Below are positions 1-64,000 of a DNA stretch of 64,000 nucleotides, one piece after another. Positions within the stretch are counted from its first letter, which is position 1. Every line of letters begins with the position of its first letter. The notes below the pieces were generated by a model. That model was not told the DNA's origin, searched no databases, and saw only the letters and a program-made list of their open reading frames with translations. A program made the translations under genes and the position numbers. The DNA lies in the IMG/VR virus record IMGVR_UViG_3300018080_008436, positions 248,001-312,000 of that record, one strand, 5' to 3'.

Positions 1-1
1 T

Positions 2-289
2 CTCATCGAAATCATTCATCCCTTGATCGAATGCTTCAAGTTTATGTCTGAATTGCTCTTTTTCCATATCCCAGACAATTGGTTTCTTATCGACCAATCT
101 GGAATCAATCCCTTCGTCCAAAAGATACTTATGATTGTCCTCTCCAAAAGTATAACAAACATAAGGCTCGTTCCAGGGATTCATCTTAAGTAGTTTAATG
201 TCATTATCAATTTTAGAACGTCTTTTATAGAGGCGACGACCCTGATGATCATGAATCCCCCATAGACTTCTTACAAAACCTCTCTTCAT
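2..289 (-). CDS. Putative glycosyltransferase, paralog of 300..1046 (runs off window start)
   Basis: Manual translation MKRGFVRSLWGIHDHQGRR...YTFGEDNHKYL...WDMEKEQFRHKLEAF aligns to N-terminus of 300..1046. Confidence 0.65.
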   Translation of the reverse strand, partial: MKRGFVRSLWGIHDHQGRRLYKRRSKIDNDIKLLKMNPWNEPYVCYTFGEDNHKYLLDEGIDSRLVDKKPIVWDMEKEQFRHKLEAFDQGMNDFDE

Positions 290-299
290 TATTTATACC

Positions 300-1046
300 T
301 CATAGTAAATGTAAAAAACATGATTTCTTTCCATCTAACATGGTTTGTGAATAGACGGATTTTCTTCTTAAATTGCAAACCTCTGGCTCAAACAAATTCC
401 AGTAGACTTCTGAACCACACCAACCACCACAGAAATCATCAATGTATTTAGACATTGCAGGTTCATCATCAAAAATCAAACTTTTTTCTCGGAACCGAAG
501 TTCCAATCCTCTTTTCTGTCTTTCCGCCTGCTTTTCGTCAACCCATTTATGAAGGCCATCCCATATATCTATCATCTTTTCTGGGATAGAATCATCTCTA
601 AAATAGGCGAATCCTCCATTACAAACTTTTCTAAGATCTGTTTCTCTCCAAAGGCACTTTTTAGTCCTATATTGGAATAGGTTAGCCTGGAAGGACTCTT
701 TTTTACCCAATTCGTCCCAAACATAGTCGAATTTATCAGTTGGCACACAATCCCAATCGAGAAAAGCAATCTCATCAAAATAATTGAATGCGATATGAAA
801 AATCTCTAGTTTATGACGGTACATCTCCGTTTCAAGATCCCACATGGTTGGGAATGTATTTACGCAGATGGAGTTAAAGCCATTATCTTCCAGCCATTTG
901 TGGTTCTCATGCCCAAACGTAAATATCGTAAACCAATCTCGTTCTTTGGTTTCAAGAATTTCCTTTTGGATTTTACCGTTACGATGTTTCCAAACATCGC
1001 CCCACAAACCTCTTATGAATGCTCTCCTTACAGTGGACATTCCCAT
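300..1046 (-). CDS. Putative GT-A fold glycosyltransferase
   Basis: DxD motif FLDWDC, NGGF motif, glycan-cluster context. Confidence 0.55.
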   Translation of the reverse strand: MGMSTVRRAFIRGLWGDVWKHRNGKIQKEILETKERDWFTIFTFGHENHKWLEDNGFNSICVNTFPTMWDLETEMYRHKLEIFHIAFNYFDEIAFLDWDCVPTDKFDYVWDELGKKESFQANLFQYRTKKCLWRETDLRKVCNGGFAYFRDDSIPEKMIDIWDGLHKWVDEKQAERQKRGLELRFREKSLIFDDEPAMSKYIDDFCGGWCGSEVYWNLFEPEVCNLRRKSVYSQTMLDGKKSCFLHLL

Positions 1047-1834
1047 CCAAGCTCCTCAGATAACTCTTTCAGTTCATCATTTTGAGTTAATTTGACGAAA
1101 CGATTGTCGTCTTTGACAGTTTCCCATCTTTTGAGAACATTCATCGACTGGGCATCCTTCTTTTTCTTCATTCCGTCAAAACTACTTCCCCATGATCTCC
1201 CATGACCTATCTTCATGACTGTATTCAATCGACTATCATCTTCTTTGAGGTCAAGAATTGTTTCCAACAACCTTCTGTACTGTGGATCTGAAAACCATTC
1301 ATCATATTTAAGAACAACCTTATGTTCAAAATTCTGAGTCTTGTTCAGACATTCTTTGGCCATTTTTATCCACATTTTTGAGAAACTATTTGGATTTGAC
1401 AAAAGTCTGTTCCTACCCCAGTTTAATACACTAGCATATTGGTTATATGGGTCTCGTATTACAAGGACATTATCTCTTCGTTTACTAAACTCATCCAGTC
1501 CATATTGTTGACAGAAATAATGTTTCTGCTCTCGAATCTCTGGGTTGAGTCCAATATCGAATACTGTAAACTCCGTTCCGAGAATGATCGCACTTGGCTT
1601 GGAATTTCCAACCTCATCATAATGAGTCAGTTCCTTATATCCCAACTCATCTTTAGTAAAAGCCCAAAAAGGGATTTCAAAACCAACCATCTTGCCTTTC
1701 TTTCTGCCAAGCTGAGACATACAGTTCTTATAAACAACTGAATCAAAATGACCTATAAGCCAAGATGTGATTGCATGCTGTCCAGTTCTCTGTACTCCCA
1801 CTACATGAATTTCTCTATCAGTTGCGTAATTCAT
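1028..1834 (-). CDS. Sulfotransferase-like protein
   Basis: PAPS-loop-like GVQRTGQHAI and IRDPYNQYAS; paralog of 60888..61760. Confidence 0.6.
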   Translation of the reverse strand: MNYATDREIHVVGVQRTGQHAITSWLIGHFDSVVYKNCMSQLGRKKGKMVGFEIPFWAFTKDELGYKELTHYDEVGNSKPSAIILGTEFTVFDIGLNPEIREQKHYFCQQYGLDEFSKRRDNVLVIRDPYNQYASVLNWGRNRLLSNPNSFSKMWIKMAKECLNKTQNFEHKVVLKYDEWFSDPQYRRLLETILDLKEDDSRLNTVMKIGHGRSWGSSFDGMKKKKDAQSMNVLKRWETVKDDNRFVKLTQNDELKELSEELGWECPL

Positions 1835-3681
1835 TTTACCTCACGAATTATGAATATAAAATCTTCCTCTTTGGGTTCAATAACCTCGCACTTAGGGCAT
1901 TCAAAATCATTCTTCTTGTTTATTTTTTCACAAGTATCTGACCCACCATGTTCAAAACATAACATGGGATGAGGTTCTTCCTCAGGCATATTGGCGTTTT
2001 GTTCGACAATTTCTTGATCGATCTCAAACCCACCCTCATGTTCTTCAACATAGTCTTCCATTTGATCATCAGACCCAAAACACTCTTTCTCCTGATTAGC
2101 CGCTTCAACTTGCTTGATCTTCTCAGCAAGCTCACTAATTGGCCTTCTGCTATTGCCTTGAGTAAATCCATGATTTCTCTTAAAATTAGCGACTCCACCA
2201 AGATGAGGATCAAAACGGTTGCAGACAAAAAACATGTAAGTATCCTGACTTGGTACAGGCAATTTTCTCTCTCTTAAAAGTGAAACACAAAAACGAGTAA
2301 ATTTCGCCTTATGCAACTGAATAAAAGAAATAGTTCTTTTTGTGTTGTGATAAAATCTTCTGCCTTTTACTTCTCCCTCATCCATCATGGGTTTAGCGTT
2401 TTTAAGCTTTCGCCTCCAATGCCCAGTGGCCCATTTGTCAAGCTTTTTGATGTGTTCTGGTCTGCTATATGACCACTTATGGCCACAATAAGCGTATTTC
2501 TTCATATCTTCGTTGAATAATGGTTTGTCATTGGTCGCATAACTATCTGCATCCAATTTCAACCAATAATCTGTTTTGACATGTTCTGCTGTTCCAAAAA
2601 CAAACGCACTCAGCATTTCTTCTCTATGATCATCAGCTTCTGGGAAAGACCATGGAATTAATTTCACATTAGGAAGTTTAAGAAACTCTAACCTTTCGTC
2701 ATTCAGTTCCATCCCATTAACAAAAACCATAACAGGATATTTATCGATGTTTTTGTACTTTCTCCAGTTAGGAAATGTCAACCTAAGAAATTCTACATAT
2801 TTCTCATCACAGGCAGTAACAATTGTTACATCATCAATAATCCCATCTCTGACTTTCAAATATTTTCTAAGTCTTTTATCAGCATATTGAAGGTAATGGT
2901 TGATATTTGCTGTATTGTTTTCACACATCTCTTCGAATTCTTTCTTCCAATGATCGCAATTTGGAAAATCCAAACAATGCTTCTTACCATGGAAGTGGAC
3001 AACTCTCTTGTCCTCTACCTTTTCTCCAAACTTTACGCTAACATTGTATTTAATTGGGGCGATGTGGACTTTCAAACCCCACTCGTCAGCAGAGGGATAT
3101 AGAATCTGGAAGGCAACTTCATCTGGAATAAATATCCTGGCTTTAGATCCCTTGTGGGCCAGATTTACCCAATCAGTTACGAATTTCGTCCACTTCTTAG
3201 ACTTTCTGAACGAAAGGATGCCAGTGTTCACTGCTGGATTTTCCTCAAGAGCTTTCTTCATATGTCTTTCTTCAGCGATGCCGTCAAATTTCTTAACTCT
3301 TTTTGCCATTGTTCGGCCATTTGACTTCCATCCACAAAAATGAGGTATTGAAACATCTGCATCGTCAAGATAATCAAACATTTCATCAATACTACCTTTA
3401 AGAACCATATCAGAATCAAGCCAAAGTGTTCTGTCATAAGGAGGGTTAGCAAACATATCTGTTTTTCTGACAAGAGTTTTTAGTTCATGCTTCTCGTCAT
3501 TATGGATAATATCAACATTGTAATGCTTACAAACATCGTCAAATTCATGAGGGTAGGGATCTTCAAGATAAAACGTAATAGGGCCATCCCAGTGCCTTCT
3601 AATCGTTTCGAGAGCGACGATTGCTCGGACAATACATTGATCTCCCCTATTAAACATAATAATTCCGCGTGTTTCTTCCAT
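1831..3681 (-). CDS. Two-domain glycosyltransferase (GT8-like + second GT-A domain)
   Basis: LWLDSD...NTGI...DEVAF...HFHG and second WLKLDAD domain. Confidence 0.65.
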   Translation of the reverse strand: MEETRGIIMFNRGDQCIVRAIVALETIRRHWDGPITFYLEDPYPHEFDDVCKHYNVDIIHNDEKHELKTLVRKTDMFANPPYDRTLWLDSDMVLKGSIDEMFDYLDDADVSIPHFCGWKSNGRTMAKRVKKFDGIAEERHMKKALEENPAVNTGILSFRKSKKWTKFVTDWVNLAHKGSKARIFIPDEVAFQILYPSADEWGLKVHIAPIKYNVSVKFGEKVEDKRVVHFHGKKHCLDFPNCDHWKKEFEEMCENNTANINHYLQYADKRLRKYLKVRDGIIDDVTIVTACDEKYVEFLRLTFPNWRKYKNIDKYPVMVFVNGMELNDERLEFLKLPNVKLIPWSFPEADDHREEMLSAFVFGTAEHVKTDYWLKLDADSYATNDKPLFNEDMKKYAYCGHKWSYSRPEHIKKLDKWATGHWRRKLKNAKPMMDEGEVKGRRFYHNTKRTISFIQLHKAKFTRFCVSLLRERKLPVPSQDTYMFFVCNRFDPHLGGVANFKRNHGFTQGNSRRPISELAEKIKQVEAANQEKECFGSDDQMEDYVEEHEGGFEIDQEIVEQNANMPEEEPHPMLCFEHGGSDTCEKINKKNDFECPKCEVIEPKEEDFIFIIREVK

Positions 3682-3738
3682 AAATGCAAATTCCTTGTGA
3701 GGGTTACTCGATTTTATTATACAGGGATAATTGTGGGA

Positions 3739-3993
3739 TTATATACTTCGGTGCTTATTATTTGCAATCCAAGTTATTCCTTGATAAATCCCAGGTTTAT
3801 AGTAGTCAAATCGGTATTGTCTTTTGAGTTGGGCAAGTTCTTCATCTGTGAGATCTTCGAAAGTTTTTCCTTCTGGCAAAAACTGCTCTTCGGATCTCTG
3901 GAAAACATCCATATCCTTAGACACGTCATCGTAAGTATCTACAGCGTCCCTGGGTTTAGAAATAGCTGGTTGAAAACGTTCCATTTCGAACAT
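3739..3993 (-). CDS. Hypothetical protein
   Basis: ORF with GGAGG RBS. Confidence 0.6.
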   Translation of the reverse strand: MFEMERFQPAISKPRDAVDTYDDVSKDMDVFQRSEEQFLPEGKTFEDLTDEELAQLKRQYRFDYYKPGIYQGITWIANNKHRSI

Positions 3994-4023
3994 AATAACA
4001 CCTCCAAGTATTTATTCAATACT

Positions 4024-4965
4024 CTACTGGAGATACCCTAGTTCTTCCAAAAGTGCCATGGCCCTTTCATTCTTTGTGAATTCATCAATTCTATCTTGAT
4101 GTTCTGACTTCTTCCATTTGCCAACTCTATTGGATGAGATCTTCTTTGCTTCCCCTGCCCAGGCATAATTAGTTTTTACATTAGTAGAATCCTGATAATC
4201 AACCAATTCTTTCTCATATGGGATACCTATATGAGAACATACCCTCTGCAATGTCTCTTCTGGCTTTATTACAAGATCTTCATATTTGACTATCATAGAG
4301 ATATCTTTAAATTCAAGACCCTTTGTAACATCATTAACCCATCGATCTATATCTACCCAATATTGCCCAGGATGATATGGATGAACCGATGTAGTAACAT
4401 CTCTTCCATCTCTTATCAAATGTATAAGCTTTACATCGCCCTTGAATATTTTATGAATTTCATCAAAAACTAAGATATTTTTAGGTGTCTTTTCACACCA
4501 GATCTTCCCATCCATGTCATGTCCGTCAAGCTCTCTTATGATTCTAATAAGTCTTGTTGGATTTGGATAAAAGGCAAAAAGTTCTTCATCAATGGCATGA
4601 ATCTTCTCATGAGCACCAAGTATACTAAGCAAAAGAGTAGTCCCTGATCTACCACACCCTCCAACAATAACTGGAGAACCATATTTCTTGAGAGCCTCTA
4701 CCTCTCGATACATCCAAGTGTTTATTGTACCAGATGAAACCATCTCTTTGAACAACTTGACAAACAACTCTGGATTATTCTCAGCAGGCTTTTCGTAAGA
4801 AACTCTCCATGAATCTCCCCAAAGCCATTTCCCTCCACTCTCAAAATGAACGAACTGCGAAGAAGCCCCTTCCTCTATCTTATATATTGACTCACCAGGA
4901 TGAGTATAATATTTATACGGTTCTATTGTAAGTACTTTGTCTATAGAAGCTTTGGTTATTTTCAT
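4024..4965 (-). CDS. Sulfotransferase
   Basis: GCGRSGTTLL, EKTPKN, LIRDGRDV, VKYEDLV motifs. Confidence 0.85.
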   Translation of the reverse strand: MKITKASIDKVLTIEPYKYYTHPGESIYKIEEGASSQFVHFESGGKWLWGDSWRVSYEKPAENNPELFVKLFKEMVSSGTINTWMYREVEALKKYGSPVIVGGCGRSGTTLLLSILGAHEKIHAIDEELFAFYPNPTRLIRIIRELDGHDMDGKIWCEKTPKNILVFDEIHKIFKGDVKLIHLIRDGRDVTTSVHPYHPGQYWVDIDRWVNDVTKGLEFKDISMIVKYEDLVIKPEETLQRVCSHIGIPYEKELVDYQDSTNVKTNYAWAGEAKKISSNRVGKWKKSEHQDRIDEFTKNERAMALLEELGYLQ

Positions 4966-5663
4966 TGCATCCTCACGAAACTGTCACAGAAGCCCCTTAA
5001 TCTTCTAAGATCTTCACAATCCATAGATCCCAGATGCCCCTTCTCATAATTTGCTTGCAACGATTTATCAAGAGTAAAGTGTTTTTCTACAACCTTAGCT
5101 CCGCGAACAACAGAAGCAATTGCCGCAGTTAATCCAAAAGTATGATCACTAAAACCCATGTATCTTGAGTTTTTAAAATCGCAATTTGGAATATCTTCTA
5201 AACGTGCTGGATAATCTGAGATACATAAAAAATAATGGACGTTATCTCCATCATATCGAAAATCATTCTGGTTAAAACCGTTAGATACATAGACTGGCTT
5301 GTTAGTTGCCATCACTTTATGACATAATGCCATGTCTTCAAAAGTTCGACTTGCTATCTTGTAACTGGAGAAGCTCAACTGTTCGCACCAATAGAATCTT
5401 TCCTCATCAAAAACGGAACAAAGAACCCCAAGGTCAATTGAATCGGCATATCTCTTGATTCTACTTAGCTCTGGTAATGTAATTTCAGCATACTTCTTTC
5501 TGTCATCACCAAATAGTCTTTGTGATGAATATAGTTGGAATTTCACCATATCTGCTCCAAATGTCTTGCATTGAAGCATCATACTAAATATCGCATCAAT
5601 CGATCCGCCATGTTGAGGATGCAGTTCTGCTATGATCTCAATTCTTTCGTTTTTTGGTTCCAT
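4962..5663 (-). CDS. neuB: N-acetylneuraminate (nonulosonate) synthase family, no C-terminal SAF domain
   Basis: IIAE..HGG, ADMVKFQ, YKIASR, GFSDHT, VEKHFTLD motifs. Confidence 0.85.
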   Translation of the reverse strand: MEPKNERIEIIAELHPQHGGSIDAIFSMMLQCKTFGADMVKFQLYSSQRLFGDDRKKYAEITLPELSRIKRYADSIDLGVLCSVFDEERFYWCEQLSFSSYKIASRTFEDMALCHKVMATNKPVYVSNGFNQNDFRYDGDNVHYFLCISDYPARLEDIPNCDFKNSRYMGFSDHTFGLTAAIASVVRGAKVVEKHFTLDKSLQANYEKGHLGSMDCEDLRRLRGFCDSFVRMQ

Positions 5664-6264
5664 TGAGTCTTTCCTCCACTTCTTTTACATTGTCAATATC
5701 ATGCACATCTATATAATTTGTAACATAGACACCACTTCTCGTACTAAGAGACTTTTGATAAACATACTCCCTTCTCATTATTCTAAAAGCGGCATTCATT
5801 ATAAGATCCTCATTAACACTAAATATCTCACTTCGGTCGAACTTTATAAATTTCTCAAGTGCTCGATCTAAATCATCACTATTGATCTCTGGAGAATTCG
5901 CCTGTACTGAAATTACGATGTCTGGAATACCAACTGTATCATAATTAGGGCTAACTATTGTACCTGCCTCTGGATTAACAAGAACATCCGTTGCATGTAT
6001 AATTGCGTCCTGTTTAAATACATGATCTTCTGCCAACTCTTCTGGTCTAACAATAACTCCAGCCCTATGGCCCAAGGCTATGCCCCAAATTTCCTTATCT
6101 TCAGTTGAAACATAAACCCTATCAATATATTCAGACTTTTGGCAGGCATTTATTGCCCAAGCCAACATCGGAACACCACAAACTGGGTAAATGTTCTTTC
6201 TAGGCAATCTTTTAGACCCACCTCTTGCAGGTATTACGGCAACAACTTTTTTCCCATCAATCAT
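5638..6264 (-). CDS. neuA: Acylneuraminate cytidylyltransferase
   Basis: AVIPARGGSKRLPRKN, VSTED motifs; adjacent to neuB. Confidence 0.88.
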   Translation of the reverse strand: MIDGKKVVAVIPARGGSKRLPRKNIYPVCGVPMLAWAINACQKSEYIDRVYVSTEDKEIWGIALGHRAGVIVRPEELAEDHVFKQDAIIHATDVLVNPEAGTIVSPNYDTVGIPDIVISVQANSPEINSDDLDRALEKFIKFDRSEIFSVNEDLIMNAAFRIMRREYVYQKSLSTRSGVYVTNYIDVHDIDNVKEVEERLNGTKKRKN

Positions 6265-6881
6265 ACAATTGTCTCTTTGTACTCTTGGCTCTTCGTTTTG
6301 TTGCTCTTATGCATTCTATATCTATAGAAAGGGAACTTCAAATGATGGATTTTGTATTTCTCTCCGAGTCTCTTTCTCAATTCCTCTTCCTCTCTATGTC
6401 TCATAGCAGGATTGTAACCACCTAATTCAAGGAGCAAATCTCTACGATACATAATCCCACAAGAAATTGGATCTGTTTCTGCGTACTTTCTTTCAATCTC
6501 ATGCTCGAAATTATCAACATGATAATAATCGCAAGAAACGCAGAATGCATCATGATTACTCATCAAATAAGTTCTCATGAAAAAGGCGAGATTCTTGTTA
6601 ATGAAATCATCGGCATCAACTCGAACAGCAAATTGCCCTCTAGCGGCCCTTAAGCCAACGTTAGACGCTTCTGCGACTCCCAGGTTAGTTTCATTCCTAA
6701 TGTAAATGATATCCTTAAGGAATGGCTTTACAACTTCGCTTGAGTTGTCTGTACTGTTATCATCAACCAGAATGATCTCAGGCTCAATATTAGCTTGGTC
6801 AAGACAACTTCTTAGGCATCTTGCCAAGTACCTTCCATAGTTATAGTTAGTGATGATTATTGAAACGTCACTTGTCTTCAT
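6261..6881 (-). CDS. Glycosyltransferase family 2
   Basis: VSIIITNYNYGRYL, VDDNSTD, VDADD; start trimmed to MKTSD. Confidence 0.9.
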   Translation of the reverse strand: MKTSDVSIIITNYNYGRYLARCLRSCLDQANIEPEIILVDDNSTDNSSEVVKPFLKDIIYIRNETNLGVAEASNVGLRAARGQFAVRVDADDFINKNLAFFMRTYLMSNHDAFCVSCDYYHVDNFEHEIERKYAETDPISCGIMYRRDLLLELGGYNPAMRHREEEELRKRLGEKYKIHHLKFPFYRYRMHKSNKTKSQEYKETIV

Positions 6882-7474
6882 GATATTACCTCCAATTGAA
6901 CACCCTCCCAATCAATAACTGTACCAGATCCGAGAGCATTCCAATCCTTTTCTTCTCCAATATATTTTACAACTTTTAGGTCTTCAGATGACTTTATAAA
7001 ATCGATAACCTTATCTCCTTTCTTCGTCACTAACCCATAATCATGTATTACGATGATCGGATTCTGATTGATAGAAACCCCAATGGCATTCTGGATGTCC
7101 ATTCTCAGGTTCTTCTCAGTGTGAATACAATCTATTAAAACGAAACCTATATTTTCTAGGTCCCATTCTTCATTATAAACATCTTTTTCGATAATTTTAT
7201 AATTATCCAACCCAAGTGAAGAACATAATTTGTCAGCATTGCGAACCTGCTCTACTGAATGATCAAAGCCATACACTTGTTTTCCCAATTGTTTCGCTAC
7301 AGTTGCAAGAACAGCAGTTGTATTCCCAGATGAAGTACCCACTTCCAAAATATCTCCTTCAAAAGGACACTCCAACAAAATATCAATAACATCTTTTTTG
7401 AACTTGAGGGTTGTCGTCGCCTTCACTTTATCTTTATGCTGGATCTTACTCAATAACTCTTCAAAACTATCCAT
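6878..7474 (-). CDS. Class I SAM-dependent methyltransferase
   Basis: LEVGTSSG, IDCIH, HDY motifs. Confidence 0.75.
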   Translation of the reverse strand: MDSFEELLSKIQHKDKVKATTTLKFKKDVIDILLECPFEGDILEVGTSSGNTTAVLATVAKQLGKQVYGFDHSVEQVRNADKLCSSLGLDNYKIIEKDVYNEEWDLENIGFVLIDCIHTEKNLRMDIQNAIGVSINQNPIIVIHDYGLVTKKGDKVIDFIKSSEDLKVVKYIGEEKDWNALGSGTVIDWEGVQLEVIS

Positions 7475-8141
7475 TAATATAACCCTCCAATACAGAAAAC
7501 CACTTGCTCCTATCCCCTTTCAGCCCACCTCTTCCTTGATGTAAGAAAAATGGATCATCATTGATAAATGATTGTTCACAATAAACTTCAGGGAATACGT
7601 GCTTCTCTTCCATCTCTTTATTGTTCCTTGAGTTGGGCAATATTAAGAATTCCAGACCATTGTCTTCACAAAATTTCGTAAGATTACCGCCAGTATCTTG
7701 ATGTTCATGAGAAAAAACCAAATTGTTGTCCGTTAGGAAACTCCGACGCATAAACATGAACTGAGGTCTAGCAATACCCAGAGATTCTTCGTATCTTCCT
7801 GATACAAAAGCATATTTGTCTGCCAATTCTTTTAAATCCTTCACCCATTCTCTAACAAAAACCGTATCTGGATCAAGTATGCAAACGTATTCATTCTTGC
7901 AAAACTGAAAAGCTTGATTCACCCCATTCGAATGACTTTCTGAACCTAATGAACCTTTGTAATTACCTGGTTCTATGTGTATACCAGATTGATCCTTGAA
8001 AATTGCATTTAATTCAGATAAATCATTCGAATTGTCAACAATTACGACATTGTAATCACACAAAACGAACCTTTTTATGCTATTGGTCAACAATTTTATA
8101 AACCTGACCGATTTGTAGTTTACTATAACGAAATCTATCAT
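7467..8141 (-). CDS. Glycosyltransferase family 2-like
   Basis: VIVNYKS, IVDNS, ILDPD. Confidence 0.75.
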   Translation of the reverse strand: MIDFVIVNYKSVRFIKLLTNSIKRFVLCDYNVVIVDNSNDLSELNAIFKDQSGIHIEPGNYKGSLGSESHSNGVNQAFQFCKNEYVCILDPDTVFVREWVKDLKELADKYAFVSGRYEESLGIARPQFMFMRRSFLTDNNLVFSHEHQDTGGNLTKFCEDNGLEFLILPNSRNNKEMEEKHVFPEVYCEQSFINDDPFFLHQGRGGLKGDRSKWFSVLEGYING

Positions 8142-9280
8142 GAAACATCCTTTATAACACTATCTAATATTTTCTTTGCGACTCCACCTGGCTTAAACAG
8201 TTGTTTTTCCCTAACTTCATCAAATAGGTCTGAGAAATCTTTTGCCGTAACTCGATTAACAGCCTCTTCAAACTCTTCGAAGTTCACCTCATGATGTAAA
8301 AAGTCCTCAACAGAAGAACTCTTGGAACAAAGTGGACAATTATAAGGTTTGTCATATATCAAACTCGATAACTCTTTTCTTTTCTTATCCCTGATCTGTT
8401 TTTTGCAGAATGGGCAAACAATCCTATCCCCCAAATTAGCACAAAAATCATGATCATACAAAGGTCTAAAATTTCTCTCGTAAGGCTTGCAATTAACATT
8501 AACAATAGGTATACCCATCATAACGGCTTCTTTAATCGTTGAAGAACTGCTGTTAACCAACACATCACAAGCAGTCATTAACTCCATTGTCGGATGAGGA
8601 AACCACTTCTTATCTTCTATGTAGATATCCCCTCTCAGATCCTCTGTTGTCCTCTCTTTCGCTCTCGCTTTAACAACAACACAGTAATCCATCCTTCTTA
8701 GATAGTCAAAAACAACTCTGAAATCCACTATCCCGACATCTCTTAACCTGGGAACAATAACGAGAGCTTTTTTCTGGTCTTTGGGCAAGCCATATTCGCG
8801 GATAACCTCATCTCTATCAATTTTAAGATCATATTTAGGCAATCCACAATAGATATTCTTCTCAGACATAGTATTGTAGTACTTTGCAAAATATTCTCCT
8901 GGCATCACGATCTTATTGGCTCTGTTCTTATATAAATTGTGATATCCAGCATGTTTAAAATCACTCATATGGGTTAAAACTACGGTATATACATCTCCAT
9001 TTAAGAAATTAAGCCCTCTATTCTCTGAAACGAATACAGGAGTCCTAACACCCAATAATGCTCGTCTAGCGTTTTTATTGATGATCTCAAATCCATAAAT
9101 CTCACTCAATTGCCGTAAATTGTCAAGATTATCACATATGTTATTAAACCCTTTCTTACAGATTATATAAAAACGAGATTTTATCCCTAATTTATTGGCT
9201 TCTATTGCCATAGGGATAAAATATTTCAGCATATGAGTTTGTAGAACAACAAAGTTGATGAAATTCATCTTACTCCTCAA
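8138..9280 (-). CDS. GT-B fold transferase (TagF/sialyltransferase-like) with inserted CxxC..CxxC
   Basis: GLPKYD, DVLVNSSSSTIKEAVMMGIP; paralog of 10502..11488. Confidence 0.55.
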   Translation of the reverse strand: MRSKMNFINFVVLQTHMLKYFIPMAIEANKLGIKSRFYIICKKGFNNICDNLDNLRQLSEIYGFEIINKNARRALLGVRTPVFVSENRGLNFLNGDVYTVVLTHMSDFKHAGYHNLYKNRANKIVMPGEYFAKYYNTMSEKNIYCGLPKYDLKIDRDEVIREYGLPKDQKKALVIVPRLRDVGIVDFRVVFDYLRRMDYCVVVKARAKERTTEDLRGDIYIEDKKWFPHPTMELMTACDVLVNSSSSTIKEAVMMGIPIVNVNCKPYERNFRPLYDHDFCANLGDRIVCPFCKKQIRDKKRKELSSLIYDKPYNCPLCSKSSSVEDFLHHEVNFEEFEEAVNRVTAKDFSDLFDEVREKQLFKPGGVAKKILDSVIKDVS

Positions 9281-10505
9281 TGCCTGGAGATTTGTAATAA
9301 AATAACTGCATGTCTTTTCTCTGACATGTCAGCGGAGTCAGTTGAATGTTTTCGTCATATCTTCGATAATCTTCTGGCTCTATGCAATAATCAAACTTCC
9401 CAGTGTTGGTTTTGGCCCCCAACATATCTGATAACTCATAAATCAATACGTGCTTACAAACCCTTAATAGACCCTTCACTAACCGTGCCTTTTCCTCTCC
9501 TTTCGGAAGGTGCATAAGAAATCCCATACTAACGCCAAGATCAAAATAGTTGTCTTCATAATTCTCTAAGCAATATTTCCTCATGTCTCGACAGAAAAAA
9601 TGGGCGTTTCTATCTGAAAAAAGTTCCCTAGCTTGATTTAACGCTTCTTCACTGATGTCGAACCCTACAGCTTCACAATCATATCTATCAACAGCATACA
9701 ATAAATTTCTACCTACATTACACCCAACTTCAACGATATTATTTACATCAGCTTCATTGGAAATCTGATCAAAATAATCATACATAGATTTAGTTCGATC
9801 CTTTTTGACCTTAGAATTCAGATAGTTGCCCTTTATGGTCTCACCTTTGTATTTAACATACAAATTCTCTCCCCAATAATTCGCTTTTTTCTTTCTTAAA
9901 ATATAATATTTGTAAGAGCCATCTACCTCATCAAAATACTCATAATTAGGATTGAATGATTTGAATGATTCATCCACTTTCTTAATATCAAAAAGACTAC
10001 AATCAGCTTCATTAACCTCATGAGTTCCTTTATCAAATCCAATAACAATAATCCCATCTTCTTTTAGTATAGAAAACCACTTTTCTAAAGTAATATTTGG
10101 ATTTGGGGCGTGATCTAAAGAATTCGAAAAAATGATATCCCACTTCTCGTTCCAATCTTTTGGAAAATTCGAGAAATCCATTACGAAATCTGCATTAGAT
10201 TCTGGAGAAATATCAAGAGAACTCACAGAAACATTTTTGTCTTTTAGCCCCTCTCTCCAAACATCTCGTTCATGGTTGTTTCTCGTCCCAAGGCAGATCA
10301 TCTCAGAACCGTCTTCAACCAAATCATATATTTTGTCACAGCATTCTAAGTAATGATTTTTATCTCTCTTCTTGTAGGCTTTGGCCTTATGTCTTTTAAC
10401 CTGAGCATCAACATACTCATCTTGACTTACTCCCTCGTCGTAAAACCTTTTCTTAACAAAGTTAAAATCAAAAGTATTTTTAAATGCTCTTTTCTTCTTT
10501 CTCAT
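9270..10505 (-). CDS. Tandem class I SAM methyltransferase
   Basis: CLGTRN..FSNSLDH domain and EVGCNVG..GFDIS..LMHL domain. Confidence 0.75.
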   Translation of the reverse strand: MRKKKRAFKNTFDFNFVKKRFYDEGVSQDEYVDAQVKRHKAKAYKKRDKNHYLECCDKIYDLVEDGSEMICLGTRNNHERDVWREGLKDKNVSVSSLDISPESNADFVMDFSNFPKDWNEKWDIIFSNSLDHAPNPNITLEKWFSILKEDGIIVIGFDKGTHEVNEADCSLFDIKKVDESFKSFNPNYEYFDEVDGSYKYYILRKKKANYWGENLYVKYKGETIKGNYLNSKVKKDRTKSMYDYFDQISNEADVNNIVEVGCNVGRNLLYAVDRYDCEAVGFDISEEALNQARELFSDRNAHFFCRDMRKYCLENYEDNYFDLGVSMGFLMHLPKGEEKARLVKGLLRVCKHVLIYELSDMLGAKTNTGKFDYCIEPEDYRRYDENIQLTPLTCQRKDMQLFYYKSPGIEE

Positions 10506-11488
10506 AATAATTTCTCCAATATATTTTTAGAAACATCTCCTTTTTCGAATAGGTGTTTTTCACGCGACTCTTGAAAACTACCTTTCAAATCAGTAGACAT
10601 AATTTTTTCAATTGACCTTTTAATCTTCTCAACATCTGCCGAGACAGCAAGATTAATGACATAGTCGTAGTCATATAAAAAATCAAAACGTCTTGACGAT
10701 TTCACACAGAAGTTGATAAAAGGTACATCCATCATAACACATTCTTTTGATGCAGTTGAATCAAAATTAACTACAAAATCGCTAACAGACATAAGTTCCA
10801 TTGTAGAATGAGGATACCAACTAAAATCTTCAACATATGTATCCCCTCTATATAATTCGTGATTCTTCATCCCTGATTGAATTGGATCTTTCCCTCTCGT
10901 TTTAACAATAATGCTATACCCCATCTGATGCAACGACTCATAAGCTCTTTGCAAAACTGTAAATAACTTTCCGTTAAGATATTTTACACGAGGAAATATG
11001 ACAAGAGCATTCTTCTCTCCAACTCTATATCTCCTTCGCACAGAATCTGGATCAATGACTACGTCATACTTTGGACTACCAAAATACAAATTTTTGGGAC
11101 TCTCCTTTTTAAAATACTGCGCAAAAAATTCACTTGGCATACATACATGATCAACATCGTCTATATAATGATCATAATGAACTGTAAAATCTCTCATTGA
11201 AGTGATTGCCACACTCTTTTGGCAGGAAGAGATATTATCAATGTTCACTCCTTCAATAGAAAAAACAATCGAATCTTTGTCTTCAATCTTTCTACGATAA
11301 TTCACTACGAATCCATGATCAAAAGCCATTTCTTCAAGGAGATGCTTGTGTGAAGCTGGGTTGTGGTACTTTTGAGTTTTATAGACATGCAACTGAGATT
11401 TAAGACCCAAACGATTCCCTTCTTTAATAAGGGGAATGTAATATCTTAATGCCGCCATTTGATCTAGTATGAATCTTAGATTGCTCAA
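10502..11488 (-). CDS. GT-B fold transferase (TagF/sialyltransferase-like)
   Basis: GSPKYD, DFVVNFDSTASKECVMMDVP; paralog of 8138..9280. Confidence 0.55.
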   Translation of the reverse strand: MSNLRFILDQMAALRYYIPLIKEGNRLGLKSQLHVYKTQKYHNPASHKHLLEEMAFDHGFVVNYRRKIEDKDSIVFSIEGVNIDNISSCQKSVAITSMRDFTVHYDHYIDDVDHVCMPSEFFAQYFKKESPKNLYFGSPKYDVVIDPDSVRRRYRVGEKNALVIFPRVKYLNGKLFTVLQRAYESLHQMGYSIIVKTRGKDPIQSGMKNHELYRGDTYVEDFSWYPHSTMELMSVSDFVVNFDSTASKECVMMDVPFINFCVKSSRRFDFLYDYDYVINLAVSADVEKIKRSIEKIMSTDLKGSFQESREKHLFEKGDVSKNILEKLL

Positions 11489-12411
11489 ATTATTTCCTCA
11501 TACTGTTTACACATATCTTCTTTCCCATAATCATAAAACGCCATACGATTCTGGCAAATTTTATAATGTATATAGTCACTCTGCAATACTCTTATTATCT
11601 CAAATAACTCTTCTGCATCTTTAAACGTCCTTACAAAATCCTTTGCATACTCAATACAAGCGTCAGCTTCGCTATGAATGAGAGGAATTAACCCACAACT
11701 CAGCCCTTCTGGTATATGGTTGGGGCCTGGTTCAAACAATGATGCTGATACATAAACATCATGCTCCCTTAGTAATTCTGGCAATGCATGATAAGGTTGA
11801 GCCGATATCTTTCGACAATACTGTAAACTACCTTTCATCGGCCTCCCTATAAAAGTGAATTGAGCAATCTGTGGATTTCTATTACAAAATCTATCCAATT
11901 CTTTGTAAATAGGATAACCCTTATATATGTTATCTGAGAAATGGTGAGTTACGATCTTTAGTGGGGACATTGGCCTTCTTGATCTATCCTCTCTATAAAA
12001 AAGAGTTCTATCGCTACCATTTCTAATGACAACCGAATTAGAAACATTCATCCCCTTATCTATAAAATACCCTCTGAGCCATTCACTTACAAATACAGTC
12101 TTGTCAGCAACCCTTTTATTAGATTGAATAATGAGATCATCCAACCCCTTGCTGTTTGGTCTATGAGCATCATTTTCATTGATTCGATGAATGACCTTAG
12201 CCCCTTTCTTCCTTTGCTCTTCAACTTCCTCCAAACTAAATGTAACGCTTCTATCACGAACATCCATCAGAACAATTACGTCAACGTCATTCGACAGATC
12301 AAAAACTACATCATGTCCTTTGCCAGAGAAATAGGCAGACAACATCCTAAGGACTTGATTCCCCCCTCCGTATGGACCATCTACTATTCTTCTGTTAAAA
12401 GCTATTTTCAT
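11485..12411 (-). CDS. Glycosyltransferase family 4
   Basis: GPYGGG, FVSEWL, SLFEPGPNHIPEGLSCG (E-x7-E). Confidence 0.8.
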   Translation of the reverse strand: MKIAFNRRIVDGPYGGGNQVLRMLSAYFSGKGHDVVFDLSNDVDVIVLMDVRDRSVTFSLEEVEEQRKKGAKVIHRINENDAHRPNSKGLDDLIIQSNKRVADKTVFVSEWLRGYFIDKGMNVSNSVVIRNGSDRTLFYREDRSRRPMSPLKIVTHHFSDNIYKGYPIYKELDRFCNRNPQIAQFTFIGRPMKGSLQYCRKISAQPYHALPELLREHDVYVSASLFEPGPNHIPEGLSCGLIPLIHSEADACIEYAKDFVRTFKDAEELFEIIRVLQSDYIHYKICQNRMAFYDYGKEDMCKQYEEII

Positions 12412-13157
12412 TAATCTCTGAACCTACGAACTCTTATGCTACCTTTCTTCGCTAGTTTATAATGTTCATCTATAAGCTTCATAGTTTTCTTTCTTTCGAT
12501 CTCAGCCTCTCTAAGATTAGGACCATGGCCACTATCATCTGGACTATGAACCCATGTCTCAACCATAATTGAACCCTTGTTAGAGTGATTTATGATATTC
12601 TGAGTTACATCATAAGGATTTGGGAGATGCTCATATACATCCATAATACAGACGATATCAAAATTACATGAGAATTTAGGATTCGAATAATCCGCTGTTA
12701 TCTCATGCACTTCGCATTCAACCCCTGCCTTGTTCAACCTCCACTTAGCAAACTCAAGATGTTCTCCAGCTACATCAACCAAAACAAACTTCATGTTCGA
12801 CACATCTTTAGTTTGAGTGACCCAATGAGTAAATGGAGCGATTCCACATCCATATTCCAAAACAACACTGTTATCTTTTAGATATGGATTAAAAAATCTT
12901 CCATAATTGAACCCTCTTCTATAAACCATCTGACGGAATACCTGCCATGCCCCAATATCTTTATAGAAATCCATTTTTGATTGTAAAGATTCTCTAGGCT
13001 TCATATCCCAAAGGTCTTCAAAAGTCATTCCACTTACAGCTTCACATGTATCGGACTCTGGCAAATCAGGCTTACGCCCCTTTGCTCTTGTCCCCAATAT
13101 CTCTGCCTCTTCTGGAGTTACTCCATAATACTCACATAAATCATCACACCAAACCAT
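12411..13157 (-). CDS. Class I SAM methyltransferase
   Basis: LEYGCGIA, DVYEHLPNP. Confidence 0.8.
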   Translation of the reverse strand: MVWCDDLCEYYGVTPEEAEILGTRAKGRKPDLPESDTCEAVSGMTFEDLWDMKPRESLQSKMDFYKDIGAWQVFRQMVYRRGFNYGRFFNPYLKDNSVVLEYGCGIAPFTHWVTQTKDVSNMKFVLVDVAGEHLEFAKWRLNKAGVECEVHEITADYSNPKFSCNFDIVCIMDVYEHLPNPYDVTQNIINHSNKGSIMVETWVHSPDDSGHGPNLREAEIERKKTMKLIDEHYKLAKKGSIRVRRFRD

Positions 13158-13168
13158 GTTAATTCCTC

Positions 13169-13795
13169 TTATTTGTTATAAAGTATGCATAGACCAAATT
13201 TGTCTCTTATAAACTCTATTCTTACATCGTCATCTTCATAAACGTCTTCTGTAACAACTTCAGATCCAAATATCTCTTCAAGAACATAAAGTTCCCATGC
13301 GGCATATACCTTCTTGTTCTGAAAATTGTTTGAAGCTCTCTTAAGAGCCTCATAGACATTCATAGAGATATCATGGGTCATGAAGTTAACCTCATTCTCC
13401 AAAGCTAATTTTACTAAATTCCTGGTCAGTATATATGGATGGGCATCAAGGAAAAGAAGGTCTGGGTTATATTTCTCAAAAAGTCCTTCCTCTTTCCCAG
13501 TTACATCCTCAACATGCAAAGTAAAGTCTTTCTTGTCCATGAACTTCACTTTGTCTTCAATATCCCAAGAGTGAATCTCAAGATCTATTTCCAGGTATTT
13601 TGCAATATCATAAAAAACTCTGGTTGAACATCCATACTGCACTCCAAACTCCAAAAGAACTTTGGGTCTATTCTCTTGGAAATATTCAAAAATACCTCTC
13701 ACTTCTTCTTTAGAAACTGTTTTGGCTTTTTTCAGTATCCTTGGCAATTGACTATTATCAAAAAAATCATCGAAATTCTTCATATTCTTCTCCAT
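13169..13795 (-). CDS. SAM methyltransferase (Methyltransf_24-like)
   Basis: LEFGVQYGCS, FLDAH, HD. Confidence 0.7.
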   Translation of the reverse strand: MEKNMKNFDDFFDNSQLPRILKKAKTVSKEEVRGIFEYFQENRPKVLLEFGVQYGCSTRVFYDIAKYLEIDLEIHSWDIEDKVKFMDKKDFTLHVEDVTGKEEGLFEKYNPDLLFLDAHPYILTRNLVKLALENEVNFMTHDISMNVYEALKRASNNFQNKKVYAAWELYVLEEIFGSEVVTEDVYEDDDVRIEFIRDKFGLCILYNK

Positions 13796-13797
13796 CT

Positions 13798-14676
13798 TTA
13801 AACAAACTCCTGAAATAACTGGTCAAATCTTGGTACAATTACTTCATGTAAAAAATTCTGCACATTTTGATAATTATACATGACATAATCCTTACTCTTA
13901 AATATCTTTTTGGCGATCTCATCAGGCTCACATAAACAATTGGGGTGAATAACCTCAGAAACAATCCCGACATCAGTAGCAACAACAGGTACTTTCCTAT
14001 AAGTAGCTTCTAAAACTGCTTGTGGACCGCCCTCTGTTCTAGATGAAATAATATAAGCATCCAACTTGTCATAAAGAGGATTTAAATTATCAACTTTATG
14101 ATGATATTCATATCGTATACCTCGTTTCTCAAGTTCACCAATGACATACTCTCTACAAAAACCTGCCAAAACTACATTGACCTCGACCGATTTGTTAATT
14201 TCTTCAATAGCGTCGATTAGAATATCTGGTCCTTTCACTAACTTTGCTTTTCTTGTCCTCGTTTCTCCATCCTTTTGAAAAGAACCGATGTTGAAAAACT
14301 TGTTTGGCTCAACTTCATACTTTGGTTCCCTGGCTTTTGATAACACCCAGTAAGGAATCTGCCTAATATTGTCATTTACGCCGAGATCCTGCATCTCTTT
14401 AAAAGTGAATCTGTTGTTGGTTACGCAAGCAACTGCTTTCTTCAACAGATCCAATTTATACATCTTAATCTGTGGCTTATTAATGTGATGTAAATGCGCT
14501 ACTACTGGTCTTCCAAAATTTAATGCTCTACCAAGTGACCAAAAATCAACAGACCAGATTATATCAGGTTGTTTTCTCGGTCCAACAACCTCAAGGCTTG
14601 TATATTTTTGGAAATCTTTCTTGATATTGTCAAGAACCCAATTCGCACCATCAGAAACAACTGCTATCTTTGTCAT
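13798..14676 (-). CDS. Glycosyltransferase family 4
   Basis: KGPDIL, SRTEGGPQAVLEA, VVATDVG. Confidence 0.85.
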   Translation of the reverse strand: MTKIAVVSDGANWVLDNIKKDFQKYTSLEVVGPRKQPDIIWSVDFWSLGRALNFGRPVVAHLHHINKPQIKMYKLDLLKKAVACVTNNRFTFKEMQDLGVNDNIRQIPYWVLSKAREPKYEVEPNKFFNIGSFQKDGETRTRKAKLVKGPDILIDAIEEINKSVEVNVVLAGFCREYVIGELEKRGIRYEYHHKVDNLNPLYDKLDAYIISSRTEGGPQAVLEATYRKVPVVATDVGIVSEVIHPNCLCEPDEIAKKIFKSKDYVMYNYQNVQNFLHEVIVPRFDQLFQEFV

Positions 14677-15707
14677 TCTCCAAGGACTCCCTCTATCAGT
14701 TTAACGAATTCTTTAGCCCTTGCATCGATAGTATGATGATTCTTGAAAGTGTCCTTCGCGTTAGCAACAATTCGTTCTCTTTCCTGATCGTTATCAACAT
14801 AATACTTGATTCTCTCAAGAAAATTGTCTTGAGTTACCGACACATAGTTAAACCCATCTTCCAAATGAAGTTCCTTTTCTCCATATGGCTTCTCACCAAC
14901 GTATAATGTCCCACAACCCATAGACTCGAAGATTTTATTGAAAGCTAAGTGATATCTCCCTCCACAACTTACCAAAATCTTCGATTTACTAATAACTTTC
15001 GCGTACTCATCTCTAACCATAGGAGTATGTTTGAAGTTGAAACCGCAATGTGGATAGTTTTTGTATACAATCCCTATCTTATCTGAAATTCCAGATAATG
15101 CTTTATGCATACCTCTTCTAAACCTGTAAAAATTACCCATGGCACCAAGAGTAATGACATCATGTTCTTTAGGCAGTCCATAATCCTTGAAACATGTCTC
15201 CTCAACACACCTCGGATGAGCTACGAATTTCATATGATCTCGTATTCTCTTGTCAAAAAACGAGTTAAAATCTTTTGGATTTGAATATGGTGGGGTAAAA
15301 CAGCAGAACATATGACTGAATTGCAACCCTCCGAGATCGTTCGAAAATTTCCTCGGTTTTCTTGCCCAAAAATCACTAAGAGCAAAAACCTTCTTTACTC
15401 CCTTTACCTTCCCAAACCCAGTTGGGAAATTCCATAGGTTTTCAGGTATATTGTAGTGATTTATATAAATGTCACCAACTTTCTCATTTGGAGTGAAGTA
15501 ACTGTAAACAATATCAGGTTTGTCATCTCCATATACTTGAGAAATAATCTCTCCCAGGTCGGTATGCTTATAATTTGGCCATCCTGGTCCATACATCTGA
15601 GTATCACATGCCCTATTGACACATTCCATGTCGTAGATCATGTTCCCAGAATGCCATCCCTCCCGATTAACATTCAAAAGCAATACTTTATACTTACTCA
15701 GAGACAT
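14673..15707 (-). CDS. Glycosyltransferase (CgeB / Glyco_trans_1_2-like)
   Basis: KIFESMGCG, ERERIVANA..HHT; start trimmed to MSLSK after AGGAGG. Confidence 0.75.
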   Translation of the reverse strand: MSLSKYKVLLLNVNREGWHSGNMIYDMECVNRACDTQMYGPGWPNYKHTDLGEIISQVYGDDKPDIVYSYFTPNEKVGDIYINHYNIPENLWNFPTGFGKVKGVKKVFALSDFWARKPRKFSNDLGGLQFSHMFCCFTPPYSNPKDFNSFFDKRIRDHMKFVAHPRCVEETCFKDYGLPKEHDVITLGAMGNFYRFRRGMHKALSGISDKIGIVYKNYPHCGFNFKHTPMVRDEYAKVISKSKILVSCGGRYHLAFNKIFESMGCGTLYVGEKPYGEKELHLEDGFNYVSVTQDNFLERIKYYVDNDQERERIVANAKDTFKNHHTIDARAKEFVKLIEGVLGE

Positions 15708-16629
15708 ATTCCCTCCTTTCGAAATACAATGCGAACATAGCCTTAAAACCATAAATCGCCACATCCCAAGACCATCTACTAACTATTTCTGCCTGAAAAT
15801 TCTTCGCCTGTTCAATTCTAAACTCATCATCTTTCATTTTTTCTATTGCTTCACAAAGACTATCAACATTCCTATCAATTAGCAGTCCTTTTTCTCCATC
15901 TTTTATCATATCTGTAGCGGCCCCACTTCTTGTTGAAATAGGAGCCAAACCCATTGCTCCAGCTTCCATGAGGGGGTTATTCAAACCTTCAGTTTTGGAC
16001 ATACAGACATGGATATTGGCTTTTGAGTAGAAATATGGCATTTCTTCAAGTGTCAATTTTCTATTGTATTCAGCGGTTATGATTTCTGCATTAACCTTTT
16101 TACAAGCTTGTTTAACCAGATCAAAACCCTTGTTGGCAGATCCACGACCAGAAACACTTACCTTTATCGGACCTTCCAAAGGTTGGAATGCATTCTCATT
16201 CTTCTTTATGTCAAATACATCTAAATTCACTCCATGTCCAACATTCAAAAGTGGCTTGTCATCCACTATACCACTAAAAACGTCAAACATTCTTGAATTT
16301 ACTACATGGAATATAGAGCATTTATCTTTGATCGAAGCACATCTTCCTGGGAACCCATGTTCATACAATCCTTTGGGACCTTCTGGATGCTCTCTATGTA
16401 GAAATTCACATCTCAACCCCATTATCGTTTTCTCTTTGGGTGGATATCCACCCCTCAAAGGAATTGGATCAAGAACATACACTAAATCGTAGTCTTTAGA
16501 CATATTCTTGATACCCTGCTTTCTATAAGCGATATCTATATCATATTCTGTAATGCGTTTCTGGATCTCATGACAATGTCTGTCAAAAATCCACCCTTTC
16601 TGATCTGCGACTAATAAAATCTTCTTCAT
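15694..16629 (-). CDS. Glycosyltransferase family 4
   Basis: NKGFDL, SKTEGLNNPLMEAGAMG. Confidence 0.85.
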   Translation of the reverse strand: MKKILLVADQKGWIFDRHCHEIQKRITEYDIDIAYRKQGIKNMSKDYDLVYVLDPIPLRGGYPPKEKTIMGLRCEFLHREHPEGPKGLYEHGFPGRCASIKDKCSIFHVVNSRMFDVFSGIVDDKPLLNVGHGVNLDVFDIKKNENAFQPLEGPIKVSVSGRGSANKGFDLVKQACKKVNAEIITAEYNRKLTLEEMPYFYSKANIHVCMSKTEGLNNPLMEAGAMGLAPISTRSGAATDMIKDGEKGLLIDRNVDSLCEAIEKMKDDEFRIEQAKNFQAEIVSRWSWDVAIYGFKAMFALYFERREYVSE

Positions 16630-17441
16630 AAACTACTCCAGTATCTTTGCAGTGGAAGTGTTAGTATGTCAATTGTATTTCTCCCTGCCTTACATGAATT
16701 ACAATCGTAAAATTCGTTAAATCTCTGACTTTGGGGATGACCTCCATACCAATGCAGAGCATAAGATTCCTGAGTGATATGAATAACGTCCTCATATACC
16801 TTATTTATCAGGTAAGACTCAGGAATTGGATAGAAATAATTTGGAGGAGCATTAAAAAGAACATTCTCACTTTCCCACTCTTCTCGATGCTTAGAAAACA
16901 AATCCCGAAACATGAATGGCCCCAAACTATTGTAATCCTTAGGATCATAACAGTCCATCATCTCATTCATAATTTGTTTTACGACAGGACAATACTTCTT
17001 TGCCCCTATAACGCCAACAGGAGCATAAATACCACAAGATTGCGCCCTATATATGCTGTAGATAAAATCAACGTCAGGAAGGCTGTAAAATGGTCTTAGT
17101 ATTATCTGATCTGTATCAAGATAATACCCACCATTATTGTAAAGCCACCACCATCTAAAAAGATCGGATTGATAATTTGGGGCATAAGTGGGGAAAAGGT
17201 TTGATTCGACTACTTTTACACCGAGTTTAGACAAGGCTGGGATGTAGTCAGTAAACAAACGGCCCTCTCGCTGGAAATCCTGCTTCTCTACTCCCCATTT
17301 AATGTCTTTGGCAGACTGCTTGGAGAGATAGAGTTCGATCTCAGCGTCAGGATGGTGTTTCCTTAAAGAAACAAAAGTCAGGAACCGAAGATATGACAAC
17401 TCAGTTCCTGACCAAAAAAGTCCAAATTTTAACGGAATCAT
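16626..17441 (-). CDS. Glycosyltransferase GT32-like (DxD sugar-binding region)
   Basis: SDLFRWWWLYNNGGYYLDTD, LGP. Confidence 0.8.
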   Translation of the reverse strand: MIPLKFGLFWSGTELSYLRFLTFVSLRKHHPDAEIELYLSKQSAKDIKWGVEKQDFQREGRLFTDYIPALSKLGVKVVESNLFPTYAPNYQSDLFRWWWLYNNGGYYLDTDQIILRPFYSLPDVDFIYSIYRAQSCGIYAPVGVIGAKKYCPVVKQIMNEMMDCYDPKDYNSLGPFMFRDLFSKHREEWESENVLFNAPPNYFYPIPESYLINKVYEDVIHITQESYALHWYGGHPQSQRFNEFYDCNSCKAGRNTIDILTLPLQRYWSSL

Positions 17442-17482
17442 TGGGTTGCCTTATAGTTGTCAACAACCCAAATATTATACAG

Positions 17483-18910
17483 TTAATCTTCCCACCATTG
17501 ATCAACTTGCTCTAGTCCAAGACCTTTTAATTCTTGAATAGTTTCTTCTACAGATTTACTGCCATAAATTCCGTATGTGTTCTCCATTTCTTCGCAAAAA
17601 CCCCCAACCATTTTAAAAACTTGACACAAATACTGCCTTTCACTACTTCCAGCATCATAATAAGAGTCTGCTAATTCTCCACTTTCCCTTCTAAAAGCAA
17701 AAGAGAAACAATCTTGGCTGAATTCTGGATCATATGGATCAAGCTTTGAAATACAGAAAACACATGGATCTACTTCATCCGTTTTTAATTCCTGAAGGAG
17801 TCTCGCATTTTCTTCTGCCTTCACCAATACGTTGAGATCAAAAAACATCTTCTTGACCTCTTCCAGGTTATATGTCCCACCTTTGATCGTAACGGTTCTA
17901 TCAGGCTCAATCGTGTAAAATGACTCATCCTCTTCAGGTTCATCTGGAACAACTGGCGTTTTGGCGAAAAACGAATCTGGATACATAAACTGCATCCCAA
18001 GACGCTTCGCAAAAGTCTTATCAGTTGTTTGATCTCCAACCATAATGCATTCACTCACATTCAGCTTGTATTTGTAAATATAAGGAATGGCCATCCCTGA
18101 TTGAGGCTTACGGCAATAGCAACTTACTGGCGGAACCTTATGAGGACAATAAGAGACCTCAACATCATTACAAATTGCTAAAGTTGCATTCGTAACTTCG
18201 AAACACAACTCGGCACCTTTTTCAGTCAACTCGCCTTTTGCAATACCAGATTGGTTTGATACCCCAATAAGGTAATATCCAAGCTTTTTATAGGCCCGTA
18301 AGACCTCTCCCGCCCCTTTCCTTACTTTGATCTCTGTTGGCTTTGTAGGGTACTTCCCATTGCCTCCAACAGTCTCCCTCAAAGTACCATCATAATCAAG
18401 GAAAATTGCTTTGTTTGTAAAACCCTCCCTTGGTTCCCTTCTGAACACTCTTTTCTCCACATTTTCAAAACCTTCGTCTTTCGTCGGTTTTTCAAATTCT
18501 TTCTTCATTTTGAAAAAGACAGAAATAGGGAACATGTTCGGATCTTTCTTAACTTCTTTCAGATCCTCTTTGTCATAAAACACCTTGCCATATCGTTCCA
18601 TCATCCTCTGCAAAGCATTAATCTGACAATCTTCCACAGAAGTTGACATCCAAAGACAACTGATCGGAACATCATGCTTCTTACACATCTCAATAAAAGG
18701 CTTGCGCTTATCTGCTTGCATAAAAGTGCAATCAAGAACAACAGAGTTCCCATTTTTGAGAGAAGCCTCAAGTTTCGGCAACAAATCGAGTGTTCTCCCA
18801 CCCTCTTTATCTCGGCTTAAATACGCATATGTATGCTTCTTCATGATTTCCTTTACTGCCGAGCTTTTCCCACTTGCAGGGAATCCAACCGTCATGATTG
18901 CTTTTTGCAT
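17483..18910 (-). CDS. Polynucleotide 5'-kinase / 3'-phosphatase (P-loop + HAD-IIIA) with C-terminal extension
   Basis: GFPASGKS kinase; FLDYDGTL, SNQSG, CRKP, VGD HAD motifs. Confidence 0.85.
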   Translation of the reverse strand: MQKAIMTVGFPASGKSSAVKEIMKKHTYAYLSRDKEGGRTLDLLPKLEASLKNGNSVVLDCTFMQADKRKPFIEMCKKHDVPISCLWMSTSVEDCQINALQRMMERYGKVFYDKEDLKEVKKDPNMFPISVFFKMKKEFEKPTKDEGFENVEKRVFRREPREGFTNKAIFLDYDGTLRETVGGNGKYPTKPTEIKVRKGAGEVLRAYKKLGYYLIGVSNQSGIAKGELTEKGAELCFEVTNATLAICNDVEVSYCPHKVPPVSCYCRKPQSGMAIPYIYKYKLNVSECIMVGDQTTDKTFAKRLGMQFMYPDSFFAKTPVVPDEPEEDESFYTIEPDRTVTIKGGTYNLEEVKKMFFDLNVLVKAEENARLLQELKTDEVDPCVFCISKLDPYDPEFSQDCFSFAFRRESGELADSYYDAGSSERQYLCQVFKMVGGFCEEMENTYGIYGSKSVEETIQELKGLGLEQVDQWWED

Positions 18911-18928
18911 TGATTTACTCCTTTAATT

Positions 18929-19354
18929 TTAACACAACATTCCATAATCCCATTCTCCCGCTACAGCACCACACTCTTTGCAGTTAATCTGTCCTTTATT
19001 CTCTAGACCAAAACCGAATCTAATTATCGTAGTATAACTTTCTTCAAGGTCTGCACTTCCGCAACTCCAACATCGTATCGGACTTCCCTGGCTGTCCCAA
19101 AAACCAAGCAGTTCTGCTAATAACTTGAATTCTTGGCTCCCAACCTCGTTATTAATAACAAGAAGTCTTCTATAAAGAAGATATTGCTCTTTGTCACTAA
19201 ATCTACAGTAGTTTTCCTGAATATAACAAGACAGATATTCACGTCTCATCAAATCAATTTTGGAAGATGATGTGAACTCCCCATGGAACCCTAGAACAGA
19301 GATAACACAAGGCATTCCTTTCTGGAAACTCGTATAGTAACAGACCTTTGACAT
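18929..19354 (-). CDS. Hypothetical protein, Zn-ribbon C-terminus
   Basis: CWSC..CKEC. Confidence 0.5.
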   Translation of the reverse strand: MSKVCYYTSFQKGMPCVISVLGFHGEFTSSSKIDLMRREYLSCYIQENYCRFSDKEQYLLYRRLLVINNEVGSQEFKLLAELLGFWDSQGSPIRCWSCGSADLEESYTTIIRFGFGLENKGQINCKECGAVAGEWDYGMLC

Positions 19355-19663
19355 TTATTCCTCGAAAACATCCAACTTATCATCGGACCCTTCAAATTGT
19401 TCCATACGAACTTGAATATATGGAGCCTTGTCAAAAGTGGAGAACGTCTTCGCAGTTGCAAGAATCATAAAAACAAACAGGAAAATGCCTGTCATGAAAT
19501 TATTGTAGTTAAGCGCAAGCATCTGACCCAACGTAAACATAAAAAGCATCATAAAGATGATGCAACAAGGGACTATGAATCCCCAGGTAAGATAAATCGC
19601 GGTATAAACTTCCATGAACTCTTGCATTTTCGGGACTCCTTTTCTTAGTTTATACCAATACAA
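19355..19663 (-). CDS. Small membrane protein
   Basis: Two hydrophobic segments. Confidence 0.55.
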   Translation of the reverse strand: MYWYKLRKGVPKMQEFMEVYTAIYLTWGFIVPCCIIFMMLFMFTLGQMLALNYNNFMTGIFLFVFMILATAKTFSTFDKAPYIQVRMEQFEGSDDKLDVFEE

Positions 19664-19715
19664 TAAACCCCCTTAACTAAAAGTCAAGGGGGTTTTCAAA
19701 ATATTTCCGATTTTC

Positions 19716-20213
19716 TTAAAGGTTGACTTTTCGAAGATGTTCAACCAGACCTCTCTGTGATGGAAATACTAGTTTCTCCATCTCATCAAGATCGCACCAT
19801 TTATACTCACAGATCTCTGGAATCTTATTTGGACCCCAGTACGAAGCACATCTCATTTCATGATTTTTCAGCACTCCATTAGTATCGTTGAGTAAATACA
19901 GAATCACATCTTTGTCCTTCATTGAGAAAGTATAGAATGGACTAGTTGATTGGCTCAACTGTAATTCAACACTTCTAAGAATATCGATGCCCGATTCTTC
20001 TTTAAGTTCTCTAGTTGCGGTTGCAATCAAACTTTCCCCATATTCCTGCTGTCCTTTAAAAACTGTCCAGCACTGATCTTTGGGGTATTTGGTTGTTCTG
20101 CCAATTAAATACTTTCCGTCCTGTGAGCGAACAATAAACCCAGCAGAAACCACTCGTTTTGGTCTTCTTTCGTTTCTACTACCCTTTTCGCTATCCCTAC
20201 GAACCTCTGACAT
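19716..20213 (-). CDS. NUDIX hydrolase
   Basis: KGQQEYGESLIATATRELKEESGI Nudix box. Confidence 0.9.
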   Translation of the reverse strand: MSEVRRDSEKGSRNERRPKRVVSAGFIVRSQDGKYLIGRTTKYPKDQCWTVFKGQQEYGESLIATATRELKEESGIDILRSVELQLSQSTSPFYTFSMKDKDVILYLLNDTNGVLKNHEMRCASYWGPNKIPEICEYKWCDLDEMEKLVFPSQRGLVEHLRKVNL

Positions 20214-20222
20214 ACCCTTCTC

Positions 20223-21056
20223 CTACATTAACATTGCGTCTACTGATAAAGATTCCCCAACATCTTTATTATACCCACCTTTTTGTAACAGACACGCCAT
20301 TTTACCAATATATCTGTCACGAATAGGCTCAAAATACATACTTTTTATGAAATTCCCCTGAATCCTGGCATAAATTGTAAACTTTCTCTCTTTATGCTCA
20401 TAATTCACAAAAATATACATGTCTGAAACTGATTCCTTCGGATCGACAAGATAAGTGTGTTGTACAGGAACCTCCCTCATCTCTTCCTCAGTCTGAAACG
20501 GTCTCGTCCTCCCTTTAAATTTCATTCCAGATGTCAAAACCTTGACAGTTCTTGTTCTAAAGCTCTTCTCATCTCTCACTATAAGAATATTGTCATTGTT
20601 TCGAACCGCTTCTTGTAGATTAGTTGAACACTGGTGGTTTTTAATCCATTTATCAACTACATACATCGCCCCCTTGTCTACAAAATCAAAAATCCTTTTC
20701 TTTGCATCTTTGGAGCACCAGTTATCTATCTTCGCGTTATCCTCTTTTGTTAACTCATAAGTAAAATTAATTCTCTTCCCACTCTTAACTTTCTTAGGCT
20801 CTGGCTTAGGCTCTGGCTTAGGCTCTGGCTTAGGCTCTGGCTTAGGATTAGACTCCAGAATCTTTTCCTCGAAACTTTCGATGAACTTAACTTCAACCTC
20901 TGAACACTCTATTGAATGTTCAGCAACTTTTATCGCTCTTGCCACACAATGAGGATTACCTTCTTCCAGAATAAAACAACAGTTTTCAATATCATTATGA
21001 AGATCAGCGAGTTCTTTCTTATACATCAAAGCTATGTCTTTCCAATCGTACATCAA
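20223..21056 (-). CDS. Hypothetical protein with (PKPE)n linker
   Basis: 277 aa ORF coupled to recD2 stop. Confidence 0.65.
   Translation of the reverse strand: MMYDWKDIALMYKKELADLHNDIENCCFILEEGNPHCVARAIKVAEHSIECSEVEVKFIESFEEKILESNPKPEPKPEPKPEPKPEPKKVKSGKRINFTYELTKEDNAKIDNWCSKDAKKRIFDFVDKGAMYVVDKWIKNHQCSTNLQEAVRNNDNILIVRDEKSFRTRTVKVLTSGMKFKGRTRPFQTEEEMREVPVQHTYLVDPKESVSDMYIFVNYEHKERKFTIYARIQGNFIKSMYFEPIRDRYIGKMACLLQKGGYNKDVGESLSVDAMLM
20794..20846. repeat. 12-bp tandem repeat TTAGGCTCTGGC x4.4 encoding PKPE
   Basis: Directly visible. Confidence 0.95.
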
Positions 21057-23350
21057 ACAACCTGCAATATCTTCTTTCCCGTAGATAACTCTTTGATGAT
21101 ATTATTGAGGTTTGTGAATCGCCTCTTAATTGAGCTACGACTTGGAGCTAATCTATACATATGATCATTCCCATATATGTATAAATGTTTCTCGGCCCTA
21201 GTAAACCCTGTATAAACCAATTCTTTGTTCATCATGATAGATGCCTCAGATGACATCAGCATAATGATATGCTTTGACTGAGATCCCTGGAATTTATGAA
21301 CAGTAATCACCCAAGCGACCATGATCTCATCCATCTCCTGTCCATAGTAATATATGATATCATTATCAAACTTGACAAGTATGAACTTCTCTTTTTTGTC
21401 GCTTTTCTTTGGATCTCGAATCCTTTCCCCAAGATCAGTAATTACTCCCATATCCCCATTAAACACACTCTTGTCATAATTATTCTTAATTTGGATAACT
21501 CTATCCCCAATATAGAATTTTTTGAACTCTCGCTCTAAGAATTTAGTGGTCATGTTGTTTTTGGAAGCCATCTTCTGCTGAACAATTTCATTCAACCTAT
21601 GAACTCCACAAGTTCCCTTCTTCATAGGAGAGATAATCTGAAGATCCTCGATATCCTCTTTTTCAGTGTATTTGTCAATAAACTTGATTAATTCATCCTC
21701 AATAGTATTGGAATTCAACTCTTTCCATGTGATATCTGTAGCAGTTTCTGGTATCGCAGTAACAACACCATTCGAAACACTATTAGCTATCAAACTAATA
21801 TAGCTGTTTTCATCCTGCCTATGAATTTTATCAAGAGTCACAACATTTGCACAACCCGATTTGACAATGTCTGCCAGAAAATTACCAGGAGAAACAGATG
21901 GCAACTGGTTCTTATCACCAACAAAAACAATATTGGTTCTAGGGTTACTGTCAACAGCAACCATCAACGCATACATTGTATCAATACCTGCCATACTGAT
22001 CTCATCTACCAGTAAAATCTCTTGTTCAATCCCTTTTCGAGGAAGAACATCATCTGGGCCGATATCCAAGCCTCTATGAATAGTAGTAGCGGCTCCACCA
22101 GTCCTTTCAGACAACACTTTGGCCGCTTTTCCAGTTGGGGACATCATATTCATAGAAAGTTTCTTCTTTCTTGCCAAATAATAGATACATCTACAAATTG
22201 TTGATTTTCCAGTACCACCACCACCAGTTATTACAGAGACCCTGTTATCAAAAACACTTTTGATTGCCTGTTTCTGAGTTTCATCCAGTTTAATATCTCG
22301 CCCCAGGAAAAAAGATATATTTTTCTCGGCATCTTCTATATCTTTGTCACTGCACTCATATCTGGATGGTTTCTGATTTCTTTTATGTAGAACTTCAGCA
22401 ACAAACTGCTCTCTTTCCCAAATATGGGTTAAATATACGAATGACAGACCCTCTCCATGATCTTTTACAGCCGTAAATGGACTGCTGGGATCTTTGACAA
22501 TATGCGGAATCAACTTGGCATAATTGCTATTAAATTGATTACCCAGAGCTTCATCACATTCAGCCAATGTTTTAATTACTGACTTTTTCAAAGTGGTATA
22601 AGGTATACATAAATTCCCATTGGAAGAGGAGTCGTCTTTAATACAATATTCCATACAAGCTGAGATCCGAAACTCAACCTTAACGTTTCTATTGATCTTA
22701 TGAGCGATAACGTCAGCACTCAAAAACCCAATACCTCTCAAATTAGTCAACAGATATGGATTCTCTTGAAGCTTTTCTTTGGTCTTATGTTCCCAAATTT
22801 CATATGCTTTATCAGCAAGTTTAACTGGGATATTGCATTTTATAAACCACTCATATAGATTTCTCTTATGTTGTTTCTTTTGCCACTCTTCCTCAATAGC
22901 CTCAAGTCTGTTCTCTGTAATCCCGTTAATACATAACAACCTTTTCGGGTGATTATCAAGGATATCAATTATCTCATCAACTTCAAAAGTTTTGAGTATT
23001 TCTGTCGCCCTTGACTCTTTGATGTTTGGCAGTTGCATCAGGAAACTTTTCATGGCCTTCTGATTTGTTGGCACATCCTGATAATAACCAGAAGCTTTGT
23101 ACTGTTTCCCTCTTTTCGGATCATCAACAAAATCGCCAACAAAAATATAACTATGCCCTTCTGGCCTATCCCCTTCGGCCATCGTTTCTACAACAATAGT
23201 AAAAGACTTCCACCTTTCATTCATGTATGGTCGGACTAACTTCTGCAAACCTTTATTATATCTTTCACTATATGGATCTAGATTACAGGCAAGAATTGCA
23301 AAATTATCACGACGAAAAGTAACCTTCTCAACAATGCAGGGAAGTTCCAT
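21053..23350 (-). CDS. recD2: RecD2-like SF1B helicase
   Basis: HhH repeats, GGGGTGKS, DEISM, VGDKNQLPSV, TVHKFQGSQ, YTGFTRA. Confidence 0.93.
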   Translation of the reverse strand: MELPCIVEKVTFRRDNFAILACNLDPYSERYNKGLQKLVRPYMNERWKSFTIVVETMAEGDRPEGHSYIFVGDFVDDPKRGKQYKASGYYQDVPTNQKAMKSFLMQLPNIKESRATEILKTFEVDEIIDILDNHPKRLLCINGITENRLEAIEEEWQKKQHKRNLYEWFIKCNIPVKLADKAYEIWEHKTKEKLQENPYLLTNLRGIGFLSADVIAHKINRNVKVEFRISACMEYCIKDDSSSNGNLCIPYTTLKKSVIKTLAECDEALGNQFNSNYAKLIPHIVKDPSSPFTAVKDHGEGLSFVYLTHIWEREQFVAEVLHKRNQKPSRYECSDKDIEDAEKNISFFLGRDIKLDETQKQAIKSVFDNRVSVITGGGGTGKSTICRCIYYLARKKKLSMNMMSPTGKAAKVLSERTGGAATTIHRGLDIGPDDVLPRKGIEQEILLVDEISMAGIDTMYALMVAVDSNPRTNIVFVGDKNQLPSVSPGNFLADIVKSGCANVVTLDKIHRQDENSYISLIANSVSNGVVTAIPETATDITWKELNSNTIEDELIKFIDKYTEKEDIEDLQIISPMKKGTCGVHRLNEIVQQKMASKNNMTTKFLEREFKKFYIGDRVIQIKNNYDKSVFNGDMGVITDLGERIRDPKKSDKKEKFILVKFDNDIIYYYGQEMDEIMVAWVITVHKFQGSQSKHIIMLMSSEASIMMNKELVYTGFTRAEKHLYIYGNDHMYRLAPSRSSIKRRFTNLNNIIKELSTGKKILQVV

Positions 23351-23373
23351 GAGATATCTCTTTCTTTGGGGGA

Positions 23374-24432
23374 TTAAATGGAGATCGTTACATATTCAAT
23401 TTTTGATCTTCCATAAGTATAAACGAGGTGTAGGTTTCCGTCATTTTCTATCATGTAAGGATAGCTCAACTCTTCGGAAACGCATTTGTCCTGATCTTCA
23501 CTATCAATAGATTCTCTGACAACTAATTCATTAGCAACTTCAATATTCATAACATAATCAGGGTCTTCTTCATATGGATTATGTTTATCGTCTAATTTTA
23601 TTTCTTGAATAACTAGTGGTTTTCTATAGAGTTCACTTGGATTGCTTACCAGGAATGCTCTTCCATCAACAGTAACAACATCAACCCCACTATTAGGATT
23701 AGGGAGATTCGTTTTTATCGGAGATATCCAGCCACTACCCATACTATACTGAACACGTCTTGAGTAGTAGATACAATCTAATCCTCCAGAAGATCTGAAA
23801 AAAGCATGAGCATTATTATCTACATCTTTCCATATGGCAGGCTGAATAACCCCCATGCTGACACTTGGTCTTCCATTATATGGGTTCCTATATTGAACTT
23901 TTCGTTCTACTGCCAACGGTTTGCTTCTATAGGCATAATCCCACTTGCCATCTGAGATAATATATCCTTCCATATAGCTTACCCAATCGCAAAAAGTTTC
24001 AACCGAACTCCCACAAACAACACTATGCTCTCCAGTTGGGATGGGTTTCGTCTTTACAGGCCCATTCAAACCAGCAGGCAACGTTTGACTGTCATTTCTT
24101 ATGTCTCTTTCGCAAGTAGAAGAATCCCAATCTGTTACATTATGAATGAAAGTCTGCCACCTATCACAAAACTGACCTGCTTTTTCAAACATCCATAGTT
24201 TATCTTTATGAGCAAAAAGAATTGGATTCCATCTTGGTGTAGGGTCTTGAGCACCAAGAATAATATTTTCTCCTTCATCATTTAAATTGTGAAGAAAAAT
24301 TGCTACATCAGGAGCGCCTTCTCTTGTGCCTCCGAACCAAGCAAAAACTGGATGATCTTCCCAGAATTCTATAGTTGCGGCATGTACGGATCTTGTGGGG
24401 GTGTCTAAAAATCTTCTGTCTGTTATTTGCAT
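23374..24432 (-). CDS. BNR/sialidase-like beta-propeller
   Basis: HAATI, WFGGTREG, GPVKTKP, LPNPNSG, SYP..HLVYT. Confidence 0.75.
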   Translation of the reverse strand: MQITDRRFLDTPTRSVHAATIEFWEDHPVFAWFGGTREGAPDVAIFLHNLNDEGENIILGAQDPTPRWNPILFAHKDKLWMFEKAGQFCDRWQTFIHNVTDWDSSTCERDIRNDSQTLPAGLNGPVKTKPIPTGEHSVVCGSSVETFCDWVSYMEGYIISDGKWDYAYRSKPLAVERKVQYRNPYNGRPSVSMGVIQPAIWKDVDNNAHAFFRSSGGLDCIYYSRRVQYSMGSGWISPIKTNLPNPNSGVDVVTVDGRAFLVSNPSELYRKPLVIQEIKLDDKHNPYEEDPDYVMNIEVANELVVRESIDSEDQDKCVSEELSYPYMIENDGNLHLVYTYGRSKIEYVTISI

Positions 24433-24519
24433 CGTTGATCTCCAATAAAAAACTCTGCTACCCAATAATTATACTATAAGATAGCAGAGTTTTTGAAATT
24501 TTCAAGGAAAAAGACTAAA

Positions 24520-25527
24520 TTAGTCGTAAACTACAACGAACATCTTTCCAGCAGGGCTAAAAGCTACTGCTGTATTTTCATCGTTATAGGTAGTTCCATT
24601 GAAATCGTTAATTACAGCAGGAATACCTTCTGTATTAACTTTAACCAATCTTGTGCCATTGGCCGCATTAGCATCAATAACGTAGAGGTTACCAGATGCA
24701 TCTACGGAGCAGTGACGAAGTTCGTTGTACTGACAGTTAAATGCAGTTGTTCCAAGAGCTTTCCCTGCAACTCCAGATCCAGAATGGAGATAAACCCATC
24801 CACGAGGAGTAATTTTCTTGATTTTGTAGTTGGCAGTATCACAAACAAATACATTACCATTCGCATCACAAGCAACGCCAAGAGGATTGTCGAAAAGAGT
24901 CTTTGCAGTAGTTGCAACATTTTCGCCGTCTCCAGCAGTATCACCTGCATAGGTATAAACCGTACCATCCTTAATTCTACGAATTGAGTCGTTACCTGAA
25001 TCGGCAACATAAACAGTACCACTTGGATCTACATCAACATCCCATGGAGTATCAAACTTAGCGGCTCCACCAACGCCATCAGTATGACCAGCTACGCCAC
25101 CACCGTCTCCAGCGAGAACGCTTACATAACCATCTCTGATAACTCTAATCTGGTTGTTTCCAGAATCAGCAACATAAATGTTACCACTGTTGTCGCAGGC
25201 CAAACCAACTGGAGCATTAAATCTAGCATCCAAAGCTGGGACGTTAGCCAATGTTCCGTTATCTCCTGAGGTTCCATCTTCTCCAGCGTAAAGAGAAACT
25301 CTTCCGCCTTCATCAATTTTGAGAATAGTATGTCTGTCTAAATCAGAGACATAGATATTACCACTATTGTCTACGCAAACACCAGATACAGAAACTGATC
25401 CTTTTGCAGTAAGCTGATTAGGGCCAGCTTCCAACTTAGCGGCAATCTCAGCATCTGTTAAGTTAACACCAAGAGCCGCAGTCGTTGCAAGATCGCTCTG
25501 AGTTATTCTAATTACACTATTAGCCAT
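24520..25527 (-). CDS. NHL-repeat beta-propeller protein
   Basis: Repeated FNAPVGLACDNSGNIYVADSGNNQIR units. Confidence 0.85.
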   Translation of the reverse strand: MANSVIRITQSDLATTAALGVNLTDAEIAAKLEAGPNQLTAKGSVSVSGVCVDNSGNIYVSDLDRHTILKIDEGGRVSLYAGEDGTSGDNGTLANVPALDARFNAPVGLACDNSGNIYVADSGNNQIRVIRDGYVSVLAGDGGGVAGHTDGVGGAAKFDTPWDVDVDPSGTVYVADSGNDSIRRIKDGTVYTYAGDTAGDGENVATTAKTLFDNPLGVACDANGNVFVCDTANYKIKKITPRGWVYLHSGSGVAGKALGTTAFNCQYNELRHCSVDASGNLYVIDANAANGTRLVKVNTEGIPAVINDFNGTTYNDENTAVAFSPAGKMFVVVYD

Positions 25528-25618
25528 TTTTATTCCTCCTAAAAACCATTTAAGGATTCATTCGTTTTCTTATTCTAGAAAACTTTTTGTTCTTCCTTTC
25601 TCACTTTACATTTTTTAT

Positions 25619-26953
25619 TTAGAGTCTGTTAGCCGCCTCTTCAGACAGCAATGATCTTACTCCATCTCTAAGAATAACATGGGCAGAGTTACTTGAATCT
25701 TTGAACGCATCCAATACAACTGAAAGACCATTTGTCCTACGATCCAAATATGGGTTATCTATCTGTTCAATATCACCAGTTAGAATAACCTTTGTATTCT
25801 CTCCCGCTCTTGTTATGATCGTTTTTATCTCAAGTGGAGTAAGATTTTGAGCTTCATCGATAATGATATATTGATTATGAATACTCCTACCTCTTATATA
25901 AGTTAGAGGCTCAATAAAGATTTTATCACTAAGCTCAGCTATCTTTTTCCCACTCATCTTCTTCTGACCCTTTTTCTCAGGTGATTTTGCTTTATTACTA
26001 TGAACAATCTCCAAAGCATCATAAATGGGTTGCATCCATGGGTCTAACTTCTCATTCACATCTCCTGGTAAAAAACCAATATCTCGACCCATTGGTTGAA
26101 CAGGTCTACTAATGAGCATTTTTTCATACCTTTCTTCCTGCTCTACCATATATTCACCAGCGGCTGTTGCAAGCAAGGTCTTCCCAGTCCCTGCCATTCC
26201 TACCAAACATACCAAATGGATATCATCATCTAACAATGCATCCAAAGCAAAAGCTTGCTCTCTATTTTTTGATTTAATCTTTAATGATGGAGGTAAAAAA
26301 TCTAATCTCTCTACCATAGATCTGTCCTTACTGACTCTGGCAAGCATATTTTTGCTTTCATCTGGACTTTGGACCATTAGGTAGTAATTGCCCCAAGGAA
26401 TGTCATCATCATCAAATACCCACTCTACAGGACATTCATCCTTTAGTTTAATTTCAGCATATGTTTTTCTATTAACCTCAACAGTACGGAATCCTTCATC
26501 AAGAATAACACTTTCGCATACTCTGGTTGCTTCATAGCATTCAGCCCTGATCCCAAGAGCATTCGCTTTCAGTCTAACGTTAATATCTCTTGAAATAACT
26601 ATACACTCATTCTCTGGCTCTTGAGCCTTCATAATATCTGCAATATGAAGTACATGAAAATCGACATCCTTCTCCTTTCTATAGGTTCCTAAGTTGCCAT
26701 TATAAATAACTCTTATTTGACCTTCCCTATCATCTCCTAATCTAACCCCTTTTCTTAAATCCCCCAATTCTCTGAATTTGTCGAGTGATCTAGAAACTTG
26801 ACGGGAGTTTCGCCCTAACGCCCCATTGTCTCTTTTGAATGTGTCTAGCTCTTCAATCACTCCGATTGGAATAATCACAGTATGTTCCTCAAAACTGAAT
26901 ATCGCTTCAGGATCTTGCAACAGAACATTTGTGTCAATAACGAAATTTTTCAT
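25619..26953 (-). CDS. phoH: PIN-PhoH ATPase (PhoH2/YlaK-like)
   Basis: VIDTNVLL PIN; GMAGTGKT, RGRS, DEAQN, TGDIEQID. Confidence 0.93.
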   Translation of the reverse strand: MKNFVIDTNVLLQDPEAIFSFEEHTVIIPIGVIEELDTFKRDNGALGRNSRQVSRSLDKFRELGDLRKGVRLGDDREGQIRVIYNGNLGTYRKEKDVDFHVLHIADIMKAQEPENECIVISRDINVRLKANALGIRAECYEATRVCESVILDEGFRTVEVNRKTYAEIKLKDECPVEWVFDDDDIPWGNYYLMVQSPDESKNMLARVSKDRSMVERLDFLPPSLKIKSKNREQAFALDALLDDDIHLVCLVGMAGTGKTLLATAAGEYMVEQEERYEKMLISRPVQPMGRDIGFLPGDVNEKLDPWMQPIYDALEIVHSNKAKSPEKKGQKKMSGKKIAELSDKIFIEPLTYIRGRSIHNQYIIIDEAQNLTPLEIKTIITRAGENTKVILTGDIEQIDNPYLDRRTNGLSVVLDAFKDSSNSAHVILRDGVRSLLSEEAANRL

Positions 26954-26971
26954 TATTCCTCCTTTATGGAT

Positions 26972-27334
26972 TTATTTTGGCGTGTTCTTCTTTTTCTCTT
27001 CTTTCTGGGAAGCCTTCACTTCATCCATAGAAGAGTAAACTTTTGTGACTTTGCCAAAAACTTTTTTGGTCCAACCATTGATTCGACCATGATTGTTTCC
27101 AATTAAACAACCACGTTTATCGTTTTTAGCTTTAACTAGGTGAGTATATAGGTTCCCTCGAACCTTGCAGTATACCATATCCCCGACTTCGGTATCCTGC
27201 CATGTGGTGGGTACAAGCTTTACTGGTTGCTTGCTTTTGATGAGTGGAGTCATGCTGTTTCCAGGTTCTCGACTGATGATCGACTCCCCTTCCAACAACT
27301 TATTGACTTTCCAATTATGCATCCATTCTTCCAT
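26972..27334 (-). CDS. S24/S26 peptidase-like protein
   Basis: GNSMTPLI..GDMVYC..THLV. Confidence 0.55.
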   Translation of the reverse strand: MEEWMHNWKVNKLLEGESIISREPGNSMTPLIKSKQPVKLVPTTWQDTEVGDMVYCKVRGNLYTHLVKAKNDKRGCLIGNNHGRINGWTKKVFGKVTKVYSSMDEVKASQKEEKKKNTPK

Positions 27335-27445
27335 TCAGTGACTTTTGTTGGTCATTAATTCAATAATGATCCGACCTTTTCCTACCGACACTATTTTAGG
27401 AAAATAAAATCAACATTTAAATCACTGTTCTACAACAAAATAGAA

Positions 27446-27649
27446 CTAAGAATCCTTCTTCTCCTGTTCCCTTTGTTTCTTTGCATATGCTAAACGTTTA
27501 TTCCAAGCCTTTCTTCTTCTTTCGCAAGCTTCACAAGGCTTTATGCCAAACGTCTTTGTAATTTTGGCGAATGTATCTCCGAAACCTTCAGAAGGTTGAG
27601 ACCAAATCTTTTTTGTCCTATTCCAAAACCATTTTATCCACTTAATCAT
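27446..27649 (-). CDS. Hypothetical protein (CxxC)
   Basis: ORF coupled to upstream stop. Confidence 0.55.
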   Translation of the reverse strand: MIKWIKWFWNRTKKIWSQPSEGFGDTFAKITKTFGIKPCEACERRRKAWNKRLAYAKKQREQEKKDS

Positions 27650-28116
27650 AACTTCAAAAACCTCGAAAATAATTCCCTTGCCTTAGGGTCTTTTACAATC
27701 TCCAAACCGTGATCTATTATCATCCCATTCGGTCTATGTTTATTTCTGTCAAGTAAGTGAATAGCCCTTTCTGGACCCAAGAATTTGCAACCAACGATAT
27801 AAGCAGTAGCAGAGCTTCTGGAAATGCCAGCCCAACAATGAACCATAAGATTTTTTGGGTTAACTTCTTTTACCCACTGAATAATCTCCTCAACATCCTC
27901 TTTCTTTGGAGAATGGTATCCCCAATCGTCATATCTCTTATATGGAACATCATCCATATATTTGATCAGGATGTCTTTAGCATGCTTTTCTAAACCATTC
28001 AGTGGATGGTTATCCATTCTGTACTTACAATCCCTTAAAGAAATTACATGCCATCTTTTAGAGTGTTGCTTCAACTCTTTTGCGGCTTCTTCTGCACTGA
28101 AAATTTGAATGTTCAT
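27646..28116 (-). CDS. Cys-based (tyrosine/dual-specificity) phosphatase
   Basis: VHCWAGISRS CX5R motif. Confidence 0.85.
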   Translation of the reverse strand: MNIQIFSAEEAAKELKQHSKRWHVISLRDCKYRMDNHPLNGLEKHAKDILIKYMDDVPYKRYDDWGYHSPKKEDVEEIIQWVKEVNPKNLMVHCWAGISRSSATAYIVGCKFLGPERAIHLLDRNKHRPNGMIIDHGLEIVKDPKARELFSRFLKL

Positions 28117-28152
28117 AATTACTTCCCTTATACTTAATTATACAAAGGCTTT

Positions 28153-29064
28153 TTGCCACTTTTACTTGAACAAAAACAAAAACGGCTTACTAATATGGAT
28201 CTAATAGACTTCGGTTCTGGACACCCAAAACATTCAAAGTTTTTTGAATACTTTATCTCACAAACAGAGAATATTAAAATCAAACGATATCTAAGTATCG
28301 GTTCTTATAACCCAAAGAAACTCATTGATAAAAAAGTAGGATACTTTCAATTCAGAATCAATGAAGTGCTATGCTCCATGGATAATGGAGATTTCATAAA
28401 CATAGATCTCGACACCCTTAGAGAACTTAATACCGAAATACTTTTTATCTCTCAAATAAGAAAAGATCAGAAAGAACAGCTATATGAGCTTAACAGAAAT
28501 TATGGGTATCGAATATATCCATTCATCCTGATACCGAGATATCACAAAACGATATATCCCATTTTTGCAAAATATGCTAAAGAATACACATACATGCTAT
28601 CCAAAAACAAAAAATATGTAGCCCATATGAGATATGGACTCAGACATAGGTGGCATAGAACTCCTTGGGTTCGATTTACTAATCAACATAACACCCATTT
28701 TCCTCGCGAAAAACTAATAGGAGAACCTTTCTTCCAAAGATTATGTGACTGCGATTGGGGAGTCAGTCTAAAAGGCTCTGGTGATGATTACAAATGTATG
28801 AGAGAAACTGAGTTTGCAAACTTTGGCATACCAATGGCCCTAAACTTCGAACCATATTATCCTTTCAAATTTGAAAAAAACGTTCACTATAAATTGCTAC
28901 ATAAGCCAGAAGACCTCCAGGACTTAATTTACTCAGAATACTCTGAGCTTTATAAATTCTCACAAGCGTCTAAAAAACTTGGAGAAAAATACTTCTCCCC
29001 ACAAGGTTGTCTTGGATTAATGAAGTCTCTTTTGAATCAAAAGAAGTACAACATAGAATTTTAA
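28153..29064 (+). CDS. Hypothetical protein, possibly GT-like C-terminus
   Basis: 303 aa ORF; SLKG..KCMRETE..GIP. Confidence 0.5.
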   Translation: MPLLLEQKQKRLTNMDLIDFGSGHPKHSKFFEYFISQTENIKIKRYLSIGSYNPKKLIDKKVGYFQFRINEVLCSMDNGDFINIDLDTLRELNTEILFISQIRKDQKEQLYELNRNYGYRIYPFILIPRYHKTIYPIFAKYAKEYTYMLSKNKKYVAHMRYGLRHRWHRTPWVRFTNQHNTHFPREKLIGEPFFQRLCDCDWGVSLKGSGDDYKCMRETEFANFGIPMALNFEPYYPFKFEKNVHYKLLHKPEDLQDLIYSEYSELYKFSQASKKLGEKYFSPQGCLGLMKSLLNQKKYNIEF

Positions 29065-29065
29065 T

Positions 29066-29142
29066 TGGTGGCAACGAGAGGAGTCGAACCTCCGACGCTC
29101 TGCTCTTCAGGCAGACGCTCTTCCACACTGAGCTACGTTGCC
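29066..29142 (-). tRNA. tRNA-Phe(GAA)
   Basis: Cloverleaf, anticodon loop CTGAAGA, CCA. Confidence 0.93.
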
Positions 29143-29145
29143 ATT

Positions 29146-29221
29146 TGGTGGGATGCCTCGGTATCGAACCGAGTTCTCTGGTTTTTCAGACCAGCGCAAT
29201 GACCTCACCTGCTCACATCCC
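29146..29221 (-). tRNA. tRNA-Phe(GAA), divergent second copy
   Basis: Loop CTGAAAA, CCA. Confidence 0.9.
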
Positions 29222-29224
29222 AAT

Positions 29225-29288
29225 AAAAAACCCCGACCAGAAGTCGGGGCCAAAATACACGAAAAAAACCCCGACGAATGTCGAGGTT
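29225..29288 (-). terminator. Two tandem intrinsic terminators of the Phe attenuator
   Basis: AACCTCGAC-ATTC-GTCGGGGTT-T5 and GCCCCGAC-TTCTG-GTCGGGGT-T5. Confidence 0.85.
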
Positions 29289-29326
29289 AAAAAGATCTAA
29301 ACAACACTTTGATCTAACTACCTCGA

Positions 29327-29371
29327 CTAGAGGTGGCTAAAAAATCGAAAGATGTTGTTTAAGTTGTTCAT
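29327..29371 (-). CDS. Leader peptide MNNLNNIFRFFSHL (Phe attenuator)
   Basis: AAGGA RBS, TTT CGA TTT TTT, stop inside 1:2 hairpin. Confidence 0.8.
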   Translation of the reverse strand: MNNLNNIFRFFSHL

Positions 29372-29396
29372 AATGTAAAATCCTTTTGTTGCCCCT

Positions 29397-29427
29397 ATTA
29401 TAGGGTATCATCCATGCTTTTCAAGTC
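29397..29427 (-). promoter_or_regulatory. Sigma70-type promoter GACTTGAAA-N16-TATAAT
   Basis: Same motif at four non-coding RNA loci. Confidence 0.8.
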
Positions 29428-29439
29428 AGAACTGCAAAA

Positions 29440-29691
29440 TTAATCCAATTCAAGCATATCAATAAGATCAGCCTTACTTCTATATCCTGCAAACTTCAAC
29501 TGAGGATCATCCACAAAAGACATAGGAACGGCCATAATGCCGAGTCTTTGAGCTTCTTTGAGGTTATCTGGATCTTCAGTCGGCTTAAGCTCTACTTTTA
29601 CTTCTGGGTACTCTTCTACCAGTTTGTCAAGCTCTTTCTTGAGTCTCTTACATGGGATACAGTGCTCTCCTGTAAAAACTGTTACTTTCAT
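29440..29691 (-). CDS. Thioredoxin/glutaredoxin-like protein
   Basis: CIPC, cis-Pro AVP. Confidence 0.85.
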   Translation of the reverse strand: MKVTVFTGEHCIPCKRLKKELDKLVEEYPEVKVELKPTEDPDNLKEAQRLGIMAVPMSFVDDPQLKFAGYRSKADLIDMLELD

Positions 29692-29703
29692 TTTCTTTCT
29701 CCT

Positions 29704-30486
29704 TTAGGTTAAAAAATCTTTGTCAACGTAATGCACCATGAACTTACATACAGTATCGATAAGTTCATCAGGCATTCTTTTAAAACATTCGTTCACAAAC
29801 TCATCTGGAACGTTTTTGTAATATGCATGAGCAATTGAGCCAGCCATAGCCGCAATGGTATCGCTGTCTCCACCCATCATTACTGCTTCTCTTATTGTAC
29901 TCTCAAAATCCTCAGAATACAAGAAAGCGTATACAGCTTGCGGAACTGTCTCCTGGCAACTACAATTAAATCCTAGATGCTCAGAGGTCAAAATAAGGTC
30001 CGTTCTGTATCCAAACGACTCTACTGCTTCTCTAATTTCTTGCTTTGTCCCTCCATGCCAAGCTATGAATGTTGCCAAAGCAATTGCTTGAGCACCTTTA
30101 ACTCCCTCTTCATGATTATGAGTCGCATCAGCACTCTTTTTGGCCTCTGCTAGAACATCCTTTTTAGATCTGCAATAGAAAGCAACAGGGCTAACTCTCA
30201 TCGCAGACCCATTGCCATAACTATTATACCCTTCTTCTTGCTCACTTAAAGCCCACTCTTTGAAAGCACTACCATACCCTCTATCTTTGTAATTTCTATA
30301 GTATTCACGAATAGATTGTGAATAGTTTCCTGAATTCATCAAAACATCTGCTACTGCGCAGGTTAGAACAGTATCGTCAGTAAAAATACACTTCTTGTTG
30401 AATAGAAGAAAATTTTTGGTTTTGGGGTGTCTTTTTGGGCCTTCCCAACGAGAGCCTATTATGTCTCCTAAAATCGCGCCTATCAC
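29704..30486 (-). CDS. ADP-ribosylglycohydrolase (DraG/ARH family)
   Basis: GAILGDIIG, TDDT, GNGSAMR, GGDSDT; GTG start after AAAGGAGA. Confidence 0.92.
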   Translation of the reverse strand: MIGAILGDIIGSRWEGPKRHPKTKNFLLFNKKCIFTDDTVLTCAVADVLMNSGNYSQSIREYYRNYKDRGYGSAFKEWALSEQEEGYNSYGNGSAMRVSPVAFYCRSKKDVLAEAKKSADATHNHEEGVKGAQAIALATFIAWHGGTKQEIREAVESFGYRTDLILTSEHLGFNCSCQETVPQAVYAFLYSEDFESTIREAVMMGGDSDTIAAMAGSIAHAYYKNVPDEFVNECFKRMPDELIDTVCKFMVHYVDKDFLT

Positions 30487-31502
30487 AATCTTTCTCCTTT
30501 TACTCTTTCCTTTTCGTACCCTAACCAAACTTTCCAACTTTTCCAGCCTCTATCTTTATAAGTCCTATCTGGCACACTTGGTAAACAAACAGGTCTAGTA
30601 TTTTCTTTCCAATATAAACACCATTCTGTTTTGCTTCTTATTCCCAATTTATGAACGAATTTTTCTGCTTCTTTATAAGGCATAAACCCACTTTTTGCAA
30701 CTTTTATACTCCCCAAATCATAAAATTTGTTCTTTTTCCTTATTAAAAATAAATTCGAAGGAGTGTTATACATATATTCTCTTAAAAGTATCGAACTGTT
30801 CTTAGCCACCCTAACTCTATAATACTTCTCTTTTAAACTTCTAACATTCCCCCTAAAACCATTTATATTTTCTTTTAATTTTAATAACAAACCATATGAG
30901 AACTTCTCACTTCCACTAGTAAGAGATGATTCTATGGAGTTCCTAGATATAGATACATTACCGTCTCCGTCCCATAGCCCTCGTATAAAATCTGGCAGAA
31001 ATTCTTCTGGAACATTAGGCATTTCACATGTCAGGCTTTTTCTCTCAGTTCCACCTATTTTTTTAATTGATTCAACTAAATTTCTACAATAAATGTTCAA
31101 ATGACAATATTTGCTTCTTGTCTCTTTAATGGGTCCATCAAAACCCATCGTTTTTGCGATTAACTCTAATAGATATTTATCTTTATTACTTTGCGTAATT
31201 GAAAACAAACTTTCATAAATACACCCATCTGCCCACCAAAAACCCAAAATATACGCCATATCATGAGTCCATATCTCAAAGAAATCCTCATTTATCGAAT
31301 ATTTATCTCTTTTATAGGACATCTTTTTATACCCCATCCAATCCATGTACGAAACCCATTCCGACTTATATACTTGATGAGGACTGCGAGGAATGAATGG
31401 AGGTCTGTTGTTTTTACACCAATCTTCCCATTCTGACTGCTTTTTAAGACCTAATTGACGTACATATTGTCTTGCTTCTTCAAATAACAGGAATTTACTC
31501 AT
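30483..31502 (-). mobile_element. Free-standing LAGLIDADG homing endonuclease with flanking repeat domains
   Basis: AYILGFWWADG and FIRGLWDGDG motifs. Confidence 0.85.
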
Positions 31503-31531
31503 TTCTTACTCTCCTTAAATGTTTTCGTCAT

Positions 31532-31600
31532 TTAATTCAAATAATTATGCACTTTATCCTGCGATTGACCCAACATTTTTCCGATGATTGCTCCGATCAT
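31532..31600 (-). pseudogene. Orphaned original 5' end of the ADP-ribosylglycohydrolase gene
   Basis: MIGAIIG followed by frameshifted NVGS, matching IGAILGDIIGS downstream. Confidence 0.65.
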
Positions 31601-31627
31601 AGTCTTTGTCCTTGTATTAAATCGATA

Positions 31628-31942
31628 TTACCAAGCGGCTTTTATTGTATGATTTCCCTCGGCATCATATGTGATTTGTTGCCAATAACCAGATGAGTCT
31701 GTATGGAGAATAATCCTACCCAAAACATCGTATGACCAATACTGCCATGCTCCATTATAGAAATCAATCCTTACGCATTGTTTCTTATCATTATATGATC
31801 TTCTGTGCCATTCCCCTTTGGAATTATTGTAGGCTATCCAAAGCCCTGCTTTATCATACTCTTTGGTTTCCCAAACTCCATTATCATGGACATCTCGTAT
31901 GATTTGCCCCCCATCTTTCGTTCTTGTTACAAATGAAGGCAT
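31628..31942 (-). CDS. Hypothetical protein with YD-like repeats
   Basis: Repeats W...YDxxG; similar to 38529..38954. Confidence 0.6.
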   Translation of the reverse strand: MPSFVTRTKDGGQIIRDVHDNGVWETKEYDKAGLWIAYNNSKGEWHRRSYNDKKQCVRIDFYNGAWQYWSYDVLGRIILHTDSSGYWQQITYDAEGNHTIKAAW

Positions 31943-32004
31943 GTTGTTACCTCTTTCGTAAAGGCGTTGCACATCATTATTCTAAAAGCCGAATAGGGAA
32001 TCCT

Positions 32005-33108
32005 TTATCGGTGATCAGCCATCTCTTTCAGAATTCTTGAGAACCAAAGTTTTCTTGAAAATTCCCAAGCTTCATTTTGGGTTTCTTCGTTCTCATCTTT
32101 AACAGAAAAAGAACCCATTGGTATCCTTGCGGCTCCTGCACCCATTTTTCCGCCACCATGTTCTTTCCCAAAAATCTTTTTACAGATCTTATCAACATCA
32201 ATGGCCAGTCCGCTACTTCTAACACTGACTTCCAGGTTATCTCCGACAATAGCAACAATAAAAGAAGTGTCAATACCCTCGACTCTAGCTCTTTCTTCAG
32301 CTATACTTGGAAGGGCATCTCTTTTTGCAGGGGTTATGTAACCAATTCCTCCAAGAAACACTCCATTCTCTGAAATAGCATGTCCGTCATGGTCCAATCT
32401 TTTTCTAAGATCAAAATGATATGGTGGAATTGGATAGTTGATGATTTTAGCAAGCATTTTTTGATCTGTAACAACAATCAAGCTCTTATACGCATCAAAA
32501 TCGAGATCTGTAACGACATCTGTAACTAAATCGCACGTATCTGTCTTAATGCCAATTAACAATGCTGTTGCAACATTAGAATCTTCTTCTGACATTTTGT
32601 CGAACTCTATTTTAGCCTGCATCATGTATTCCCATACAATCGTGGAAGCAGAGCCGACACTTCTAATGTCTTTTAATTTTGCCTTCTTTGTATCACCTTT
32701 ATGATGATCAATAACCAAAGTGTAGACTGCATTGGGTATTGCGCTCCTTTCTGGAATGGTATCTACACAAACATATATGTCGGCAAAATTCTCAACATCT
32801 TCAGGAGTTTGAAGTTCCCCCTCAACCTCATCAACATGCGTTAACTGAAGATTAAGAACATTAATCATAGTTTTGTTTTGGGGATGGGAAATCTCTCCAC
32901 TATAAATCAAAGAAACTCTAGCTTCTGGAAGCCAACTTCTGATAAGTCTTTTGAGTCCATATGCAGATCCGATACAGTCTGGGTCTGGACAGGAATGCAT
33001 TGTTATTGCAATATGAAGTTGATGATTTGCCTCAAAAACCTCAAAAAGTTCATCTTTGAACTGATCTGCAATATGGTCAACATTCTTTACTTCTTCTTTT
33101 TCATCCAT
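32005..33108 (-). CDS. DHH/DHHA1 phosphoesterase (NrnA-like)
   Basis: HSCPDPDCIGS, VD, IDHH, DT, SVRS, GGG. Confidence 0.88.
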   Translation of the reverse strand: MDEKEEVKNVDHIADQFKDELFEVFEANHQLHIAITMHSCPDPDCIGSAYGLKRLIRSWLPEARVSLIYSGEISHPQNKTMINVLNLQLTHVDEVEGELQTPEDVENFADIYVCVDTIPERSAIPNAVYTLVIDHHKGDTKKAKLKDIRSVGSASTIVWEYMMQAKIEFDKMSEEDSNVATALLIGIKTDTCDLVTDVVTDLDFDAYKSLIVVTDQKMLAKIINYPIPPYHFDLRKRLDHDGHAISENGVFLGGIGYITPAKRDALPSIAEERARVEGIDTSFIVAIVGDNLEVSVRSSGLAIDVDKICKKIFGKEHGGGKMGAGAARIPMGSFSVKDENEETQNEAWEFSRKLWFSRILKEMADHR

Positions 33109-33180
33109 CTTCTTCTCCTTAATAAATAGAAAACGACTCCTACATTGGTTAATATAGGAGTCGTTTAGGATAAGTCAAGC

Positions 33181-33378
33181 TCAGGAAACAACTAAATTTT
33201 CAGATTCTTCTGACTCGTTTTCAGCCAGTAAATTCTCTTTACACTCTTCGCAAATTCCATGCGACAGCATAATTAGTCGATCCTCTACATAATGATCCAC
33301 TTCATGCGTAGAAATGCTGATAGTTTTTCTGCACCAAGCGCATCCAACTACAATCGTTTGTAAGTATATGTCTTTCAT
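33181..33378 (-). CDS. Hypothetical Zn-binding protein
   Basis: CAWC..SHGICEEC. Confidence 0.6.
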   Translation of the reverse strand: MKDIYLQTIVVGCAWCRKTISISTHEVDHYVEDRLIMLSHGICEECKENLLAENESEESENLVVS

Positions 33379-33575
33379 TTTTATTCCTACACATAGTGGG
33401 GTTAGTTTTCTTCCATTAGGGTATATTATACTACATATTCTGAGGAAGTCAAGTTAAGAAACTTATTTTTTTATAAGTTCGGCTTGACTTTGGCCAGAAA
33501 AGCCTTATACTAAATATTAAGTAATTGTTAACTTGATTAACAATCAGTTTGGAAAATTTCTAAAGGATGTGAAAA

Positions 33576-33668
33576 ATGAAACGTTTAGAAGACATGTTCA
33601 TGACCATGATGGAGAAGTCAACAGAGATCATTATCTTTGCTATCTTCTTGTTAATCATCTTGGCTTAA
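33576..33668 (+). CDS. 30-aa hydrophobic peptide (not in ORF track)
   Basis: MKRLEDMFMTMMEKSTEIIIFAIFLLIILA; AAGGA RBS; TTGACT-N16-TATACT at 33484..33511. Confidence 0.5.
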   Translation: MKRLEDMFMTMMEKSTEIIIFAIFLLIILA

Positions 33669-33684
33669 TACCACTCATCAGATT

Positions 33685-33762
33685 TGGTCGGGATAGCTGG
33701 ATTCGAACCAGCGACTCCTTGACCCCCAGTCAAGTGCTCTAACCAGGCTGAGCTACATCCCG
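33685..33762 (-). tRNA. tRNA-Pro(GGG)
   Basis: Loop CTGGGGG, C1-G72, CCA. Confidence 0.93.
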
Positions 33763-33811
33763 ACAATTATTCCGACACTTATCCCGACATTTTGTCGGGA
33801 TTCAGAAAAAC

Positions 33812-33926
33812 GCCAGTGTATTGCTCATTTATACTACCTCACAAAGTTTAGAATGCTGAATAGAACCTTATTCAAGTTCACTTTTAATAGTACTGTATGG
33901 GTGGGATTCGAACCCACATCTCTGGC
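33812..33926 (-). ncRNA. Permuted tRNA-like RNA carrying CAGCA module
   Basis: GCCAG/CTGGC ends, T-arm first (GTGGG TTCGAAT CCCAC), GAACTT-GAATA-AGGTTC-TATT-CAGCA. Confidence 0.5.
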
Positions 33927-33927
33927 T

Positions 33928-34003
33928 TGGTATCCCCAACGGGAATTGAACCCGTATCTGTTGGTTGAGAACCAACTATCCTAGACCGTTAGACGATGGG
34001 GAC
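33928..34003 (-). tRNA. tRNA-Glu(CTC)
   Basis: Loop TTCTCAA, CCA. Confidence 0.93.
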
Positions 34004-34010
34004 ATTAAAA

Positions 34011-34138
34011 ATGAGTCGGAAGGAATCGAACCTTCATTCCCTGGTTGATTTATTAAACATCAAATAGTTGCTGGAACGAAACTTATACAGTTTCACTTGG
34101 TTTTATGTCCAGGAGTTCTACCATTAAACTACGACCCA
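34011..34138 (-). ncRNA. tRNA-like RNA whose anticodon loop is replaced by a ~65-nt insert with CAGCAA module
   Basis: Intact acceptor, D and T arms, CCTGG/CCAGG stem, no encoded CCA. Confidence 0.7.
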
Positions 34139-34158
34139 AGTTGTATCTCTAATGAGAT

Positions 34159-34235
34159 TGGTCGGGTATGCAGGATTCGAACCTGCGATCTCATCATCCC
34201 AAATGATGCGCCTTACCAGACTAGGCTAATACCCG
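34159..34235 (-). tRNA. tRNA-Pro(TGG)
   Basis: Loop TTTGGGA, CCA. Confidence 0.93.
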
Positions 34236-34239
34236 ATAC

Positions 34240-34406
34240 AGAAGTGTTTTATCCTGTTAAACTATCCCCAACAAGATCGTACTTTAAGTCATCTGACACT
34301 AACTCATTTCTGACCCCAGAATATATTTTATTGTTTTGAATGTCAGTTCGTAACAACTACTTTACACTCTTAAGCCGAGGCTGGGACTCGAACCCAGATC
34401 TCTCCT
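34240..34406 (-). ncRNA. Circularly permuted tRNA mimic (YrlA-like topology)
   Basis: Order AGGAG, T-arm, CCTCGGC, long loop, GTTGGGG, D-arm, CTTCT. Confidence 0.6.
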
Positions 34407-34408
34407 TT

Positions 34409-34499
34409 TGGTGACGCAGACGGGATTCGAACCCGCAAAGGAATCTCTTCCTACCAGATTGAAAGTCTGGTTACTTCAGGCCAATTTGTATACTGCGCC
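34409..34499 (-). tRNA. tRNA-Glu(TTC) with long variable arm
   Basis: Loop CTTTCAA; AGGAA-GAGA-TTCCT extra arm; CCA. Confidence 0.85.
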
Positions 34500-34508
34500 A
34501 TTTTTTAG

Positions 34509-34626
34509 TCAGGACGGCTGGATTCGAACCAACTCCTTTAGCTCCTCAAGCTAAAATAAATATTGCTGTAGCGAACCTTATTGTCAAGTTCATGTTTATA
34601 ACGTGCTACCATTACACTACGTCCTG
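34509..34626 (-). ncRNA. tRNA-like RNA with ~47-nt CAGCAA module between D-arm and anticodon arm
   Basis: CAGGACG/CGTCCTG acceptor, TTAGC-TTGAGGA-GCTAA hairpin, T-arm; no encoded CCA. Confidence 0.7.
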
Positions 34627-34671
34627 ATGGTCTGACCCTCAAAAATCATAAGTCTGATTCTCGAAAAGTCA

Positions 34672-34750
34672 TGGTCTGGATGGTAGGATTCGAACCTACG
34701 CTACTCCTCAGTCCAAGTGAGGCGGGATGACCAGACTTCCCCACATCCAG
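34672..34750 (-). tRNA. tRNA-Pro(TGG), divergent
   Basis: Loop CTTGGAC, CCA. Confidence 0.88.
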
Positions 34751-34780
34751 ATTAAGTCTTCTAAATTTTCAAAGATCATT

Positions 34781-34856
34781 TGGTGACCCCAGTGGGAATC
34801 GAACCCAACCTTCCCAGGATGAAAACCTGGTGTCCTAGCCGATAGACGATGGGGCC
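34781..34856 (-). tRNA. tRNA-Glu(TTC)
   Basis: Loop TTTTCAT, CCA. Confidence 0.93.
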
Positions 34857-34865
34857 ATGGACAAT

Positions 34866-34931
34866 AAAAAAGCCCTCCTAACGCAAGCTAAGAGGGCACA
34901 AAAAAAGCCCTCCCGCTCATGGCAGAAGGGC
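34866..34931 (-). terminator. Two tandem intrinsic terminators of the Glu/Pro attenuator
   Basis: GCCCTTCTGC-CATGA-GCGGGAGGGC-T7 and GCCCTCTTAGC-TTGC-GTTAGGAGGGC-T6. Confidence 0.88.
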
Positions 34932-34953
34932 CAAAATCATAGTTATGATCTAA

Positions 34954-35031
34954 CTACAGATCGGCTGACCTCCTGCCAAAGGCTGGCGGTTCTTCTCGTT
35001 CTGGTTCTCGAATGTACATGTAGTTGTTCAT
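34954..35031 (-). CDS. Leader peptide MNNYMYIREPEREEPPAFGRRSADL (Glu/Pro attenuator)
   Basis: AAAGGA RBS; 4 GAA + 3 CCR within 8 codons. Confidence 0.8.
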   Translation of the reverse strand: MNNYMYIREPEREEPPAFGRRSADL

Positions 35032-35056
35032 AACAAATTTTCCTTTCGTTACCCCC

Positions 35057-35087
35057 ATTATAAACCATCCTAGAGACTTTTCAAGTC
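35057..35087 (-). promoter_or_regulatory. Promoter GACTTGAAA-N16-TATAAT
   Basis: Shared motif. Confidence 0.8.
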
Positions 35088-35168
35088 GAATTTGAAAATT
35101 TTTAGCAAAGTAATAAAAATAAAACGATTATGGCGACTTCCATATATACTGGATTACACCAGAAACAA

Positions 35169-35429
35169 CTAGTCTTGCTTAGAAATTGTCTCAACATCTA
35201 TATAATTCTTCCCCGTTAAAATCCAATTCTTCACTAACTTTTGCAAACATCTTGAGCAAAGAGCCGCTTCCTCATCTTTGACATCAAAATTATTCAAAGA
35301 GATCTGAATACAGACTTTCTTCCCCTTATTGTCCATCTCTATAGTAAACTCTTGGTCACCAAGTACCCCCGTTTCTGGAGTTACTTGGCAACCACAAGAG
35401 TCACATAGATATTCTATCTTAATCGCCAT
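35169..35429 (-). CDS. Hypothetical Zn-binding protein
   Basis: CDSC..CSRC. Confidence 0.6.
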   Translation of the reverse strand: MAIKIEYLCDSCGCQVTPETGVLGDQEFTIEMDNKGKKVCIQISLNNFDVKDEEAALCSRCLQKLVKNWILTGKNYIDVETISKQD

Positions 35430-35947
35430 TACTTCTGAAAAACTCTTGCTCTTTTGGCATGAGATTGTCTAGCGGCAACCATTCGTGGATCATCATCAGC
35501 CAAACTCAATCCTTGTTCTGCTCCCAAAAGGAAAGAGTCAACGACTTCACGGGCCAATTTATGATTTTCTCCCCATTCTGGGTTTGTGGCAAATAGAAGG
35601 TCAATACCATTCAAAAGAGCCAAAGAGCCTGCTAAGGCCAAAGGGCGTTCGTTTGGCTTAATTTTACCCTCTGCAACGGCTTTATCGAGGTAATCCTCAA
35701 CAACAGGGAAAAGAACCTGGGTATAGGTTGCTCCTTGAGAGGTATCAGCGGTTACACCTTTGATAACTCCAATAACTTCTTTTACAACTGCCATTTCTTC
35801 TGGAGTTGGGTCGTCATAAGCAACCCAGGTTACTGAGGCACCTAAACCTGCGTTCAGAGCTACTACTTTTGCTTGGCTTGGTGTACAACCAGTTAATGGG
35901 ATCATCAACATGGCTACGATTGCGGTGAAAAACATACTTCTTTTCAT
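35429..35947 (-). CDS. Putative lipoprotein
   Basis: Signal peptide with lipobox LTGC. Confidence 0.7.
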   Translation of the reverse strand: MKRSMFFTAIVAMLMIPLTGCTPSQAKVVALNAGLGASVTWVAYDDPTPEEMAVVKEVIGVIKGVTADTSQGATYTQVLFPVVEDYLDKAVAEGKIKPNERPLALAGSLALLNGIDLLFATNPEWGENHKLAREVVDSFLLGAEQGLSLADDDPRMVAARQSHAKRARVFQK

Positions 35948-36465
35948 TTCAAGTTCTCCTTATTTTTGGTTAATTTTACTGAAATAAATCTTGGTTCATC
36001 TTTTCTACTAGTGACAGTCGCAAAATCAGAGCATTTTTCTACAATTTCGTCCATTTTGCTCTTCGCAACATTAATATTTACTCTACGTCTGATCTTCATG
36101 GTGAAATGAAGTTCATGGCCATGATCAATAAACTCTTGAGCGTGTTTCATTTTATGCTCAACATCATGATCGTCAATCGAAGGAGTAAAACGTATCTCCT
36201 TCATCTCATGTTTTTGATCTTTTTGTTGCTTCTTTTGTTTTTTACCTTTTTGATATTTCCACTTACCGTAATCAATCAACTTACATAATGGGTTGTTCTT
36301 CTCGGTTTCCCCAGAGAAACAAACTAGGTCTAAACCTTTGTCCTGAGCTATCTCAATAGCATCAAGTGTTTTGATTTCTCTGTGAAATTTGTTATTTTCA
36401 TCAACCAAATCAAGAATGACGAAGCTTTTGCTGTCAACGACCAAGAACGGTTCCATGGACTTCAA
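35944..36465 (-). CDS. infC: Translation initiation factor IF-3
   Basis: GLDLV..PLCKLIDYGKWKY..KEIRFTPSIDDHD..K. Confidence 0.9.
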   Translation of the reverse strand: MKSMEPFLVVDSKSFVILDLVDENNKFHREIKTLDAIEIAQDKGLDLVCFSGETEKNNPLCKLIDYGKWKYQKGKKQKKQQKDQKHEMKEIRFTPSIDDHDVEHKMKHAQEFIDHGHELHFTMKIRRRVNINVAKSKMDEIVEKCSDFATVTSRKDEPRFISVKLTKNKENLK

Positions 36466-36476
36466 TGGTGTCCCTC

Positions 36477-36734
36477 CTATTTTGTGTAGTAATCTTTCAT
36501 TTCTTTGATTAAGACTTCCAATTTCTCCTGATAAGCCTTCATTTCGACTATGTTGTTCCTCAGAAGAACGGCGTTGCCTTTATCTAAATACAACCTATCA
36601 CCCTCTTTTTCAAACGCTGGTTGCGTTAAAACAGGTTTCTCAGGCATAACCCATGCTTTACCAACTGGATTCGTATGATGACATCCAGTGAAGACAAACA
36701 AACTAAAACATGCTATTAAGATCGTCTTGTACAT
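36477..36734 (-). CDS. Small lipoprotein (o-spanin-like)
   Basis: Lipobox FTGC, Pro-rich then helix; paralog of 58376..58633. Confidence 0.5.
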   Translation of the reverse strand: MYKTILIACFSLFVFTGCHHTNPVGKAWVMPEKPVLTQPAFEKEGDRLYLDKGNAVLLRNNIVEMKAYQEKLEVLIKEMKDYYTK

Positions 36735-36921
36735 CGTCTAAATCCTCACTCTCTTTCTGCTCTTCCTTCTCTTCATCAATTTTATCATATTCTTCTTTCA
36801 GTGTCTCTTGAATTTCCTGGGCCTGAGCTTCTTGCTCTTCTTTCTCTTCCTTCTTCTTAGTAAAGAAGTAATCGAGAATAGTTTTGATAAGATCCCATAA
36901 ACTCGTTCCTTTTTTACCCAT
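36703..36921 (-). CDS. Small coiled-coil protein overlapping lipoprotein gene
   Basis: GGAGG RBS; 32-bp overlap. Confidence 0.55.
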   Translation of the reverse strand: MGKKGTSLWDLIKTILDYFFTKKKEEKEEQEAQAQEIQETLKEEYDKIDEEKEEQKESEDLDDVQDDLNSMF

Positions 36922-36971
36922 GATATAGTCCCTCCAAATAGTTCTACCAGACTCTTTCTGAAAAATTGTTT

Positions 36972-37283
36972 TTAATCCTCTGCATTTTCCGACAATTTAT
37001 TCACCTGAAGAACTACAGTATGTCTAGGTCTCCACCCAACAGTTTTTGCCGCCAGAATAGCTGATTTAGCTTTCACTTCAACTATTTGATCAGTTCTTTT
37101 ATTTCTAATAACATAAGAGGTATCTATTTCATCCTTCTTATTATCGTATTTGCTTTTCTTCATGGCTTTGAATTCTTTGGCCCCTACGTGGACTTCAGGT
37201 TCCTTATCGACCTTTTTCGTAGCGTCAAGCAAATCGTTTTTTCTGAGAGAGTCAACAAGTTTTTTCGATACATTCTTATCCAT
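36972..37283 (-). CDS. Hypothetical protein
   Basis: Start trimmed to MDKNV. Confidence 0.55.
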   Translation of the reverse strand: MDKNVSKKLVDSLRKNDLLDATKKVDKEPEVHVGAKEFKAMKKSKYDNKKDEIDTSYVIRNKRTDQIVEVKAKSAILAAKTVGWRPRHTVVLQVNKLSENAED

Positions 37284-37701
37284 CGGTATAAGCCTCAAAA
37301 TTAAGATCTTCAAAGCAGAAGCCAAGAAGGGGTTCAATTAGCTCATCCAGAGGAACATTATTTTTTCTAGCTTTTTCTCTGATGTTATGAGCAAACATAT
37401 TAGCGGACTCAACGAAGTTTTTTAATTCTTCGATATTATTGGATTCCAAAGTGCCAATCCATGTTGCTATTGGCTGATTGCAGGAACATTTGATTACACA
37501 ACTTCCATGAACATGATCTACTTCCAATTCAAGGAACTCAAACTCAGTGCAATCTTCTAAATGTTGTTTAATATCTTCTTCGAAACTCATGAGAATTGAA
37601 CTTTTTTCTTTGAAATAATAGACTTTGTGCAAAAATGTATTTATATCGATAATCCCTTCTGCACGTAATTTAATAAGACGATCTAATTCTTTAGAGTCCA
37701 T
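37276..37701 (-). CDS. Hypothetical protein
   Basis: ORF track. Confidence 0.6.
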   Translation of the reverse strand: MDSKELDRLIKLRAEGIIDINTFLHKVYYFKEKSSILMSFEEDIKQHLEDCTEFEFLELEVDHVHGSCVIKCSCNQPIATWIGTLESNNIEELKNFVESANMFAHNIREKARKNNVPLDELIEPLLGFCFEDLNFEAYTDG

Positions 37702-37723
37702 TATAGCTGTTTTGAAAATGTTT

Positions 37724-38065
37724 TCAAGTTTCGTTGCTTCTTACCCATTCAGGCACTTCGCCTTCTTCCCAACGGATAGCTCTGTCCAAATCTTCTTGAG
37801 TGGGCATCAGAATATTGTTTGATATCATATAATTCTGCCAATCTTCCCCAAACTGTTCTCGGCATAAAGCTTGACCCCAATCAAACAACTCTCCTGAAAT
37901 TGAGTAAACGGTATTCCCATGTTTCTCATTCATTCTCTTGACCCATTCAAAAACACCTAATACTACTTGTTTTTGCTGTTCTTCGAGACTCATTTGATCT
38001 ACTGCTTCTTCTACTACCTCATTTGATTCTTGAGTAATGTCCATTTTTTCCTCAATGGTTTTCAA
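37724..38065 (-). CDS. Hypothetical protein
   Basis: ORF track. Confidence 0.6.
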   Translation of the reverse strand: MKTIEEKMDITQESNEVVEEAVDQMSLEEQQKQVVLGVFEWVKRMNEKHGNTVYSISGELFDWGQALCREQFGEDWQNYMISNNILMPTQEDLDRAIRWEEGEVPEWVRSNET

Positions 38066-38128
38066 ATCAATTTGTTTTTTATTATACAGTCGATTTTCTC
38101 CAAAACAGTTTTTAAACGGTTTTAAACT

Positions 38129-38490
38129 GTTTATAAATGCAATTTCAGGTCGGTTGGTAAGTGTACACTCCCCCTATAGCAGGAAGGAGGAGTAATACAC
38201 TTACCAGAGGCAGTTTATAACTGCAATTTCCAGTATAGGCAGTTTCATGTCACGATAGTGTTGAGGACTGGATTACCTCGGGTAGGTTAGCGGTCACCAC
38301 TACACTATACTCCCAGAATAAAATTCTCTAACGGTCGGCTTAAAGCTCGGTCACTTTTCGTTTTAGCGCCATATTCATTGCTTCCTGGGCTTTACCCGTC
38401 TCGGAACCCAGCCCCTAGCCAACTAACCTAGAATAGTCAATCTGACTGGGGTACAGCGCCCTACCGTATCAATCCATTTCGGTAGGATTT
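38129..38490. other. Structured non-coding region (ncRNA or origin-like)
   Basis: No ORF >=60 aa, several long inverted repeats, 18-bp direct repeat. Confidence 0.4.
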
Positions 38491-38528
38491 TGAATATTTC
38501 TGCTGATTTTAGTCTGGTAGTATTTTAG

Positions 38529-38954
38529 TTATTCAGTTTCTTTGAATAAAAATTTATGTTCAGAAAAGTATTCGTTAATACAACAACATGTTTTTGGATG
38601 TTTGTTGTTCCCATTTCCATGATGAGTCATGATTTTTTTATCATCAAGTAAATATATCCATTCGGCCCAGTACCCATCACTATCGTCATATCTTATTACT
38701 CTTCCTAAATCATCATACTTGTACTCTTCCCAAAGCTGATCCCCATTTTTGTCAATATCGCTGTTCCATCTGGTTAATAAGCCTTTTGTGTAATGCTTTT
38801 CATCCCATGAACCATCGTCATAATCAGTCCTGACAACGCATGCATGAGTTGTCATCTCGGCCCCTTGGAAGTTTACTCGGATCTCTTTGCCGCACCTCTT
38901 GCAAATTTTGGCATAATAGCTCTGGACCTTTCCATTGGGCAGTATTTCACCCAT
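38529..38954 (-). CDS. Hypothetical protein with YD-like repeats
   Basis: WEEYKYDDLGRVIRYDDSDGYW. Confidence 0.6.
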   Translation of the reverse strand: MGEILPNGKVQSYYAKICKRCGKEIRVNFQGAEMTTHACVVRTDYDDGSWDEKHYTKGLLTRWNSDIDKNGDQLWEEYKYDDLGRVIRYDDSDGYWAEWIYLLDDKKIMTHHGNGNNKHPKTCCCINEYFSEHKFLFKETE

Positions 38955-38962
38955 AATTTACC

Positions 38963-39898
38963 TCACTCAAACAGTGGATCTTTAAATTCACAAACTCTTC
39001 CATCATGATAGAAAACTCTGTCATATGGATGGACTTCTTGTCCCCAGAGATGTCTCAGTACTTCTAATGTATAGCTTCCCTGACAGCATTTCAAGTCAAA
39101 ATTTCCGTCAGGGTATCTTTTTACAAAAGCACAGGATGATTTCATCTTAATTGGCTCAATCACAAAGTCTTGAACTCTTGTCTTTATCTCGTAACCATTT
39201 ACGTTACAATTTTCCAGTATTTTTCGCATATCTTGTACTGGCATCGGAATAAGATGGTCTGATTGACGTAAAATAAGCTCATCGGAAGAGATCATACTAA
39301 GATCATAGTTGGCGTTATGGACTGTCAGATGACCCCAAACAGCCCACATGATCTTTTTAGTGATGGTTTGTTGCTTTTTTGGGGACAAATTGCCGAAAAT
39401 TATCTGTCGAATCTTTTTTGATTTCTTGAAGTATTCTAAATCTGTAAAATTCGAGACGAATTCGTCATAACTATCACAATTTTGAACTAACTCAGGGAAA
39501 GTCATCCGAAAAGTTTGAAAATTTGCCGAAACCAGGTCTACAGAGACCATTTGCTTCCCTACATTGTCATGTTTATAGACACATTTATCTGGAACTTTGC
39601 GGTTCAAACTAGTTTGGTGGATCGCATGGTCCTCATCTGTAACAAAATCCTGATATTTACTGTGATCTTTGACTGAATCAATGATACTTTCGCGAGTGGC
39701 CTTCATATATGCCAAGAAATCGCCCTCATTTCCAAATCGAGCCAATGCCTCACCAAGCATATCAACTTTACATAAAGTTTCATACTGCCTATTCAGGGCA
39801 AGTATCTGGTGTTCGAAATAGGGGTCTTGCACCACAGAAATAGGAAGACTGTAGTCTTTGACGAAACTGCGTCTTAGTGAATGAGACCAGTTTTTCAT
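38963..39898 (-). CDS. Hypothetical protein, possible polymerase-palm-like motifs
   Basis: SVDLVSANFQ and SSDELI; function uncertain. Confidence 0.45.
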   Translation of the reverse strand: MKNWSHSLRRSFVKDYSLPISVVQDPYFEHQILALNRQYETLCKVDMLGEALARFGNEGDFLAYMKATRESIIDSVKDHSKYQDFVTDEDHAIHQTSLNRKVPDKCVYKHDNVGKQMVSVDLVSANFQTFRMTFPELVQNCDSYDEFVSNFTDLEYFKKSKKIRQIIFGNLSPKKQQTITKKIMWAVWGHLTVHNANYDLSMISSDELILRQSDHLIPMPVQDMRKILENCNVNGYEIKTRVQDFVIEPIKMKSSCAFVKRYPDGNFDLKCCQGSYTLEVLRHLWGQEVHPYDRVFYHDGRVCEFKDPLFE

Positions 39899-39924
39899 TG
39901 TGTTGCTCCGATAAAATCAGATGA

Positions 39925-40362
39925 TTAGTCGAACAGATCTTGTAAAAAGCCTTTCTCAGGTATATCTTCAGGGTTCTTCTTGGCCCTGGTCATACCGTTG
40001 TTTATTACTGTACTGTTTAATCTAACGACCTTTTCTCGTTTGTCAAGGTCTTTTATCTTAACAAAGTAACTTTTTGCATTTCCAAGTCTGTAGAGCTTAC
40101 CTAAATCCATTACATCTTCAAAATCACAGTATTTGACTTCTTGAATCTTGTTTAGATCACTTTGGGAGAAGAGGAAACATCTTTCATTCTCATCATATTT
40201 GTTCTCAACCCAAAGTGCATAGTAGAATTCGCTTTCTACAGCTTTTTTGTTTTTATTAGGCAGTTTCACCATTTTTCCGTGAACTGCATTGGCATTTCTA
40301 AAGAGTCCCATAATAGCCTCCATTGTTTTAATCAATGGATTTATTCTGGAAAACTTTTTCAA
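39925..40362 (-). CDS. Hypothetical protein
   Basis: ORF track. Confidence 0.6.
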   Translation of the reverse strand: MKKFSRINPLIKTMEAIMGLFRNANAVHGKMVKLPNKNKKAVESEFYYALWVENKYDENERCFLFSQSDLNKIQEVKYCDFEDVMDLGKLYRLGNAKSYFVKIKDLDKREKVVRLNSTVINNGMTRAKKNPEDIPEKGFLQDLFD

Positions 40363-40371
40363 CTACCTTTA

Positions 40372-40713
40372 TTAGTCAGCCAAAACAACCAGCATGTGGT
40401 CATCATCAAAAATCTCAACATTATCTATGACAATATAGTGAGTATCTTGTTTGATAAACTCTTCTAATAATTGAGAAGCGATGTGATGTAGTCCATCGTC
40501 AGTAATGAAATAGGAAAATTCCTGTATTGATCTCACTACATCAATTTCATCTGAGAATTGGATGAGAATTTGGAATAATTTCGGGACATCTTCATGAGAG
40601 ATGTCGAATTCTTGAGTGAGATTTTTCGTTCTGACCCATTTTAGGAACTCAACTTTGAAATTTTCGTCCCTTTTGTGTTTAAGTATGGTGACATGAGGCA
40701 TTTTACCACTCAA
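40372..40713 (-). CDS. Hypothetical protein
   Basis: ORF track. Confidence 0.6.
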   Translation of the reverse strand: MSGKMPHVTILKHKRDENFKVEFLKWVRTKNLTQEFDISHEDVPKLFQILIQFSDEIDVVRSIQEFSYFITDDGLHHIASQLLEEFIKQDTHYIVIDNVEIFDDDHMLVVLAD

Positions 40714-41251
40714 TCGCTTTCGTAAACTTAACGTTGGTCTCTGATTTCAGTCTTTTCCGTAGTTTTGAAAAATCTTCTCTGCCAGTCCCAGGTCTTCTTT
40801 CATAATGATATTCCACAAACATCAAATCGACATAATGAATTGATCCTTCGTTTAGCATATGGTAGAGGATATCGTATTCAGCACCCTCTATATCCATTTT
40901 TACGACAATGTAGTCATCTGGAGAGAAATTATCTTTAATCCATTTGTCAAAATCGATACACTCAATAGTTCGTTTCTTCTCTCTTCTTGGTTTACTTGGG
41001 TTAGGAAAGACACTATTGGCCTGACCATATACCCTTCCGCTTGCATAAAAAGAAATTTCGCCATCAAAAGTCCATAGTGCTTTATTAAAGAAGGTAATAT
41101 TCTTCTTTTTCATCTCTTCATCGTGATTATCTGGCATTTTATTTGGGTCAAATGCAAAGAATTCAAAAGAGTCATCGTATTCTGGCCTTTTTTTAAAAAG
41201 CCTAATACCTTTACCTCTATAATATCCACAATCTATAAAAATTTTTCTCAT
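40703..41251 (-). CDS. FkbM-family methyltransferase
   Basis: FIDCG, VKMDIEGAEY, VEYH. Confidence 0.85.
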   Translation of the reverse strand: MRKIFIDCGYYRGKGIRLFKKRPEYDDSFEFFAFDPNKMPDNHDEEMKKKNITFFNKALWTFDGEISFYASGRVYGQANSVFPNPSKPRREKKRTIECIDFDKWIKDNFSPDDYIVVKMDIEGAEYDILYHMLNEGSIHYVDLMFVEYHYERRPGTGREDFSKLRKRLKSETNVKFTKAIEW

Positions 41252-42657
41252 TGTTTCACCTCTACCTCATTATACAAAAGGTCTTTATATGCCCTCAAAA
41301 GCTTCAGTTTATTTTCTTTGCCTATTGTCCAGTTTGCATGAAACGTTTTTATTGGGTAATCGGGCAAAGGTATTTTACCTCCATCATAATGAACTTCATT
41401 TGTGACTCTCCATACGGAAAAATACTCTTTGGGAAGCTGACAGATTTTAAATTTAGTCTTCATTTTTTTTCGAAAAGTTCTCAAAGCATTATCCATGTTA
41501 TCTTGGTCATCTCTACTGGAATCATAAACCTGTTCATAGTAATCAAAGAAACTCCGAACTCTATCGGTAACTCTTGCGGCGAACAAACCAGTACAATGTA
41601 TGTAGTTAGAATCCATTTGAAACACCATATCACTACCCGTTAAATGTTTTTCAATATCTTTGCGAATACTATTGAGAAATAGTACATCTACGTCTGAAAA
41701 CAATACATAATCATTTTTTGATGACCTGAACTCTTCTATTATTTTTGAAGCTTTTAGCCGAGTAACATCAAACCACCCAGATTTATAATAGTCACCACAT
41801 GAACCTTTTTGATCTATTTCAACAAATTTTAAGTCATATTCATTCGCCAGGAATTTATCGAACGATGGTTTGAAGAAATTTTTATAATAATCTAAATGTG
41901 ATTTTGATGCAACGGCGAATAATATAGGTTTTATTATCTCTCCATCTGAGGTCCTCCTAAAAACGATCCTATGACGGTCCAAGATGCCCTGAGTTCTATA
42001 CTTTTTGCCACAAATATCCTCTTTAATCAATGCCGCTGGCCCTTTATACGAATCGCTCAGCCCTCTATAGTTTCTTATATTGGAAGCATGATGGTGTATG
42101 GCTTTAATATGTGGGTAACCGTTTTTCATTTCTAAACCAGCGAACTGCGCCTCATATGCAAAGGAACTTTCGCAGTTTCCTTTACCAAGAAGAAAGTCAC
42201 AATCGAATTTTATCATGGGAGTCTTAAAAGCCCATGCGTCATGAGAATATCTAGGGTCAACTCGGAAAAGTGAACCTTCTGGAGTTCGATAGTTTTTGGG
42301 GCTGGAAATTTTACCGTTTTTTAACATGTCATGTCTAGTGATAACAACAATCAGATTATTCCAATCCATTTTTTCAAGAAAGTTTAGTGATTGATCAAAG
42401 AAGATGTCATTATTTGCTAACAGGAAGATGTCATTTGTACCCATTTCGTTAGCGAACTTGATAGCATCAGAATATTGCAACCTTTGGCCTATAATTATTT
42501 GACATATCTTGTCTGAGCTAAAGGAATATTTTGTTTCATTTAGCAAATATATCTTTGATATAAATGGATTATCAACATTTCGTTGCAATGTCTCGTCAAT
42601 TTCTTTTTGACGATCAGGATCTTTATCCACATAGTATTGGCAAATGAGATTAATCAT
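41248..42657 (-). CDS. Two-domain glycosyltransferase (C-terminal nucleotide-diphospho-sugar transferase)
   Basis: LANNDIFF; FSDVDV, CTGLF, DDQ, HANW..K. Confidence 0.75.
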   Translation of the reverse strand: MINLICQYYVDKDPDRQKEIDETLQRNVDNPFISKIYLLNETKYSFSSDKICQIIIGQRLQYSDAIKFANEMGTNDIFLLANNDIFFDQSLNFLEKMDWNNLIVVITRHDMLKNGKISSPKNYRTPEGSLFRVDPRYSHDAWAFKTPMIKFDCDFLLGKGNCESSFAYEAQFAGLEMKNGYPHIKAIHHHASNIRNYRGLSDSYKGPAALIKEDICGKKYRTQGILDRHRIVFRRTSDGEIIKPILFAVASKSHLDYYKNFFKPSFDKFLANEYDLKFVEIDQKGSCGDYYKSGWFDVTRLKASKIIEEFRSSKNDYVLFSDVDVLFLNSIRKDIEKHLTGSDMVFQMDSNYIHCTGLFAARVTDRVRSFFDYYEQVYDSSRDDQDNMDNALRTFRKKMKTKFKICQLPKEYFSVWRVTNEVHYDGGKIPLPDYPIKTFHANWTIGKENKLKLLRAYKDLLYNEVEVKQ

Positions 42658-42759
42658 ACGTTTTTATTCAAAACTGGATGCAGTTCTTCCTATTGTGTTT
42701 GGTAGGGTTTCCGGTTTTGGGAAGAGAATTATTTGTGAGGATTAAATAGAGTTTGAATT

Positions 42760-43719
42760 ATGGCAGATAAAATATTTGATGATTATCATGGACCATCTAT
42801 TAAAATAAATGGAGTTTGCTATAAGTGGATAGGCGAAACAACTGCTTCAAAGAATGCAGAACCATCTGATATTGGTGGTTTTTATGATTCCTGTTTAGAA
42901 TGTAATTTAGAATCAAGTTCTTCAAGTTCTGAGGGTCCACCTGCGCAACGGTCAGTAAGGCTTGGACCGTCGCAAACTGGCTGGGGTGGTTATCTGGGAT
43001 ACTCAGGAGGGATTATTTCCCCATATGACGAGCCAGACGATTTGAGCGGCCAGCAGGTTGCATATTCTATTTGGCTTAAGGTTGATGGAGGGGTTGGGTA
43101 TGTAATGAGTGAGTTCGACAGTAGCTCTAATTTTGTCAATGGGATATACGGTGCTGGTAACGGTTGGGGGCCGAGATGGGCATGGCCAGGAAATCTTGAT
43201 AGCGGTATTGGCGGAATCGCTGATAATCTGCCAGGGAACTGGAAACACGTTTTCTGTGGGTTTTTGCCAGACCAACCCCCAGATGTAGACAACAACGCAC
43301 GAAAAGTCTATCTATGGGAAGATGGTGTCCGAAAAACCCGACCTGCACATCAGTATTTTGGGGATGACCAACCTGAAGCCGCCAACTCCTACTTGGGAAA
43401 TTGGGGAGGAAAAGTGATAGCGTGTTGTTTTGGTGTTTGGAAGTTCGCCACTCAATTGACACTGTCTGAGATGGATGACATGGCGAGTTATCTCCGAAAC
43501 AGTGGTGACGCTTTCTTATATGAGGACATGGTTTCAGATGGCGGTTCAGATTTACATCTAACTGATTTAGTCCACTTTTACAATCTGAATGAGTATAGTG
43601 ATGGAAGTACTGCGGTAACAAGAGAAGATAAGGTTGGAAACAAAGATTATATTGCATATGAGGGAGGTGGGTCTATAGAAGGCTATCCAGTATCTTCAAC
43701 CGACTTCCCATCATCTTAA
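42760..43719 (+). CDS. Family A modular protein (conserved N-cap, Ser linker, LamG/lectin-like C-domain)
   Basis: MADKIFDDYHGPSIKINGVCYK..CLEC-ESSSS. Confidence 0.7.
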   Translation: MADKIFDDYHGPSIKINGVCYKWIGETTASKNAEPSDIGGFYDSCLECNLESSSSSSEGPPAQRSVRLGPSQTGWGGYLGYSGGIISPYDEPDDLSGQQVAYSIWLKVDGGVGYVMSEFDSSSNFVNGIYGAGNGWGPRWAWPGNLDSGIGGIADNLPGNWKHVFCGFLPDQPPDVDNNARKVYLWEDGVRKTRPAHQYFGDDQPEAANSYLGNWGGKVIACCFGVWKFATQLTLSEMDDMASYLRNSGDAFLYEDMVSDGGSDLHLTDLVHFYNLNEYSDGSTAVTREDKVGNKDYIAYEGGGSIEGYPVSSTDFPSS

Positions 43720-43729
43720 GGAGTAAATC

Positions 43730-45043
43730 ATGGCAAACAGAATATTTGACGATTATCAGGGACCATCTGTAAAAGTAAATGGTGTCTGTTATAAATTTAT
43801 AGGAGAAACAACTTCTTCTGTAAATTCATACCCAACTCAAATCCAAGGAACTTTTGACTCTTGCCTAGAGTGTGCTTTAGAAAGTTCATCTTCTGAAAGT
43901 ACTGTATCTTCGTCTTCAGAATCATTTGATAATGTAAGTACATCTTCAGAATCAATCAACAATAATTCATCTTCAAGTTCATATATTTGTGAGAACGCAG
44001 AAGTTAATCAAGTTGTTCCAGCTTTTAATCAAATAACAATTACACCTCCAACTTTATGGAGTTCTCAGTTCCCAACAGGTAAAGTTTGTGTTGATGAAAC
44101 TCATGAAGGAAATTATGAAAACCATGGTGCAGTTGATTTAATCACTTTTGATAATGAGGGAGCGGCAAGTACTTTTTCTTCTGGACAATCCATTCAAGTG
44201 TGTGAGGGACCATGCCCTCCTGTTTCCAGTAGTTCAAGTTCTGAAGGATATTCTGAATCAAGTTCTTCAAGTTATGTTCCACCTGATTTAACAGGAAGGT
44301 CGATATATGTGGGCAACGGCAACTCTCTTACCCAATTAGATCCAGTTGTTGGAGATCTTTTGGAAGATCCAGCTACTCAAGGAAATCAAATCGTCTGGGG
44401 TGGATGGTTCCAAGGGTTACAGGGTTCAAGTGGAGCATATTGGTTTTGGATAGAGAATGAATGGAGATTAGGAAAAGATGTCGCTGGAAACTCTCAATCA
44501 TATGTTCGTTTAAATGGAGAGTGGCAATGGTCAAGACCTGCAAGTGGCCCCGCAAGAGGTGGTTGGCAACACTTAATGTGGTCATGGACCCCTTATTCCA
44601 ATGAAGATGGTGGAATAGCTCAATATGCTTCTTATTGGAATGGGCTTGCATGGACCCCATATAGAACTTTTAATGGAACTTTCTCATTCACGAATCCTGG
44701 TGGAGGAACAATATTCTATGATACAGAACCCAATTTTGGGATAAGGGCTACTGGTGTAGGAGTTTGGTCATTTCCTTATGAAAGTCAAATGACCAGAGCA
44801 CAGATAGCCTCTTGGTGTACTAGTATGAAAAACGATTATACAACTATAAATTACTATAATATGAATGAAGCAACTTACAAGAAAAGCAATATTATTCATT
44901 TTTGGAATTTTAACGAACCTAGTGATGGAAGTTCTCCAGTAACAAGATATGATGTTGTAGGAGAAAAACATTGGACAGATAATGACAATGGTAGTGGATA
45001 TGTAACTAGTGCTACAGTAATCCCAACAGAAGTTCCATCTTAA
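43730..45043 (+). CDS. Family A modular protein
   Basis: Same N-cap, Cys-bounded middle module, LamG-like tail. Confidence 0.7.
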   Translation: MANRIFDDYQGPSVKVNGVCYKFIGETTSSVNSYPTQIQGTFDSCLECALESSSSESTVSSSSESFDNVSTSSESINNNSSSSSYICENAEVNQVVPAFNQITITPPTLWSSQFPTGKVCVDETHEGNYENHGAVDLITFDNEGAASTFSSGQSIQVCEGPCPPVSSSSSSEGYSESSSSSYVPPDLTGRSIYVGNGNSLTQLDPVVGDLLEDPATQGNQIVWGGWFQGLQGSSGAYWFWIENEWRLGKDVAGNSQSYVRLNGEWQWSRPASGPARGGWQHLMWSWTPYSNEDGGIAQYASYWNGLAWTPYRTFNGTFSFTNPGGGTIFYDTEPNFGIRATGVGVWSFPYESQMTRAQIASWCTSMKNDYTTINYYNMNEATYKKSNIIHFWNFNEPSDGSSPVTRYDVVGEKHWTDNDNGSGYVTSATVIPTEVPS

Positions 45044-45053
45044 GGGGTAAATT

Positions 45054-46397
45054 ATGGCTAACAGAATATTTGATGACTATCAAGGAGCATCCGTTAAAAT
45101 AAACGGCATTTGCTACAAATTTATAGGGGAAACTACACGTTCTGTAAATTCTCAACCTCAAGAAATTGAAGAAACTTATGATAGTTGTTTAGCTTGTGCT
45201 ATTGAGTCAAGTTCATCAGAAAGTACTCAGTCTTCCAGTTCAGAATCAATTGGAAATACTAGTTCATCTTCTGAATCATTTGGTAATGAGTCATCTTCAA
45301 GCTCTCAACCATGTGTTGATTGCGAGATATCTATTATTTCAATTGCGGGGAATAAATTGTGGATTTCTCCTCCAACAATTTTTATCTCTGGAACGATCCC
45401 CTCACCTAGCCCAGTTTGTGTTGATGATATTTATGAAGCAAATTATAGAAACATGGGAAATGAAGATGAGATTGAATTTGTAGGTGCTGGAGTGGCGAGT
45501 AAATTTTCTGTTGGACAAATTATTGAAGTTTGCGAAGGTAATTGTGTTGGAACTAGTTCTTCAAGCTCTGAAGGATATTCTGAATCAAGTTCTTCAAGTT
45601 ATGAGCCACCTGCACAACGTAGCGTCAATGTTGTAAGAACGGATGGCTCTACAGTCAATCGTGGCAGGATTATATATGATGGTGGACCACTCGCATCACC
45701 GACAGAACATTGGACACAGCAAGGAACGCAGAAGATCTATTCAATATGGTCTCGCTGGACTTACGTATCCAATGTTTGGAACTACACAGAAAGCGGCTCA
45801 GCCCCTTTAGTCAATTTTGGGACTGGAAACTTCTCAGCCCGTCAGATGCGCGTTGGCTTAGCCAACCTTACGATGTATAACTCAGTAAGGATAAGTGGTG
45901 ATAATAGTTTCCAGTGGTATCATGCTCTTTATGCATGGACACCAATAGGCGTTTGGCATGATGACTACATGTTGGCCTACCGTGATGGCAATGTAGGCTT
46001 CAAGTTCCCAGACAGCAGAAATACAGAACTTACATCTCCTGCCGCTACTACGTGTATATTGGGGGCAGGAGGAGGACCTAGTCACTACTGTTGTATGGGC
46101 ATGTGGGACTTTCCATATGGTGATCACCTTTCTAAGGCAGAAGTTCAGGCTTTAGCTGTTTACCTTTATAATGGCGGCACTGCATTACAATATGAGAATC
46201 TGAGTGATGTTCCAGCGTATTTAGACAACATGACACATTTCTGGAATTTAAATGAGTATTCTGATGGCACATCGCCTGTGACTTACGAAGATAAAGTTGG
46301 AAATGCCGACTTCATAGGTGACCTATCGCCAGCATCCCCTGAGTATGGCCCCTTTAGCACCTACCCGATATCAACAACAGACTTCCCATCATCTTAA
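45054..46397 (+). CDS. Family A modular protein
   Basis: As above; ends YPISTTDFPSS like 42760. Confidence 0.7.
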   Translation: MANRIFDDYQGASVKINGICYKFIGETTRSVNSQPQEIEETYDSCLACAIESSSSESTQSSSSESIGNTSSSSESFGNESSSSSQPCVDCEISIISIAGNKLWISPPTIFISGTIPSPSPVCVDDIYEANYRNMGNEDEIEFVGAGVASKFSVGQIIEVCEGNCVGTSSSSSEGYSESSSSSYEPPAQRSVNVVRTDGSTVNRGRIIYDGGPLASPTEHWTQQGTQKIYSIWSRWTYVSNVWNYTESGSAPLVNFGTGNFSARQMRVGLANLTMYNSVRISGDNSFQWYHALYAWTPIGVWHDDYMLAYRDGNVGFKFPDSRNTELTSPAATTCILGAGGGPSHYCCMGMWDFPYGDHLSKAEVQALAVYLYNGGTALQYENLSDVPAYLDNMTHFWNLNEYSDGTSPVTYEDKVGNADFIGDLSPASPEYGPFSTYPISTTDFPSS

Positions 46398-46426
46398 GGA
46401 ATAAATTATGACAAAAGGAATAAATT

Positions 46427-47119
46427 ATGGCTAACAAAATATTTGATGATTACCAAGGGCCATCTATTAAAATAAATGGAGTGTGCTACAAGTTTATAGG
46501 TGAAACTACAGAACCCTTCGACTCTAACCCAAGTGAAATTGAAGGAGAATTTGACTCATGCCTTGCTTGTGCTTTAGAATCTAGTTCTTCAAATTCATCT
46601 GAAAGTATAGGTAACTTTTCAACATCAAGTTCAAGTAGCTCAAGCGAAGTGCCTGTTGTTCTTGGAAATGGAGAAACAGTAGATGTTGATGAAGTCCTTG
46701 GTGCAGGACATTATGGAAGGGTTCAAATCACTTATACTGGAGATCCTACTCCACCCAACGCCGCTGGTGTTGTGACAGTAAACAATGTCAGCTACAACAT
46801 AGCCAATGAAGATCCTGATTTTGCTTGGGATTACGACGATGCACAAAATGGTAGGCATGTGTTCACAGTTATTGGAGAGACTATCCACAGAACGGCTGAT
46901 GGTAAAGAGTTTTCGGTAACTTGGGATGGTACTGGTAGTATAATCTTTACGGTAGATGTTGAAGACATTAACAAGTCAAGCAGTAGCTCAAGTTCTTCAA
47001 GTTTTGATGATTTTAAAGCGTGGAATGATTTCGCTACTGATGGGCCAAAACCTAAGACTTGGGCAGACATGAGTAATAGTGGTGACTATCCAAGAACCTG
47101 GTCTGAACTACAAAGTTAA
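46427..47119 (+). CDS. Family A modular protein
   Basis: Same N-cap, unrelated C-domain. Confidence 0.7.
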   Translation: MANKIFDDYQGPSIKINGVCYKFIGETTEPFDSNPSEIEGEFDSCLACALESSSSNSSESIGNFSTSSSSSSSEVPVVLGNGETVDVDEVLGAGHYGRVQITYTGDPTPPNAAGVVTVNNVSYNIANEDPDFAWDYDDAQNGRHVFTVIGETIHRTADGKEFSVTWDGTGSIIFTVDVEDINKSSSSSSSSSFDDFKAWNDFATDGPKPKTWADMSNSGDYPRTWSELQS

Positions 47120-47128
47120 GGAGTAAAA

Positions 47129-47833
47129 ATGGCACAAATATTAGATACAGATTATGTTGGTGATAGTTTAGATAAACTATTATTGAATTCAAATACAACA
47201 GTAAATTTAACAAGTTCTCAAACTGCTACTCAAATACAAGCTGAGATTAATGCACAACCTAAGAATTTGAATGGTTACGACCTGACATTTCAGTTTGCAG
47301 ATGGGACTTATGCGCTGGATGCGGCATTGACGTTTAAGGGATTCCATGGTGGGACATTTAAAATATATGGTAATGCTTCTGATAATAGTCTATCAACTTC
47401 GAAATCGGTTGATTTAACTTTCAACAACAACACTAGCGGGATAATTGTGGACTCATGTTCGCGAGTAGAAATCTACTACTGTGATATCAGTCATAACACA
47501 GATGTTAATACAACATATGGTGTGCATGCTACAGATATCCCAGATATATATGTCAGGTATTGTTACATTCATGGGAACAGCAATGTTCGTGGCTCAAATG
47601 CTCAGTTTTTACGATCACTCGGCGTATTTCGTGATAACTATGTCAGCAACGTTCAGTATGCCTTATTTGTAGCAAATTCAGCAACAATATACTGTCAAAA
47701 TTGTGACGATACTGGAACTCAGCCTGCGTATGGTTTGTATTCAGTCGGAGCTTCAACAATTGGAAAAAACGGTACTCAACCATCTGGAAGCACCGCCAAT
47801 GAAAGTTCTGCATCTGGCGGCGTAATCCGATAA
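47129..47833 (+). CDS. Family B beta-helix-like protein
   Basis: DYVGDSLDKLLL..QPKNLNG..FADGTY..DDTGTQPAYGL..GGVIR. Confidence 0.7.
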   Translation: MAQILDTDYVGDSLDKLLLNSNTTVNLTSSQTATQIQAEINAQPKNLNGYDLTFQFADGTYALDAALTFKGFHGGTFKIYGNASDNSLSTSKSVDLTFNNNTSGIIVDSCSRVEIYYCDISHNTDVNTTYGVHATDIPDIYVRYCYIHGNSNVRGSNAQFLRSLGVFRDNYVSNVQYALFVANSATIYCQNCDDTGTQPAYGLYSVGASTIGKNGTQPSGSTANESSASGGVIR

Positions 47834-47851
47834 ATAAGGAGATTTTTTCAA

Positions 47852-48553
47852 ATGGCAGTTATACAAGATAGTGATTATGTTGGAGATTCATTGGGGAAGT
47901 TGTTGTTAAATGAGAATACTACAGTAAATCTCAATTCTTCAATGAGTGCTAGTGAAATTCAGGGGTTAATTGATGGTCAGCCTAAGAATTTGAATGGATT
48001 TAATTTAAATTTTCAATTTGGTGATGGAACATATACGTTGGATAGTCAGCTTTTATTTACTGGATTTTTTGGAGGAACTGTTCGTGCATATGGTAACTCA
48101 TCTGACAATTCTTTGAGTACCAGTAAGAATGTAGTGCTTAACTTCAACAGCAATTCAGAAGGTGTTATTGCAAGTAAATGTATGGATTTTGATGTTCGAT
48201 ATATGGAAATCTCAGTACAATCAAGTTCCAATTTTCGCAGATGCACTTATGGGATTGCTTGTCCTAGATTCAATGTTTTGTATTGTTATTTGCGAGGGAA
48301 TTCTACATCTTTAGGTGCCTCAATATATGTAAGTCATGGCACATCATATACTTCAGGCAACTATGTGTCGAATATCCAGAATGGTATTTATGCGGGTTGG
48401 TGTTCGAAAATTGGCAGTGATGGGAATGATGATACAGGTACTCAACCAGCATATGGGTTGTATGCTCTTGGTGGTGGTGTTATAGCAAAAAATGGGACAC
48501 AGCCTTCAGGTAGCACAAATGAAGGAACAGCAACTGGTGGGGAGATTCGATAA
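47852..48553 (+). CDS. Family B beta-helix-like protein
   Basis: Paralog. Confidence 0.7.
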   Translation: MAVIQDSDYVGDSLGKLLLNENTTVNLNSSMSASEIQGLIDGQPKNLNGFNLNFQFGDGTYTLDSQLLFTGFFGGTVRAYGNSSDNSLSTSKNVVLNFNSNSEGVIASKCMDFDVRYMEISVQSSSNFRRCTYGIACPRFNVLYCYLRGNSTSLGASIYVSHGTSYTSGNYVSNIQNGIYAGWCSKIGSDGNDDTGTQPAYGLYALGGGVIAKNGTQPSGSTNEGTATGGEIR

Positions 48554-49251
48554 TGGCTACAATTTCAGAAAGTGATTATGTAGGGGATTCGTTAAGTAAG
48601 TTGCTCTTAAATGAGAATACAACAGTAAATTTAAATAGTTCGATGAGTGCTACTCAAATACAAGCAGAGATAGATGCTCAACCTAAGAATTTGAATGGTT
48701 TTGATTTAACGTTCAAGTTTGCGGATGGTACATACACGCTGGCTTCTGGTTTGACTTTTAGCGGATTTCATGGGGGGCAAACACTCATCAACGGAAATGC
48801 TTCTGACAATACCCTGTCTACCACCAAATCTGTATTTTTGGATGCAGATGGTGCTACTGGGGAGAATGCTATTACAGTTGAAGAGTGTGACCTCGTTTAC
48901 ATCCAGTACTTAAAAATAGAATTTGATAGTGCTACTGGTAGGGGCGTTAGGCTAAGGTCTTCGAATTTCTATGTTGATGCGTGTTACATTTTAGGAGATA
49001 GCACATCAAATGGTGAATGCATACAGGCTGATTATGGCGCAGGAGCGGTAAGGCGTTGCTATTTAAGTAACGCGGAAAATGGAATCAGGGCAACTTATGG
49101 ATCTTGTGGATCAATTGACAACGATGATACAGGTACGGCTCCAGCATACGGTTTATATGCCTTGTATGGAGCAACGATTGGGAAAAGTGGTACGCAACCC
49201 TCTGGATCGACTGCAAACGAGCAAGCTTTCGGTGGCGGCGCAATCCGATAA
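48553..49251 (+). CDS. Family B beta-helix-like protein
   Basis: Paralog. Confidence 0.7.
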   Translation: MATISESDYVGDSLSKLLLNENTTVNLNSSMSATQIQAEIDAQPKNLNGFDLTFKFADGTYTLASGLTFSGFHGGQTLINGNASDNTLSTTKSVFLDADGATGENAITVEECDLVYIQYLKIEFDSATGRGVRLRSSNFYVDACYILGDSTSNGECIQADYGAGAVRRCYLSNAENGIRATYGSCGSIDNDDTGTAPAYGLYALYGATIGKSGTQPSGSTANEQAFGGGAIR

Positions 49252-49269
49252 ATTTAAGGAGATTTTCAA

Positions 49270-49377
49270 ATGGCACAAATATTAGATACAGATTATGTAG
49301 GTGATAGTTTAGACAAATTGTTATTGAATCCGAATACAACAGTAAAAGGAACAGCAACTGGAGGAGTAATAAGATAA
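49270..49377 (+). pseudogene. Family B gene collapsed by in-frame internal deletion (35 aa)
   Basis: MAQILDTDYVGDSLDKLLLNPNTTV fused to KGTATGGVIR*. Confidence 0.8.
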
Positions 49378-50099
49378 TGGGTGGACCAAATATTCAAACA
49401 AGCGATTATGTAGGTGATAGTCTTGATAAGTTGATCCTTTCAAATAACAAGACTGTCAATCTCGACAACTCAATGAGTACAAGTGAGATTCTGGCGTTAG
49501 TGAATGATCAACCTCGCAATCTTAATGGCTACACTCTGACGTTTCAGTTTGCAGATGGCACCTACAATTTGAGCAATACATTGGACTTCCGAGGGTTTCA
49601 TGGCGGAACTTTGTATATCCATGGGAATACAAGTGAAACTGATGCAACCGTTAAGCATACTACTCAGCAAGTCCATCTTAATGGCGCTTCAGTTGATGGG
49701 AATGTCATATTTGTATTTAGTTGTCAAAGTTACATCCAGATAAGGAATTTGAAGGTAACAGTTAAGGATTACAACAATGCAGGTGGGATCGTTGTACAAG
49801 GCTGTTGTCAAATTTTCATCCAATACAATTATGTTGTTGGTAGTGGGAAGTCAAATGCGAGGGCGGCAATTAGAGTTGATACATCGATTGGTGGAGTTTA
49901 TTCGAATTATGTGAGCAATATTCCTTATGGGATTGATTGTAATTTCGGAAAAATTTATTCTTATGACAATGATGACACTGGGACTCAACCTAACTATGGG
50001 CTGTTAGCTGGCTCTGGTGCAACAATTGGAAAAGGAAGTACTCAACCAACTGGTTCAATATCCAATGAAACAACAGGAAATGGAGCAGTGATAAGATAA
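49377..50099 (+). CDS. Family B beta-helix-like protein
   Basis: Paralog. Confidence 0.7.
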   Translation: MGGPNIQTSDYVGDSLDKLILSNNKTVNLDNSMSTSEILALVNDQPRNLNGYTLTFQFADGTYNLSNTLDFRGFHGGTLYIHGNTSETDATVKHTTQQVHLNGASVDGNVIFVFSCQSYIQIRNLKVTVKDYNNAGGIVVQGCCQIFIQYNYVVGSGKSNARAAIRVDTSIGGVYSNYVSNIPYGIDCNFGKIYSYDNDDTGTQPNYGLLAGSGATIGKGSTQPTGSISNETTGNGAVIR

Positions 50100-50209
50100 T
50101 GACACAGATATTAGATACAGATTACGTTGGTGATAGTTTAGATAAGTTGTTATTGAATTCAAATACAACAGTCAATTTAACATTAAAAGCAAAAAGGGAA
50201 AAGACATGA
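50099..50209 (+). pseudogene. Truncated family B 5' stub (36 aa)
   Basis: MTQILDTDYVGDSLDKLLLNSNTTVNLT then unrelated sequence. Confidence 0.75.
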
Positions 50210-50394
50210 ATACATTTATAGCACGAAAGGATAACGGTGATAAAATTTCCTTCTTAGAAGGAAATTTTAAACTTGGTGGATTAAATCCAGAATATGAAGC
50301 AAAGTATTGTGATTGTGATGAGAACACAACCAATACTTCGGAAATCGCAGATTGGGACACCGCTTTGGATGTGTCATATGTAATTGATGAATAA
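50206..50394 (+). CDS. Hypothetical protein
   Basis: ATGA-coupled to stub. Confidence 0.45.
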   Translation: MNTFIARKDNGDKISFLEGNFKLGGLNPEYEAKYCDCDENTTNTSEIADWDTALDVSYVIDE

Positions 50395-50586
50395 GAAGGA
50401 GAGACAATAAAATGGGCGCTTTTATTATTTGTTTATTGTTAATTGGTCTCCTAATACTAATTTGTAATTTATTAACACCAAAACTCATTGTTGTTACAAA
50501 AGCGGCAAAACTAGAAAGACGTTTTAATAATTATAGGCAAATTATTTTTCTTTTAGAGATAGAAGATAATTAATTAGGAATAAATT

Positions 50587-52059
50587 ATGGTAAACAGAAT
50601 ATTTGACGATTATCAAGGACCATCCATTAAAATAAATGGAGTCTGTTATAAATGGGCTGGGGAAACAACTGAACCCTTTAATTCTCACCCCAGTGAAATT
50701 GAAGGAACTTTTGATACTTGCTTGGAATGTGCAATAGAAAGTTCTTCAAGTTTGTCTTCTGAATCTGAGTCCTCTGAATCAATTAATAACTTTAGCTCTT
50801 CTTCTGAATCAATTGAAAATACTTCATCAAGTGAATCAATTGCATGTCAAGAAGGAGATATCCAATTTGTGCTAAGTCAAGCAAACGCATTACAATTCTC
50901 TCCCCCAGTATTTCAAGGAGCCATTGACGAAGGAATTGTTTGTATTGATGGAATTCGAGAGGGAACTTACACAAACTATGGGCAGGAAGATCTTATTGTT
51001 TTGAGTGACCCAGGAGCTTATGTGAATTATACTGCTGGACAAACTGTTGAAGTTTGTGAAGGGCAATGTCCTCAAGTTTCAAGTTCTTCAAGTTCTGAAG
51101 CATATAGTTCAGAGAGTTCAAGTAGTTCGTTCCCTGAAGGTATATTCTTAAAAATGGAATACGATGCAAGTACGAGTCTTACAACACAGCTTCGATTCGA
51201 TAATGTAATTGATTACGGAGATGCTATTATATATTGGGGAGATGGAGATACTACTGATATTAGTGGTACTGGGAACGGTACAGAAAACCATGTTTATGAT
51301 TCTAGTGGAACCTATGAGGTTAAAATAAGTGCTACTGGCAATTTTTGGTTAGGACAATCTACCACTACTTCATATCGAACAGGGTATAAAAAAATTACCC
51401 AATGGGGAGATGTAAAATGGTCCAGATGTGATTTCTCCTTTGCCAACCTTCCAGACCTAGAGGTGACAGCAACAGATTATCCTGATTTATCAAATGTAAC
51501 AGATGTTAGATATATGCTTGCTGGTTGTACGAATATGGTTGGAGACCAGCATGACTGGGCATGGGATATGACAGGAGTAACTGATTTAAGCCACATGTTT
51601 CAGAATTCTCTTGCTTTTAACGGCACTGTTCAAAACTTTAGCAACATGGGAGATGCAGAGAACCTGTCGTTCATGTTTGTGGGGAATGGCAGAAGTAATC
51701 CTGGTTCGTTCAATCAACCGATTGGAGTTTGGGATACATCTAGTGTAACAGATATAACTCAAATGTTACAATATCAGCCTGATTTTGATCAGGATTTATC
51801 AAACTGGGATGTTAGTAACGTGACAGATACTGCTCAATTTATGGAGAATTTTGGTGTTGAAGAGTTATCAAATGCAAACTATAACGCACTTCTGATTTCA
51901 TGGGGTGGACAATCATTAATCTCTCATGGCGATACTATTTCTTTTGGAAAAAGTAAGTATACAGATGACAGCGGAGATTGCCCAAGTTGTCCTATTACAA
52001 CAGGCAGAAGTGCTATAGCGGCGGCATGGGGTACATTACGAGATGGTGGGTCTGTTTAA
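50587..52059 (+). CDS. Family A modular protein with PKD-like and BspA/DUF285 repeats
   Basis: WGDG, FNQPIGVWDTSSVT, QDLSNWDVSNVT. Confidence 0.75.
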   Translation: MVNRIFDDYQGPSIKINGVCYKWAGETTEPFNSHPSEIEGTFDTCLECAIESSSSLSSESESSESINNFSSSSESIENTSSSESIACQEGDIQFVLSQANALQFSPPVFQGAIDEGIVCIDGIREGTYTNYGQEDLIVLSDPGAYVNYTAGQTVEVCEGQCPQVSSSSSSEAYSSESSSSSFPEGIFLKMEYDASTSLTTQLRFDNVIDYGDAIIYWGDGDTTDISGTGNGTENHVYDSSGTYEVKISATGNFWLGQSTTTSYRTGYKKITQWGDVKWSRCDFSFANLPDLEVTATDYPDLSNVTDVRYMLAGCTNMVGDQHDWAWDMTGVTDLSHMFQNSLAFNGTVQNFSNMGDAENLSFMFVGNGRSNPGSFNQPIGVWDTSSVTDITQMLQYQPDFDQDLSNWDVSNVTDTAQFMENFGVEELSNANYNALLISWGGQSLISHGDTISFGKSKYTDDSGDCPSCPITTGRSAIAAAWGTLRDGGSV

Positions 52060-52069
52060 GGAGTAAATT

Positions 52070-52660
52070 ATGGCTAACAGAATATTTGATGATTATCAAG
52101 GAGCATCCGTTAAAATAAACGGTATTTGCTATAAATTTATTGGAGAAACAACAAGACCATTTGATTCTCATCCAAGTGAAATTGAAGGAACTTTTGATAC
52201 TTGTTTGGCATGTGCTGTTGAAAGTTCATCTTCAGAAAGTACCCAGTCTTCCAGTTCTGAATCAATTAATAACTTTAGCTCTTCTTCTGAATCAATTGAA
52301 AATACTTCATCAAGTGAATCAATTGCATGTCAAGAAGGAGATATCCAATTTGTGCTAAGTCAAGCAAACGCTTTGCAATTTTCTCCCCCAGTATTTTTCG
52401 GAGTTATTCCAGAAGGAACCGTTTGTGTTGATGGGGTACATGAAGGAACTTATACAAATTATGGTGGAGAAGATTTAATTGTTTTTAGTGATTCAGGAGC
52501 TTATCAAAGCTATACTGATGGACAAACCATTGAAGTTTGTGAAGGGGTTTGTTTGCCACAAGCAGTTTATAAGTATAGCAATCTACAACTGAATGTATCA
52601 CCAAACACATATAGATATACTCCAGTTATAATTGAGTCAAGTTCATCAAGTTCAGGATAA
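52070..52660 (+). CDS. Family A modular protein (short, mosaic)
   Basis: 5' end like 45054, middle like 50587. Confidence 0.7.
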   Translation: MANRIFDDYQGASVKINGICYKFIGETTRPFDSHPSEIEGTFDTCLACAVESSSSESTQSSSSESINNFSSSSESIENTSSSESIACQEGDIQFVLSQANALQFSPPVFFGVIPEGTVCVDGVHEGTYTNYGGEDLIVFSDSGAYQSYTDGQTIEVCEGVCLPQAVYKYSNLQLNVSPNTYRYTPVIIESSSSSSG

Positions 52661-52675
52661 ATTTTAGGAGGATTT

Positions 52676-53158
52676 ATGGATTTATATTTTTTACAAGACC
52701 AAGGAGACGCTTTGGTTTATAATGACGGAATTGCATATGAGTTTGTTGAGCAAACAGTTCAAGTCCCAAATGCAAGTGGAGCGCAAGTTATTGAAGGAAA
52801 CATCTCTTCATTTAATTTCAGCATTGCTGACGCACAATTAAAAACAGCTTACACTGCTGGTGAACATGCTTTGGCTTTTTATGTTGATGAAAATAAAATT
52901 GAAGTTGACATGCCCCTTGCCAACACTTGGTATACTTTCCCCGATGTTCCAGTTGCAGGAGTTATTCGGGTTTGGCAAACGGGAGCATTTTACCCAAACA
53001 TAAAAATTAATGGTATTGATCAGGCCGTTAACGCAGGAACAAGCAAAGCTAGTGCAATGCCATACAATGTTGCTGTTGGAGATGTAATCGAAATACGAGA
53101 ACCAACTACTAGTGGAAACACTGGGTACGGATATATATTGCCATTTGTTTATCCATAA
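52676..53158 (+). CDS. Hypothetical beta-rich protein
   Basis: AGGAGG RBS. Confidence 0.65.
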   Translation: MDLYFLQDQGDALVYNDGIAYEFVEQTVQVPNASGAQVIEGNISSFNFSIADAQLKTAYTAGEHALAFYVDENKIEVDMPLANTWYTFPDVPVAGVIRVWQTGAFYPNIKINGIDQAVNAGTSKASAMPYNVAVGDVIEIREPTTSGNTGYGYILPFVYP

Positions 53159-53159
53159 A

Positions 53160-53179
53160 TTGGGCGCAAGGATTGAATT
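53160..53179. repeat. Duplicate of tRNA-His 3' end (att-like)
   Basis: TTGGGCGCAAGGAttGAATT vs 53711..53730, 18/20 match. Confidence 0.6.
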
Positions 53180-53217
53180 AAAAAAGGGTGGACTAAGTCC
53201 ACCCTTTAACATTTACT

Positions 53218-53547
53218 TCATTCAGTTAGTACAGGGATCTTCTTCGGTTTGCCCCTACTAGACTTCGGCAAACTAATTTTAAGAACTCCATTGTCTAAAG
53301 CACTTTTTATCTTACTTACCGCAACATCATTTGGAAGTCTGAAGGATAAATCTTTTTTGCCATAAGCTCTCTTCCTATATCCACCTTCTTTATCTCGTTC
53401 CCAAGAAATGTCCAAATAATTGTCCTTTGCATAAACCTCTACTTTGTCCTTCTCGACACCTGGCATATCAACTCTTACTTCATAGCTTTCATCATTTGTC
53501 CAAGTGTCATACTCAACGTCTCTGTTAAAAAAGAAATCAGAATACAT
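53218..53547 (-). CDS. Small heat-shock protein (Hsp20/alpha-crystallin)
   Basis: VDMPGVEKDKV..FRLP..LDNGVLKISLPK. Confidence 0.9.
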   Translation of the reverse strand: MYSDFFFNRDVEYDTWTNDESYEVRVDMPGVEKDKVEVYAKDNYLDISWERDKEGGYRKRAYGKKDLSFRLPNDVAVSKIKSALDNGVLKISLPKSSRGKPKKIPVLTE

Positions 53548-53592
53548 AACTTGTTCCTCCTTTAGTTAGTTTGTTATGCAATTTTACTAAAA

Positions 53593-53609
53593 AGCAAAAC
53601 ACATGCCAA
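53593..53609 (-). promoter_or_regulatory. Sigma54 -24/-12 promoter of hsp20
   Basis: TTGGCATGTGTTTTGCT (GG-N10-GC). Confidence 0.65.
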
Positions 53610-53677
53610 CTCTATTTAAGCAGGAATCTAGGTAAGAAAAGGGACAGTTTGACACATATAAGTGAGACAAATGGGCG

Positions 53678-53706
53678 CAAAAAAGCGCCATCCTAAAATG
53701 GCGCTT
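53678..53706 (-). terminator. Terminator ending tRNA operon 3
   Basis: AAGCGCCAT-TTTAGG-ATGGCGCTT-T4. Confidence 0.75.
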
Positions 53707-53711
53707 GAGTT

Positions 53712-53803
53712 TGGGCGCAAGGACGGAATTCGAATCCGTAGGGGAGATTACCTCCAACAGGGTCACAACCTGTCACGCTAAGCCAATTACGTTCTACCTT
53801 GCG
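53712..53803 (-). tRNA. tRNA-His(GTG) with long variable arm
   Basis: Loop TTGTGAC, GGAG-GTAAT-CTCC arm, C73, no encoded G-1. Confidence 0.8.
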
Positions 53804-53804
53804 A

Positions 53805-53880
53805 TGGGCTACTCGACGGATCTTGAAACCGCAACCTCCAGGGCCACAACCTAGCGCTCTGCCTTTGAGCTACGAGTAGC
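53805..53880 (-). tRNA. tRNA-His(GTG)
   Basis: G-1:C73, loop TTGTGGC. Confidence 0.88.
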
Positions 53881-53891
53881 ATCAAATTGGT

Positions 53892-54563
53892 CTATCCCAA
53901 CCATTTGTCTCTTTTAAATCCACCTATTTCTTGAATGCCTCCCATAATTTTTTGTTTTATTTCAACGCTGTGTAATCTTACTGTGCAAATTCCGTATTTT
54001 AGTTTACCCTGAAATTCGCTAGATTTAAAATAACATTTTCTCAAATTTTCTTTCGTCAAACTAAGTGCATTAAGCCAAAATTCAACAATCTCTTGTTCAG
54101 AAACTCCATTGTTTGTATAGGCATTTATAGAAAGAGCAAATCTTTTTTCTTCAAACTCAAAGTGTTCTCTAAGGAACTTCATAAAAAGAATCATCATGTC
54201 AATATCGCTATTGCAGAATGTCACTCCTTTATTGGATTCTTTTGTTCCTTCTGCCCAATAAAGAATACAGCCAACCCGAAAACTTTCAGATATTTTAGCA
54301 AGTGCTCTTCCATCAGTTTGCCACTTCCTTCTTTTTCTTCTGAATTTTTCCGAATATTTCTCCTGTTTACCAAAATAACCACCTTTTCTTGTTTTTGTCC
54401 TGTGCCGCAATTTTAGGTTTTCTATTTGTTCTTTCGTTAGTTGAATATCTCGAACCCATAAACTAACAGACGATTGAGACACATCTAGAATCTTGGCTAT
54501 TTTCTTTATAGATTGTCCACTTTTTCTTAGTTCTCTTGCTTTGTTTCTTTCGACTTTTTTCAT
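53892..54563 (-). mobile_element. HTH + single-motif LAGLIDADG-like endonuclease inside tRNA operon
   Basis: SIKKIAKILDVSQSSVSLW HTH; ILYWAEGTK..FCNSD; start trimmed to MKKVE. Confidence 0.6.
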
Positions 54564-54621
54564 TTTCGAACCCCCATAGTTATATGTGATATAACATATT
54601 ATACAGCAAGTTCGAACTTTT

Positions 54622-54696
54622 TGGTAGCAGTATCGGGACTTGAACCCGAACGGCACTCCTTATGAAAGAGTCGCACTACCATTATGCTATACTGCT
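54622..54696 (-). tRNA. tRNA-Met or Ile2 (CAT)
   Basis: Loop TTCATAA, CCA. Confidence 0.85.
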
Positions 54697-54750
54697 ATGA
54701 AAGTCTTGGGCTAACCATTGCCCAACCTAGCGTCATTTATCGTATCCAAT

Positions 54751-54825
54751 TGGCGGTGATAAGGGGAATCGAACCCCTGTCCTCTGGGCGACAACCAGAA
54801 ATCCTAGCCATTAAACGATATCACC
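54751..54825 (-). tRNA. tRNA-Asp(GTC)
   Basis: Loop TTGTCGC, G73, CCA. Confidence 0.9.
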
Positions 54826-54831
54826 GATAAG

Positions 54832-54905
54832 CGGAACCGAAGGGACTCGAACCCTCAATCTCCTGATCGACAGTCAGGGGCACTAACCAATTGCGCTACG
54901 GCTCC
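54832..54905 (-). tRNA. tRNA-Asp(GTC), CCA not encoded
   Basis: Loop CTGTCGA. Confidence 0.88.
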
Positions 54906-55023
54906 ATAAAACTGAAAGCTCTAAAGTTTTCGTTAGTCTTTTTGCTTTCGCTCATACTCCTATACTCTTTATTGTCCAATCCAGTTGTCAATTGGCTCTA
55001 AGGAACGATACGAACTTTCAGTT

Positions 55024-55100
55024 TGGTGACGACAGTTGGACTTGAACCAACGCTCTCCAGTGTGTCGAACTGGCGATTTATCCATCTAATCTATGCCGTC
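55024..55100 (-). tRNA. tRNA-Val(GAC), C33
   Basis: Loop TCGACAC, CCA. Confidence 0.8.
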
Positions 55101-55104
55101 AATT

Positions 55105-55182
55105 TGGTTCTGCGAGAGGGACTTGAACCCCCGACCTCCTCCTTATCAGGGAGGCGCTACTTACCATCTGAGCTACCGCAGA
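55105..55182 (-). tRNA. tRNA-Ile(GAT)
   Basis: Loop CTGATAA, CCA. Confidence 0.9.
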
Positions 55183-55187
55183 ATCAT

Positions 55188-55278
55188 TGGTGGGAGTAGC
55201 AGGACTTGAACCTGCGTTTACCTTTCGGCCTCCTGTGTATCAGACAGGCGCTCTAACCAAATACTGAGCTATACTCCC
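55188..55278 (-). tRNA. tRNA-Ile(GAT) with long variable arm
   Basis: Loop CTGATAC; GCC-GAAA-GGT arm; CCA. Confidence 0.85.
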
Positions 55279-55338
55279 ATAACATTCTTTTTGCATTGTA
55301 ACATCATCAATGTTATCGTGCAAATTTGATGTTACAAT

Positions 55339-55413
55339 TGGCAGGGACGAAAGGATTTGAACCCTTACCGCATGGTTTTGGAGACCAGCAGGCTACCATT
55401 ACAACACGCCCCT
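55339..55413 (-). tRNA. tRNA-Trp(CCA)
   Basis: Loop CTCCAAA, G73. Confidence 0.9.
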
Positions 55414-55418
55414 GTTAG

Positions 55419-55494
55419 TGGTACTCCTACCAGAACTCGAACCTGGATCTTCGACTTCGAAGGCCGTTATTCTAATCCATTGAACTATAGGAGC
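55419..55494 (-). tRNA. tRNA-Arg(TCG)
   Basis: Loop CTTCGAA. Confidence 0.88.
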
Positions 55495-55528
55495 ATCTAC
55501 ATATAAATTTTCAAAGAACTCTAATTCT

Positions 55529-55605
55529 TGGTACACCCAGCAGGATTTGAACCTGCAACCTCCTGGTTCGTAGCCAGACGCTCTATCCAATTGAGCTATG
55601 AGTGC
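55529..55605 (-). tRNA. tRNA-Arg(ACG)
   Basis: Loop CTACGAA. Confidence 0.93.
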
Positions 55606-55610
55606 AACTT

Positions 55611-55687
55611 TGGTACTCCTGGCGGGACTCGAACCCACATAGACCTGTTTAGAAGACAGGTGCCTGATCCAGTTAGACTACAGGAGC
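55611..55687 (-). tRNA. tRNA-Arg(TCT)
   Basis: Loop CTTCTAA. Confidence 0.92.
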
Positions 55688-55854
55688 ATCTAAAATTATT
55701 TCAACTTTTCTTTCGCTTTTTTCAAATCCTCAATTAACTGTTTCTTTGAGTAGTTTCTGCCTACCCAAACTAATTCATACATTTTCTCGTCTTTTTGATT
55801 CTGAACACTGTTCAGAACTCGTTCTAAAATCTCTTGTGCTGTTTCTTTCATTTT

Positions 55855-55929
55855 TGGCCTCTCCTATAGGACTCGAACCTATATCTGCGGTTTAGGAAAC
55901 CGATATTCTATCCCTTGAACTAAGGAGAG
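55855..55929 (-). tRNA. tRNA-Arg(CCT)
   Basis: Loop TTCCTAA. Confidence 0.9.
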
Positions 55930-55937
55930 TCAGGCAC

Positions 55938-55970
55938 AAAAAAAGCCCAAGCTCCTTAGAGCCTGGGCTT
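55938..55970 (-). terminator. Attenuator terminator of tRNA operon 3
   Basis: AAGCCCAGGCTC-TAAG-GAGCTTGGGCTT-T5. Confidence 0.88.
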
Positions 55971-55988
55971 CGTAAATCTGCTTATCTA

Positions 55989-56069
55989 TCAGAACATGCG
56001 ATAGCGCAGATCAGAAGCCCTGTGGCTCCAATCGCGTCTAATAATATGCATGTCTCTAACAACGTTCAT
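55989..56069 (-). CDS. Leader peptide MNVVRDMHIIRRDWSHRASDLRYRMF (multivalent attenuator)
   Basis: TAAGGA RBS; codons match the downstream tRNA set. Confidence 0.8.
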   Translation of the reverse strand: MNVVRDMHIIRRDWSHRASDLRYRMF

Positions 56070-56166
56070 TTTTCTTAAATCCTTATTCGATTTAGTTTTT
56101 CAACTTACCCTCATTAGTCACATTTGATTTGAGTTTTTCTCAGATCTGTACCAAGAAGTTATTATC

Positions 56167-56197
56167 ATTATAAGCCTTATTCAGAGTATTTCAAGTC
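56167..56197 (-). promoter_or_regulatory. Promoter GACTTGAAA-N16-TATAAT
   Basis: Shared motif. Confidence 0.8.
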
Positions 56198-56220
56198 GTC
56201 TTTGAAGATTTTCTTGAATT

Positions 56221-56727
56221 TTATCTGAGGGTATCGTACAAGTCCTCATACCTAGCTCTCCACCAGTAAGCTTTAGGTACATTGCCAATGCAGAAATAAT
56301 CCCCTGCATCCTTGGCCTTTAAATAAAAATTATGTGCTTCCTCATATAAGCCAAAGATCCTGGCAGAACGAATAATCCTGGTAATTCTAAGTAAGTTATG
56401 GTTGAACTCTTTACACCAAACCCTTTGTTTATCTTTGTCATCAACATCCAGGCCATAGAAATCGAGCATACGTTCAACAGCATTGGTCATATTCTCTGTG
56501 ATTTCTGGGATATCTCTGCATTCTTCCACTATCATTGGGTTAATAACTGGATATGTCATTGCCCAATTAGATGTTTCGTGCAAAGGGAAGATCCATTGAA
56601 CCTGATCATGACACTTTTCCATTTCTTCATCACTACAATAAAGAATGTCCTCATAAATCCTTCCTTTGTAATCAGCGTGATTGCCTGACAAGAATTTTAC
56701 AATCCAATCTTTATCTGTAATGATCAT
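56221..56727 (-). CDS. Opioid growth factor receptor (OGFr_N)-like domain protein
   Basis: HDQVQWIFPL..MLDFYG..NHNLLRITRIIRS. Confidence 0.8.
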   Translation of the reverse strand: MIITDKDWIVKFLSGNHADYKGRIYEDILYCSDEEMEKCHDQVQWIFPLHETSNWAMTYPVINPMIVEECRDIPEITENMTNAVERMLDFYGLDVDDKDKQRVWCKEFNHNLLRITRIIRSARIFGLYEEAHNFYLKAKDAGDYFCIGNVPKAYWWRARYEDLYDTLR

Positions 56728-56768
56728 TTTAGTCACATTTGATCCAGGTTTTTCCTAGATCTGTACTG

Positions 56769-57515
56769 TTAGAAAAGACCCAAGGCTCTCCCCTGATCCC
56801 TGAAAGCAATTTCGATAACAAGTGAGAACCCTTCTGGAACCAAATATTGCTTGATTACTTGTTTCTCACATTCTTCGCTCATATCCTGTTCTATTCCCAT
56901 TTGACCTTCAAGAACTTTTACAGCCACATTGAATGCTTCATATTCAAATTCCACAATATCAACTTCTCCTTCAAGATCTCGAAGAAGCGCCTGACCTTCA
57001 TTCAAACCAATCATCTCATAGAAATAGATCATAGCTTTATAAAGTTCATGTAATTTATCTGACTCACGCATCTGATCGTGAATCTCAAATGATATATTGT
57101 CCAAAGCCTCTCTACATTCTACAAGTTTCTTGAAGTCTTCGTCTTCAAAAGCATCGTTAAGATTTCCACTTGCCATGATCTCTGCGATCTTATCTCCAGA
57201 AACATATTCGTCGTCGTCAGGAATAGCTCGATACAAATCTTGTAGAAGTTTGATGTTTTCCATTTTTTCTCCACTATTTTCATCAATAACAAGCTCAATT
57301 CTGAATTCGCGCTCTTTATTGTCGATAAAGTGAGATACATTTTCGATCAACCAAGTTAAAACTTCTTCTGCGGCTTTATCAGCATCTACATTTTTACTTA
57401 GTTCATGGATTTCTTGAAGGGTCTTTTTCTCGAATGTCATTTTGACTTCTTCAAATTCGAATTTACCTTCAGCAAGGTTTTGGAATGCTTCAATAATTTT
57501 CTCTTCATCACTCAT
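56769..57515 (-). CDS. Hypothetical acidic protein
   Basis: Start trimmed to MSDEE after AGGAG. Confidence 0.6.
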   Translation of the reverse strand: MSDEEKIIEAFQNLAEGKFEFEEVKMTFEKKTLQEIHELSKNVDADKAAEEVLTWLIENVSHFIDNKEREFRIELVIDENSGEKMENIKLLQDLYRAIPDDDEYVSGDKIAEIMASGNLNDAFEDEDFKKLVECREALDNISFEIHDQMRESDKLHELYKAMIYFYEMIGLNEGQALLRDLEGEVDIVEFEYEAFNVAVKVLEGQMGIEQDMSEECEKQVIKQYLVPEGFSLVIEIAFRDQGRALGLF

Positions 57516-57516
57516 T

Positions 57517-57975
57517 TTATTTCTCCTTAGTAAACCATCTACATTGGTGTAATTTTTCACTACATTTGGGACATTGGATTCCTTTTTGGATAGCTTCTTG
57601 GAAATTTAGCATACTGGAACCAGTAGTTGGGCATTTTTTTGGAAGTCCAGCCTTTTTGATTGCTTCATCTAAAGAATCTAAATCGTCTAAGAACACATCA
57701 TATTGCCATAGACATTCTGCACCAATACTCCAGAGATTTACTCTATAGCATTTGGTTTTGATTCCTTCCTTGTTCGGGAAAGTAATTAGGGCGTATTCTC
57801 TGCCAGTGTTTTTGAGTTCCTGGATTTGTTGTTTTAGCTCAGGAAGTTCTTTAATACGTTCAGAGTTAATAATATCATCAATATCCCCCATAGGCCAGGG
57901 GGCAGTAATAGTGAAACCAGTCCCACAGTATTCGCAGTCGTCGTTTCTACAGGTAAAATCGCATCCAGCAGGCAT
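57517..57975 (-). CDS. Hypothetical Cys-rich protein
   Basis: Multiple CxxC. Confidence 0.6.
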   Translation of the reverse strand: MPAGCDFTCRNDDCEYCGTGFTITAPWPMGDIDDIINSERIKELPELKQQIQELKNTGREYALITFPNKEGIKTKCYRVNLWSIGAECLWQYDVFLDDLDSLDEAIKKAGLPKKCPTTGSSMLNFQEAIQKGIQCPKCSEKLHQCRWFTKEK

Positions 57976-58008
57976 AATATAACCTCTTTTGTTTTTAGAG
58001 ATTATACA

Positions 58009-58296
58009 TTATTTTTTCTTGTTATTCTTCCTTTGCTCTTTCTTCTGTGCTTCAAGGGCCTTGCGATCCCTTTCGTACATCTCTTGCCTGTTCTGAATTC
58101 TTTTATTTCTTGCTTCAATTCGTTTCTTGCGTTGCTGAACTCTTTCTTGTCTTAGACGAATACGTTTTTGTCGAGGAGTCATCCCTTCAAGCTCTTTCTC
58201 AAGCCTCTCTTTTTCACGTTTCTCAATAATACGTCTACGTCTTTCAGCGACTTCTTGTTTGAATTTTGCTTTACTTCTTTTACATTTACATCCCAT
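58009..58296 (-). CDS. Highly basic coiled-coil protein
   Basis: R/K-rich 95 aa. Confidence 0.55.
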   Translation of the reverse strand: MGCKCKRSKAKFKQEVAERRRRIIEKREKERLEKELEGMTPRQKRIRLRQERVQQRKKRIEARNKRIQNRQEMYERDRKALEAQKKEQRKNNKKK

Positions 58297-58375
58297 TTCT
58301 CAGTCTTCCAAGTTAGAACCGATATATATTTCTTCTTGAAATTATACCTGATTTCCTTGCAAATTTGTAGTGGGA

Positions 58376-58633
58376 TTACCGATTTTCAAAATGTTCTTCA
58401 ATTTTTTTATTCTGTTCGGTAGCGTACTCATTATAAGCCTTTATTCCAATCTCAAGCTTGGTAGCATACTTGACCATGGACTCAAAGTCTTTCTTGTCCA
58501 GAGCAGGGCTTAAAACGGGCCTATCAGGCATCGGGATTATTGGATACCTCTGATTTATCATCGTCGTGTGATGACACCCCGTTAGAACCGTCAATCCAAT
58601 CGTCAAGATTAACATCATCTTTATCCACTGCAT
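58376..58633 (-). CDS. Small lipoprotein (o-spanin-like)
   Basis: LTGCHHT..MPDRPVL; paralog of 36477..36734. Confidence 0.5.
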   Translation of the reverse strand: MQWIKMMLILTIGLTVLTGCHHTTMINQRYPIIPMPDRPVLSPALDKKDFESMVKYATKLEIGIKAYNEYATEQNKKIEEHFENR

Positions 58634-58823
58634 TTTGGGCCTCCTGGATTCTTCTTTCTAGTTCGATTGCTTTTTTCATGCTCTGTAACACTTCTTCCAT
58701 TGCTTCAATGTCAGAGCCTTCGGCATGGTCAAGTTTATTGGCAATCATCTTCAGAAGAGATTTGATGATCTCAAGTGCAGTAGTTGCCAATAGCATTTCT
58801 GTTCCTGTAAAACGTGCAGACAT
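58524..58823 (-). CDS. Coiled-coil protein overlapping lipoprotein gene
   Basis: AGGAG RBS; 110-bp overlap. Confidence 0.5.
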   Translation of the reverse strand: MSARFTGTEMLLATTALEIIKSLLKMIANKLDHAEGSDIEAMEEVLQSMKKAIELERRIQEAQNAVDKDDVNLDDWIDGSNGVSSHDDDKSEVSNNPDA

Positions 58824-58916
58824 AATTGATCTCCTTCGTTGCAGAAACATTATTCTATATAGAAAAAGAAAAACCCTAGAGCGGGGAACTCTAGGGCTTT
58901 TCAGGTGGGCCGAATC

Positions 58917-60350
58917 TTAGACGGTGACCCCTTCTGGGACTACGATTTCATACTTCTCGATTGCTCGATCAAGTACTGCCATTGGCGAGAAATCAGTGCC
59001 TCCGAGAACTGCGCCTAAGATTGAAGGACTGAAGCCACTTACAAGAGCAACATTCTCATGCGTACCTCTTGCAGGACTTCCTGCATATCCAGCAGTATTC
59101 CAATATACAATCTTTGGACGACTGTATCCATTTGCTTCCCACTCTTCCATGCATCTTTCAATAGTGGTCTTATCGCAGTTACTAGCGCCAGAGCACCAGC
59201 CTCCACCATTATCGAACTGCATGTCTGAAATGATCAACAGACAGTTTGGAATCTGTTCATCAGTTACGTTGAACATCTTTGCAGAGTTCAGGATCTGATC
59301 AAGAGCCGCCTTGACGTTCGTTGATCCACAATATCCTTCTCTTCTGCAACGCTGAATTCCCTGAACAAAAGTCTTTCCCTTCCAATCGACAAGGTGACTG
59401 TCGTTTGAGAATGGAATGAACTTCCTGTAGAAAGGGTTATCCTTTCCAACCCTGTCAGAGCAGTACAATCCCAAACTGGTTGAGATATCAATAGCTCTGA
59501 TAGAACCAGAGACAGTAACTCCCATAGATCCAGAGAAGTCACAAATTGGCATGATTCTCATGTTGCAGTCTTCCATGAAGTTTGGAAGAGCTTCAAACTG
59601 AGCATTTGCCAACTTACCATCCTTGTTAGCAGTACGAAGAACGTCATGTGGGAACAAAGCACTTGCGTTAACCTTGTTGTCAGAGTCCTCGTCAGTCAAA
59701 GACTCTCTCCACTGATCGTATCTTGCAGGATCATGCTTCAAGAATGCGTTAGCAGATCTTGCCATTGCGACAGAAGGAACAGTGTTGTAGTCAATGTCAT
59801 GCCAGTCGCCTGAGCACATTGCAGTCTCTACAACATTAGTGTACTCAGCCAAGTGCTTTCTGAATACCTTTGGAGACATTCCGAGAGCCTTTCTAAGCTT
59901 TGCGAAAACAACCTTGTTCTTCTTCTCTCTTGGTGCCCACTTGCAAGCAAGACCATGCTTATCAGCAATAGCTCTTGCCCAGTACTGGATTGCAGTATCT
60001 TCGCAAGGAGTATCGATACATGCAGTCAAGTCATCCCAACGTCCAGTCTCTGGAATAAGATGAATATTGACAGTAATCCACTCAGGATGCTTCTCAGCCA
60101 TCCACTTCAATACAGAACGGAATCCGCTTCTGTTACCTGCTCCACCTCTAGCATCACGAAGCCAGAAAGCAAGCTTTGCGGCACGAAGTTGATCGGACTT
60201 GAACGCAGGCTTAAACAAGTTCAGAGCACCTGCCTCCGAACCGTAGTAGCTACCACGCTTCTCGAAAAGTGATCCTGCCTTGGAGAAGAACTCCAAAAGT
60301 GCGTTTCCAGTTGAGTCATACAGAAAGTCGTTGTTGTGTCCTCTTGCCAT
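58917..60350 (-). CDS. TROVE-like DUF2828 + vWA protein
   Basis: WLRDARGGAG, GRWDDL, KWAPRE, VPSVAM, CDFSGSM MIDAS, ISDMQFD, VYWN, VSGFSP. Confidence 0.8.
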   Translation of the reverse strand: MARGHNNDFLYDSTGNALLEFFSKAGSLFEKRGSYYGSEAGALNLFKPAFKSDQLRAAKLAFWLRDARGGAGNRSGFRSVLKWMAEKHPEWITVNIHLIPETGRWDDLTACIDTPCEDTAIQYWARAIADKHGLACKWAPREKKNKVVFAKLRKALGMSPKVFRKHLAEYTNVVETAMCSGDWHDIDYNTVPSVAMARSANAFLKHDPARYDQWRESLTDEDSDNKVNASALFPHDVLRTANKDGKLANAQFEALPNFMEDCNMRIMPICDFSGSMGVTVSGSIRAIDISTSLGLYCSDRVGKDNPFYRKFIPFSNDSHLVDWKGKTFVQGIQRCRREGYCGSTNVKAALDQILNSAKMFNVTDEQIPNCLLIISDMQFDNGGGWCSGASNCDKTTIERCMEEWEANGYSRPKIVYWNTAGYAGSPARGTHENVALVSGFSPSILGAVLGGTDFSPMAVLDRAIEKYEIVVPEGVTV

Positions 60351-60381
60351 CGTACCATCCTCCTATTGTTGGTTTTGTGTC

Positions 60382-60447
60382 AAAAAAAAGACCAGTCAAA
60401 CTTGGTTCCGAGTCCCATCTCGCGTATGGAACAAAGTCTAACTGGTC
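60382..60447 (-). terminator. Long hairpin + T8 between RNA array and TROVE-like gene
   Basis: GACCAGTTAGACTT..AAGTTTGACTGGTC-T8. Confidence 0.75.
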
Positions 60448-60460
60448 AAAGTTAAAAATC

Positions 60461-60818
60461 GGAACAGGTTAGCAATTTTGGTTTTCATTTCAAGTGAAAG
60501 TTTTGGTTGCTGTAACTAACCTTCTATCCTAAATTAAAAATTTGAACAGACTGACTTGTTTTTTTTAGCATAAAAAATTTTGAGTTGCTGAATGCAGTCT
60601 TATATCAAATTGTTTTTCTAAATTTTCCTTTTTCTTGTTTTCAAAGAAACAAGTGAAACAGCTTGGGTTTTCCATCCTTTATTTCAGACCTCGATGAATT
60701 TGGGTCCTCAAATTTATTTTTAAAACCCTCTCGACTGGGTTCTCGTTTTATTTCTGTCAGGGCGACTCTGACGCTCGTTTTATCGTGTTTTTTGGTTGCA
60801 GTAACCAAGCTTTATTCA
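60461..60818 (-). ncRNA. Array of three structured RNA units with helix-(C/T)AGCAA-type motif
   Basis: Units 60461..60529, 60540..60610, 60654..60818 with covarying stems; third has ACTGCAA. Confidence 0.7.
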
Positions 60819-60830
60819 GTTGTTGGTTCC

Positions 60831-60861
60831 ATTATAAGGATTACGAAAAACTTTTCAAGTC
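60831..60861 (-). promoter_or_regulatory. Promoter GACTTGAAA-N16-TATAAT
   Basis: Shared motif. Confidence 0.8.
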
Positions 60862-60887
60862 GGTTTTGAATATTTTTTTTGAATTTT

Positions 60888-61760
60888 TTATTTTTCGATT
60901 TCGAACGGTGGATCTCCGAATAGGATTCTGGAGTATTCAAGCATCCTTTTATCAAGTGTAAGAACTTTCATTAAATGCTTTTTTGCCTTTTCTTCCTTGA
61001 AACTCCTTTCCCATCTATCAAGTGTCTTTAGATTTTGGCCCCTTTTTTTGTTCTCAAAAGTGCTACCACCACCATATTGGGTAATAACATTGAGTCTCCT
61101 GTCAGTGAACTCAACATCTAATTGTTTACAGATATTTTTCCTGTAATCAATGTCAACAAACCATTGGTCATATATAATAGGAATGAAGTTTTCAGGGATA
61201 TGATTTGTGATCCCTAGAAACTCTTCCGCATAACCTATCCAAAGAGATGAAAACGTTTTGGGGCCATTTATGCGGTGCCTCAGACTTCTCCAGAAGAATG
61301 CGCTTGTTATATGATTCCAAGGAGATCTTAGGATAAAGATAAAGAAGCTTTTAGGGCTAATTGAGCGTAAGTTCTCATATTCAGGGTTAGTTTGCTTCAA
61401 TCTTTCTAAAAGACCCTTTTCTTCATCTTTGTAAAACTTATCGTAGATCCTGGCAAAGGATTCTGGAGATGAATTTTCTGATCCAAGAACGATAGCCTGT
61501 CTTTTATCCCTGTAATGATAGTCAAGAACTTCGATATCGCTCTTCTTTTTTTCACCTTTAGCAAAGTGTTGGTATCTCCACTTTCTTCCTGGAGGGTTAT
61601 GGTTAATTTTAAATGACGAGTTCGATGGCTTACAACAACTCAAATTATTTTTGTAGATAGCATGATCAAAAGTTCCTAAAAGCCAAGAGCTAATTCCATG
61701 TTGTCCACATCTATTCATGCCACAAACATGAATGGTTTTTTCAGTCAGATATTCTGTCAT
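60888..61760 (-). CDS. Sulfotransferase-like protein
   Basis: GMNRCGQHGI, LRSPWN; paralog of 1028..1834. Confidence 0.6.
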   Translation of the reverse strand: MTEYLTEKTIHVCGMNRCGQHGISSWLLGTFDHAIYKNNLSCCKPSNSSFKINHNPPGRKWRYQHFAKGEKKKSDIEVLDYHYRDKRQAIVLGSENSSPESFARIYDKFYKDEEKGLLERLKQTNPEYENLRSISPKSFFIFILRSPWNHITSAFFWRSLRHRINGPKTFSSLWIGYAEEFLGITNHIPENFIPIIYDQWFVDIDYRKNICKQLDVEFTDRRLNVITQYGGGSTFENKKRGQNLKTLDRWERSFKEEKAKKHLMKVLTLDKRMLEYSRILFGDPPFEIEK

Positions 61761-61762
61761 TC

Positions 61763-62350
61763 TTAGCCCTCTACTATAGATATCTTTGCTACTCTGTCAG
61801 GCTGTGTTAACGCCATTCCAATCTTACCCCTGGAATCATAAATGATTCCAATGTACTCAGCATCTTCTAATGCGTAGATCTCTTTCTGTGGAATTTTATC
61901 ACTCCAAAAAATCCTAGCACCCTCAAATGATCCTACCGAAGTCACTCCATCAATGATCTCCAGATCCCAGCTAAAGAACTTTCCTGAGGGATCTACTTCT
62001 TTTTTAATGAACATACCCATCATTGGGTTCATGATGATAGCTTTCGGGTCTTCTAAAAGCTTACAAAGCTCATACACACCTTGTATAGTAAAGCCTCCGA
62101 CAGATAAAGCATGTTTCTTTGGTAAAATACTTGCTTCTAGTAAAAGAAAAAATAGTTCATCTTCTTTTTCTTGTCCGACTTGCTCTAAAGGAGGGATCAA
62201 AGCGGAATCTCTGCCAGTTACATGATCAACAGTATGATCAGGCATCATTAGATATCCACCAAGCTCTCTGTTTATTTCATAAACTGGATGAAGTCCACCT
62301 AAGTCATCATTAATTAATAGGATTCTTGCAAGGTTGTTTAATTTTTTCAT
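61763..62350 (-). CDS. Hypothetical protein
   Basis: GGAGG RBS. Confidence 0.6.
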   Translation of the reverse strand: MKKLNNLARILLINDDLGGLHPVYEINRELGGYLMMPDHTVDHVTGRDSALIPPLEQVGQEKEDELFFLLLEASILPKKHALSVGGFTIQGVYELCKLLEDPKAIIMNPMMGMFIKKEVDPSGKFFSWDLEIIDGVTSVGSFEGARIFWSDKIPQKEIYALEDAEYIGIIYDSRGKIGMALTQPDRVAKISIVEG

Positions 62351-62398
62351 TATTTTCCTCCACTAAAAAAGCCCCCGAATTTAATCAGGGGCTTGAGT

Positions 62399-62890
62399 TT
62401 AACATCTCTTGTCTGCGGCCCAGGTTGCGGCCCATGAGTGAGGCTTGTGTTCGCAGTGGAACCCTTGAGCGGCAACCATACCAACCAACTCTGGTAGGTA
62501 TTTTGAGCTTTTGTACTTAAGATTTGGATTAACATCCAAGTGAATGGTGATGATCTTCGCAGGGTCAATCTTACCATTTAGGAACCATCCTACCTCAAGA
62601 GACCTAAAGGCTTCAATCATCAATCTCTGTCTCAAATTACTGATTCTCTCAGTTCTTTCTGAAGATAGGATTGCGCATCCACCTAATCCAAGGGTATATG
62701 CTACGAGGCAAGTAGTAAAGGTGCAGTACTTTTTGCCTTTTCTGGAATAGTTCTGGCTATCTGTACCAATGTAGAACTCCGCATTGGGATGTTCTCCCAT
62801 AAAGTCTATCACTTCGATAGCTGTCCTATCCCCAAACCTTTTCCACTTCCAGTTAATAAAAGGCGTGTACTTCCCCTCGTAGAATCCCAT
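62399..62890 (-). CDS. RNase H-like YkuK (DUF458) family
   Basis: YIGTDSQ, RLMIEA..S, IHLDVN, KP.SWAAT.AAD. Confidence 0.85.
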   Translation of the reverse strand: MGFYEGKYTPFINWKWKRFGDRTAIEVIDFMGEHPNAEFYIGTDSQNYSRKGKKYCTFTTCLVAYTLGLGGCAILSSERTERISNLRQRLMIEAFRSLEVGWFLNGKIDPAKIITIHLDVNPNLKYKSSKYLPELVGMVAAQGFHCEHKPHSWAATWAADKRC

Positions 62891-62907
62891 AATATGTCTC
62901 TCCTATT

Positions 62908-63225
62908 CTATGGTATGATGATCCCTCCTTTTCTTTTGTCGTTAGGAGTGACTATCGTACTCTGTTGTTCTTTCAATTTTTCGATAGCTTCTTGTTGAGC
63001 CTCGTCTCTCAACCGATCATACTCTTCTTCAGCGAATTTCTGAAAATCTTCGAAGCACTGCTCAAGAGTATACCCTTCTGGGAATTCAAAGTTTTGTGGA
63101 TCTCCCCCATATGGAGTTGGAATGATGAACATCCCGATGAACTGAGGTTCACCTTCTCCAACGGGGAATTTGCCAACTAACTGCTTCCCGTCGTCGTCCA
63201 CGAATTGTTTAATTTCGTAGATCAT
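62908..63225 (-). CDS. Hypothetical protein
   Basis: ORF track. Confidence 0.6.
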   Translation of the reverse strand: MIYEIKQFVDDDGKQLVGKFPVGEGEPQFIGMFIIPTPYGGDPQNFEFPEGYTLEQCFEDFQKFAEEEYDRLRDEAQQEAIEKLKEQQSTIVTPNDKRKGGIIIP

Positions 63226-63575
63226 ACCCCAATCCCCAGAGTCTCTTCAAGATCCATGACAACGTCTCCACTGTCATTCCAGGAATTGACGACTTTGCTC
63301 TGGATGTTTCTCAGAGCAGGCAACGGAAGGTTCTCAATGTTGACCATATGAGGAACAACCATTACCTTAACCCCAGTTACTCCTTCGAAAAGTTCGTTTA
63401 CCGTTTCGGCAACTCTTTCCATGTCGGACTTTGTTGCTGGAGTCTTTTCATTGCCAACCGTGACAATCAAAAGAGATCCGTCTTCGACATTTGGGAACAC
63501 CTGGGTTTTGAGTGTTTCCAGATCTCGATCCATCTGTCCACTCGTTTCTTTTTTTACAGTCTCTTTCTTTGACAT
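63222..63575 (-). CDS. Hypothetical protein
   Basis: AAGGAG RBS. Confidence 0.6.
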   Translation of the reverse strand: MSKKETVKKETSGQMDRDLETLKTQVFPNVEDGSLLIVTVGNEKTPATKSDMERVAETVNELFEGVTGVKVMVVPHMVNIENLPLPALRNIQSKVVNSWNDSGDVVMDLEETLGIGV

Positions 63576-63640
63576 TGTCTTGCTCCTTAGTTAGACTTAA
63601 GAACGATGATATTTATAGTATAGACCGAAAAAACAATAAA

Positions 63641-64000
63641 TCAAGGGCGAGTATGCAAAATAACTTGTTCGATCAACCTTTCTATGGAAGTTTCTGGCAA
63701 CCTTCTCCTTTCCTTTTTATAAAGAAAATCAAGGTATCTCGTTTTTGGTGCATTATCTGGACGACCATAAAAGAAGTTCTCAGATCCTACATGTAACCCA
63801 AATTCAACATTGGTTGTAAACGCTGGCATTGTTTTAAGTTCTCTAGGAACCCACGCAAGTATGGCTCCAAATTCTCGACAATGCGCTAAAGCCCTATATT
63901 CCCAATAAACTTGTTTGTGATAGTCAAAGGTGTCATCACCCTCTTTTTCTCGTGGTTCAGGGACATAGAGAACTCCATCGAATTCATGCTGTTTAAAAAT
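63641..64000 (-). CDS. Nucleoside 2-deoxyribosyltransferase-like protein (5' end outside window)
   Basis: Frame extends upstream: YVPEPR..QVYWEYRAL..AWVPRELKTMPAFTTNVEFG. Confidence 0.65.
   Translation of the reverse strand: MFKQHEFDGVLYVPEPREKEGDDTFDYHKQVYWEYRALAHCREFGAILAWVPRELKTMPAFTTNVEFGLHVGSENFFYGRPDNAPKTRYLDFLYKKERRRLPETSIERLIEQVILHTRP

Follow-up and report, generated by a model that had tools for sequence, protein, structure and literature searches.

Analysis of a 64,000-nucleotide window of DNA from an environmental phage of roughly 0.5 Mb, represented by contigs of 476 and 525 kb, revealed that each tRNA gene cluster is preceded by a short leader open reading frame (ORF), spelled with codons read by the tRNAs of that cluster, and by a transcription terminator with a predicted alternative antiterminator. 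On this computational evidence, the arrangement most likely represents ribosome-mediated transcription attenuation of the trpL/hisL/pheM type applied to tRNA genes, so that more of a tRNA set is made only when ribosomes run short of it. The first-pass annotation had described this layout for the three clusters of the window and had proposed the same mechanism. The layout was confirmed and extends beyond the window, and the proposed mechanism is supported.

ARAGORN predicted 20 tRNAs in the window, all of them on the - strand and located in three clusters. Cluster A (29066-29221) comprises two tRNA-Phe(GAA) genes. Cluster B (33685-34856) comprises Glu-TTC, Pro-TGG, Glu-TTC, Pro-TGG, Glu-CTC and Pro-GGG; the Rfam search revealed additional tRNA-like genes in this cluster that were missed by ARAGORN, and two tRNA-like genes with a 64-nt insert lie at 34509-34626 and 34011-34138. 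Cluster C (53805-55929) comprises Arg-CCT, Arg-TCT, Arg-ACG, Arg-TCG, Trp, two Ile, Val, two Asp, Met and His, with ORFs inserted at 55700-55851 and 53892-54656 and an operon-end terminator-like hairpin near 53674-53710.

Inspection of the - strand upstream of each cluster revealed a shared order of promoter, Shine-Dalgarno site, leader ORF of 14 to 26 codons, antiterminator/terminator pair and tRNAs. The promoters (TTGAAA-N16-TATAAT, within GACTTGAAA-N16-TATAAT) are located at 29397-29427 (A), 35057-35087 (B) and 56167-56197 (C). Five matches with at most one mismatch were found in the window, against 0.02 expected. This promoter type is not exclusive to the tRNA operons, since it also occurs at 60831-60861 before a noncoding region and, with one mismatch, at 37700-37730. 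In leaders A, B and C, AAGGA lies 9 to 10 nt before ATG AAC. Leader ORF A (29327-29371) has 14 codons plus stop with the control codons TTT CGA TTT TTT (FRFF), and its AAGGA lies 9 nt upstream. Leader ORF B (34954-35031) has 25 codons plus stop with the control run GAA CCA GAA CGA GAA GAA CCG CCA (EPEREEPP). Leader ORF C (55989-56069) has 26 codons plus stop, and its control run, VVRDMHIIRRDWSHR, covers codons 3 to 17 and samples 9 of the 10 distinct anticodons of the operon, the exception being Arg-TCG. Leader B does not sample Glu-CTC or Pro-GGG.

Each ORF is followed by G+C hairpins with T-runs that end 3 to 14 nt before the first tRNA in A, B and C. This distance leaves no room for a separate promoter, and the tRNAs must therefore be made by read-through. 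An independent consensus scan ranked the same promoters and terminators at the top of their regions. Leaders A and B carry two tandem terminators, whereas leader C carries one. In attenuator A (29229-29327), the 5' strand of the antiterminator (about 29320-29327) pairs with the 5' arm of terminator T1 (stem at 29267-29288), and a second terminator, T2, has its stem at 29229-29251. In attenuator B (34872-34978), the antiterminator 5' strand (about 34969-34978) lies inside the ORF and pairs with the T1 5' arm; the T1 stem is at 34906-34932, and the T2 stem is at 34872-34897. In both leaders, the 3' arm of T1 can pair with the 5' arm of T2 (4:5 helix), and this helix is as stable as either terminator, at -13.8 to -18.6 kcal/mol. 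In attenuator C (55942-56031), antiterminator 5' strands (about 56014-56031, inside the ORF) pair with the terminator 5' arm, an inner hairpin holds the stop codon, and the terminator stem (55942-55971) is followed by a T-run.

To verify whether the codon match exceeds chance, the leaders were compared with other short ORFs and with simulated sequences. Among 816 ATG-initiated short ORFs of 10 to 45 codons in the window plus flank, only the leader itself reached its cognate-run score for B, C and D (cluster D is described below). The simulated P values were 0.03 (A), 3e-4 (B), 2e-6 (C), <5e-7 (D) and 7e-4 (E). Leader A alone is thus statistically weak, with 3 Phe codons in 13, and its orthologue in the related phage sequence L286 has only one Phe in the control position. 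The 5x5 matrix of leaders against tRNA sets is diagonal, with 3/13, 7/24, 18/25, 15/24 and 10/27 cognate codons on the diagonal against 0 to 7 off it and a summed -log10 P of 18.8. The true assignment ranked 1 of 120 permutations.

Clusters D and E belong to the same phage but lie just outside the window, and both follow the rule. Cluster D carries Cys, Tyr, Leu and Ser tRNAs. Residues 3 to 15 of its leader are all S, L, C or Y, and its codons sample 10 of 10 anticodons; given a fully cognate run, this coverage has a P of 0.02. Cluster E carries Val-TAC and Ala tRNAs, and its leader holds a Val/Ala run.

The first-pass annotation had named the absence of leader/tRNA covariation in homologous loci as grounds for rejecting the idea; this was examined, and the finding survived. 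Fourteen orthologous leaders were identified in related metagenomic phages, which share 63 to 77% identity in flanking proteins, and these leaders keep the ORF, the control codons and the two alternative helices. Eight C-type, five B-type and four A-type leaders keep the ORF and its cognate run. In all 5 leaders of this phage and all 14 orthologues, AAGGA, AGGAA or GGAG lies 7 to 10 nt before the ATG of an ORF of 14 to 28 codons. Val codons largely track the presence and type of a Val tRNA, although one relative, L173, keeps one GTA codon without a detectable Val tRNA. In L173, a 1-nt deletion frameshifts the peptide tail, while the control run and the RNA helices are kept. As a negative control, tRNA clusters in more distant relatives were scored and had no matching short ORF (scores of 0 to 4 against 7 to 13).

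Each leader has a G+C hairpin of -10 to -21 kcal/mol followed by a run of 5 to 7 U, and compensatory base changes support both alternative helices. In the terminator, 98.9% of cells are paired, and 4 pairs have changes on both sides. In the main helix of the antiterminator in the C-type alignment, 95.8% of cells are paired, and 3 pairs have changes on both sides. Columns 148/149 of the terminator 5' arm covary with both partners.

To study the effect of ribosome position, the RNA 3' of a ribosome was folded before the terminator 3' arm exists. The predicted antiterminator, whose 5' edge lies about 13 nt after the control run, is intact for A-site positions up to about the end of the control run and is lost afterwards in 18 of 18 leaders analyzed. 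Assuming a 13-nt 3' footprint, the switch boundary falls within 0 to 4 codons of the end of the control run. C-type leaders showed the loosest fit, with the last 2 to 4 control codons (W, H, R) lying past the predicted boundary. Full-length equilibrium folds favor the terminators whatever the ribosome position, so the model needs kinetic, cotranscriptional folding. Without any ribosome, leaders B and C are predicted to form the antiterminator, unlike trp.

These results are best explained by a model, held with good confidence, in which each tRNA operon of this phage is gated by a ribosome-mediated attenuator. A strong sigma-70-type promoter would start a transcript whose first element is a short ORF, inferred to be translated. 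If decoding of any control codon is slow because cognate charged tRNA is scarce, the ribosome stalls upstream, the antiterminator forms, and RNA polymerase reads into the tRNA genes. If all control codons are read quickly, the ribosome runs into the antiterminator strand and melts it, the terminator forms, and transcription stops. In leaders A and B, the freed 3' arm of terminator 1 is predicted to sequester the 5' arm of terminator 2 in the ON state, an unusual attenuator design. The inferred net effect is negative feedback that keeps making a tRNA set until every member is sufficient, with read-through triggered by a shortage of any one member (an OR gate over isoacceptors). A point against this model is that stalling also reports amino acid starvation, in which making more tRNA would not help.

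tRNA genes are usually thought to be controlled at the promoter, through growth rate and stringent control, and phage tRNA arrays are usually treated as constitutive cargo. Here, the decoding rate of the very codons that a tRNA set serves appears to decide whether that set is transcribed. The model explains why the phage sorts its 38 or more tRNAs into amino acid groups and bears on whether phage tRNAs serve codon compensation or replacement of tRNAs destroyed by host defenses. The leaders would also provide compact natural sensors of 150 to 250 nt for the availability of specific isoacceptors, which could serve as reporters of tRNA pools.

The same device might have been selected for counterdefense, as the first-pass annotation had suggested for host nucleases: anticodon nucleases of the host or of competitors would deplete particular tRNAs, and the leader would detect the resulting stall and induce replacement tRNAs. 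Phage tRNAs are documented to rescue infection from tRNA-cleaving defenses (PMC10264068, PMC11555353, PMC11464382). Furthermore, the window encodes a polynucleotide kinase-phosphatase-like protein at 17483-18910, relatives encode Rnl1-type RNA ligase and RtcB near the clusters, and sampling by isoacceptor would detect the loss of a single species. However, this purpose has no direct evidence here and remains tentative, because nothing in the sequence distinguishes nuclease attack from ordinary supply-and-demand imbalance or codon-usage mismatch with a host whose identity and defenses are unknown, and because all tRNA groups found so far are gated in the same way, not only classical nuclease targets. 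It is likewise possible, but no more than that, that a clade of huge phages runs every tRNA operon under its own attenuator that polls each isoacceptor of the operon, as a codon-resolved, closed-loop controller of tRNA supply that also works as an inducible countermeasure when tRNA-cleaving immunity or tRNA shortage makes ribosomes stall.

It is unlikely that the leaders sense amino acid charging, as classical attenuators do, without feedback on tRNA abundance. Ribosome stalling reports charged tRNA, so uncharged tRNA would trigger read-through as well, in line with trp/his attenuation and its modeling (PMC1183508). However, making more tRNA during starvation gives no obvious benefit. In addition, leader D uses six different Ser and Leu codon families matching 8 distinct Ser/Leu anticodons, which is unnecessary for sensing an amino acid but expected for sensing tRNA species. 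Least probable is that the promoters make small RNAs or micropeptides that end at constitutive terminators with leaky read-through into the tRNAs, although the strong tandem terminators of A and B look constitutive in equilibrium folds and terminated attenuator RNAs and leader peptides can act in trans in other bacteria (PMC7968998, PMC7298713), because a chance codon match is excluded and the match recurs in the two clusters outside the window, the antiterminator covaries with the terminator arm, and the frameshifted tail in L173 argues against a conserved micropeptide; a trans role of the terminated RNA is not excluded as an additional function.

The leaders share with the attenuators of amino acid biosynthesis operons of Enterobacteria (trpL, hisL, pheL, thrL, leuL, and ilvL) a promoter-proximal leader with a run of regulatory codons, an intrinsic terminator, and an overlapping antiterminator whose formation depends on where the ribosome sits, the latter being predicted here. 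Leaders for several amino acids are already known, e.g., thrL (Thr and Ile) and ilvL (Ile, Val, and Leu). In contrast, the regulated genes here are tRNAs of a phage and not enzymes, so that the loop would close on the sensor molecule itself. The leaders cover up to 7 amino acids and sample individual isoacceptors, the stop codon sits inside an inner hairpin of the antiterminator, two leaders have tandem terminators with a predicted relay (4:5) helix, and no clear 1:2 pause or anti-antiterminator hairpin was seen in the predicted folds of B and C. The pheM leader of the Escherichia coli pheST (phenylalanyl-tRNA synthetase) operon is a Phe-codon attenuator that controls a component of the translation apparatus and responds to the level of charged tRNA-Phe, and leader A (FRFF) is its direct analogue. 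pheM controls a synthetase, whereas here the target is the tRNA gene itself; in the relative L284, a protein with a PheS N-terminal domain follows the Phe leader. T-box riboswitches also adjust translation-related genes to the state of a specific tRNA through a terminator/antiterminator choice, but a T-box binds uncharged tRNA directly and needs no translation. No T-box hit was obtained with Rfam at E <= 1 over 28000-64000 on either strand, and here an ORF carries the specificity. The tRNA arrays of T4, T5, mycobacteriophages and huge phages are likewise clusters of phage-encoded tRNAs thought to compensate for codon usage or to replace tRNAs destroyed by host defenses (PMC10264068, PMC11555353, PMC11464382). 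No description of leader-peptide or attenuator control of those arrays, or of tRNA genes in general, was found in the searchable literature. In this phage, the tRNAs are also sorted into amino acid groups, each with its own putative sensor.

Analysis of the window with ARAGORN revealed 20 tRNA genes, all of which are located on the - strand in three clusters. Cluster A (29066-29221) comprises Phe and Phe. Cluster B (33685-34856) comprises, in transcription order, Glu-TTC, Pro-TGG, Glu-TTC, Pro-TGG, Glu-CTC and Pro-GGG. Cluster C (53805-55929) comprises Arg-CCT, Arg-TCT, Arg-ACG, Arg-TCG, Trp, Ile, Ile, Val, Asp, Asp, Met and His. The - strand upstream of each cluster showed the same order of parts. 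A GACTTGAAA-N16-TATAAT promoter is followed by an AAGGA Shine-Dalgarno site positioned 9-10 nt before ATG AAC and by a short ORF (29327-29371 in leader A, 34954-35031 in leader B and 55989-56069 in leader C). Downstream of the ORF, hairpins and G+C stems followed by T-runs end 3-14 nt before the first tRNA. No room is left for another promoter, so the tRNAs must be transcribed through the terminators. The promoter pattern was found 5 times in the window at <=1 mismatch, compared to 0.02 expected, and a separate consensus scan ranked these promoters and terminators as the best in their regions. A fourth exact copy of the tRNA-operon promoter (60831-60861) drives about 470 nt of noncoding sequence (60360-60861, - strand), which ends in a terminator just before a DUF2828/DUF7788 gene (58917-60350, - strand). 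Orthologues in L173, L175 and L181 (loci on contigs of related phages) have a similar gap, and L181 has RtcB next to it. No Rfam hit and no PDB sequence hit were obtained for this region, which may be a Ro60/Y-RNA-like module or another attenuator.

Closer inspection of the operons revealed additional elements. Operon B contains two tRNA-like genes (34011-34138 and 34509-34626, - strand) with normal acceptor, D and T arms, in which a 64-nt insert replaces the anticodon loop. These genes were found by Infernal and missed by ARAGORN, and they are conserved inside the Glu/Pro operon of relatives (15031-15149 in locus L174 and 5831-5949 in locus L284). Isolated T-arm-like minihelices (GGGTTCGA.TCCC hairpins; 33890-33925 and 34380-34415, - strand) follow two of the tRNA-Glu genes of operon B. 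Operon C contains two protein-coding ORFs on the - strand. The first (53892-54656), between tRNA-Met and tRNA-His, encodes a 254-aa HTH protein, has its own promoter-like site and may be a mobile endonuclease-type insert, and the second (55700-55851) is a 50-aa ORF between Arg-CCT and Arg-TCT. A weak extra tRNA-like sequence (53718-53801, - strand) lies directly after tRNA-His and precedes the operon-end terminator. It scored 28.4 bits in Rfam and was called a second His-GTG by relaxed ARAGORN.

To verify whether the codon match between leaders and tRNAs exceeds chance, the codons read by the anticodons of each cluster were defined by standard wobble, and the background codon use was taken from 63 long ORFs. 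The comparison also included leaders D and E, which belong to two clusters outside the window. The numbers of cognate codons in the own column of each leader were 3/13 (A), 7/24 (B), 18/25 (C), 15/24 (D) and 10/27 (E), whereas the off-diagonal values were 0-7, and the true pairing ranked first of 120 permutations. Among 816 ATG-sORFs of 10-45 codons in the window plus flank, only the leader itself reached its run score for B, C and D. The simulated P values were 0.03 (A), 3e-4 (B), 2e-6 (C), <5e-7 (D) and 7e-4 (E); thus, leader A is weak on its own. At the anticodon level, the leaders sample 1/1 (A), 2/4 (B), 9/10 (C) and 10/10 (D) distinct species, so that some isoacceptors are not sampled. 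Given a fully cognate run, complete coverage is itself unlikely (P = 0.02 for D). CGA (Arg) codons are located inside the Phe control run of leader A (29343-29345) and the Glu/Pro control run of leader B (35008-35010 and 34996-34998), and they are kept in several orthologues (the A-type leaders of loci L284 and L286 and the B-type leaders of loci L286 and L287). tRNA-Arg(TCG) of operon C is the only cluster C anticodon that leader C does not sample. This could reflect cross-coupling between operons or a slow codon that sensitizes the switch.

Clusters D and E served as two out-of-sample tests, because both lie in DNA that was not part of the first-pass annotation. Cluster D is positioned about 4-9 kb beyond the window end (locus L033) and carries Cys x2, Tyr x2, Leu x5 and Ser x5. 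Upstream of this cluster, AACTTGAAA-N16-TATAAT, AGGAA and an ORF were found. Residues 3-15 of the ORF read SLSLSLCSSYLSL, and every one of them is Ser, Leu, Cys or Tyr. An antiterminator and a terminator follow. The protein encoded upstream of leader D has no relatives, and a walk of 10 kb upstream of cluster D revealed no further tRNA cluster. Cluster E is positioned about 9 kb before the window start (locus L282). It begins with Val-TAC, Ala-TGC, an Ala-like gene and Ala-GGC and then runs off the locus, so that it is incomplete. Its leader contains VEIAIAVVAVAVVA, followed by the same kind of hairpins. Thus, all five known clusters follow the rule.

The window sequence, bases 248001-312000 of the 476-kb IMG/VR contig 3300018080_008436, was also found in a 296-kb and a 525-kb contig. 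No close relative was found among GenBank phages: blastn of the three leader regions matched only tRNA bodies, and tblastn with the RecD2-like helicase gave at most 31% identity. Pattern scans of IMG/VR for promoter, RBS and ATG returned only this phage on two contigs plus chance hits, none of them next to tRNAs, although one of these scans used a gap range that misses C-type leaders and is not informative for them. IMG/VR protein searches with flanking genes revealed only the same phage and one distant contig without tRNAs. A scan of a genome collection for the conserved C-leader core found nothing and gave no clue to the host.

The OGFr_N-like gene located just upstream of leader C has homologues at 35-77% identity. 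Their contigs, together with a metagenome scan using an alignment of these proteins, gave seven further C-type leaders. All keep an ORF of 26-30 codons with the core (D)MHI(I)RRWD(D)R. The full-length contigs carry Arg x3, Trp, Ile, Asp, Met and His tRNAs, some of which were recovered only by Infernal or by relaxed ARAGORN, whereas loci L186 and L232 are cut off after three Arg tRNAs. The Val codons of the leader largely track the Val tRNA of the operon. The window leader has GTT GTT with Val-GAC, L182 has GTA with Val-TAC, L181 has GTA with Val-AAC, L184 has GTA with Val-GAC (an imperfect match), and L177 has neither Val codons nor a Val tRNA. L173 is an exception, with one GTA and no Val tRNA detected. 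Contigs found through the ADP-ribosylglycohydrolase gene gave four further B-type leaders, all with E-x-P-E-x-E(E)-P-P before Glu/Pro tRNAs, and three further A-type leaders, with FFRFFSF, FSFF and a weaker IRF, before tRNA-Phe. In L284, the gene downstream of the Phe-rich leader is a tRNA-Phe-like sequence identified only by eye, and a 90-aa protein with a PheS N-terminal domain (11318-11590) follows it. More distant relatives of the OGFr_N-like gene (<=56% identity), which were used as a negative control, carry other tRNAs or none next to the marker gene and have no matching sORF, with scores of 0-4 against 7-13. In L173, a 1-nt deletion just after the control run frame-shifts the rest of the peptide, while the nucleotide sequence and helices are kept. 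Selection therefore acts on the control codons and the RNA structure and not on the peptide tail.

Analysis of the 8-sequence alignment of C-type leaders revealed that both alternative helices are well supported. The terminator helix is paired in 98.9% of cells, with 4 pairs changed on both sides, and the main antiterminator helix is paired in 95.8% of cells, with 3 such pairs. Both values beat slid and shuffled controls. Alignment columns 148/149, which lie in the terminator 5' arm, covary with both partners, as predicted for two mutually exclusive, selected helices. Full-length equilibrium folding with a masked ribosome did not show a switch, because the terminators dominate. Therefore, only the RNA 3' of a ribosome (A-site +13 nt) was folded, truncated before the terminator 3' arm. 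In all 18 leaders analyzed by this approach, the antiterminator sequesters the terminator arm while the A-site is anywhere up to about the end of the control run and is lost within 0-4 codons after that. The C-type leaders fit least tightly, because their last 2-4 control codons lie past the boundary. Leaders A and B, and the L284 orthologues of both (the B one also seen in L174), have two tandem terminators with near-identical stems. The 3' arm of the first can pair with the 5' arm of the second (the 4:5 helix) at -13.8 to -18.6 kcal/mol, which is as stable as either terminator. Cotranscriptional folding snapshots in the stalled state showed the antiterminator plus this 4:5 helix. A relay could therefore switch both terminators off, although this step is inferred.

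On this computational evidence, the most economical reading is negative feedback on tRNA supply, in which transcription of a tRNA set continues until all of its members decode fast enough. The first-pass annotation proposed that such feedback acts against tRNA depletion or cleavage by host anticodon nucleases. This remains a tentative possibility, which fits current knowledge that phage tRNAs counter tRNA-cleaving defenses (PMC10264068, PMC11555353, PMC11464382). It also fits the nearby RNA-repair genes. The phage lineage carries a translation and RNA-repair toolkit, including a kinase-phosphatase of the polynucleotide kinase type and a PIN-PhoH protein (17483-18910 and 25619-26953, both on the - strand), and relatives (loci L173, L175, L179-L181 and L284-L287) add RNA ligases (Rnl1 type and PF09414), RtcB and an IF3 homologue next to the tRNA operons.

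Searches of the accessible full-text literature, which did not cover most subscription journals and thus cannot exclude an older report, revealed no description of leader peptides or attenuation controlling phage tRNA operons, arrays or clusters, and a key paper on phage tRNAs does not mention attenuators, leaders, terminators or promoters. Scans with Rfam (28000-64000, both strands) gave no hit for T-box or other cis-regulators, and T-box membership is excluded on this basis. Five of the six sequence-level features that define a leader-peptide attenuator were found in these leaders, whereas the evidence for the sixth, the trp-style 1:2 hairpin, was ambiguous, with a clear hairpin seen only in leader A. 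The phage leaders further differ from trpL, hisL and pheM in that the regulated genes are tRNAs, that the leaders cover up to seven amino acids and poll isoacceptors, that the stop codon lies in an inner hairpin of the antiterminator, that there are tandem terminators, and that the system is phage encoded.

Follow-up and report, generated by a model that had tools for sequence, protein, structure and literature searches.

Analysis of a 64,000-nucleotide stretch of phage DNA (the window) indicates that a ribosome-mediated (leader-peptide) transcription attenuator probably gates two phage tRNA-Phe genes, with a second terminator that is coupled to the first by a relay of RNA pairing. The parts of this reading differ in strength. 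Judged from the sequence, it is very likely that the attenuator acts on the tRNA-Phe genes through terminator 1 (T1), while the coupling of terminator 2 (T2) through the relay is favoured by a small degree. Ribosome-mediated attenuation is a known mechanism, and the data suggest that what is new here is its use on phage tRNA genes. The phage, roughly 0.5 Mb in size and present as the same DNA on metagenome contigs of 476 and 525 kb, holds seven such units, and these switches appear to let it make each group of tRNAs only when the ribosome runs short of them. At its broadest, the picture is one of a huge-phage lineage with a demand-driven tRNA supply, in which nearly every tRNA operon would be gated by its own leader peptide reporting a shortage of exactly the tRNAs encoded downstream, with up to seven amino acids per leader. 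This would be the first ribosome-mediated attenuation of tRNA genes and the first in a virus, and the Phe unit would stem from a captured cellular pheST attenuator that evolved a two-terminator relay, one stall disarming both terminators. On that whole picture our confidence is evenly balanced.

Anatomy of the Phe leader

The sigma-70-type promoter of the Phe unit (Table 1) matches the consensus at 11 of 12 positions, is the sole strong promoter in the region and is included in a conserved motif, CTTGAAAAG-N13-YTATAAT, that is common to eight sites in the phage; no second promoter was found between the terminators of the unit and the tRNA genes. The leader ORF reads ATG AAC AAC TTA AAC AAC ATC TTT CGA TTT TTT AGC CAC CTC TAG and thereby carries the regulatory codons that characterize leader-peptide attenuators, its three Phe codons placing it at the low end of the class. 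T1 and T2, both GC-rich hairpins followed by U6-7, stand between the leader ORF and the tRNA genes. The Phe leader folds at -55.7 kcal/mol, with z = -6.6 relative to 200 dinucleotide shuffles. A neighbouring transcript that lacks an ORF matched no Rfam family.

An earlier note on this DNA had described a Phe attenuator with two linked terminators, and all of its elements are present at this place, on the minus strand. Specifically, the stop codon that the note had assigned to the 1:2 hairpin, TAG, lies in the loop; the start of segment 2, which it had matched with the 5' arm of T1, is the exact reverse complement of that arm (29327-29320, GTCGAGGT, against ACCTCGAC); and the T1 3' arm GTCGGGG is, as it had claimed, the exact complement of the T2 5' arm CCCCGAC, so that segment 5 can pair with segment 4. 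Within segment 2, the stretch GUCGAGGU faces ACCUCGAC of segment 3. The inner segments are each able to pair with both of their neighbours, and the folds alternate between 1:2 + 3:4 (+ 5:6) and 2:3 + 4:5. The attenuator reading as such has held up, with anatomy, masked folds, six paralogous units and six orthologous leaders in agreement.

Table 1 Features of the Phe unit, its surroundings and two paralogous attenuators (window positions)
Feature	Position	Strand	Details
Sigma-70-type promoter	29397..29424	-	-35 TTGAAA 29424-29419, 16-nt spacer, -10 TATAAT 29402-29397
Shine-Dalgarno (SD) AAGGA	29381..29385	-	ATG 9 nt further on
Leader ORF, 14 codons + TAG	29327..29371	-	peptide MNNLNNIFRFFSHL, then stop
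Regulatory codons TTT CGA TTT TTT (F R F F)	29339..29350	-
Segment 1	29330..29361	-	5' strand of the long 1:2 hairpin (MFE fold); overlaps codons 4-14 including the Phe codons
Segment 2	29298..29327	-	3' strand of 1:2; first 8 nt (RNA GUCGAGGU) are the antiterminator half, partner segment 3
Terminator 1 (segments 3 + 4)	29261..29288	-	AACCUCGAC-AUUC-GUCGGGGUU 29288-29267 + U7; one internal G.U pair
Terminator 2 (segments 5 + 6)	29225..29251	-	GGCCCCGACU-UCU-GGUCGGGGUU 29251-29229 + U6
tRNA-Phe(GAA) number 1	29146..29221	-	atypical, 44.5 bits, CCA encoded; 3 nt past the T2 U-tract
tRNA-Phe(GAA) number 2	29066..29142	-	canonical, 65.8 bits, CCA encoded
Terminator-like hairpin	28980..29001	-	would close the two-tRNA operon
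Thioredoxin-like ORF	29691-29440		upstream of the Phe unit
Glu/Pro attenuator, paralogous	34857..35085	-	promoter 35085-35057; ORF 35031-34954 (peptide MNNYMYIREPEREEPPAFGRRSADL, then stop); T1 34932-34906; T2 34897-34872
Multi-amino-acid attenuator, paralogous	55930..56195	-	ORF 56069-55989 (peptide MNVVRDMHIIRRDWSHRASDLRYRMF, then stop); single terminator 55968-55945

Folding of the switch and proposed mechanism

The response of these alternatives to translation was modelled by masked folds, in which a ribosome covers -15 to +12 of the A site and the transcript is cut before segment 4 or before segment 6. When the transcript is cut before segment 4, a stall at codons 2-11 yields 2:3 (8 bp plus an inner hairpin, -18.5), and segment 3 is free if there is no ribosome or if the ribosome stands anywhere from H13 to the stop. 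In this thermodynamic model, 8 of the 9 T1-arm nucleotides find an upstream partner with any of codons 2-11 in the A site; with H13 to stop there, or on a leader without a ribosome, the number is 0. When the cut lies before segment 6, 4:5 appears in every fold that has segment 4 free. The energies of the individual elements are -11.2 kcal/mol for 2:3, -12.9 for T1 (3:4; estimates from -12.4 to -12.9 kcal/mol), -15.3 for 4:5 and -16.1 for T2 (5:6), and the direct-path barriers amount to 10.4 kcal/mol from 2:3 to 3:4, 9.3 from 4:5 to 5:6 and 10.0 from 3:4 to 4:5. As modelled, the masked co-transcriptional folds match the classical logic of attenuation, a Phe stall giving 2:3 and a ribosome at the stop codon leaving T1 free to form; the mask is crude, and it predicts antitermination also when the ribosome halts on the Asn and Leu codons (2-7). 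At equilibrium the full-length RNA adopts 1:2 + T1 + T2, the case of a stalled ribosome included. Because this fold keeps both terminators despite the stall, the antiterminator and the relay would depend on kinetics. Equilibrium models of the full leader, in which both terminators form under stall, were rejected, and folds of truncated transcripts together with barriers were used instead.

The model that we propose begins with ample Phe-tRNA(Phe). Under this condition the ribosome would reach TAG and cover segment 2, T1 (3:4) would form and most polymerases would stop, and the few that escape T1 would meet T2 (5:6), because segment 4 would be locked in T1. If Phe-tRNA(Phe) is scarce, the ribosome would stall at TTT CGA TTT TTT and melt segment 1, thereby allowing the 2:3 antiterminator to form. 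The freed segment 4 would capture nascent segment 5, which would leave segment 6 unpaired during passage of the polymerase over the second U-tract. The read-through product would be a precursor that RNase P could process to free the tRNAs, and the outcome would be a demand-driven negative feedback on tRNA-Phe supply, in which T2 would multiply the stringency of the off state at a small cost to the on state. What the switch senses, be it the amount of tRNA or its charging, can only be inferred, because extra tRNA would be no cure for amino-acid starvation.

Seven units in one phage genome

Seven units of promoter, leader, terminator and tRNA operon, with one promoter type in common, are present in the phage, and an AAGGA/GGAG element lies ahead of all seven leader ORFs. 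The codons of these leaders match the tRNAs that follow: 79 of 160 leader codons fit the tRNAs of their own operon, compared with a mean of 24.6, and the true pairing of leaders with operons is the unique maximum among 5040 permutations. The match also holds at the level of codons (77 vs 22), with Ile ATA in the leader of the tRNA-Ile(UAU) operon and ATT in the leader of the tRNA-Ile(GAU) operon, and a leader can contain up to seven different cognate amino acids. The tRNAs that were missing led to the prediction of a Gln/Asn unit, which was then located outside the virus record. Each unit would be tuned, via its leader codons, to the tRNAs under its own control. Among the paralogs in the window, the Glu/Pro attenuator precedes a tRNA-Glu/Pro array and has the second double terminator with 4:5 complementarity; the multi-amino-acid attenuator precedes tRNAs for Arg (four), Trp, Ile (two), Val, Asp (two), Met and His and has an ortholog in L036. 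The Gly/Met tRNA cluster of the phage is leaderless.

The earlier note had named neither the regulated genes, which are two phage tRNA-Phe genes and not genes of Phe biosynthesis, nor the genome-wide set. As a separate observation, the two leaders of the phage that end in TAG are its two double-terminator leaders, and the phage has a tRNA with a CUA anticodon. A recoding link between the TAG leaders and this tRNA is not claimed; relatives lose the link, and the Phe leader of L040 ends in TAA.

Conservation in related phages

Relatives were reached by way of homologs of two proteins encoded nearby and by matching contigs on exact sequence, and an orthologous Phe leader stands ahead of tRNA-Phe on six related metagenomic phage contigs. 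FFRFF or FSFF leaders are placed before tRNA-Phe in L040/L042, L043, L048, L050 and L046, and the version in L045 is weaker. In L040, L043, L048 and L050, which are close relatives, the FFRFF block is kept at the nucleotide level (L046 has FSFF), as is TTTTTTCGATTTTTT in four relatives, and SD and ATG are kept in six orthologs and six paralogs. Masked folds of the orthologs likewise make the pairing of the T1 5' arm dependent on the stall. RNAalifold recovered the 1:2 core and T1 from the six orthologs, with compensatory pairs at 5 of 22, the sequences being too few for a formal covariation claim.

Wider searches brought up little beyond the phage itself. Promoter-pattern scans of IMG/VR, JGI metagenomes and GTDB genomes returned only the phage's own contigs and chance matches, and single-protein locus searches returned nothing beyond its own contig and a single distant ARH, 30% identical and lacking tRNAs. 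No close relative was found among GenBank phages, and a Terminase_6N search for a hallmark gene gave no match. In four public DNA-type runs no attenuator variants were found; the sequence was identical in three samples, and one 151-nt fragment of a relative was present in addition.

The proposed relay and rival explanations

The relay, in which the T1 3' arm pairs with the T2 5' arm, is plausible, but neither universal nor proven. Among 930 ordered pairs from 31 strict terminators in the genome, which served as the background for cross-pairing, a 3' arm pairs with a 5' arm at -14 kcal/mol or lower in 0.32% and at -12 or lower in 0.75% of cases; the T1/T2 pair of the Phe leader stands at -14.8, a strength that is rare among unrelated terminator pairs. 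The only tandem-terminator pairs among these 31 are those of the Phe leader and the Glu/Pro leader. The arrangement recurs in the Glu/Pro leader of the phage and at both loci of its relative L040. The values for T1, 4:5 and T2 (kcal/mol) are -18.9, -15.4 and -18.6 in the phage's Glu/Pro leader, -13.3, -14.1 and -15.3 in the L040 Phe leader, and -15.7, -17.0 and -17.7 in the L040 Glu/Pro leader. Folds of the phage's Glu/Pro leader give 2:3 + 4:5 for a stall at E9-P15 and T1 for a ribosome at R20 or at the stop codon. The barrier to escape from 4:5 is modest (9.3 kcal/mol in this phage, 7.0 in L040), although in this phage it comes near that of the primary antiterminator (10.4), and by these models the relay may shield only part of the polymerases.

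A possible, rather doubtful alternative holds that the attenuator is real and that T2 is an uncoupled back-up, which arose by tandem duplication of T1 and halts a constant share of polymerases in either state, the 4:5 complementarity being a by-product of near copies. The 3' arms of T1 and T2 are indeed identical over GUCGGGGUU, their 5' arms differ at one stem position, and T2 beats 4:5 at equilibrium. T2 is, furthermore, dispensable, because most relatives lack it: of seven orthologous Phe leaders five have no T2, and of four Glu/Pro leaders two have none. On the ARH tree the two lineages with double terminators do not group as sisters. This placement is consistent with separate duplications, so that repeated duplication of T1 could yield 4:5 complementarity without selection. 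However, a second terminator without regulation would lower induced and basal expression to the same extent and would bring no gain in range, and the folds cut before segment 6 always pick 4:5 if segment 4 is free. Moreover, three of the four instances have a 4:5 pairing of greater stability than T1, in spite of its longer loop, and both Phe lineages have a wobble in T1 and a 4:5 core that is all Watson-Crick. Specifically, the L040 T1 3' arm (GUCAGGG) pairs perfectly with segment 5 (CCCUGAC) and by wobble with its own 5' arm, whereas L048, a close relative of L040 with a single terminator, has the perfect T1 3' arm GCCAGGG; the two differ exactly by the C-to-U change that matches segment 5.

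Two further explanations do without translation of the leader. The hairpins might be ordinary or insulating terminators of upstream genes, such as the thioredoxin-like ORF, with the tRNAs reached by leaky read-through or with the help of a phage processive antitermination factor, the small ORF being untranslated and its Phe codons accidental. Phages are known to use processive antitermination, and three Phe in 13 codons are, taken alone, only moderately improbable. We nevertheless regard this explanation as quite improbable: the promoter sits between the upstream gene and the terminators and would fire into them, and the match of codons and tRNAs across seven units, the conserved SD and start codon, the nucleotide conservation of TTTTTTCGATTTTTT in four relatives and the perfect 2:3 match of 8 nt placed immediately at the stop codon would all be left unexplained. 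Hardly credible is a T-box-like sensor made of RNA only, which would bind uncharged tRNA-Phe via a specifier codon and the tRNA 3' end and would do so without translation. T-box leaders couple the expression of translation-related genes to tRNA status with no ribosome involved, and they are known tRNA-sensing leaders that likewise work via a choice between terminator and antiterminator. Yet neither the T-box model RF00230 nor any other Rfam leader reached its gathering score in the window, and in 29000-29500 the matches up to E = 10 included no T-box; the unit has a good SD, an ATG and an in-frame stop placed as in classical attenuators; and leaders with up to seven cognate amino acids cannot be single-specifier T-boxes.

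Relation to known attenuators

The Phe unit resembles the E. coli pheST-ihfA leader PheM, which also has 14 codons and contains the block I-F-R-F-F, and as in pheM the antiterminator segment begins right at the stop codon and a GC-rich terminator is followed by U7-GU. The pheST attenuator senses Phe-tRNA(Phe) through ribosome stalling. Unlike pheST, the unit described here is phage-borne, controls tRNA-Phe genes and not a synthetase, has a second, interlocked terminator and belongs to a seven-unit family with a common promoter type; its leader has three Phe codons compared with five in pheM. The E. coli pheA attenuator (PheL; Rfam Phe_leader RF01859) shares the Phe-codon leader and the choice between terminator and antiterminator, but its target is a biosynthetic enzyme, and the phage leader is not a member of RF01859, because it scores 15.6 bits (E = 7) with that model against a gathering score of 55.

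In the his operon leader, reportedly described by Johnston et al. in 1980 and by Kolter and Yanofsky in 1982, a chain A:B, C:D, E:F is said to alternate with B:C, D:E. The topology is the same as that of the phage chain (1:2, 3:4, 5:6 vs 2:3, 4:5), with melting of the first pair propagating along it. In contrast to the his middle hairpin, which is not a terminator, the phage middle hairpin has its own U7 tract, and one stall would thereby act on two terminators. The E. coli genes pheV and pheU encode the same product, tRNA-Phe(GAA), from a promoter a few nucleotides upstream, without a leader ORF or terminator; an attenuator-like leader at pheV was considered and is ruled out by the pheV sequence. 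Tandem riboswitch and terminator arrangements are known to sharpen responses, and the units of tandem riboswitches each sense independently. Full-text searches of the literature found nothing on leader peptides or attenuators ahead of tRNA genes or phage tRNA arrays.

Implications

Phage tRNA genes are usually seen as constitutive add-ons that fix a mismatch in codon usage or replace degraded or cleaved host tRNAs. The sequence of this phage suggests that it gauges, per codon, which tRNAs are lacking at the ribosome and that only the matching operon is transcribed. As such, leader-peptide attenuation, known for genes of amino-acid biosynthesis and for synthetase genes, would be widened to tRNA genes; it would reach viruses in addition to cells, and a leader would sense up to seven amino acids instead of one or two. 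The set of units furthermore offers a directly testable model for tRNA management in huge phages with 60 or more tRNA genes, and the interlocked double terminator would constitute a compact, low-leak design that preserves induction and is of interest for RNA engineering. The Phe unit may descend from a cellular pheST (pheM-type) attenuator. In L040 and L048 an ORF for the N-terminal domain of PheS directly follows tRNA-Phe, a hint of common descent with pheST, and together with the pheM-like leader this PheS-fragment ORF in relatives would provide the system with a traceable origin.

The probable Phe attenuator and its folding

The analysis indicates that the leader ahead of two phage tRNA-Phe genes very probably works as an attenuator through its first terminator, T1, and the explanation as a whole, in which a relay extends control to a second terminator, T2, is likely. 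The earlier note had proposed a Phe attenuator in which one ribosome stall disarms two serial terminators. The complementarities that it listed are all exact, on the minus strand, and its attenuator reading is strongly supported by the sequence-readable features of the class, by masked folds, by seven codon-matched units and by conservation in the clade. The reading can be extended, with tRNA-Phe as the target, a huge phage as the setting, and the unit as one of seven conserved in the clade.

The promoter of the unit is the only strong one within 28900-29800, and the leader codons are ATG AAC AAC TTA AAC AAC ATC TTT CGA TTT TTT AGC CAC CTC TAG. For the complete leader, the predicted fold (-55.7 kcal/mol, z = -6.6) is a long hairpin (1:2), with the stop codon in its loop, followed by T1 (3:4) and T2 (5:6). 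At equilibrium, both terminators of the full RNA persist even with an imposed ribosome footprint, as expected of a kinetic switch, and truncated transcripts were therefore folded instead, with a ribosome mask from -15 to +12 relative to the A site. When the transcript ends before segment 4 and the footprint lies on any codon from 2 to 11, GUCGAGGU is freed in the masked fold and joins ACCUCGAC in an 8-bp helix that also encloses an inner hairpin (-18.5 kcal/mol); without a ribosome, or with one at H13, L14 or the stop, segment 3 is left free for T1.

The helix energies are -11.2 kcal/mol for the antiterminator 2:3, -12.9 for T1, -15.3 for the relay helix 4:5 (T1 3' arm with T2 5' arm) and -16.1 for T2, and the direct-path barriers are 10.4 kcal/mol from 2:3 to T1, 9.3 from 4:5 to T2 and 10.0 from T1 to 4:5. 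Since the first two barriers are similar, the relay state would be trapped about as well as the classical antiterminator. Folding of T1, conversely, would leave segment 5 to T2. Under the usual rough prefactors, the barriers translate into lifetimes between tenths of a second and seconds, similar to the time that polymerase dwells at a U-tract, and we infer from this model that protection from T2 would be partial, not absolute.

Features of the Phe unit, the seven attenuator units and the Phe leaders of relatives (window coordinates unless a contig is named; G000 is the virus record and L0xx are other contigs or loci)
Feature	Position	Strand	Details
Phe promoter	TTGAAA 29424-29419; TATAAT 29402-29397	minus	16-nt spacer; 11/12 consensus positions
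Phe Shine-Dalgarno (AAGGA)	29385-29381	minus	9 nt before ATG
Phe leader ORF	29371-29327	minus	MNNLNNIFRFFSHL; tRNAs: Phe x2
T1	29288-29267	minus	AACCUCGAC-AUUC-GUCGGGGUU + U7
T2	29251-29229	minus	GGCCCCGACU-UCU-GGUCGGGGUU + U6
tRNA-Phe(GAA) genes	29221-29146; 29142-29066	minus	first starts three nt past T2 U-tract
Terminator-like hairpin ending unit	29001-28980	minus	
Thr/Lys unit	G000 11521-11763		MYATTKTTKTTKTTKKRVASGGLLS; Thr x3, Lys x3
Val/Ala/Ile unit	G000 26854-27076		MKKRVEIAIAVVAVAVVADGQGFSALSG; Val, Ala, Ala, Val, Ile(UAU)
Glu/Pro unit	34857-35085	minus	MNNYMYIREPEREEPPAFGRRSADL; Glu/Pro array
Arg-Trp-Ile-Val-Asp-Met-His unit	55930-56195	minus	MNVVRDMHIIRRDWSHRASDLRYRMF; Arg x4, Trp, Ile(GAU) x2, Val(GAC), Asp x2, Met, His
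Cys/Tyr/Leu/Ser unit	G000 106106-106430		MKSLSLSLCSSYLSLRWTGLCVQRT; Cys, Tyr, Leu, Ser
Gln/Asn unit	L004 108-303		MSVQVQQNNQNNQALEGFGRLFSA; Gln, Asn, Asn, Gln
Phe leader, L040/L042			MINLNNSFFRFFSFLRLARW; two terminators
Phe leader, L043			MSILTNNFFRFFTPSLVEVVIV; one terminator
Phe leader, L048			MTVLNNNFFRFFSLLVCRGE; one terminator
Phe leader, L050			MKSLNNSFFRFFTPSLIEVVVG; one terminator
Phe leader, L046			MKHLITENFSFFTHLVCQGETQVFCT; one terminator
Phe leader, L045			MKITSYISIRFSTAQVFLG (weak); one terminator

The first of the two tRNA-Phe genes is atypical, scoring 44.5 bits, and its counterparts in two relatives (L040 18772-18850, L050 3852-3930) are missed by ARAGORN although each has an anticodon loop with GAA and encodes its CCA; it may be a divergent phage-type tRNA-Phe maintained beside the canonical one.

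Seven codon-matched units

The tRNA genes of the phage are grouped by amino acid. Reading upstream of each group, together with a search for the promoter motif CTTGAAAAG-N13-YTATAAT, revealed the same architecture of promoter, Shine-Dalgarno sequence, short ORF, terminator(s) and tRNA operon seven times. The Gln/Asn unit was predicted from tRNAs absent in the virus record and then found 17 kb outside it on a larger contig. The Gly/initiator-type tRNA cluster is leaderless, behind a plain promoter. Of 160 leader codons, 79 are cognate to their own operon; the 5040 possible leader/operon permutations average 24.6, and no other pairing scores as high as the true one. At the codon level with wobble rules the match is 77 versus 22, again a unique maximum. 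Even Ile codons are split, with ATA ahead of the tRNA-Ile(UAU) operon and ATT ahead of the tRNA-Ile(GAU) operon. Of all the evidence, this seven-unit setting argues most strongly for translation of the small ORFs as sensors.

The bases past the T1 U-tract are kept as UUUUUUUGUGCC / GUGUCC in all seven leaders and most orthologs, and in the Glu/Pro and L040 double-terminator leaders GUGCC of that stretch begins the T2 5' arm. TAG ends the Phe and Glu/Pro leaders, TGA or TAA the other five. A CUA-anticodon tRNA (ARAGORN 'Pyl') with its own TTGACA/TATAAT promoter and no leader lies outside the window (G000 197395-197469, minus); relatives do not keep this link, and the analysis makes no case for recoding.

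Relay or duplicated terminator

Of the two explanations for T2 the relay is preferred, with guarded confidence. T2 might instead be a duplicated hairpin whose 4:5 complementarity comes from the duplication, which appears rather unlikely. In its favour, T1 and T2 have the same 3' arm, and duplication alone would then give the complementarity; T2 is also unconserved among relatives. On the side of the relay, cross-pairing of this strength is rare. Among the 31 strict terminators of the genome, 3'-arm:5'-arm energies reach -14 kcal/mol or better in 0.32% of the 930 ordered pairs and -12 in 0.75%; the Phe and Glu/Pro pairs, the only tandem ones, score -14.8 and -12.6 kcal/mol. The relay is also favoured by the Glu/Pro leader (35085-34857), whose stems are unrelated to those of the Phe leader and which folds in the same way, a stall at E9-P15 giving 2:3 plus 4:5 and a ribosome further along giving T1, which leaves T2 free. 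In both leaders, moreover, a U in the T1 5' arm is Watson-Crick paired in 2:3 and wobble paired in T1, whereas the 4:5 core is entirely Watson-Crick.

Relatives and origin

Scans with the promoter pattern yielded no contigs beyond those of the phage itself. Relatives were reached via homologs of two neighbour proteins, DUF2828 (79-80% identity) and ADP-ribosylglycohydrolase (ARH; 62-81%), and six further lineages of metagenomic contigs carry a Phe leader ahead of tRNA-Phe; Arg-type and Glu/Pro-type leaders are likewise conserved. At the nucleotide level, the block TTTTTTCGATTTTTT and CGAGGTG directly after it are kept, and terminator stems vary between lineages. In masked folds of each lineage, a stall at the Phe codons lets the T1 5' arm pair with the region past them, and RNAalifold recovered 1:2 and T1, with too few sequences for formal covariation.

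One relative, L040, has double terminators with 4:5 pairing at both its Phe (T1 -13.3, 4:5 -14.1, T2 -15.3) and Glu/Pro loci (-15.7, -17.0, -17.7). Its T1 3' arm, GUCAGGG, is perfect with segment 5 (CCCUGAC) and wobbles with its own 5' arm; L048, which stands closest to it on the ARH tree, carries only one terminator, with a perfect GCCAGGG. The weakest three T1 hairpins of the family include both double-terminator Phe lineages (-12.4, -13.3) alongside L045 (-12.7), with other single terminators at -15.3 to -22.5. As the two double-terminator lineages are not sisters on the ARH tree (moderate support, 83-88), T2 was gained on two occasions or lost on several.

By its sequence-readable defining features, the mechanism would belong to classical ribosome-mediated attenuation. 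The Rfam search found no T-box, and the Phe unit is not a member of Phe_leader (15.6 bits versus 55 required). Closest in form among cellular systems is the pheST attenuator: E. coli pheM shares with the Phe unit 14 codons, an IFRFF block, an antiterminator segment that begins at the stop codon, and U7-GU after the terminator. Directly past tRNA-Phe, L040 (18958-19230) and L048 (2568-2831) encode, behind a promoter-like site of their own, a stand-alone PheS N-terminal domain of 87-90 residues (PF02912; E = 8e-11, 2.5e-14); the window phage has there a convergent 303-residue ORF (28153-29064, plus) without a Pfam match. Given the pheM-like form and these ORFs, a captured pheM-pheS locus may be the ancestor of the Phe unit. 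The his leader forms a hairpin chain of topology 1:2, 3:4, 5:6 versus 2:3, 4:5; the Phe unit is alike in topology, but its middle hairpin is itself a terminator. Unlike the phage genes, pheV and pheU, which encode tRNA-Phe in E. coli, are read from plain promoters, and the full-text literature, with incomplete journal coverage, yielded no leader-peptide attenuator before tRNA genes or in phage tRNA arrays.

Genomic setting

The virus record (296 kb, 38.5% G+C) holds 46 tRNA genes, every one on one strand, and the neighbouring genes are phage-like (RecD2-type helicase, PIN-PhoH, thioredoxin, ARH, LAGLIDADG, DHH, polynucleotide kinase). The same DNA occurs on a 476-kb IMG/VR contig and a 525-kb metagenome contig, and Logan contigs from two sediment metagenomes and a seawater metagenome, all of them public runs, contain the stretch with zero differences. 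On the larger of the two contigs there are at least 60 tRNAs, along with a tmRNA gene. In IMG/VR the record is classed as a provirus and trimmed to 296 kb (G000, from the IMG/VR contig G001). Outside it on G001 lie Arg(UCU), Met and Leu(UAA) tRNA genes (19.5-25.5 kb), a Gly/Met cluster (77.5-81.5 kb) and Pro (~109.8 kb); because these and the leader-tRNA unit 17 kb away lie beyond the record, at least some of the trimmed-off DNA looks phage-like, and the placement of the provirus boundary is open to doubt.

Genes for translation and RNA repair are concentrated near tRNA operons (L015 8487-8867; L040 11196-11684; window 17483-18910; L037 10493-11515). Among them, a tmRNA gene adjoins the Gln/Asn operon, relatives encode IF3, the window has an ORF resembling polynucleotide kinase, and one relative carries an RNA ligase (PF09414). 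At window 60390-60859 (minus), the same promoter type precedes an ORF-less transcript of ~470 nt that ends in a long terminator hairpin and adjoins, upstream, a DUF2828/DUF7788 gene (60350-58917; PHROG 'RNA-binding protein'). Its promoter and first bases are kept in relatives L037-L039, an Rfam search gave no match, and it may be a structured non-coding RNA partnering the DUF2828/DUF7788 protein. Finally, several tRNA genes (window 34011-34138, minus) bear insertions of ~45-55 nt with the common motif GAACTTGACAAtAAGGTTC...CAGCAA, with further sites in inter-tRNA gaps (~33763-34410) and in relatives (L040 ~13480-13590; L043 ~20-140). ARAGORN misses such genes, one of which (128 nt) is aligned by Rfam at 46.7 bits; the insertions resemble introns, and relatives keep them.

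What the first reader, a model, noticed from the sequence alone, without database searches (positions are those of the whole stretch)
33812..34406. Two circularly permuted tRNA mimics (YrlA-like), each right after a tRNA-Glu
Seen: 34240..34406 reads anticodon 3' strand (AGGAG), AGAT, T-arm, acceptor 3' strand, ~100-nt loop, acceptor 5' strand, D-arm, anticodon 5' strand (CTTCT). 33812..33926 has the same start (GCCAG AGAT T-arm) and closes with CTGGC, but its D-arm is unclear. Each starts 1-2 nt after a tRNA-Glu CCA. Known: bacterial YrlA Y RNAs have this T-arm-first topology. Inference: Y-like RNAs or mimics of anticodon-cleaved tRNA.
Basis: partly seen in the sequence, partly recalled or inferred. 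Interest (0 to 1): 0.7.

Follow-up and report, generated by a model that had tools for sequence, protein, structure and literature searches.

The report
Permuted tRNA-shaped RNAs in megaphage
Two genes inside a giant phage's tRNA cluster encode tRNA-shaped RNAs whose halves are in swapped order, so they have a tRNA body but no anticodon loop and no free acceptor end; similar units in related phages suggest a selected, Ro-independent class of tRNA mimic whose function is still unknown.

Summary
34406..34240 (A) and 33926..33812 (B) each read: anticodon-stem 3' strand, AGAT, canonical T-arm, acceptor 3' strand, linker (100 / 49 nt), acceptor 5' strand, D-arm, anticodon-stem 5' strand. They start 2 and 1 nt after a tRNA CCA. 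B's D-arm is resolved (GTAT/ATAC). Of 68 T-arms in the >=508-kb phage, only these two have a matching downstream 5' half; the chance rate is 0.46% per T-arm.

They are not YrlA members: no Ro-binding helix or motif, no TROVE gene, no Rfam hit. They are not two-piece tmRNAs and not BHB-type permuted tRNA genes.

Syntenic tRNA arrays of related phages (DHH neighbour 61-72% identical) hold nine more units of the same architecture. Their closing and T-like stems covary. The acceptor arm ranges from 8 nt to long hairpins. In one subtype a covarying kissing loop replaces the T/D-loop contact. The link from A and B to those units rests on architecture and position, not on strong sequence homology.

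Best reading: stable, non-decoding tRNA-body mimics cut out of the tRNA operon. Function is inferred only. No RNA data exist. The phage encodes RtcB and an Rnl2-type ligase, so maturation into real tRNAs is not excluded.

The parts
34240..34406 (-). Permuted tRNA-shaped unit A (167 nt): closing strand, AGAT, T-arm, acceptor 3' strand, 100-nt linker, acceptor 5' strand, D-arm, closing strand
   Evidence: Sequence; topology scanner and shuffle control; uniform parse with 14/14 core pairs; un-permuted form gives a cloverleaf
34381..34406 (-). Unit A 5' part: closing strand AGGAG (34406-34402), AGAT, canonical T-arm CTGGG-TTCGAGT-CCCAG (34397-34381)
   Evidence: (orphan T-arm)
34273..34380 (-). 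Unit A acceptor 3' strand CCTCGGC (34380-34374), T, and the 100-nt linker that closes the acceptor stem; the linker holds a weak promoter-like match (CTGACA-17-TATTCT, 34346-34318)
34240..34272 (-). Unit A 3' part: acceptor 5' strand GTTGGGG, ATA, D-arm GTTT-AACAGGATA-AAAC, A, closing strand CTTCT
   Evidence: local hit of the relatives-only model on the D-arm (34246-34265, 9.8 bits, E=0.072)
33812..33926 (-). Permuted tRNA-shaped unit B (115 nt): GCCAG, AGAT, T-arm GTGGG-TTCGAAT-CCCAC, CCATACA, 49-nt linker, TGTGAGG, TA, D-arm GTAT-AAATGAGCA-ATAC, A, CTGGC
33850..33889 (-). Copy c5 of hairpin element E (GAACTT-GAATA-AGGTTC, then TATTCAGCA) inside unit B's linker
   Evidence: model R1, 50.3 bits, E=9e-10
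34409..34499 (-). tRNA (anticodon UUC, 91 nt, long variable arm) whose CCA ends 2 nt before unit A
   Evidence: ARAGORN; Rfam tRNA 51.3 bits
33928..34003 (-). tRNA-Glu(CUC) whose CCA ends 1 nt before unit B
34159..34235 (-). tRNA-Pro(UGG), starting 4 nt after unit A; RNase P cleavage at its 5' end would set unit A's 3' end (inferred)
   Evidence: the processing step is inference
33763..33811 (-). Spacer after unit B: T-run (GTTTTT), a remnant of a tRNA-Pro T-loop/3' acceptor strand, and a triplicated 5' start of tRNA-Pro(GGG)
   Evidence: sequence; T-run statistics
34509..34626 (-). tRNA c1, with element E inserted between the D-arm and the anticodon arm (position 26/27); an intact 7-nt anticodon loop TTGAGGA follows E
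   Evidence: Rfam tRNA 45.6 bits; R1 49.9 bits; orthologues in relatives
34011..34138 (-). tRNA-like gene c4, with a 64-nt insert containing element E in place of the anticodon loop
   Evidence: Rfam tRNA 46.7 bits; R1 45 bits

Best explanation
A and B are circularly permuted, tRNA-shaped non-coding RNAs encoded inside a tRNA operon of a >=508-kb phage.

Shown:
- Each unit can fold into a tRNA body in which the RNA's own 5' and 3' ends pair as a loop-less 'anticodon stem'.
- A canonical T-arm and D-arm can form the elbow, and the 7-bp acceptor stem is closed by a linker.
- So there is no anticodon and no free CCA end, and the unit as encoded cannot decode.
- Units of the same architecture sit in the syntenic tRNA arrays of related phages. 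There the closing stem and T-like stem covary while the acceptor arm is dispensable (as short as 8 nt). This points to selection on the tRNA core (elbow plus closing stem), not on aminoacylation.

Inferred:
- The units are transcribed with their neighbours.
- Their 5' end is made when the upstream tRNA's 3' end is matured 1-2 nt away.
- Their 3' end is made by RNase P cutting the next tRNA (A), or by termination or cleavage at a U-run (B and most relatives).
- The product is a nuclease-resistant tRNA-body mimic that binds proteins recognising the tRNA elbow and anticodon stem. It would act as a decoy or cofactor in the conflict over tRNA cleavage and repair; the phage carries RtcB and an Rnl2-type ligase.
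- Because A and B keep a 7-bp acceptor stem, RNase P may also nick them, as shown for M. smegmatis YrlA.
For: - Topology and non-randomness.
- Both halves are tRNA-like.
- Tertiary-core features are kept in all eleven units: TA (U8/A9) before the D-stem, D-loops starting AA, a purine at position 26, and a 4-nt joiner ending in T in 10 of 11.
- Nine further units lie in seven loci of six distinct related phage contigs (L048/L049 are the same phage in two samples) that share IF3...DHH...ADP-ribosylglycohydrolase synteny. They sit after a tRNA CCA, before a tRNA, or in a 5' UTR.
- Covariation over ten units: 99.3% of 140 stem cells paired against 70% in shuffles (0/2000), and 10 of 14 pairs with double changes.
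- Formal count on the model-aligned subfamily: 85.7% against 66% (0/500), 22 double-change cells against 8.3 (0/500), and the signal is lost when the partner strand is slid.
- RNAalifold independently recovers the closing stem and T-arm for the group that contains A and B.
- Elbow contact: canonical T-loops go with GG (in B, GAG) in the D-loop. TATGGANN loops go with CC(A/G), and TATGAAAT with TCATA/CAT. That is a compensatory tertiary change.
- A T-run follows 7 of 11 units against 12 of 86 ordinary tRNAs (p=0.0008).
- RtcB (226 bits) and an Rnl2-type ligase (78 bits) are in the same phage.
Against: - There is no transcript evidence at all. Only DNA runs hold this sequence, and the three samples are identical, so there is no population variation to read.
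- A model built from the relatives' units does not find A or B as full-length hits. permB's best outside match (L055_a, 18/23 in the D-arm) barely exceeds background (17/23). Homology of A and B to the covarying subfamily is therefore not shown.
- Complementarity between the two halves of one unit would exist automatically if each arose recently from one tRNA gene, so it does not prove selection.
- The spacer next to B contains obvious duplication debris.
- No binding partner is identified, so the decoy/cofactor function is inference only.
Confidence: 0.5

Rival explanations
1. Genuine circularly permuted pre-tRNAs. RNase P and 3' trimming open the acceptor stem, CCA is added, and a phage RNA ligase (Rnl2-type for 3'-OH/5'-P ends, or RtcB) seals the two ends into an anticodon loop, giving a functional tRNA. 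This would be the first such case in a bacterial virus.
For: A and B keep a full 7-bp acceptor stem, a canonical T-loop and D-arm, and a 5-bp anticodon stem. Their ends lie exactly at neighbouring tRNA processing sites, which would leave ligatable 3'-OH/5'-P ends. RtcB and an Rnl2-type ligase are encoded. The unpaired flanks could give a 6-9-nt loop (for example GU+CCAAA for A and GUU+CCAA for B if the upstream tRNA is cut after its discriminator). Neither unit encodes CCA, unlike most tRNAs of this phage.
Against: There is no bulge-helix-bulge and no leader-trailer pairing (0 extra pairs), and no splicing endonuclease. The loop composition depends on arbitrary trimming, and no reading gives an obviously needed anticodon; the phage already has about 69 tRNAs covering all amino acids. 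Related units lack an acceptor stem (L055_a has 8 nt) or have non-tRNA T-loops, so the class as a whole cannot be pre-tRNA. B's 3' end has no adjacent processing site.
Confidence: 0.15
2. Cis-acting operon elements. The tRNA-shaped fold plus the following U-run would act as a terminator or attenuator, as a processing punctuation mark, or as a stabilising end structure for flanking RNAs. There would be no trans function.
For: T-run enrichment directly after the closing stem (7/11 against 12/86). One unit sits in a 5' UTR between a promoter and an ORF (L055:2983-3052). The ends abut neighbouring tRNAs tightly.
Against: Unit A has no U-run and runs straight into tRNA-Pro. A multi-branched structure with a 5-bp closing stem is a poor intrinsic terminator, and the consensus scan calls none at A or B. 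Conservation of the elbow contact is not needed for termination.
Confidence: 0.15
3. Non-functional debris. Each unit would be the inner part (3' half, spacer, 5' half) of a tandemly duplicated tRNA gene whose outer halves were lost, tolerated in a phage with many redundant tRNAs.
For: Any tandem tRNA pair already has this order of parts (the second-best R2 hit spans such a junction). The array shows duplication debris next to B and a repeated Pro / insert-tRNA / Glu / unit block. A and B are no more similar to each other than to unrelated tRNAs. There is no sequence orthologue and no RNA data. The acceptor stem of A has three G-U pairs and B has a mismatch.
Against: Both deletions would have to end precisely at the anticodon-stem boundaries, twice. 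41 of 42 stem pairs are intact, and the changes in A's acceptor are all wobble-preserving. Units of the same architecture recur at equivalent slots in six distinct related phage contigs and covary.
Confidence: 0.12
4. YrlA-type Y RNAs that recruit a host-encoded Ro60/Rsr protein.
For: Same permuted tRNA-like topology. YrlA-like RNAs occur in phages, and Ro/Y RNA genes often sit near RtcB (PMC4201824, PMC7824862).
Against: There is no room for a Ro-binding helix and no GNCGAAN0-1G motif in A or B. No TROVE gene in 508 kb. No Rfam YrlA hit.
Confidence: 0.05

Closest known systems
YrlA (bacterial Y RNA-like A; Rfam RF02553)
   Same: Order of parts is the same: terminal stem, T stem-loop, closed acceptor stem-loop, D stem-loop, terminal stem. 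YrlA has the same L-shaped tRNA mimicry, with variable acceptor and variable-loop lengths, and a member with a 7-bp acceptor is cut by RNase P and receives CCA. It is often linked to RtcB.
   Different: A and B have no long Ro60-binding helix, no GNCGAAN0-1G motif, no rsr/TROVE neighbour anywhere in the phage, and no match to the Rfam model. They sit inside tRNA operons flush against real tRNAs.
Circularly permuted tRNA genes of Cyanidioschyzon merolae, prasinophytes and Thermofilum pendens (Soma 2007; review PMC3978253)
   Same: The 3' half is encoded upstream of the 5' half with an intervening sequence between the acceptor strands. The break point is in the anticodon loop, and both halves rebuild a full cloverleaf.
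   Different: Those precursors carry a bulge-helix-bulge at the termini, are circularised by the splicing endonuclease plus RtcB, and become decoding tRNAs. Here there is no BHB, no endonuclease and a bacterial-type phage (it carries tmRNA, IF3 and LpxR genes), and related units lack an acceptor stem.
Two-piece (permuted) tmRNA
   Same: The T-arm and acceptor 3' strand are encoded before the acceptor 5' strand, and an intervening segment is excised.
   Different: There is no tag reading frame and there are no pseudoknots. Rfam tmRNA_permuted scores 15.1 bits, E=1.9. The phage has a normal one-piece tmRNA (143.5 bits).
Nicked tRNAs / tRNA halves that signal to RtcR (PMC10159003), and band-7-associated tRNA next to RtcB (cited)
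   Same: Both are a tRNA body with a discontinuity at the anticodon, in a genome that encodes RtcB.
   Different: Those are cleavage products of real tRNAs, or intact tRNA-like genes. Here the discontinuity is genetically encoded, and no RtcR or Band-7 link was examined.

Membership tests
YrlA / bacterial Y RNA | tRNA-like module in the order T-arm, closed acceptor stem-loop, D-arm, enclosed by a terminal stem | tested here: met
   definition
YrlA / bacterial Y RNA | Long terminal helix carrying the Ro60-binding motif GNCGAAN0-1G on its 5' strand | tested here: not met
   The closing stem is 5 bp with 0 extra pairs from the flanks, and the motif is absent in A and B. The flanks are occupied by tRNAs 1-4 nt away.
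YrlA / bacterial Y RNA | Encoded next to an rsr (Ro60/TROVE) gene | tested here: not met
   PF05731 absent from G000 (296 kb) and G001 (476 kb); the positive controls matched
YrlA / bacterial Y RNA | Match to the Rfam RF02553 covariance model | tested here: not met
   The only hit in the region (16.6 bits, E=3.5) lies elsewhere, at 34113-34192. No hit in the relatives' loci that were scanned, L047, L048, L050 and L052, at E<=0.1.
Circularly permuted tRNA gene (BHB type) | 3' half upstream of 5' half; together they form a complete cloverleaf | tested here: met
Circularly permuted tRNA gene (BHB type) | Leader and trailer pair to form a bulge-helix-bulge cut by a splicing endonuclease | tested here: not met
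   No pairing beyond the 5-bp stem; no tRNA_int_endo domain in the 296-kb record G000 (the extra 212 kb of G001 was not searched for it)
Circularly permuted tRNA gene (BHB type) | Matured to a contiguous, CCA-tailed, decoding tRNA | not testable with these tools
   No RNA runs hold the sequence
Two-piece tmRNA | Tag reading frame with resume codon and pseudoknots between the acceptor 5' strand and the closing helix | tested here: not met
   Only a D-arm (17 nt) lies between them; Rfam tmRNA_permuted 15.1 bits, E=1.9
Clade-specific permuted tRNA-shaped units (defined here) | Closing stem, 4-nt joiner, 5-bp T-like hairpin, variable closed middle, TA + 4-bp D-arm, purine, closing strand; located in or beside a tRNA array | tested here: met
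   Uniform parse of ten units, 13-14 of 14 core pairs each; an eleventh in L064
Clade-specific permuted tRNA-shaped units (defined here) | Detectable sequence homology of A and B to the relatives' units | tested here: inconclusive
   Model R2 (relatives only) gives only a local D-arm hit on A (E=0.072), nothing on B, and 13 bits (E=0.022) on L055_a. permB against L055_a is 18/23, against a background of 17/23.

The most novel reading that the evidence does not exclude
A bacterial virus uses genuinely permuted tRNA genes. The two halves would be released by the ordinary tRNA-processing cuts of their neighbours and by RNase P, then sealed in the anticodon loop by a phage RNA ligase (Rnl2-type or RtcB). 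That would be a protein-endonuclease-free route to a functional tRNA that anticodon-targeting host nucleases cannot pre-empt at the gene or precursor level. The same machinery might also handle the element-E inserts in neighbouring tRNAs.
Probability: 0.12. Interest if true: 0.9.

Novelty: new variant of a known kind. Interest (0 to 1): 0.6.

Why it matters
Permuted tRNA-like RNAs are known in two settings: as the effector module of Ro-bound YrlA Y RNAs, and as BHB-processed pre-tRNAs of a few algae and one archaeon. The same topology appears here as a stand-alone unit inside phage tRNA operons, with no Ro protein and no splicing endonuclease. The related units covary in secondary structure and even in the elbow tertiary contact.

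If these RNAs are expressed, three things would follow:
- The tRNA body (elbow plus anticodon stem) would be a selectable module in its own right in phage-host conflicts over tRNA cleavage and repair.
- It would give a simple system for asking what YrlA-type tRNA mimicry does without Ro.
- Standard tRNA finders would be missing part of the RNA repertoire of huge phages.

The neighbouring tRNAs with a conserved extra hairpin (element E) at position 26/27, one of them next to RtcB, raise a separate question: whether bacterial viruses have a non-group-I form of tRNA insert or splicing.

Tried and rejected
- Rfam at gathering and at E<=10 thresholds over the region: only tRNAs. The YrlA and tmRNA_permuted hits are noise.
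- Phage GenBank BLAST of the array: only generic tRNA similarity.
- Public runs: three DNA samples carry an identical sequence and no RNA run holds it, so there is no end mapping and no natural variation. G000 and G001 are identical across the array.
- IMG/VR relatives through the DHH and IF3 proteins: only the same phage, plus one 38% relative without tRNAs.
- Element-E pattern in IMG/VR: only this phage; the other hits lie in coding sequence.
- Nested-gene idea (5' half of A pairing with 3' half of B across Pro-c4-Glu): rejected, 4/7 and 3/5 pairs.
- Kissing-loop type units in this phage: none.
- Relatives-only covariance model R2: did not recover A or B.
- IMG/VR scan with the kissing-subtype signature: seven chance hits in coding DNA.
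- Metagenome scan with a T-loop + D-arm signature: chance matches and CRISPR arrays whose repeat happens to fit the pattern; none scores with R2.
- MAFFT + RNAalifold on the kissing subgroup found only the T-like stem, because the variable middle and the loop lengths misalign the ends.
- ARAGORN acceptance turned out to be a weak test of specific pairing, since it also accepts A5'+B3'.
- Other ARAGORN 'intron' tRNAs in the left 212 kb are not supported by Rfam.
- The RtcB neighbours have no recognisable endonuclease domain.
- Burroughs & Aravind 2016 could not be read.
Full report
CONTEXT

The window is G000:C1:35648-99647, part of a 296-kb IMG/VR virus record. A near-identical 476-kb record (G001) extends it by 212 kb on the left. 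The merged sequence is 508,680 bp, about 38% G+C, with about 69 ARAGORN tRNAs and a one-piece tmRNA (143.5 bits). IF3, tmRNA and LpxR genes point to a Gram-negative bacterial host.

All tRNAs near the finding are on the minus strand. The array, read 5'->3' on that strand, is:
- Glu(UUC) 34856-34781
- Pro(UGG) 34750-34672
- tRNA c1 with an insert, 34626-34509
- a 91-nt tRNA with anticodon UUC, 34499-34409
- unit A, 34406-34240
- Pro(UGG) 34235-34159
- tRNA-like c4 with an insert, 34138-34011
- Glu(CUC) 34003-33928
- unit B, 33926-33812
- Pro(GGG) 33762-33685

So the block Pro / insert-tRNA / Glu / unit occurs twice.

THE OBSERVATION

Unit A reads AGGAG, AGAT, CTGGG-TTCGAGT-CCCAG, CCTCGGC, T, a 100-nt linker, GTTGGGG, ATA, GTTT-AACAGGATA-AAAC, A, CTTCT. 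All 21 stem pairs can form; four are G-U.

Unit B reads GCCAG, AGAT, GTGGG-TTCGAAT-CCCAC, CCATACA, G, a 49-nt linker, TGTGAGG, TA, GTAT-AAATGAGCA-ATAC, A, CTGGC. It has one A.A mismatch.

A starts 2 nt and B 1 nt after a tRNA's CCA. A ends 4 nt before tRNA-Pro.

A purpose-written scanner required a T-arm, then within 220 nt a 7-nt strand complementary to the acceptor 3' strand, a D-arm, and a 5-nt strand complementary to the anticodon 3' strand. Run on all 68 T-arms of the 508-kb sequence, it returned only A and B. With shuffled downstream sequence it fires in 62 of 13,600 trials.

ARAGORN at default stringency calls a cloverleaf for each un-permuted unit and for none of 300 versions with a shuffled 5' half. 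It also accepts the chimera A5'+B3', so it certifies that the halves are tRNA-like rather than that they pair specifically. The specific pairing follows from the pair counts: own halves 7/7 and 5/5 for A, 6/7 and 5/5 for B; the A5'+B3' cross gives 4/7 and 3/5.

WHAT THEY ARE NOT

YrlA. The authors call YrlA a look-alike of circularly permuted tRNAs. YrlA is also defined by a long Ro60-binding helix with GNCGAAN0-1G on its 5' strand and by a position next to rsr. Here:
- The closing stems are 5 bp, cannot be extended by the flanks, and lack the motif.
- No TROVE domain exists in either record, while the control genomes matched.
- The Rfam YrlA model is silent on A and B even at E<=10.

Two-piece tmRNA. 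Only a D-arm lies between the acceptor 5' strand and the closing strand. The Rfam permuted-tmRNA model gives 15.1 bits, E=1.9.

BHB-type permuted tRNA gene. No leader-trailer pairing exists that could make a bulge-helix-bulge, and the 296-kb record has no splicing-endonuclease domain (the extra 212 kb of G001 was not searched for it).

RELATED PHAGES

The DHH phosphoesterase gene just downstream of the array has hundreds of relatives. Context was obtained for eight of them, at 53-74% identity; all the further units lie in the six loci at 61-72% identity. Most of the loci conserve the synteny IF3, a 174-aa protein, tRNA array, DHH, ADP-ribosylglycohydrolase.

These arrays begin Glu(UUC)-Pro(UGG) and carry the c1-type tRNA. 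They also carry further units of the same architecture as A and B:
- L055:1026-1084, which lies 2 nt after a CCA and 7 nt before tRNA-Pro(GGG), the same slot as B. It has a canonical T-loop and its 'acceptor' is only 8 nt.
- L055:2983-3052, with a canonical T- and D-loop, located in a 5' UTR behind a TTGACA...TATAGT promoter.
- Five units between tRNA-Pro (or another tRNA) and the next tRNA: L047:5633-5719, L050:5008-5081, L054:1508-1581, L054:1702-1793 and L064:68-145.
- Two units 1 nt after a tRNA-Glu CCA: L050:5463-5538 and L048:4302-4380.

All eleven share this plan: closing strand, 4-nt joiner (AGAT, AGGT, AAAT, TAAT or TTGC), a 5-bp hairpin with a 7-8-nt loop, a variable closed middle (10-118 nt), TA, a 4-bp D-arm whose loop starts AA, a purine, and the closing strand.

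COVARIATION

Over ten units, 99.3% of 140 stem cells pair, against 70% when the 3' partners are shuffled (0 of 2000 shuffles reach the observed value). Ten of 14 pairs show double changes, and nearly every closing stem has a different sequence.

For the seven clearly homologous units (model R2, 52-75 bits), a model-guided alignment gives 85.7% paired against 66% (0/500) and 22 double-change cells against 8.3 (0/500). The signal collapses when the partner strand is slid by one to three columns.

RNAalifold on plain MAFFT alignments independently recovers the closing stem and T-arm for the group containing A and B (9 of 13 pairs with compensatory changes). For the other group it recovers the T-like stem (4 of 5).

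The loops covary too. Units with TTCGANN loops have GG (B: GAG) in the D-loop, as in real tRNAs. Units with TATGGANN have CC(A/G) and up to 5 bp of loop-loop complementarity (TATGG:CCATA). The two with TATGAAAT have TCATA or CAT. The elbow contact therefore seems to be kept by different means. The acceptor arm is free to shrink or grow.

LIMITS OF THAT ARGUMENT

- The link between A/B and the covarying subfamily is architectural and positional. R2, built without A and B, gives only a local hit on A's D-arm (E=0.072), nothing on B, and 13 bits (E=0.022) on L055_a.
- B's D-arm segment matches L055_a best (18/23), but background matches reach 17/23.
- A and B are about 70% identical to each other and to arbitrary tRNAs.
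- Pairing between the two halves of one unit would also be inherited automatically from a single parental tRNA gene.
- The spacer after B contains a remnant of a tRNA-Pro 3' end and a triplicated tRNA-Pro 5' start, so the array does undergo duplication.
- There are no RNA data, and the three samples that hold this phage are identical.

MECHANISM

Shown: the encoded RNA has a tRNA core with a loop-less anticodon stem formed by its own ends, and an acceptor stem closed by a linker. As encoded it can neither decode nor be charged.

Inferred:
- The unit is co-transcribed with its neighbours.
- Maturation of the upstream tRNA's 3' end creates the unit's 5' end.
- RNase P at the next tRNA (A), or termination or cleavage at a U-run (B and most relatives), creates the 3' end. 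A T-run follows 7 of 11 units against 12 of 86 ordinary tRNAs, p=0.0008.
- Because A and B keep a 7-bp acceptor stem next to a single-stranded linker, RNase P may nick them. This was shown for M. smegmatis YrlA, whose 3' fragment then receives CCA.

What the class conserves is the elbow plus the closing stem, not the acceptor end. I therefore favour a tRNA-body mimic that binds tRNA-recognising proteins, acting as a decoy or cofactor in tRNA cleavage and repair. The phage encodes RtcB (226 bits) and an Rnl2-type ligase, and RNA-repair systems are a known theme of jumbo phages.

Rivals:
- A true permuted pre-tRNA sealed by a phage ligase. This is attractive for A and B, whose ends would be 3'-OH and 5'-P, but there is no consistent anticodon loop and the class as a whole does not fit.
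- A cis-acting terminator or punctuation element.
- Debris.
- A Y RNA for a host Ro protein.

ELEMENT E (SIDE FINDING)

B's linker contains a 40-nt element: a 6-bp hairpin followed by yyTnCAGCA. It recurs in tRNA contexts:
- Between the D-arm and the anticodon arm (position 26/27) of c1 (34626-34509), c2 (L039:18200-18316) and c7 (L039:15772-15897). Each of these keeps a normal 7-nt anticodon loop.
- In place of the anticodon loop in c3 (G000 103577-103698) and c4 (34138-34011).
- In place of the whole anticodon arm in c6 (G000 ~26650-26740).

The stem covaries (GAACTT/AGGTTC, GAACCT/AGGTTC, GAAACT/AGTTTC, GAGCTT/AGGCTC, GAGTCT/AGACTC): 100% paired, with two double-change pairs.

The c1-type tRNA with E at 26/27 is conserved in the relatives, with further stem variants and with different anticodons. 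c2 lies about 100 nt upstream of the RtcB ORF. In c3, c4 and c6, no simple excision leaves a loop with U33.

Whether E is an extra arm, a new kind of intron or a mobile insert is open. E also contains a TTGACA-17-AATATT promoter-like match in c1.

VERDICT

The YrlA and tmRNA interpretations fail as memberships, but the topological analogy with YrlA holds. The best reading is a Ro-independent, operon-embedded variant of the permuted tRNA mimic. It is supported by recurrence and covariation in related phages, but for A and B themselves it still lacks transcript evidence and sequence-level orthologues.

Noticed in passing
window 34509-34626 (-), 34011-34138 (-), 33850-33889 (-); L039:15772-15897, L039:18200-18316; G000:C1:103577-103698, G000:C1:26650-26740; relatives L050:5102-5220, L052:1678-1794, L047:5727-5843, L054:1890-2027, L055:1172-1310, L064:165-286: Element E is a ~40-nt insert: a covarying 6-bp hairpin followed by yyTnCAGCA. 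It sits inside tRNA or tRNA-like genes. In three tRNAs it lies between the D-arm and the anticodon arm (26/27) with the anticodon loop intact; elsewhere it replaces the anticodon loop or the whole arm. The 26/27 form is conserved across related phages, where the tRNA carries different anticodons. It could be an extra arm, a non-group-I intron or a mobile insert; this is unresolved.
   Followed up: partly
L039:18412-19680 (+) = G001:198412-199680; G001:C1:98705-99301 (-): The phage encodes RtcB (226 bits) about 100 nt downstream of the E-bearing tRNA c2, and an Rnl2-type RNA ligase. No Ro/TROVE was found in either record; the tRNA splicing endonuclease and Rnl1 searches covered the 296-kb record only, and the Rnl1 search had no positive control.
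   Followed up: partly
relatives: L047:5633-5719, L050:5008-5081, L054:1508-1581, L054:1702-1793, L064:68-145, L050:5463-5538, L048:4302-4380: A subtype of permuted tRNA-shaped unit in which the T-loop/D-loop contact is replaced by Watson-Crick loop-loop complementarity. That contact itself covaries (TATGG:CCATA against TATGA:TCATA).
   Followed up: yes
downstream of units: window 33811-33806; L047:5721-5726; L054:1584-1590; L048:4381-4386 and others: A run of at least 4 T follows 7 of 11 units within 11 nt, against 12 of 86 ordinary tRNAs (p=0.0008). This suggests termination, a U-tail or a cleavage site.
   Followed up: partly
window 34872-35084 (-): A strong promoter-like site (TTGAAA-16-TATAAT, 35084-35057) is followed by two tandem terminator-like hairpins (34932-34906, 34897-34872) immediately upstream of the first tRNA of the array. 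This may be a leader/attenuator or a small RNA. No clear promoter for the array itself was found.
   Followed up: no
window 33763-33811 (-): Duplication debris: a remnant of a tRNA-Pro T-loop plus 3' acceptor strand forms a mini-helix with a copy of the tRNA-Pro 5' strand, and the 5' start of tRNA-Pro(GGG) is triplicated.
   Followed up: no
window 34409-34499 (-), 55188-55278 (-); G000 9997-10084, 105941-106028 and others: Several tRNAs for class-I amino acids (Glu, Ile, Lys, Cys, Asn, Gly, Met) are 87-92 nt long and have a hairpin in the variable region. Extra arms seem to be common in this phage's tRNAs.
   Followed up: no
G000:C1:197395-197469 (-): A tRNA with anticodon CUA (an amber suppressor; ARAGORN labels it 'Pyl'). 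A relative also has one (L056:3408-3485). Possible TAG recoding of some genes was not examined.
   Followed up: no
L025:839-917 (-) = G000 ~26138-26216: An aberrant tRNA-Ala-like gene (G3:U70, anticodon loop TTTGCAA) whose D-arm is replaced by another hairpin. Rfam matches it only as the tRNA-like ends of tmRNA (28.3 bits).
   Followed up: no
window 60504-60622 (-); L055:2940-2975: The 3' half of element E (AAGGnTnGTTACAGCAA) occurs without the hairpin in non-tRNA intergenic or 5' UTR regions. In L055 it lies just upstream of a permuted unit.
   Followed up: no
window 30483-31502 (-): A LAGLIDADG homing-endonuclease gene lies between the DHH and ADP-ribosylglycohydrolase genes. It is present at the same place in L054 but absent in the other relatives, so it is probably a mobile insertion.
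   Followed up: no
G000 against G001 (contig coordinate = G000 + 212,353): The 'provirus' record of 296 kb is a piece of a phage of at least 508 kb. The 476-kb record overlaps it and adds tRNA arrays, a tmRNA, RtcB and LpxR. The IMG/VR provirus boundaries look arbitrary.
   Followed up: partly
L079, L084, L091, L128, L132, L138 (metagenome contigs): These are unrelated CRISPR arrays with the repeat GTTTAAATCGTACTATGTAGTATGGAAAC. They matched the search pattern by bridging two repeats.
   Followed up: yes
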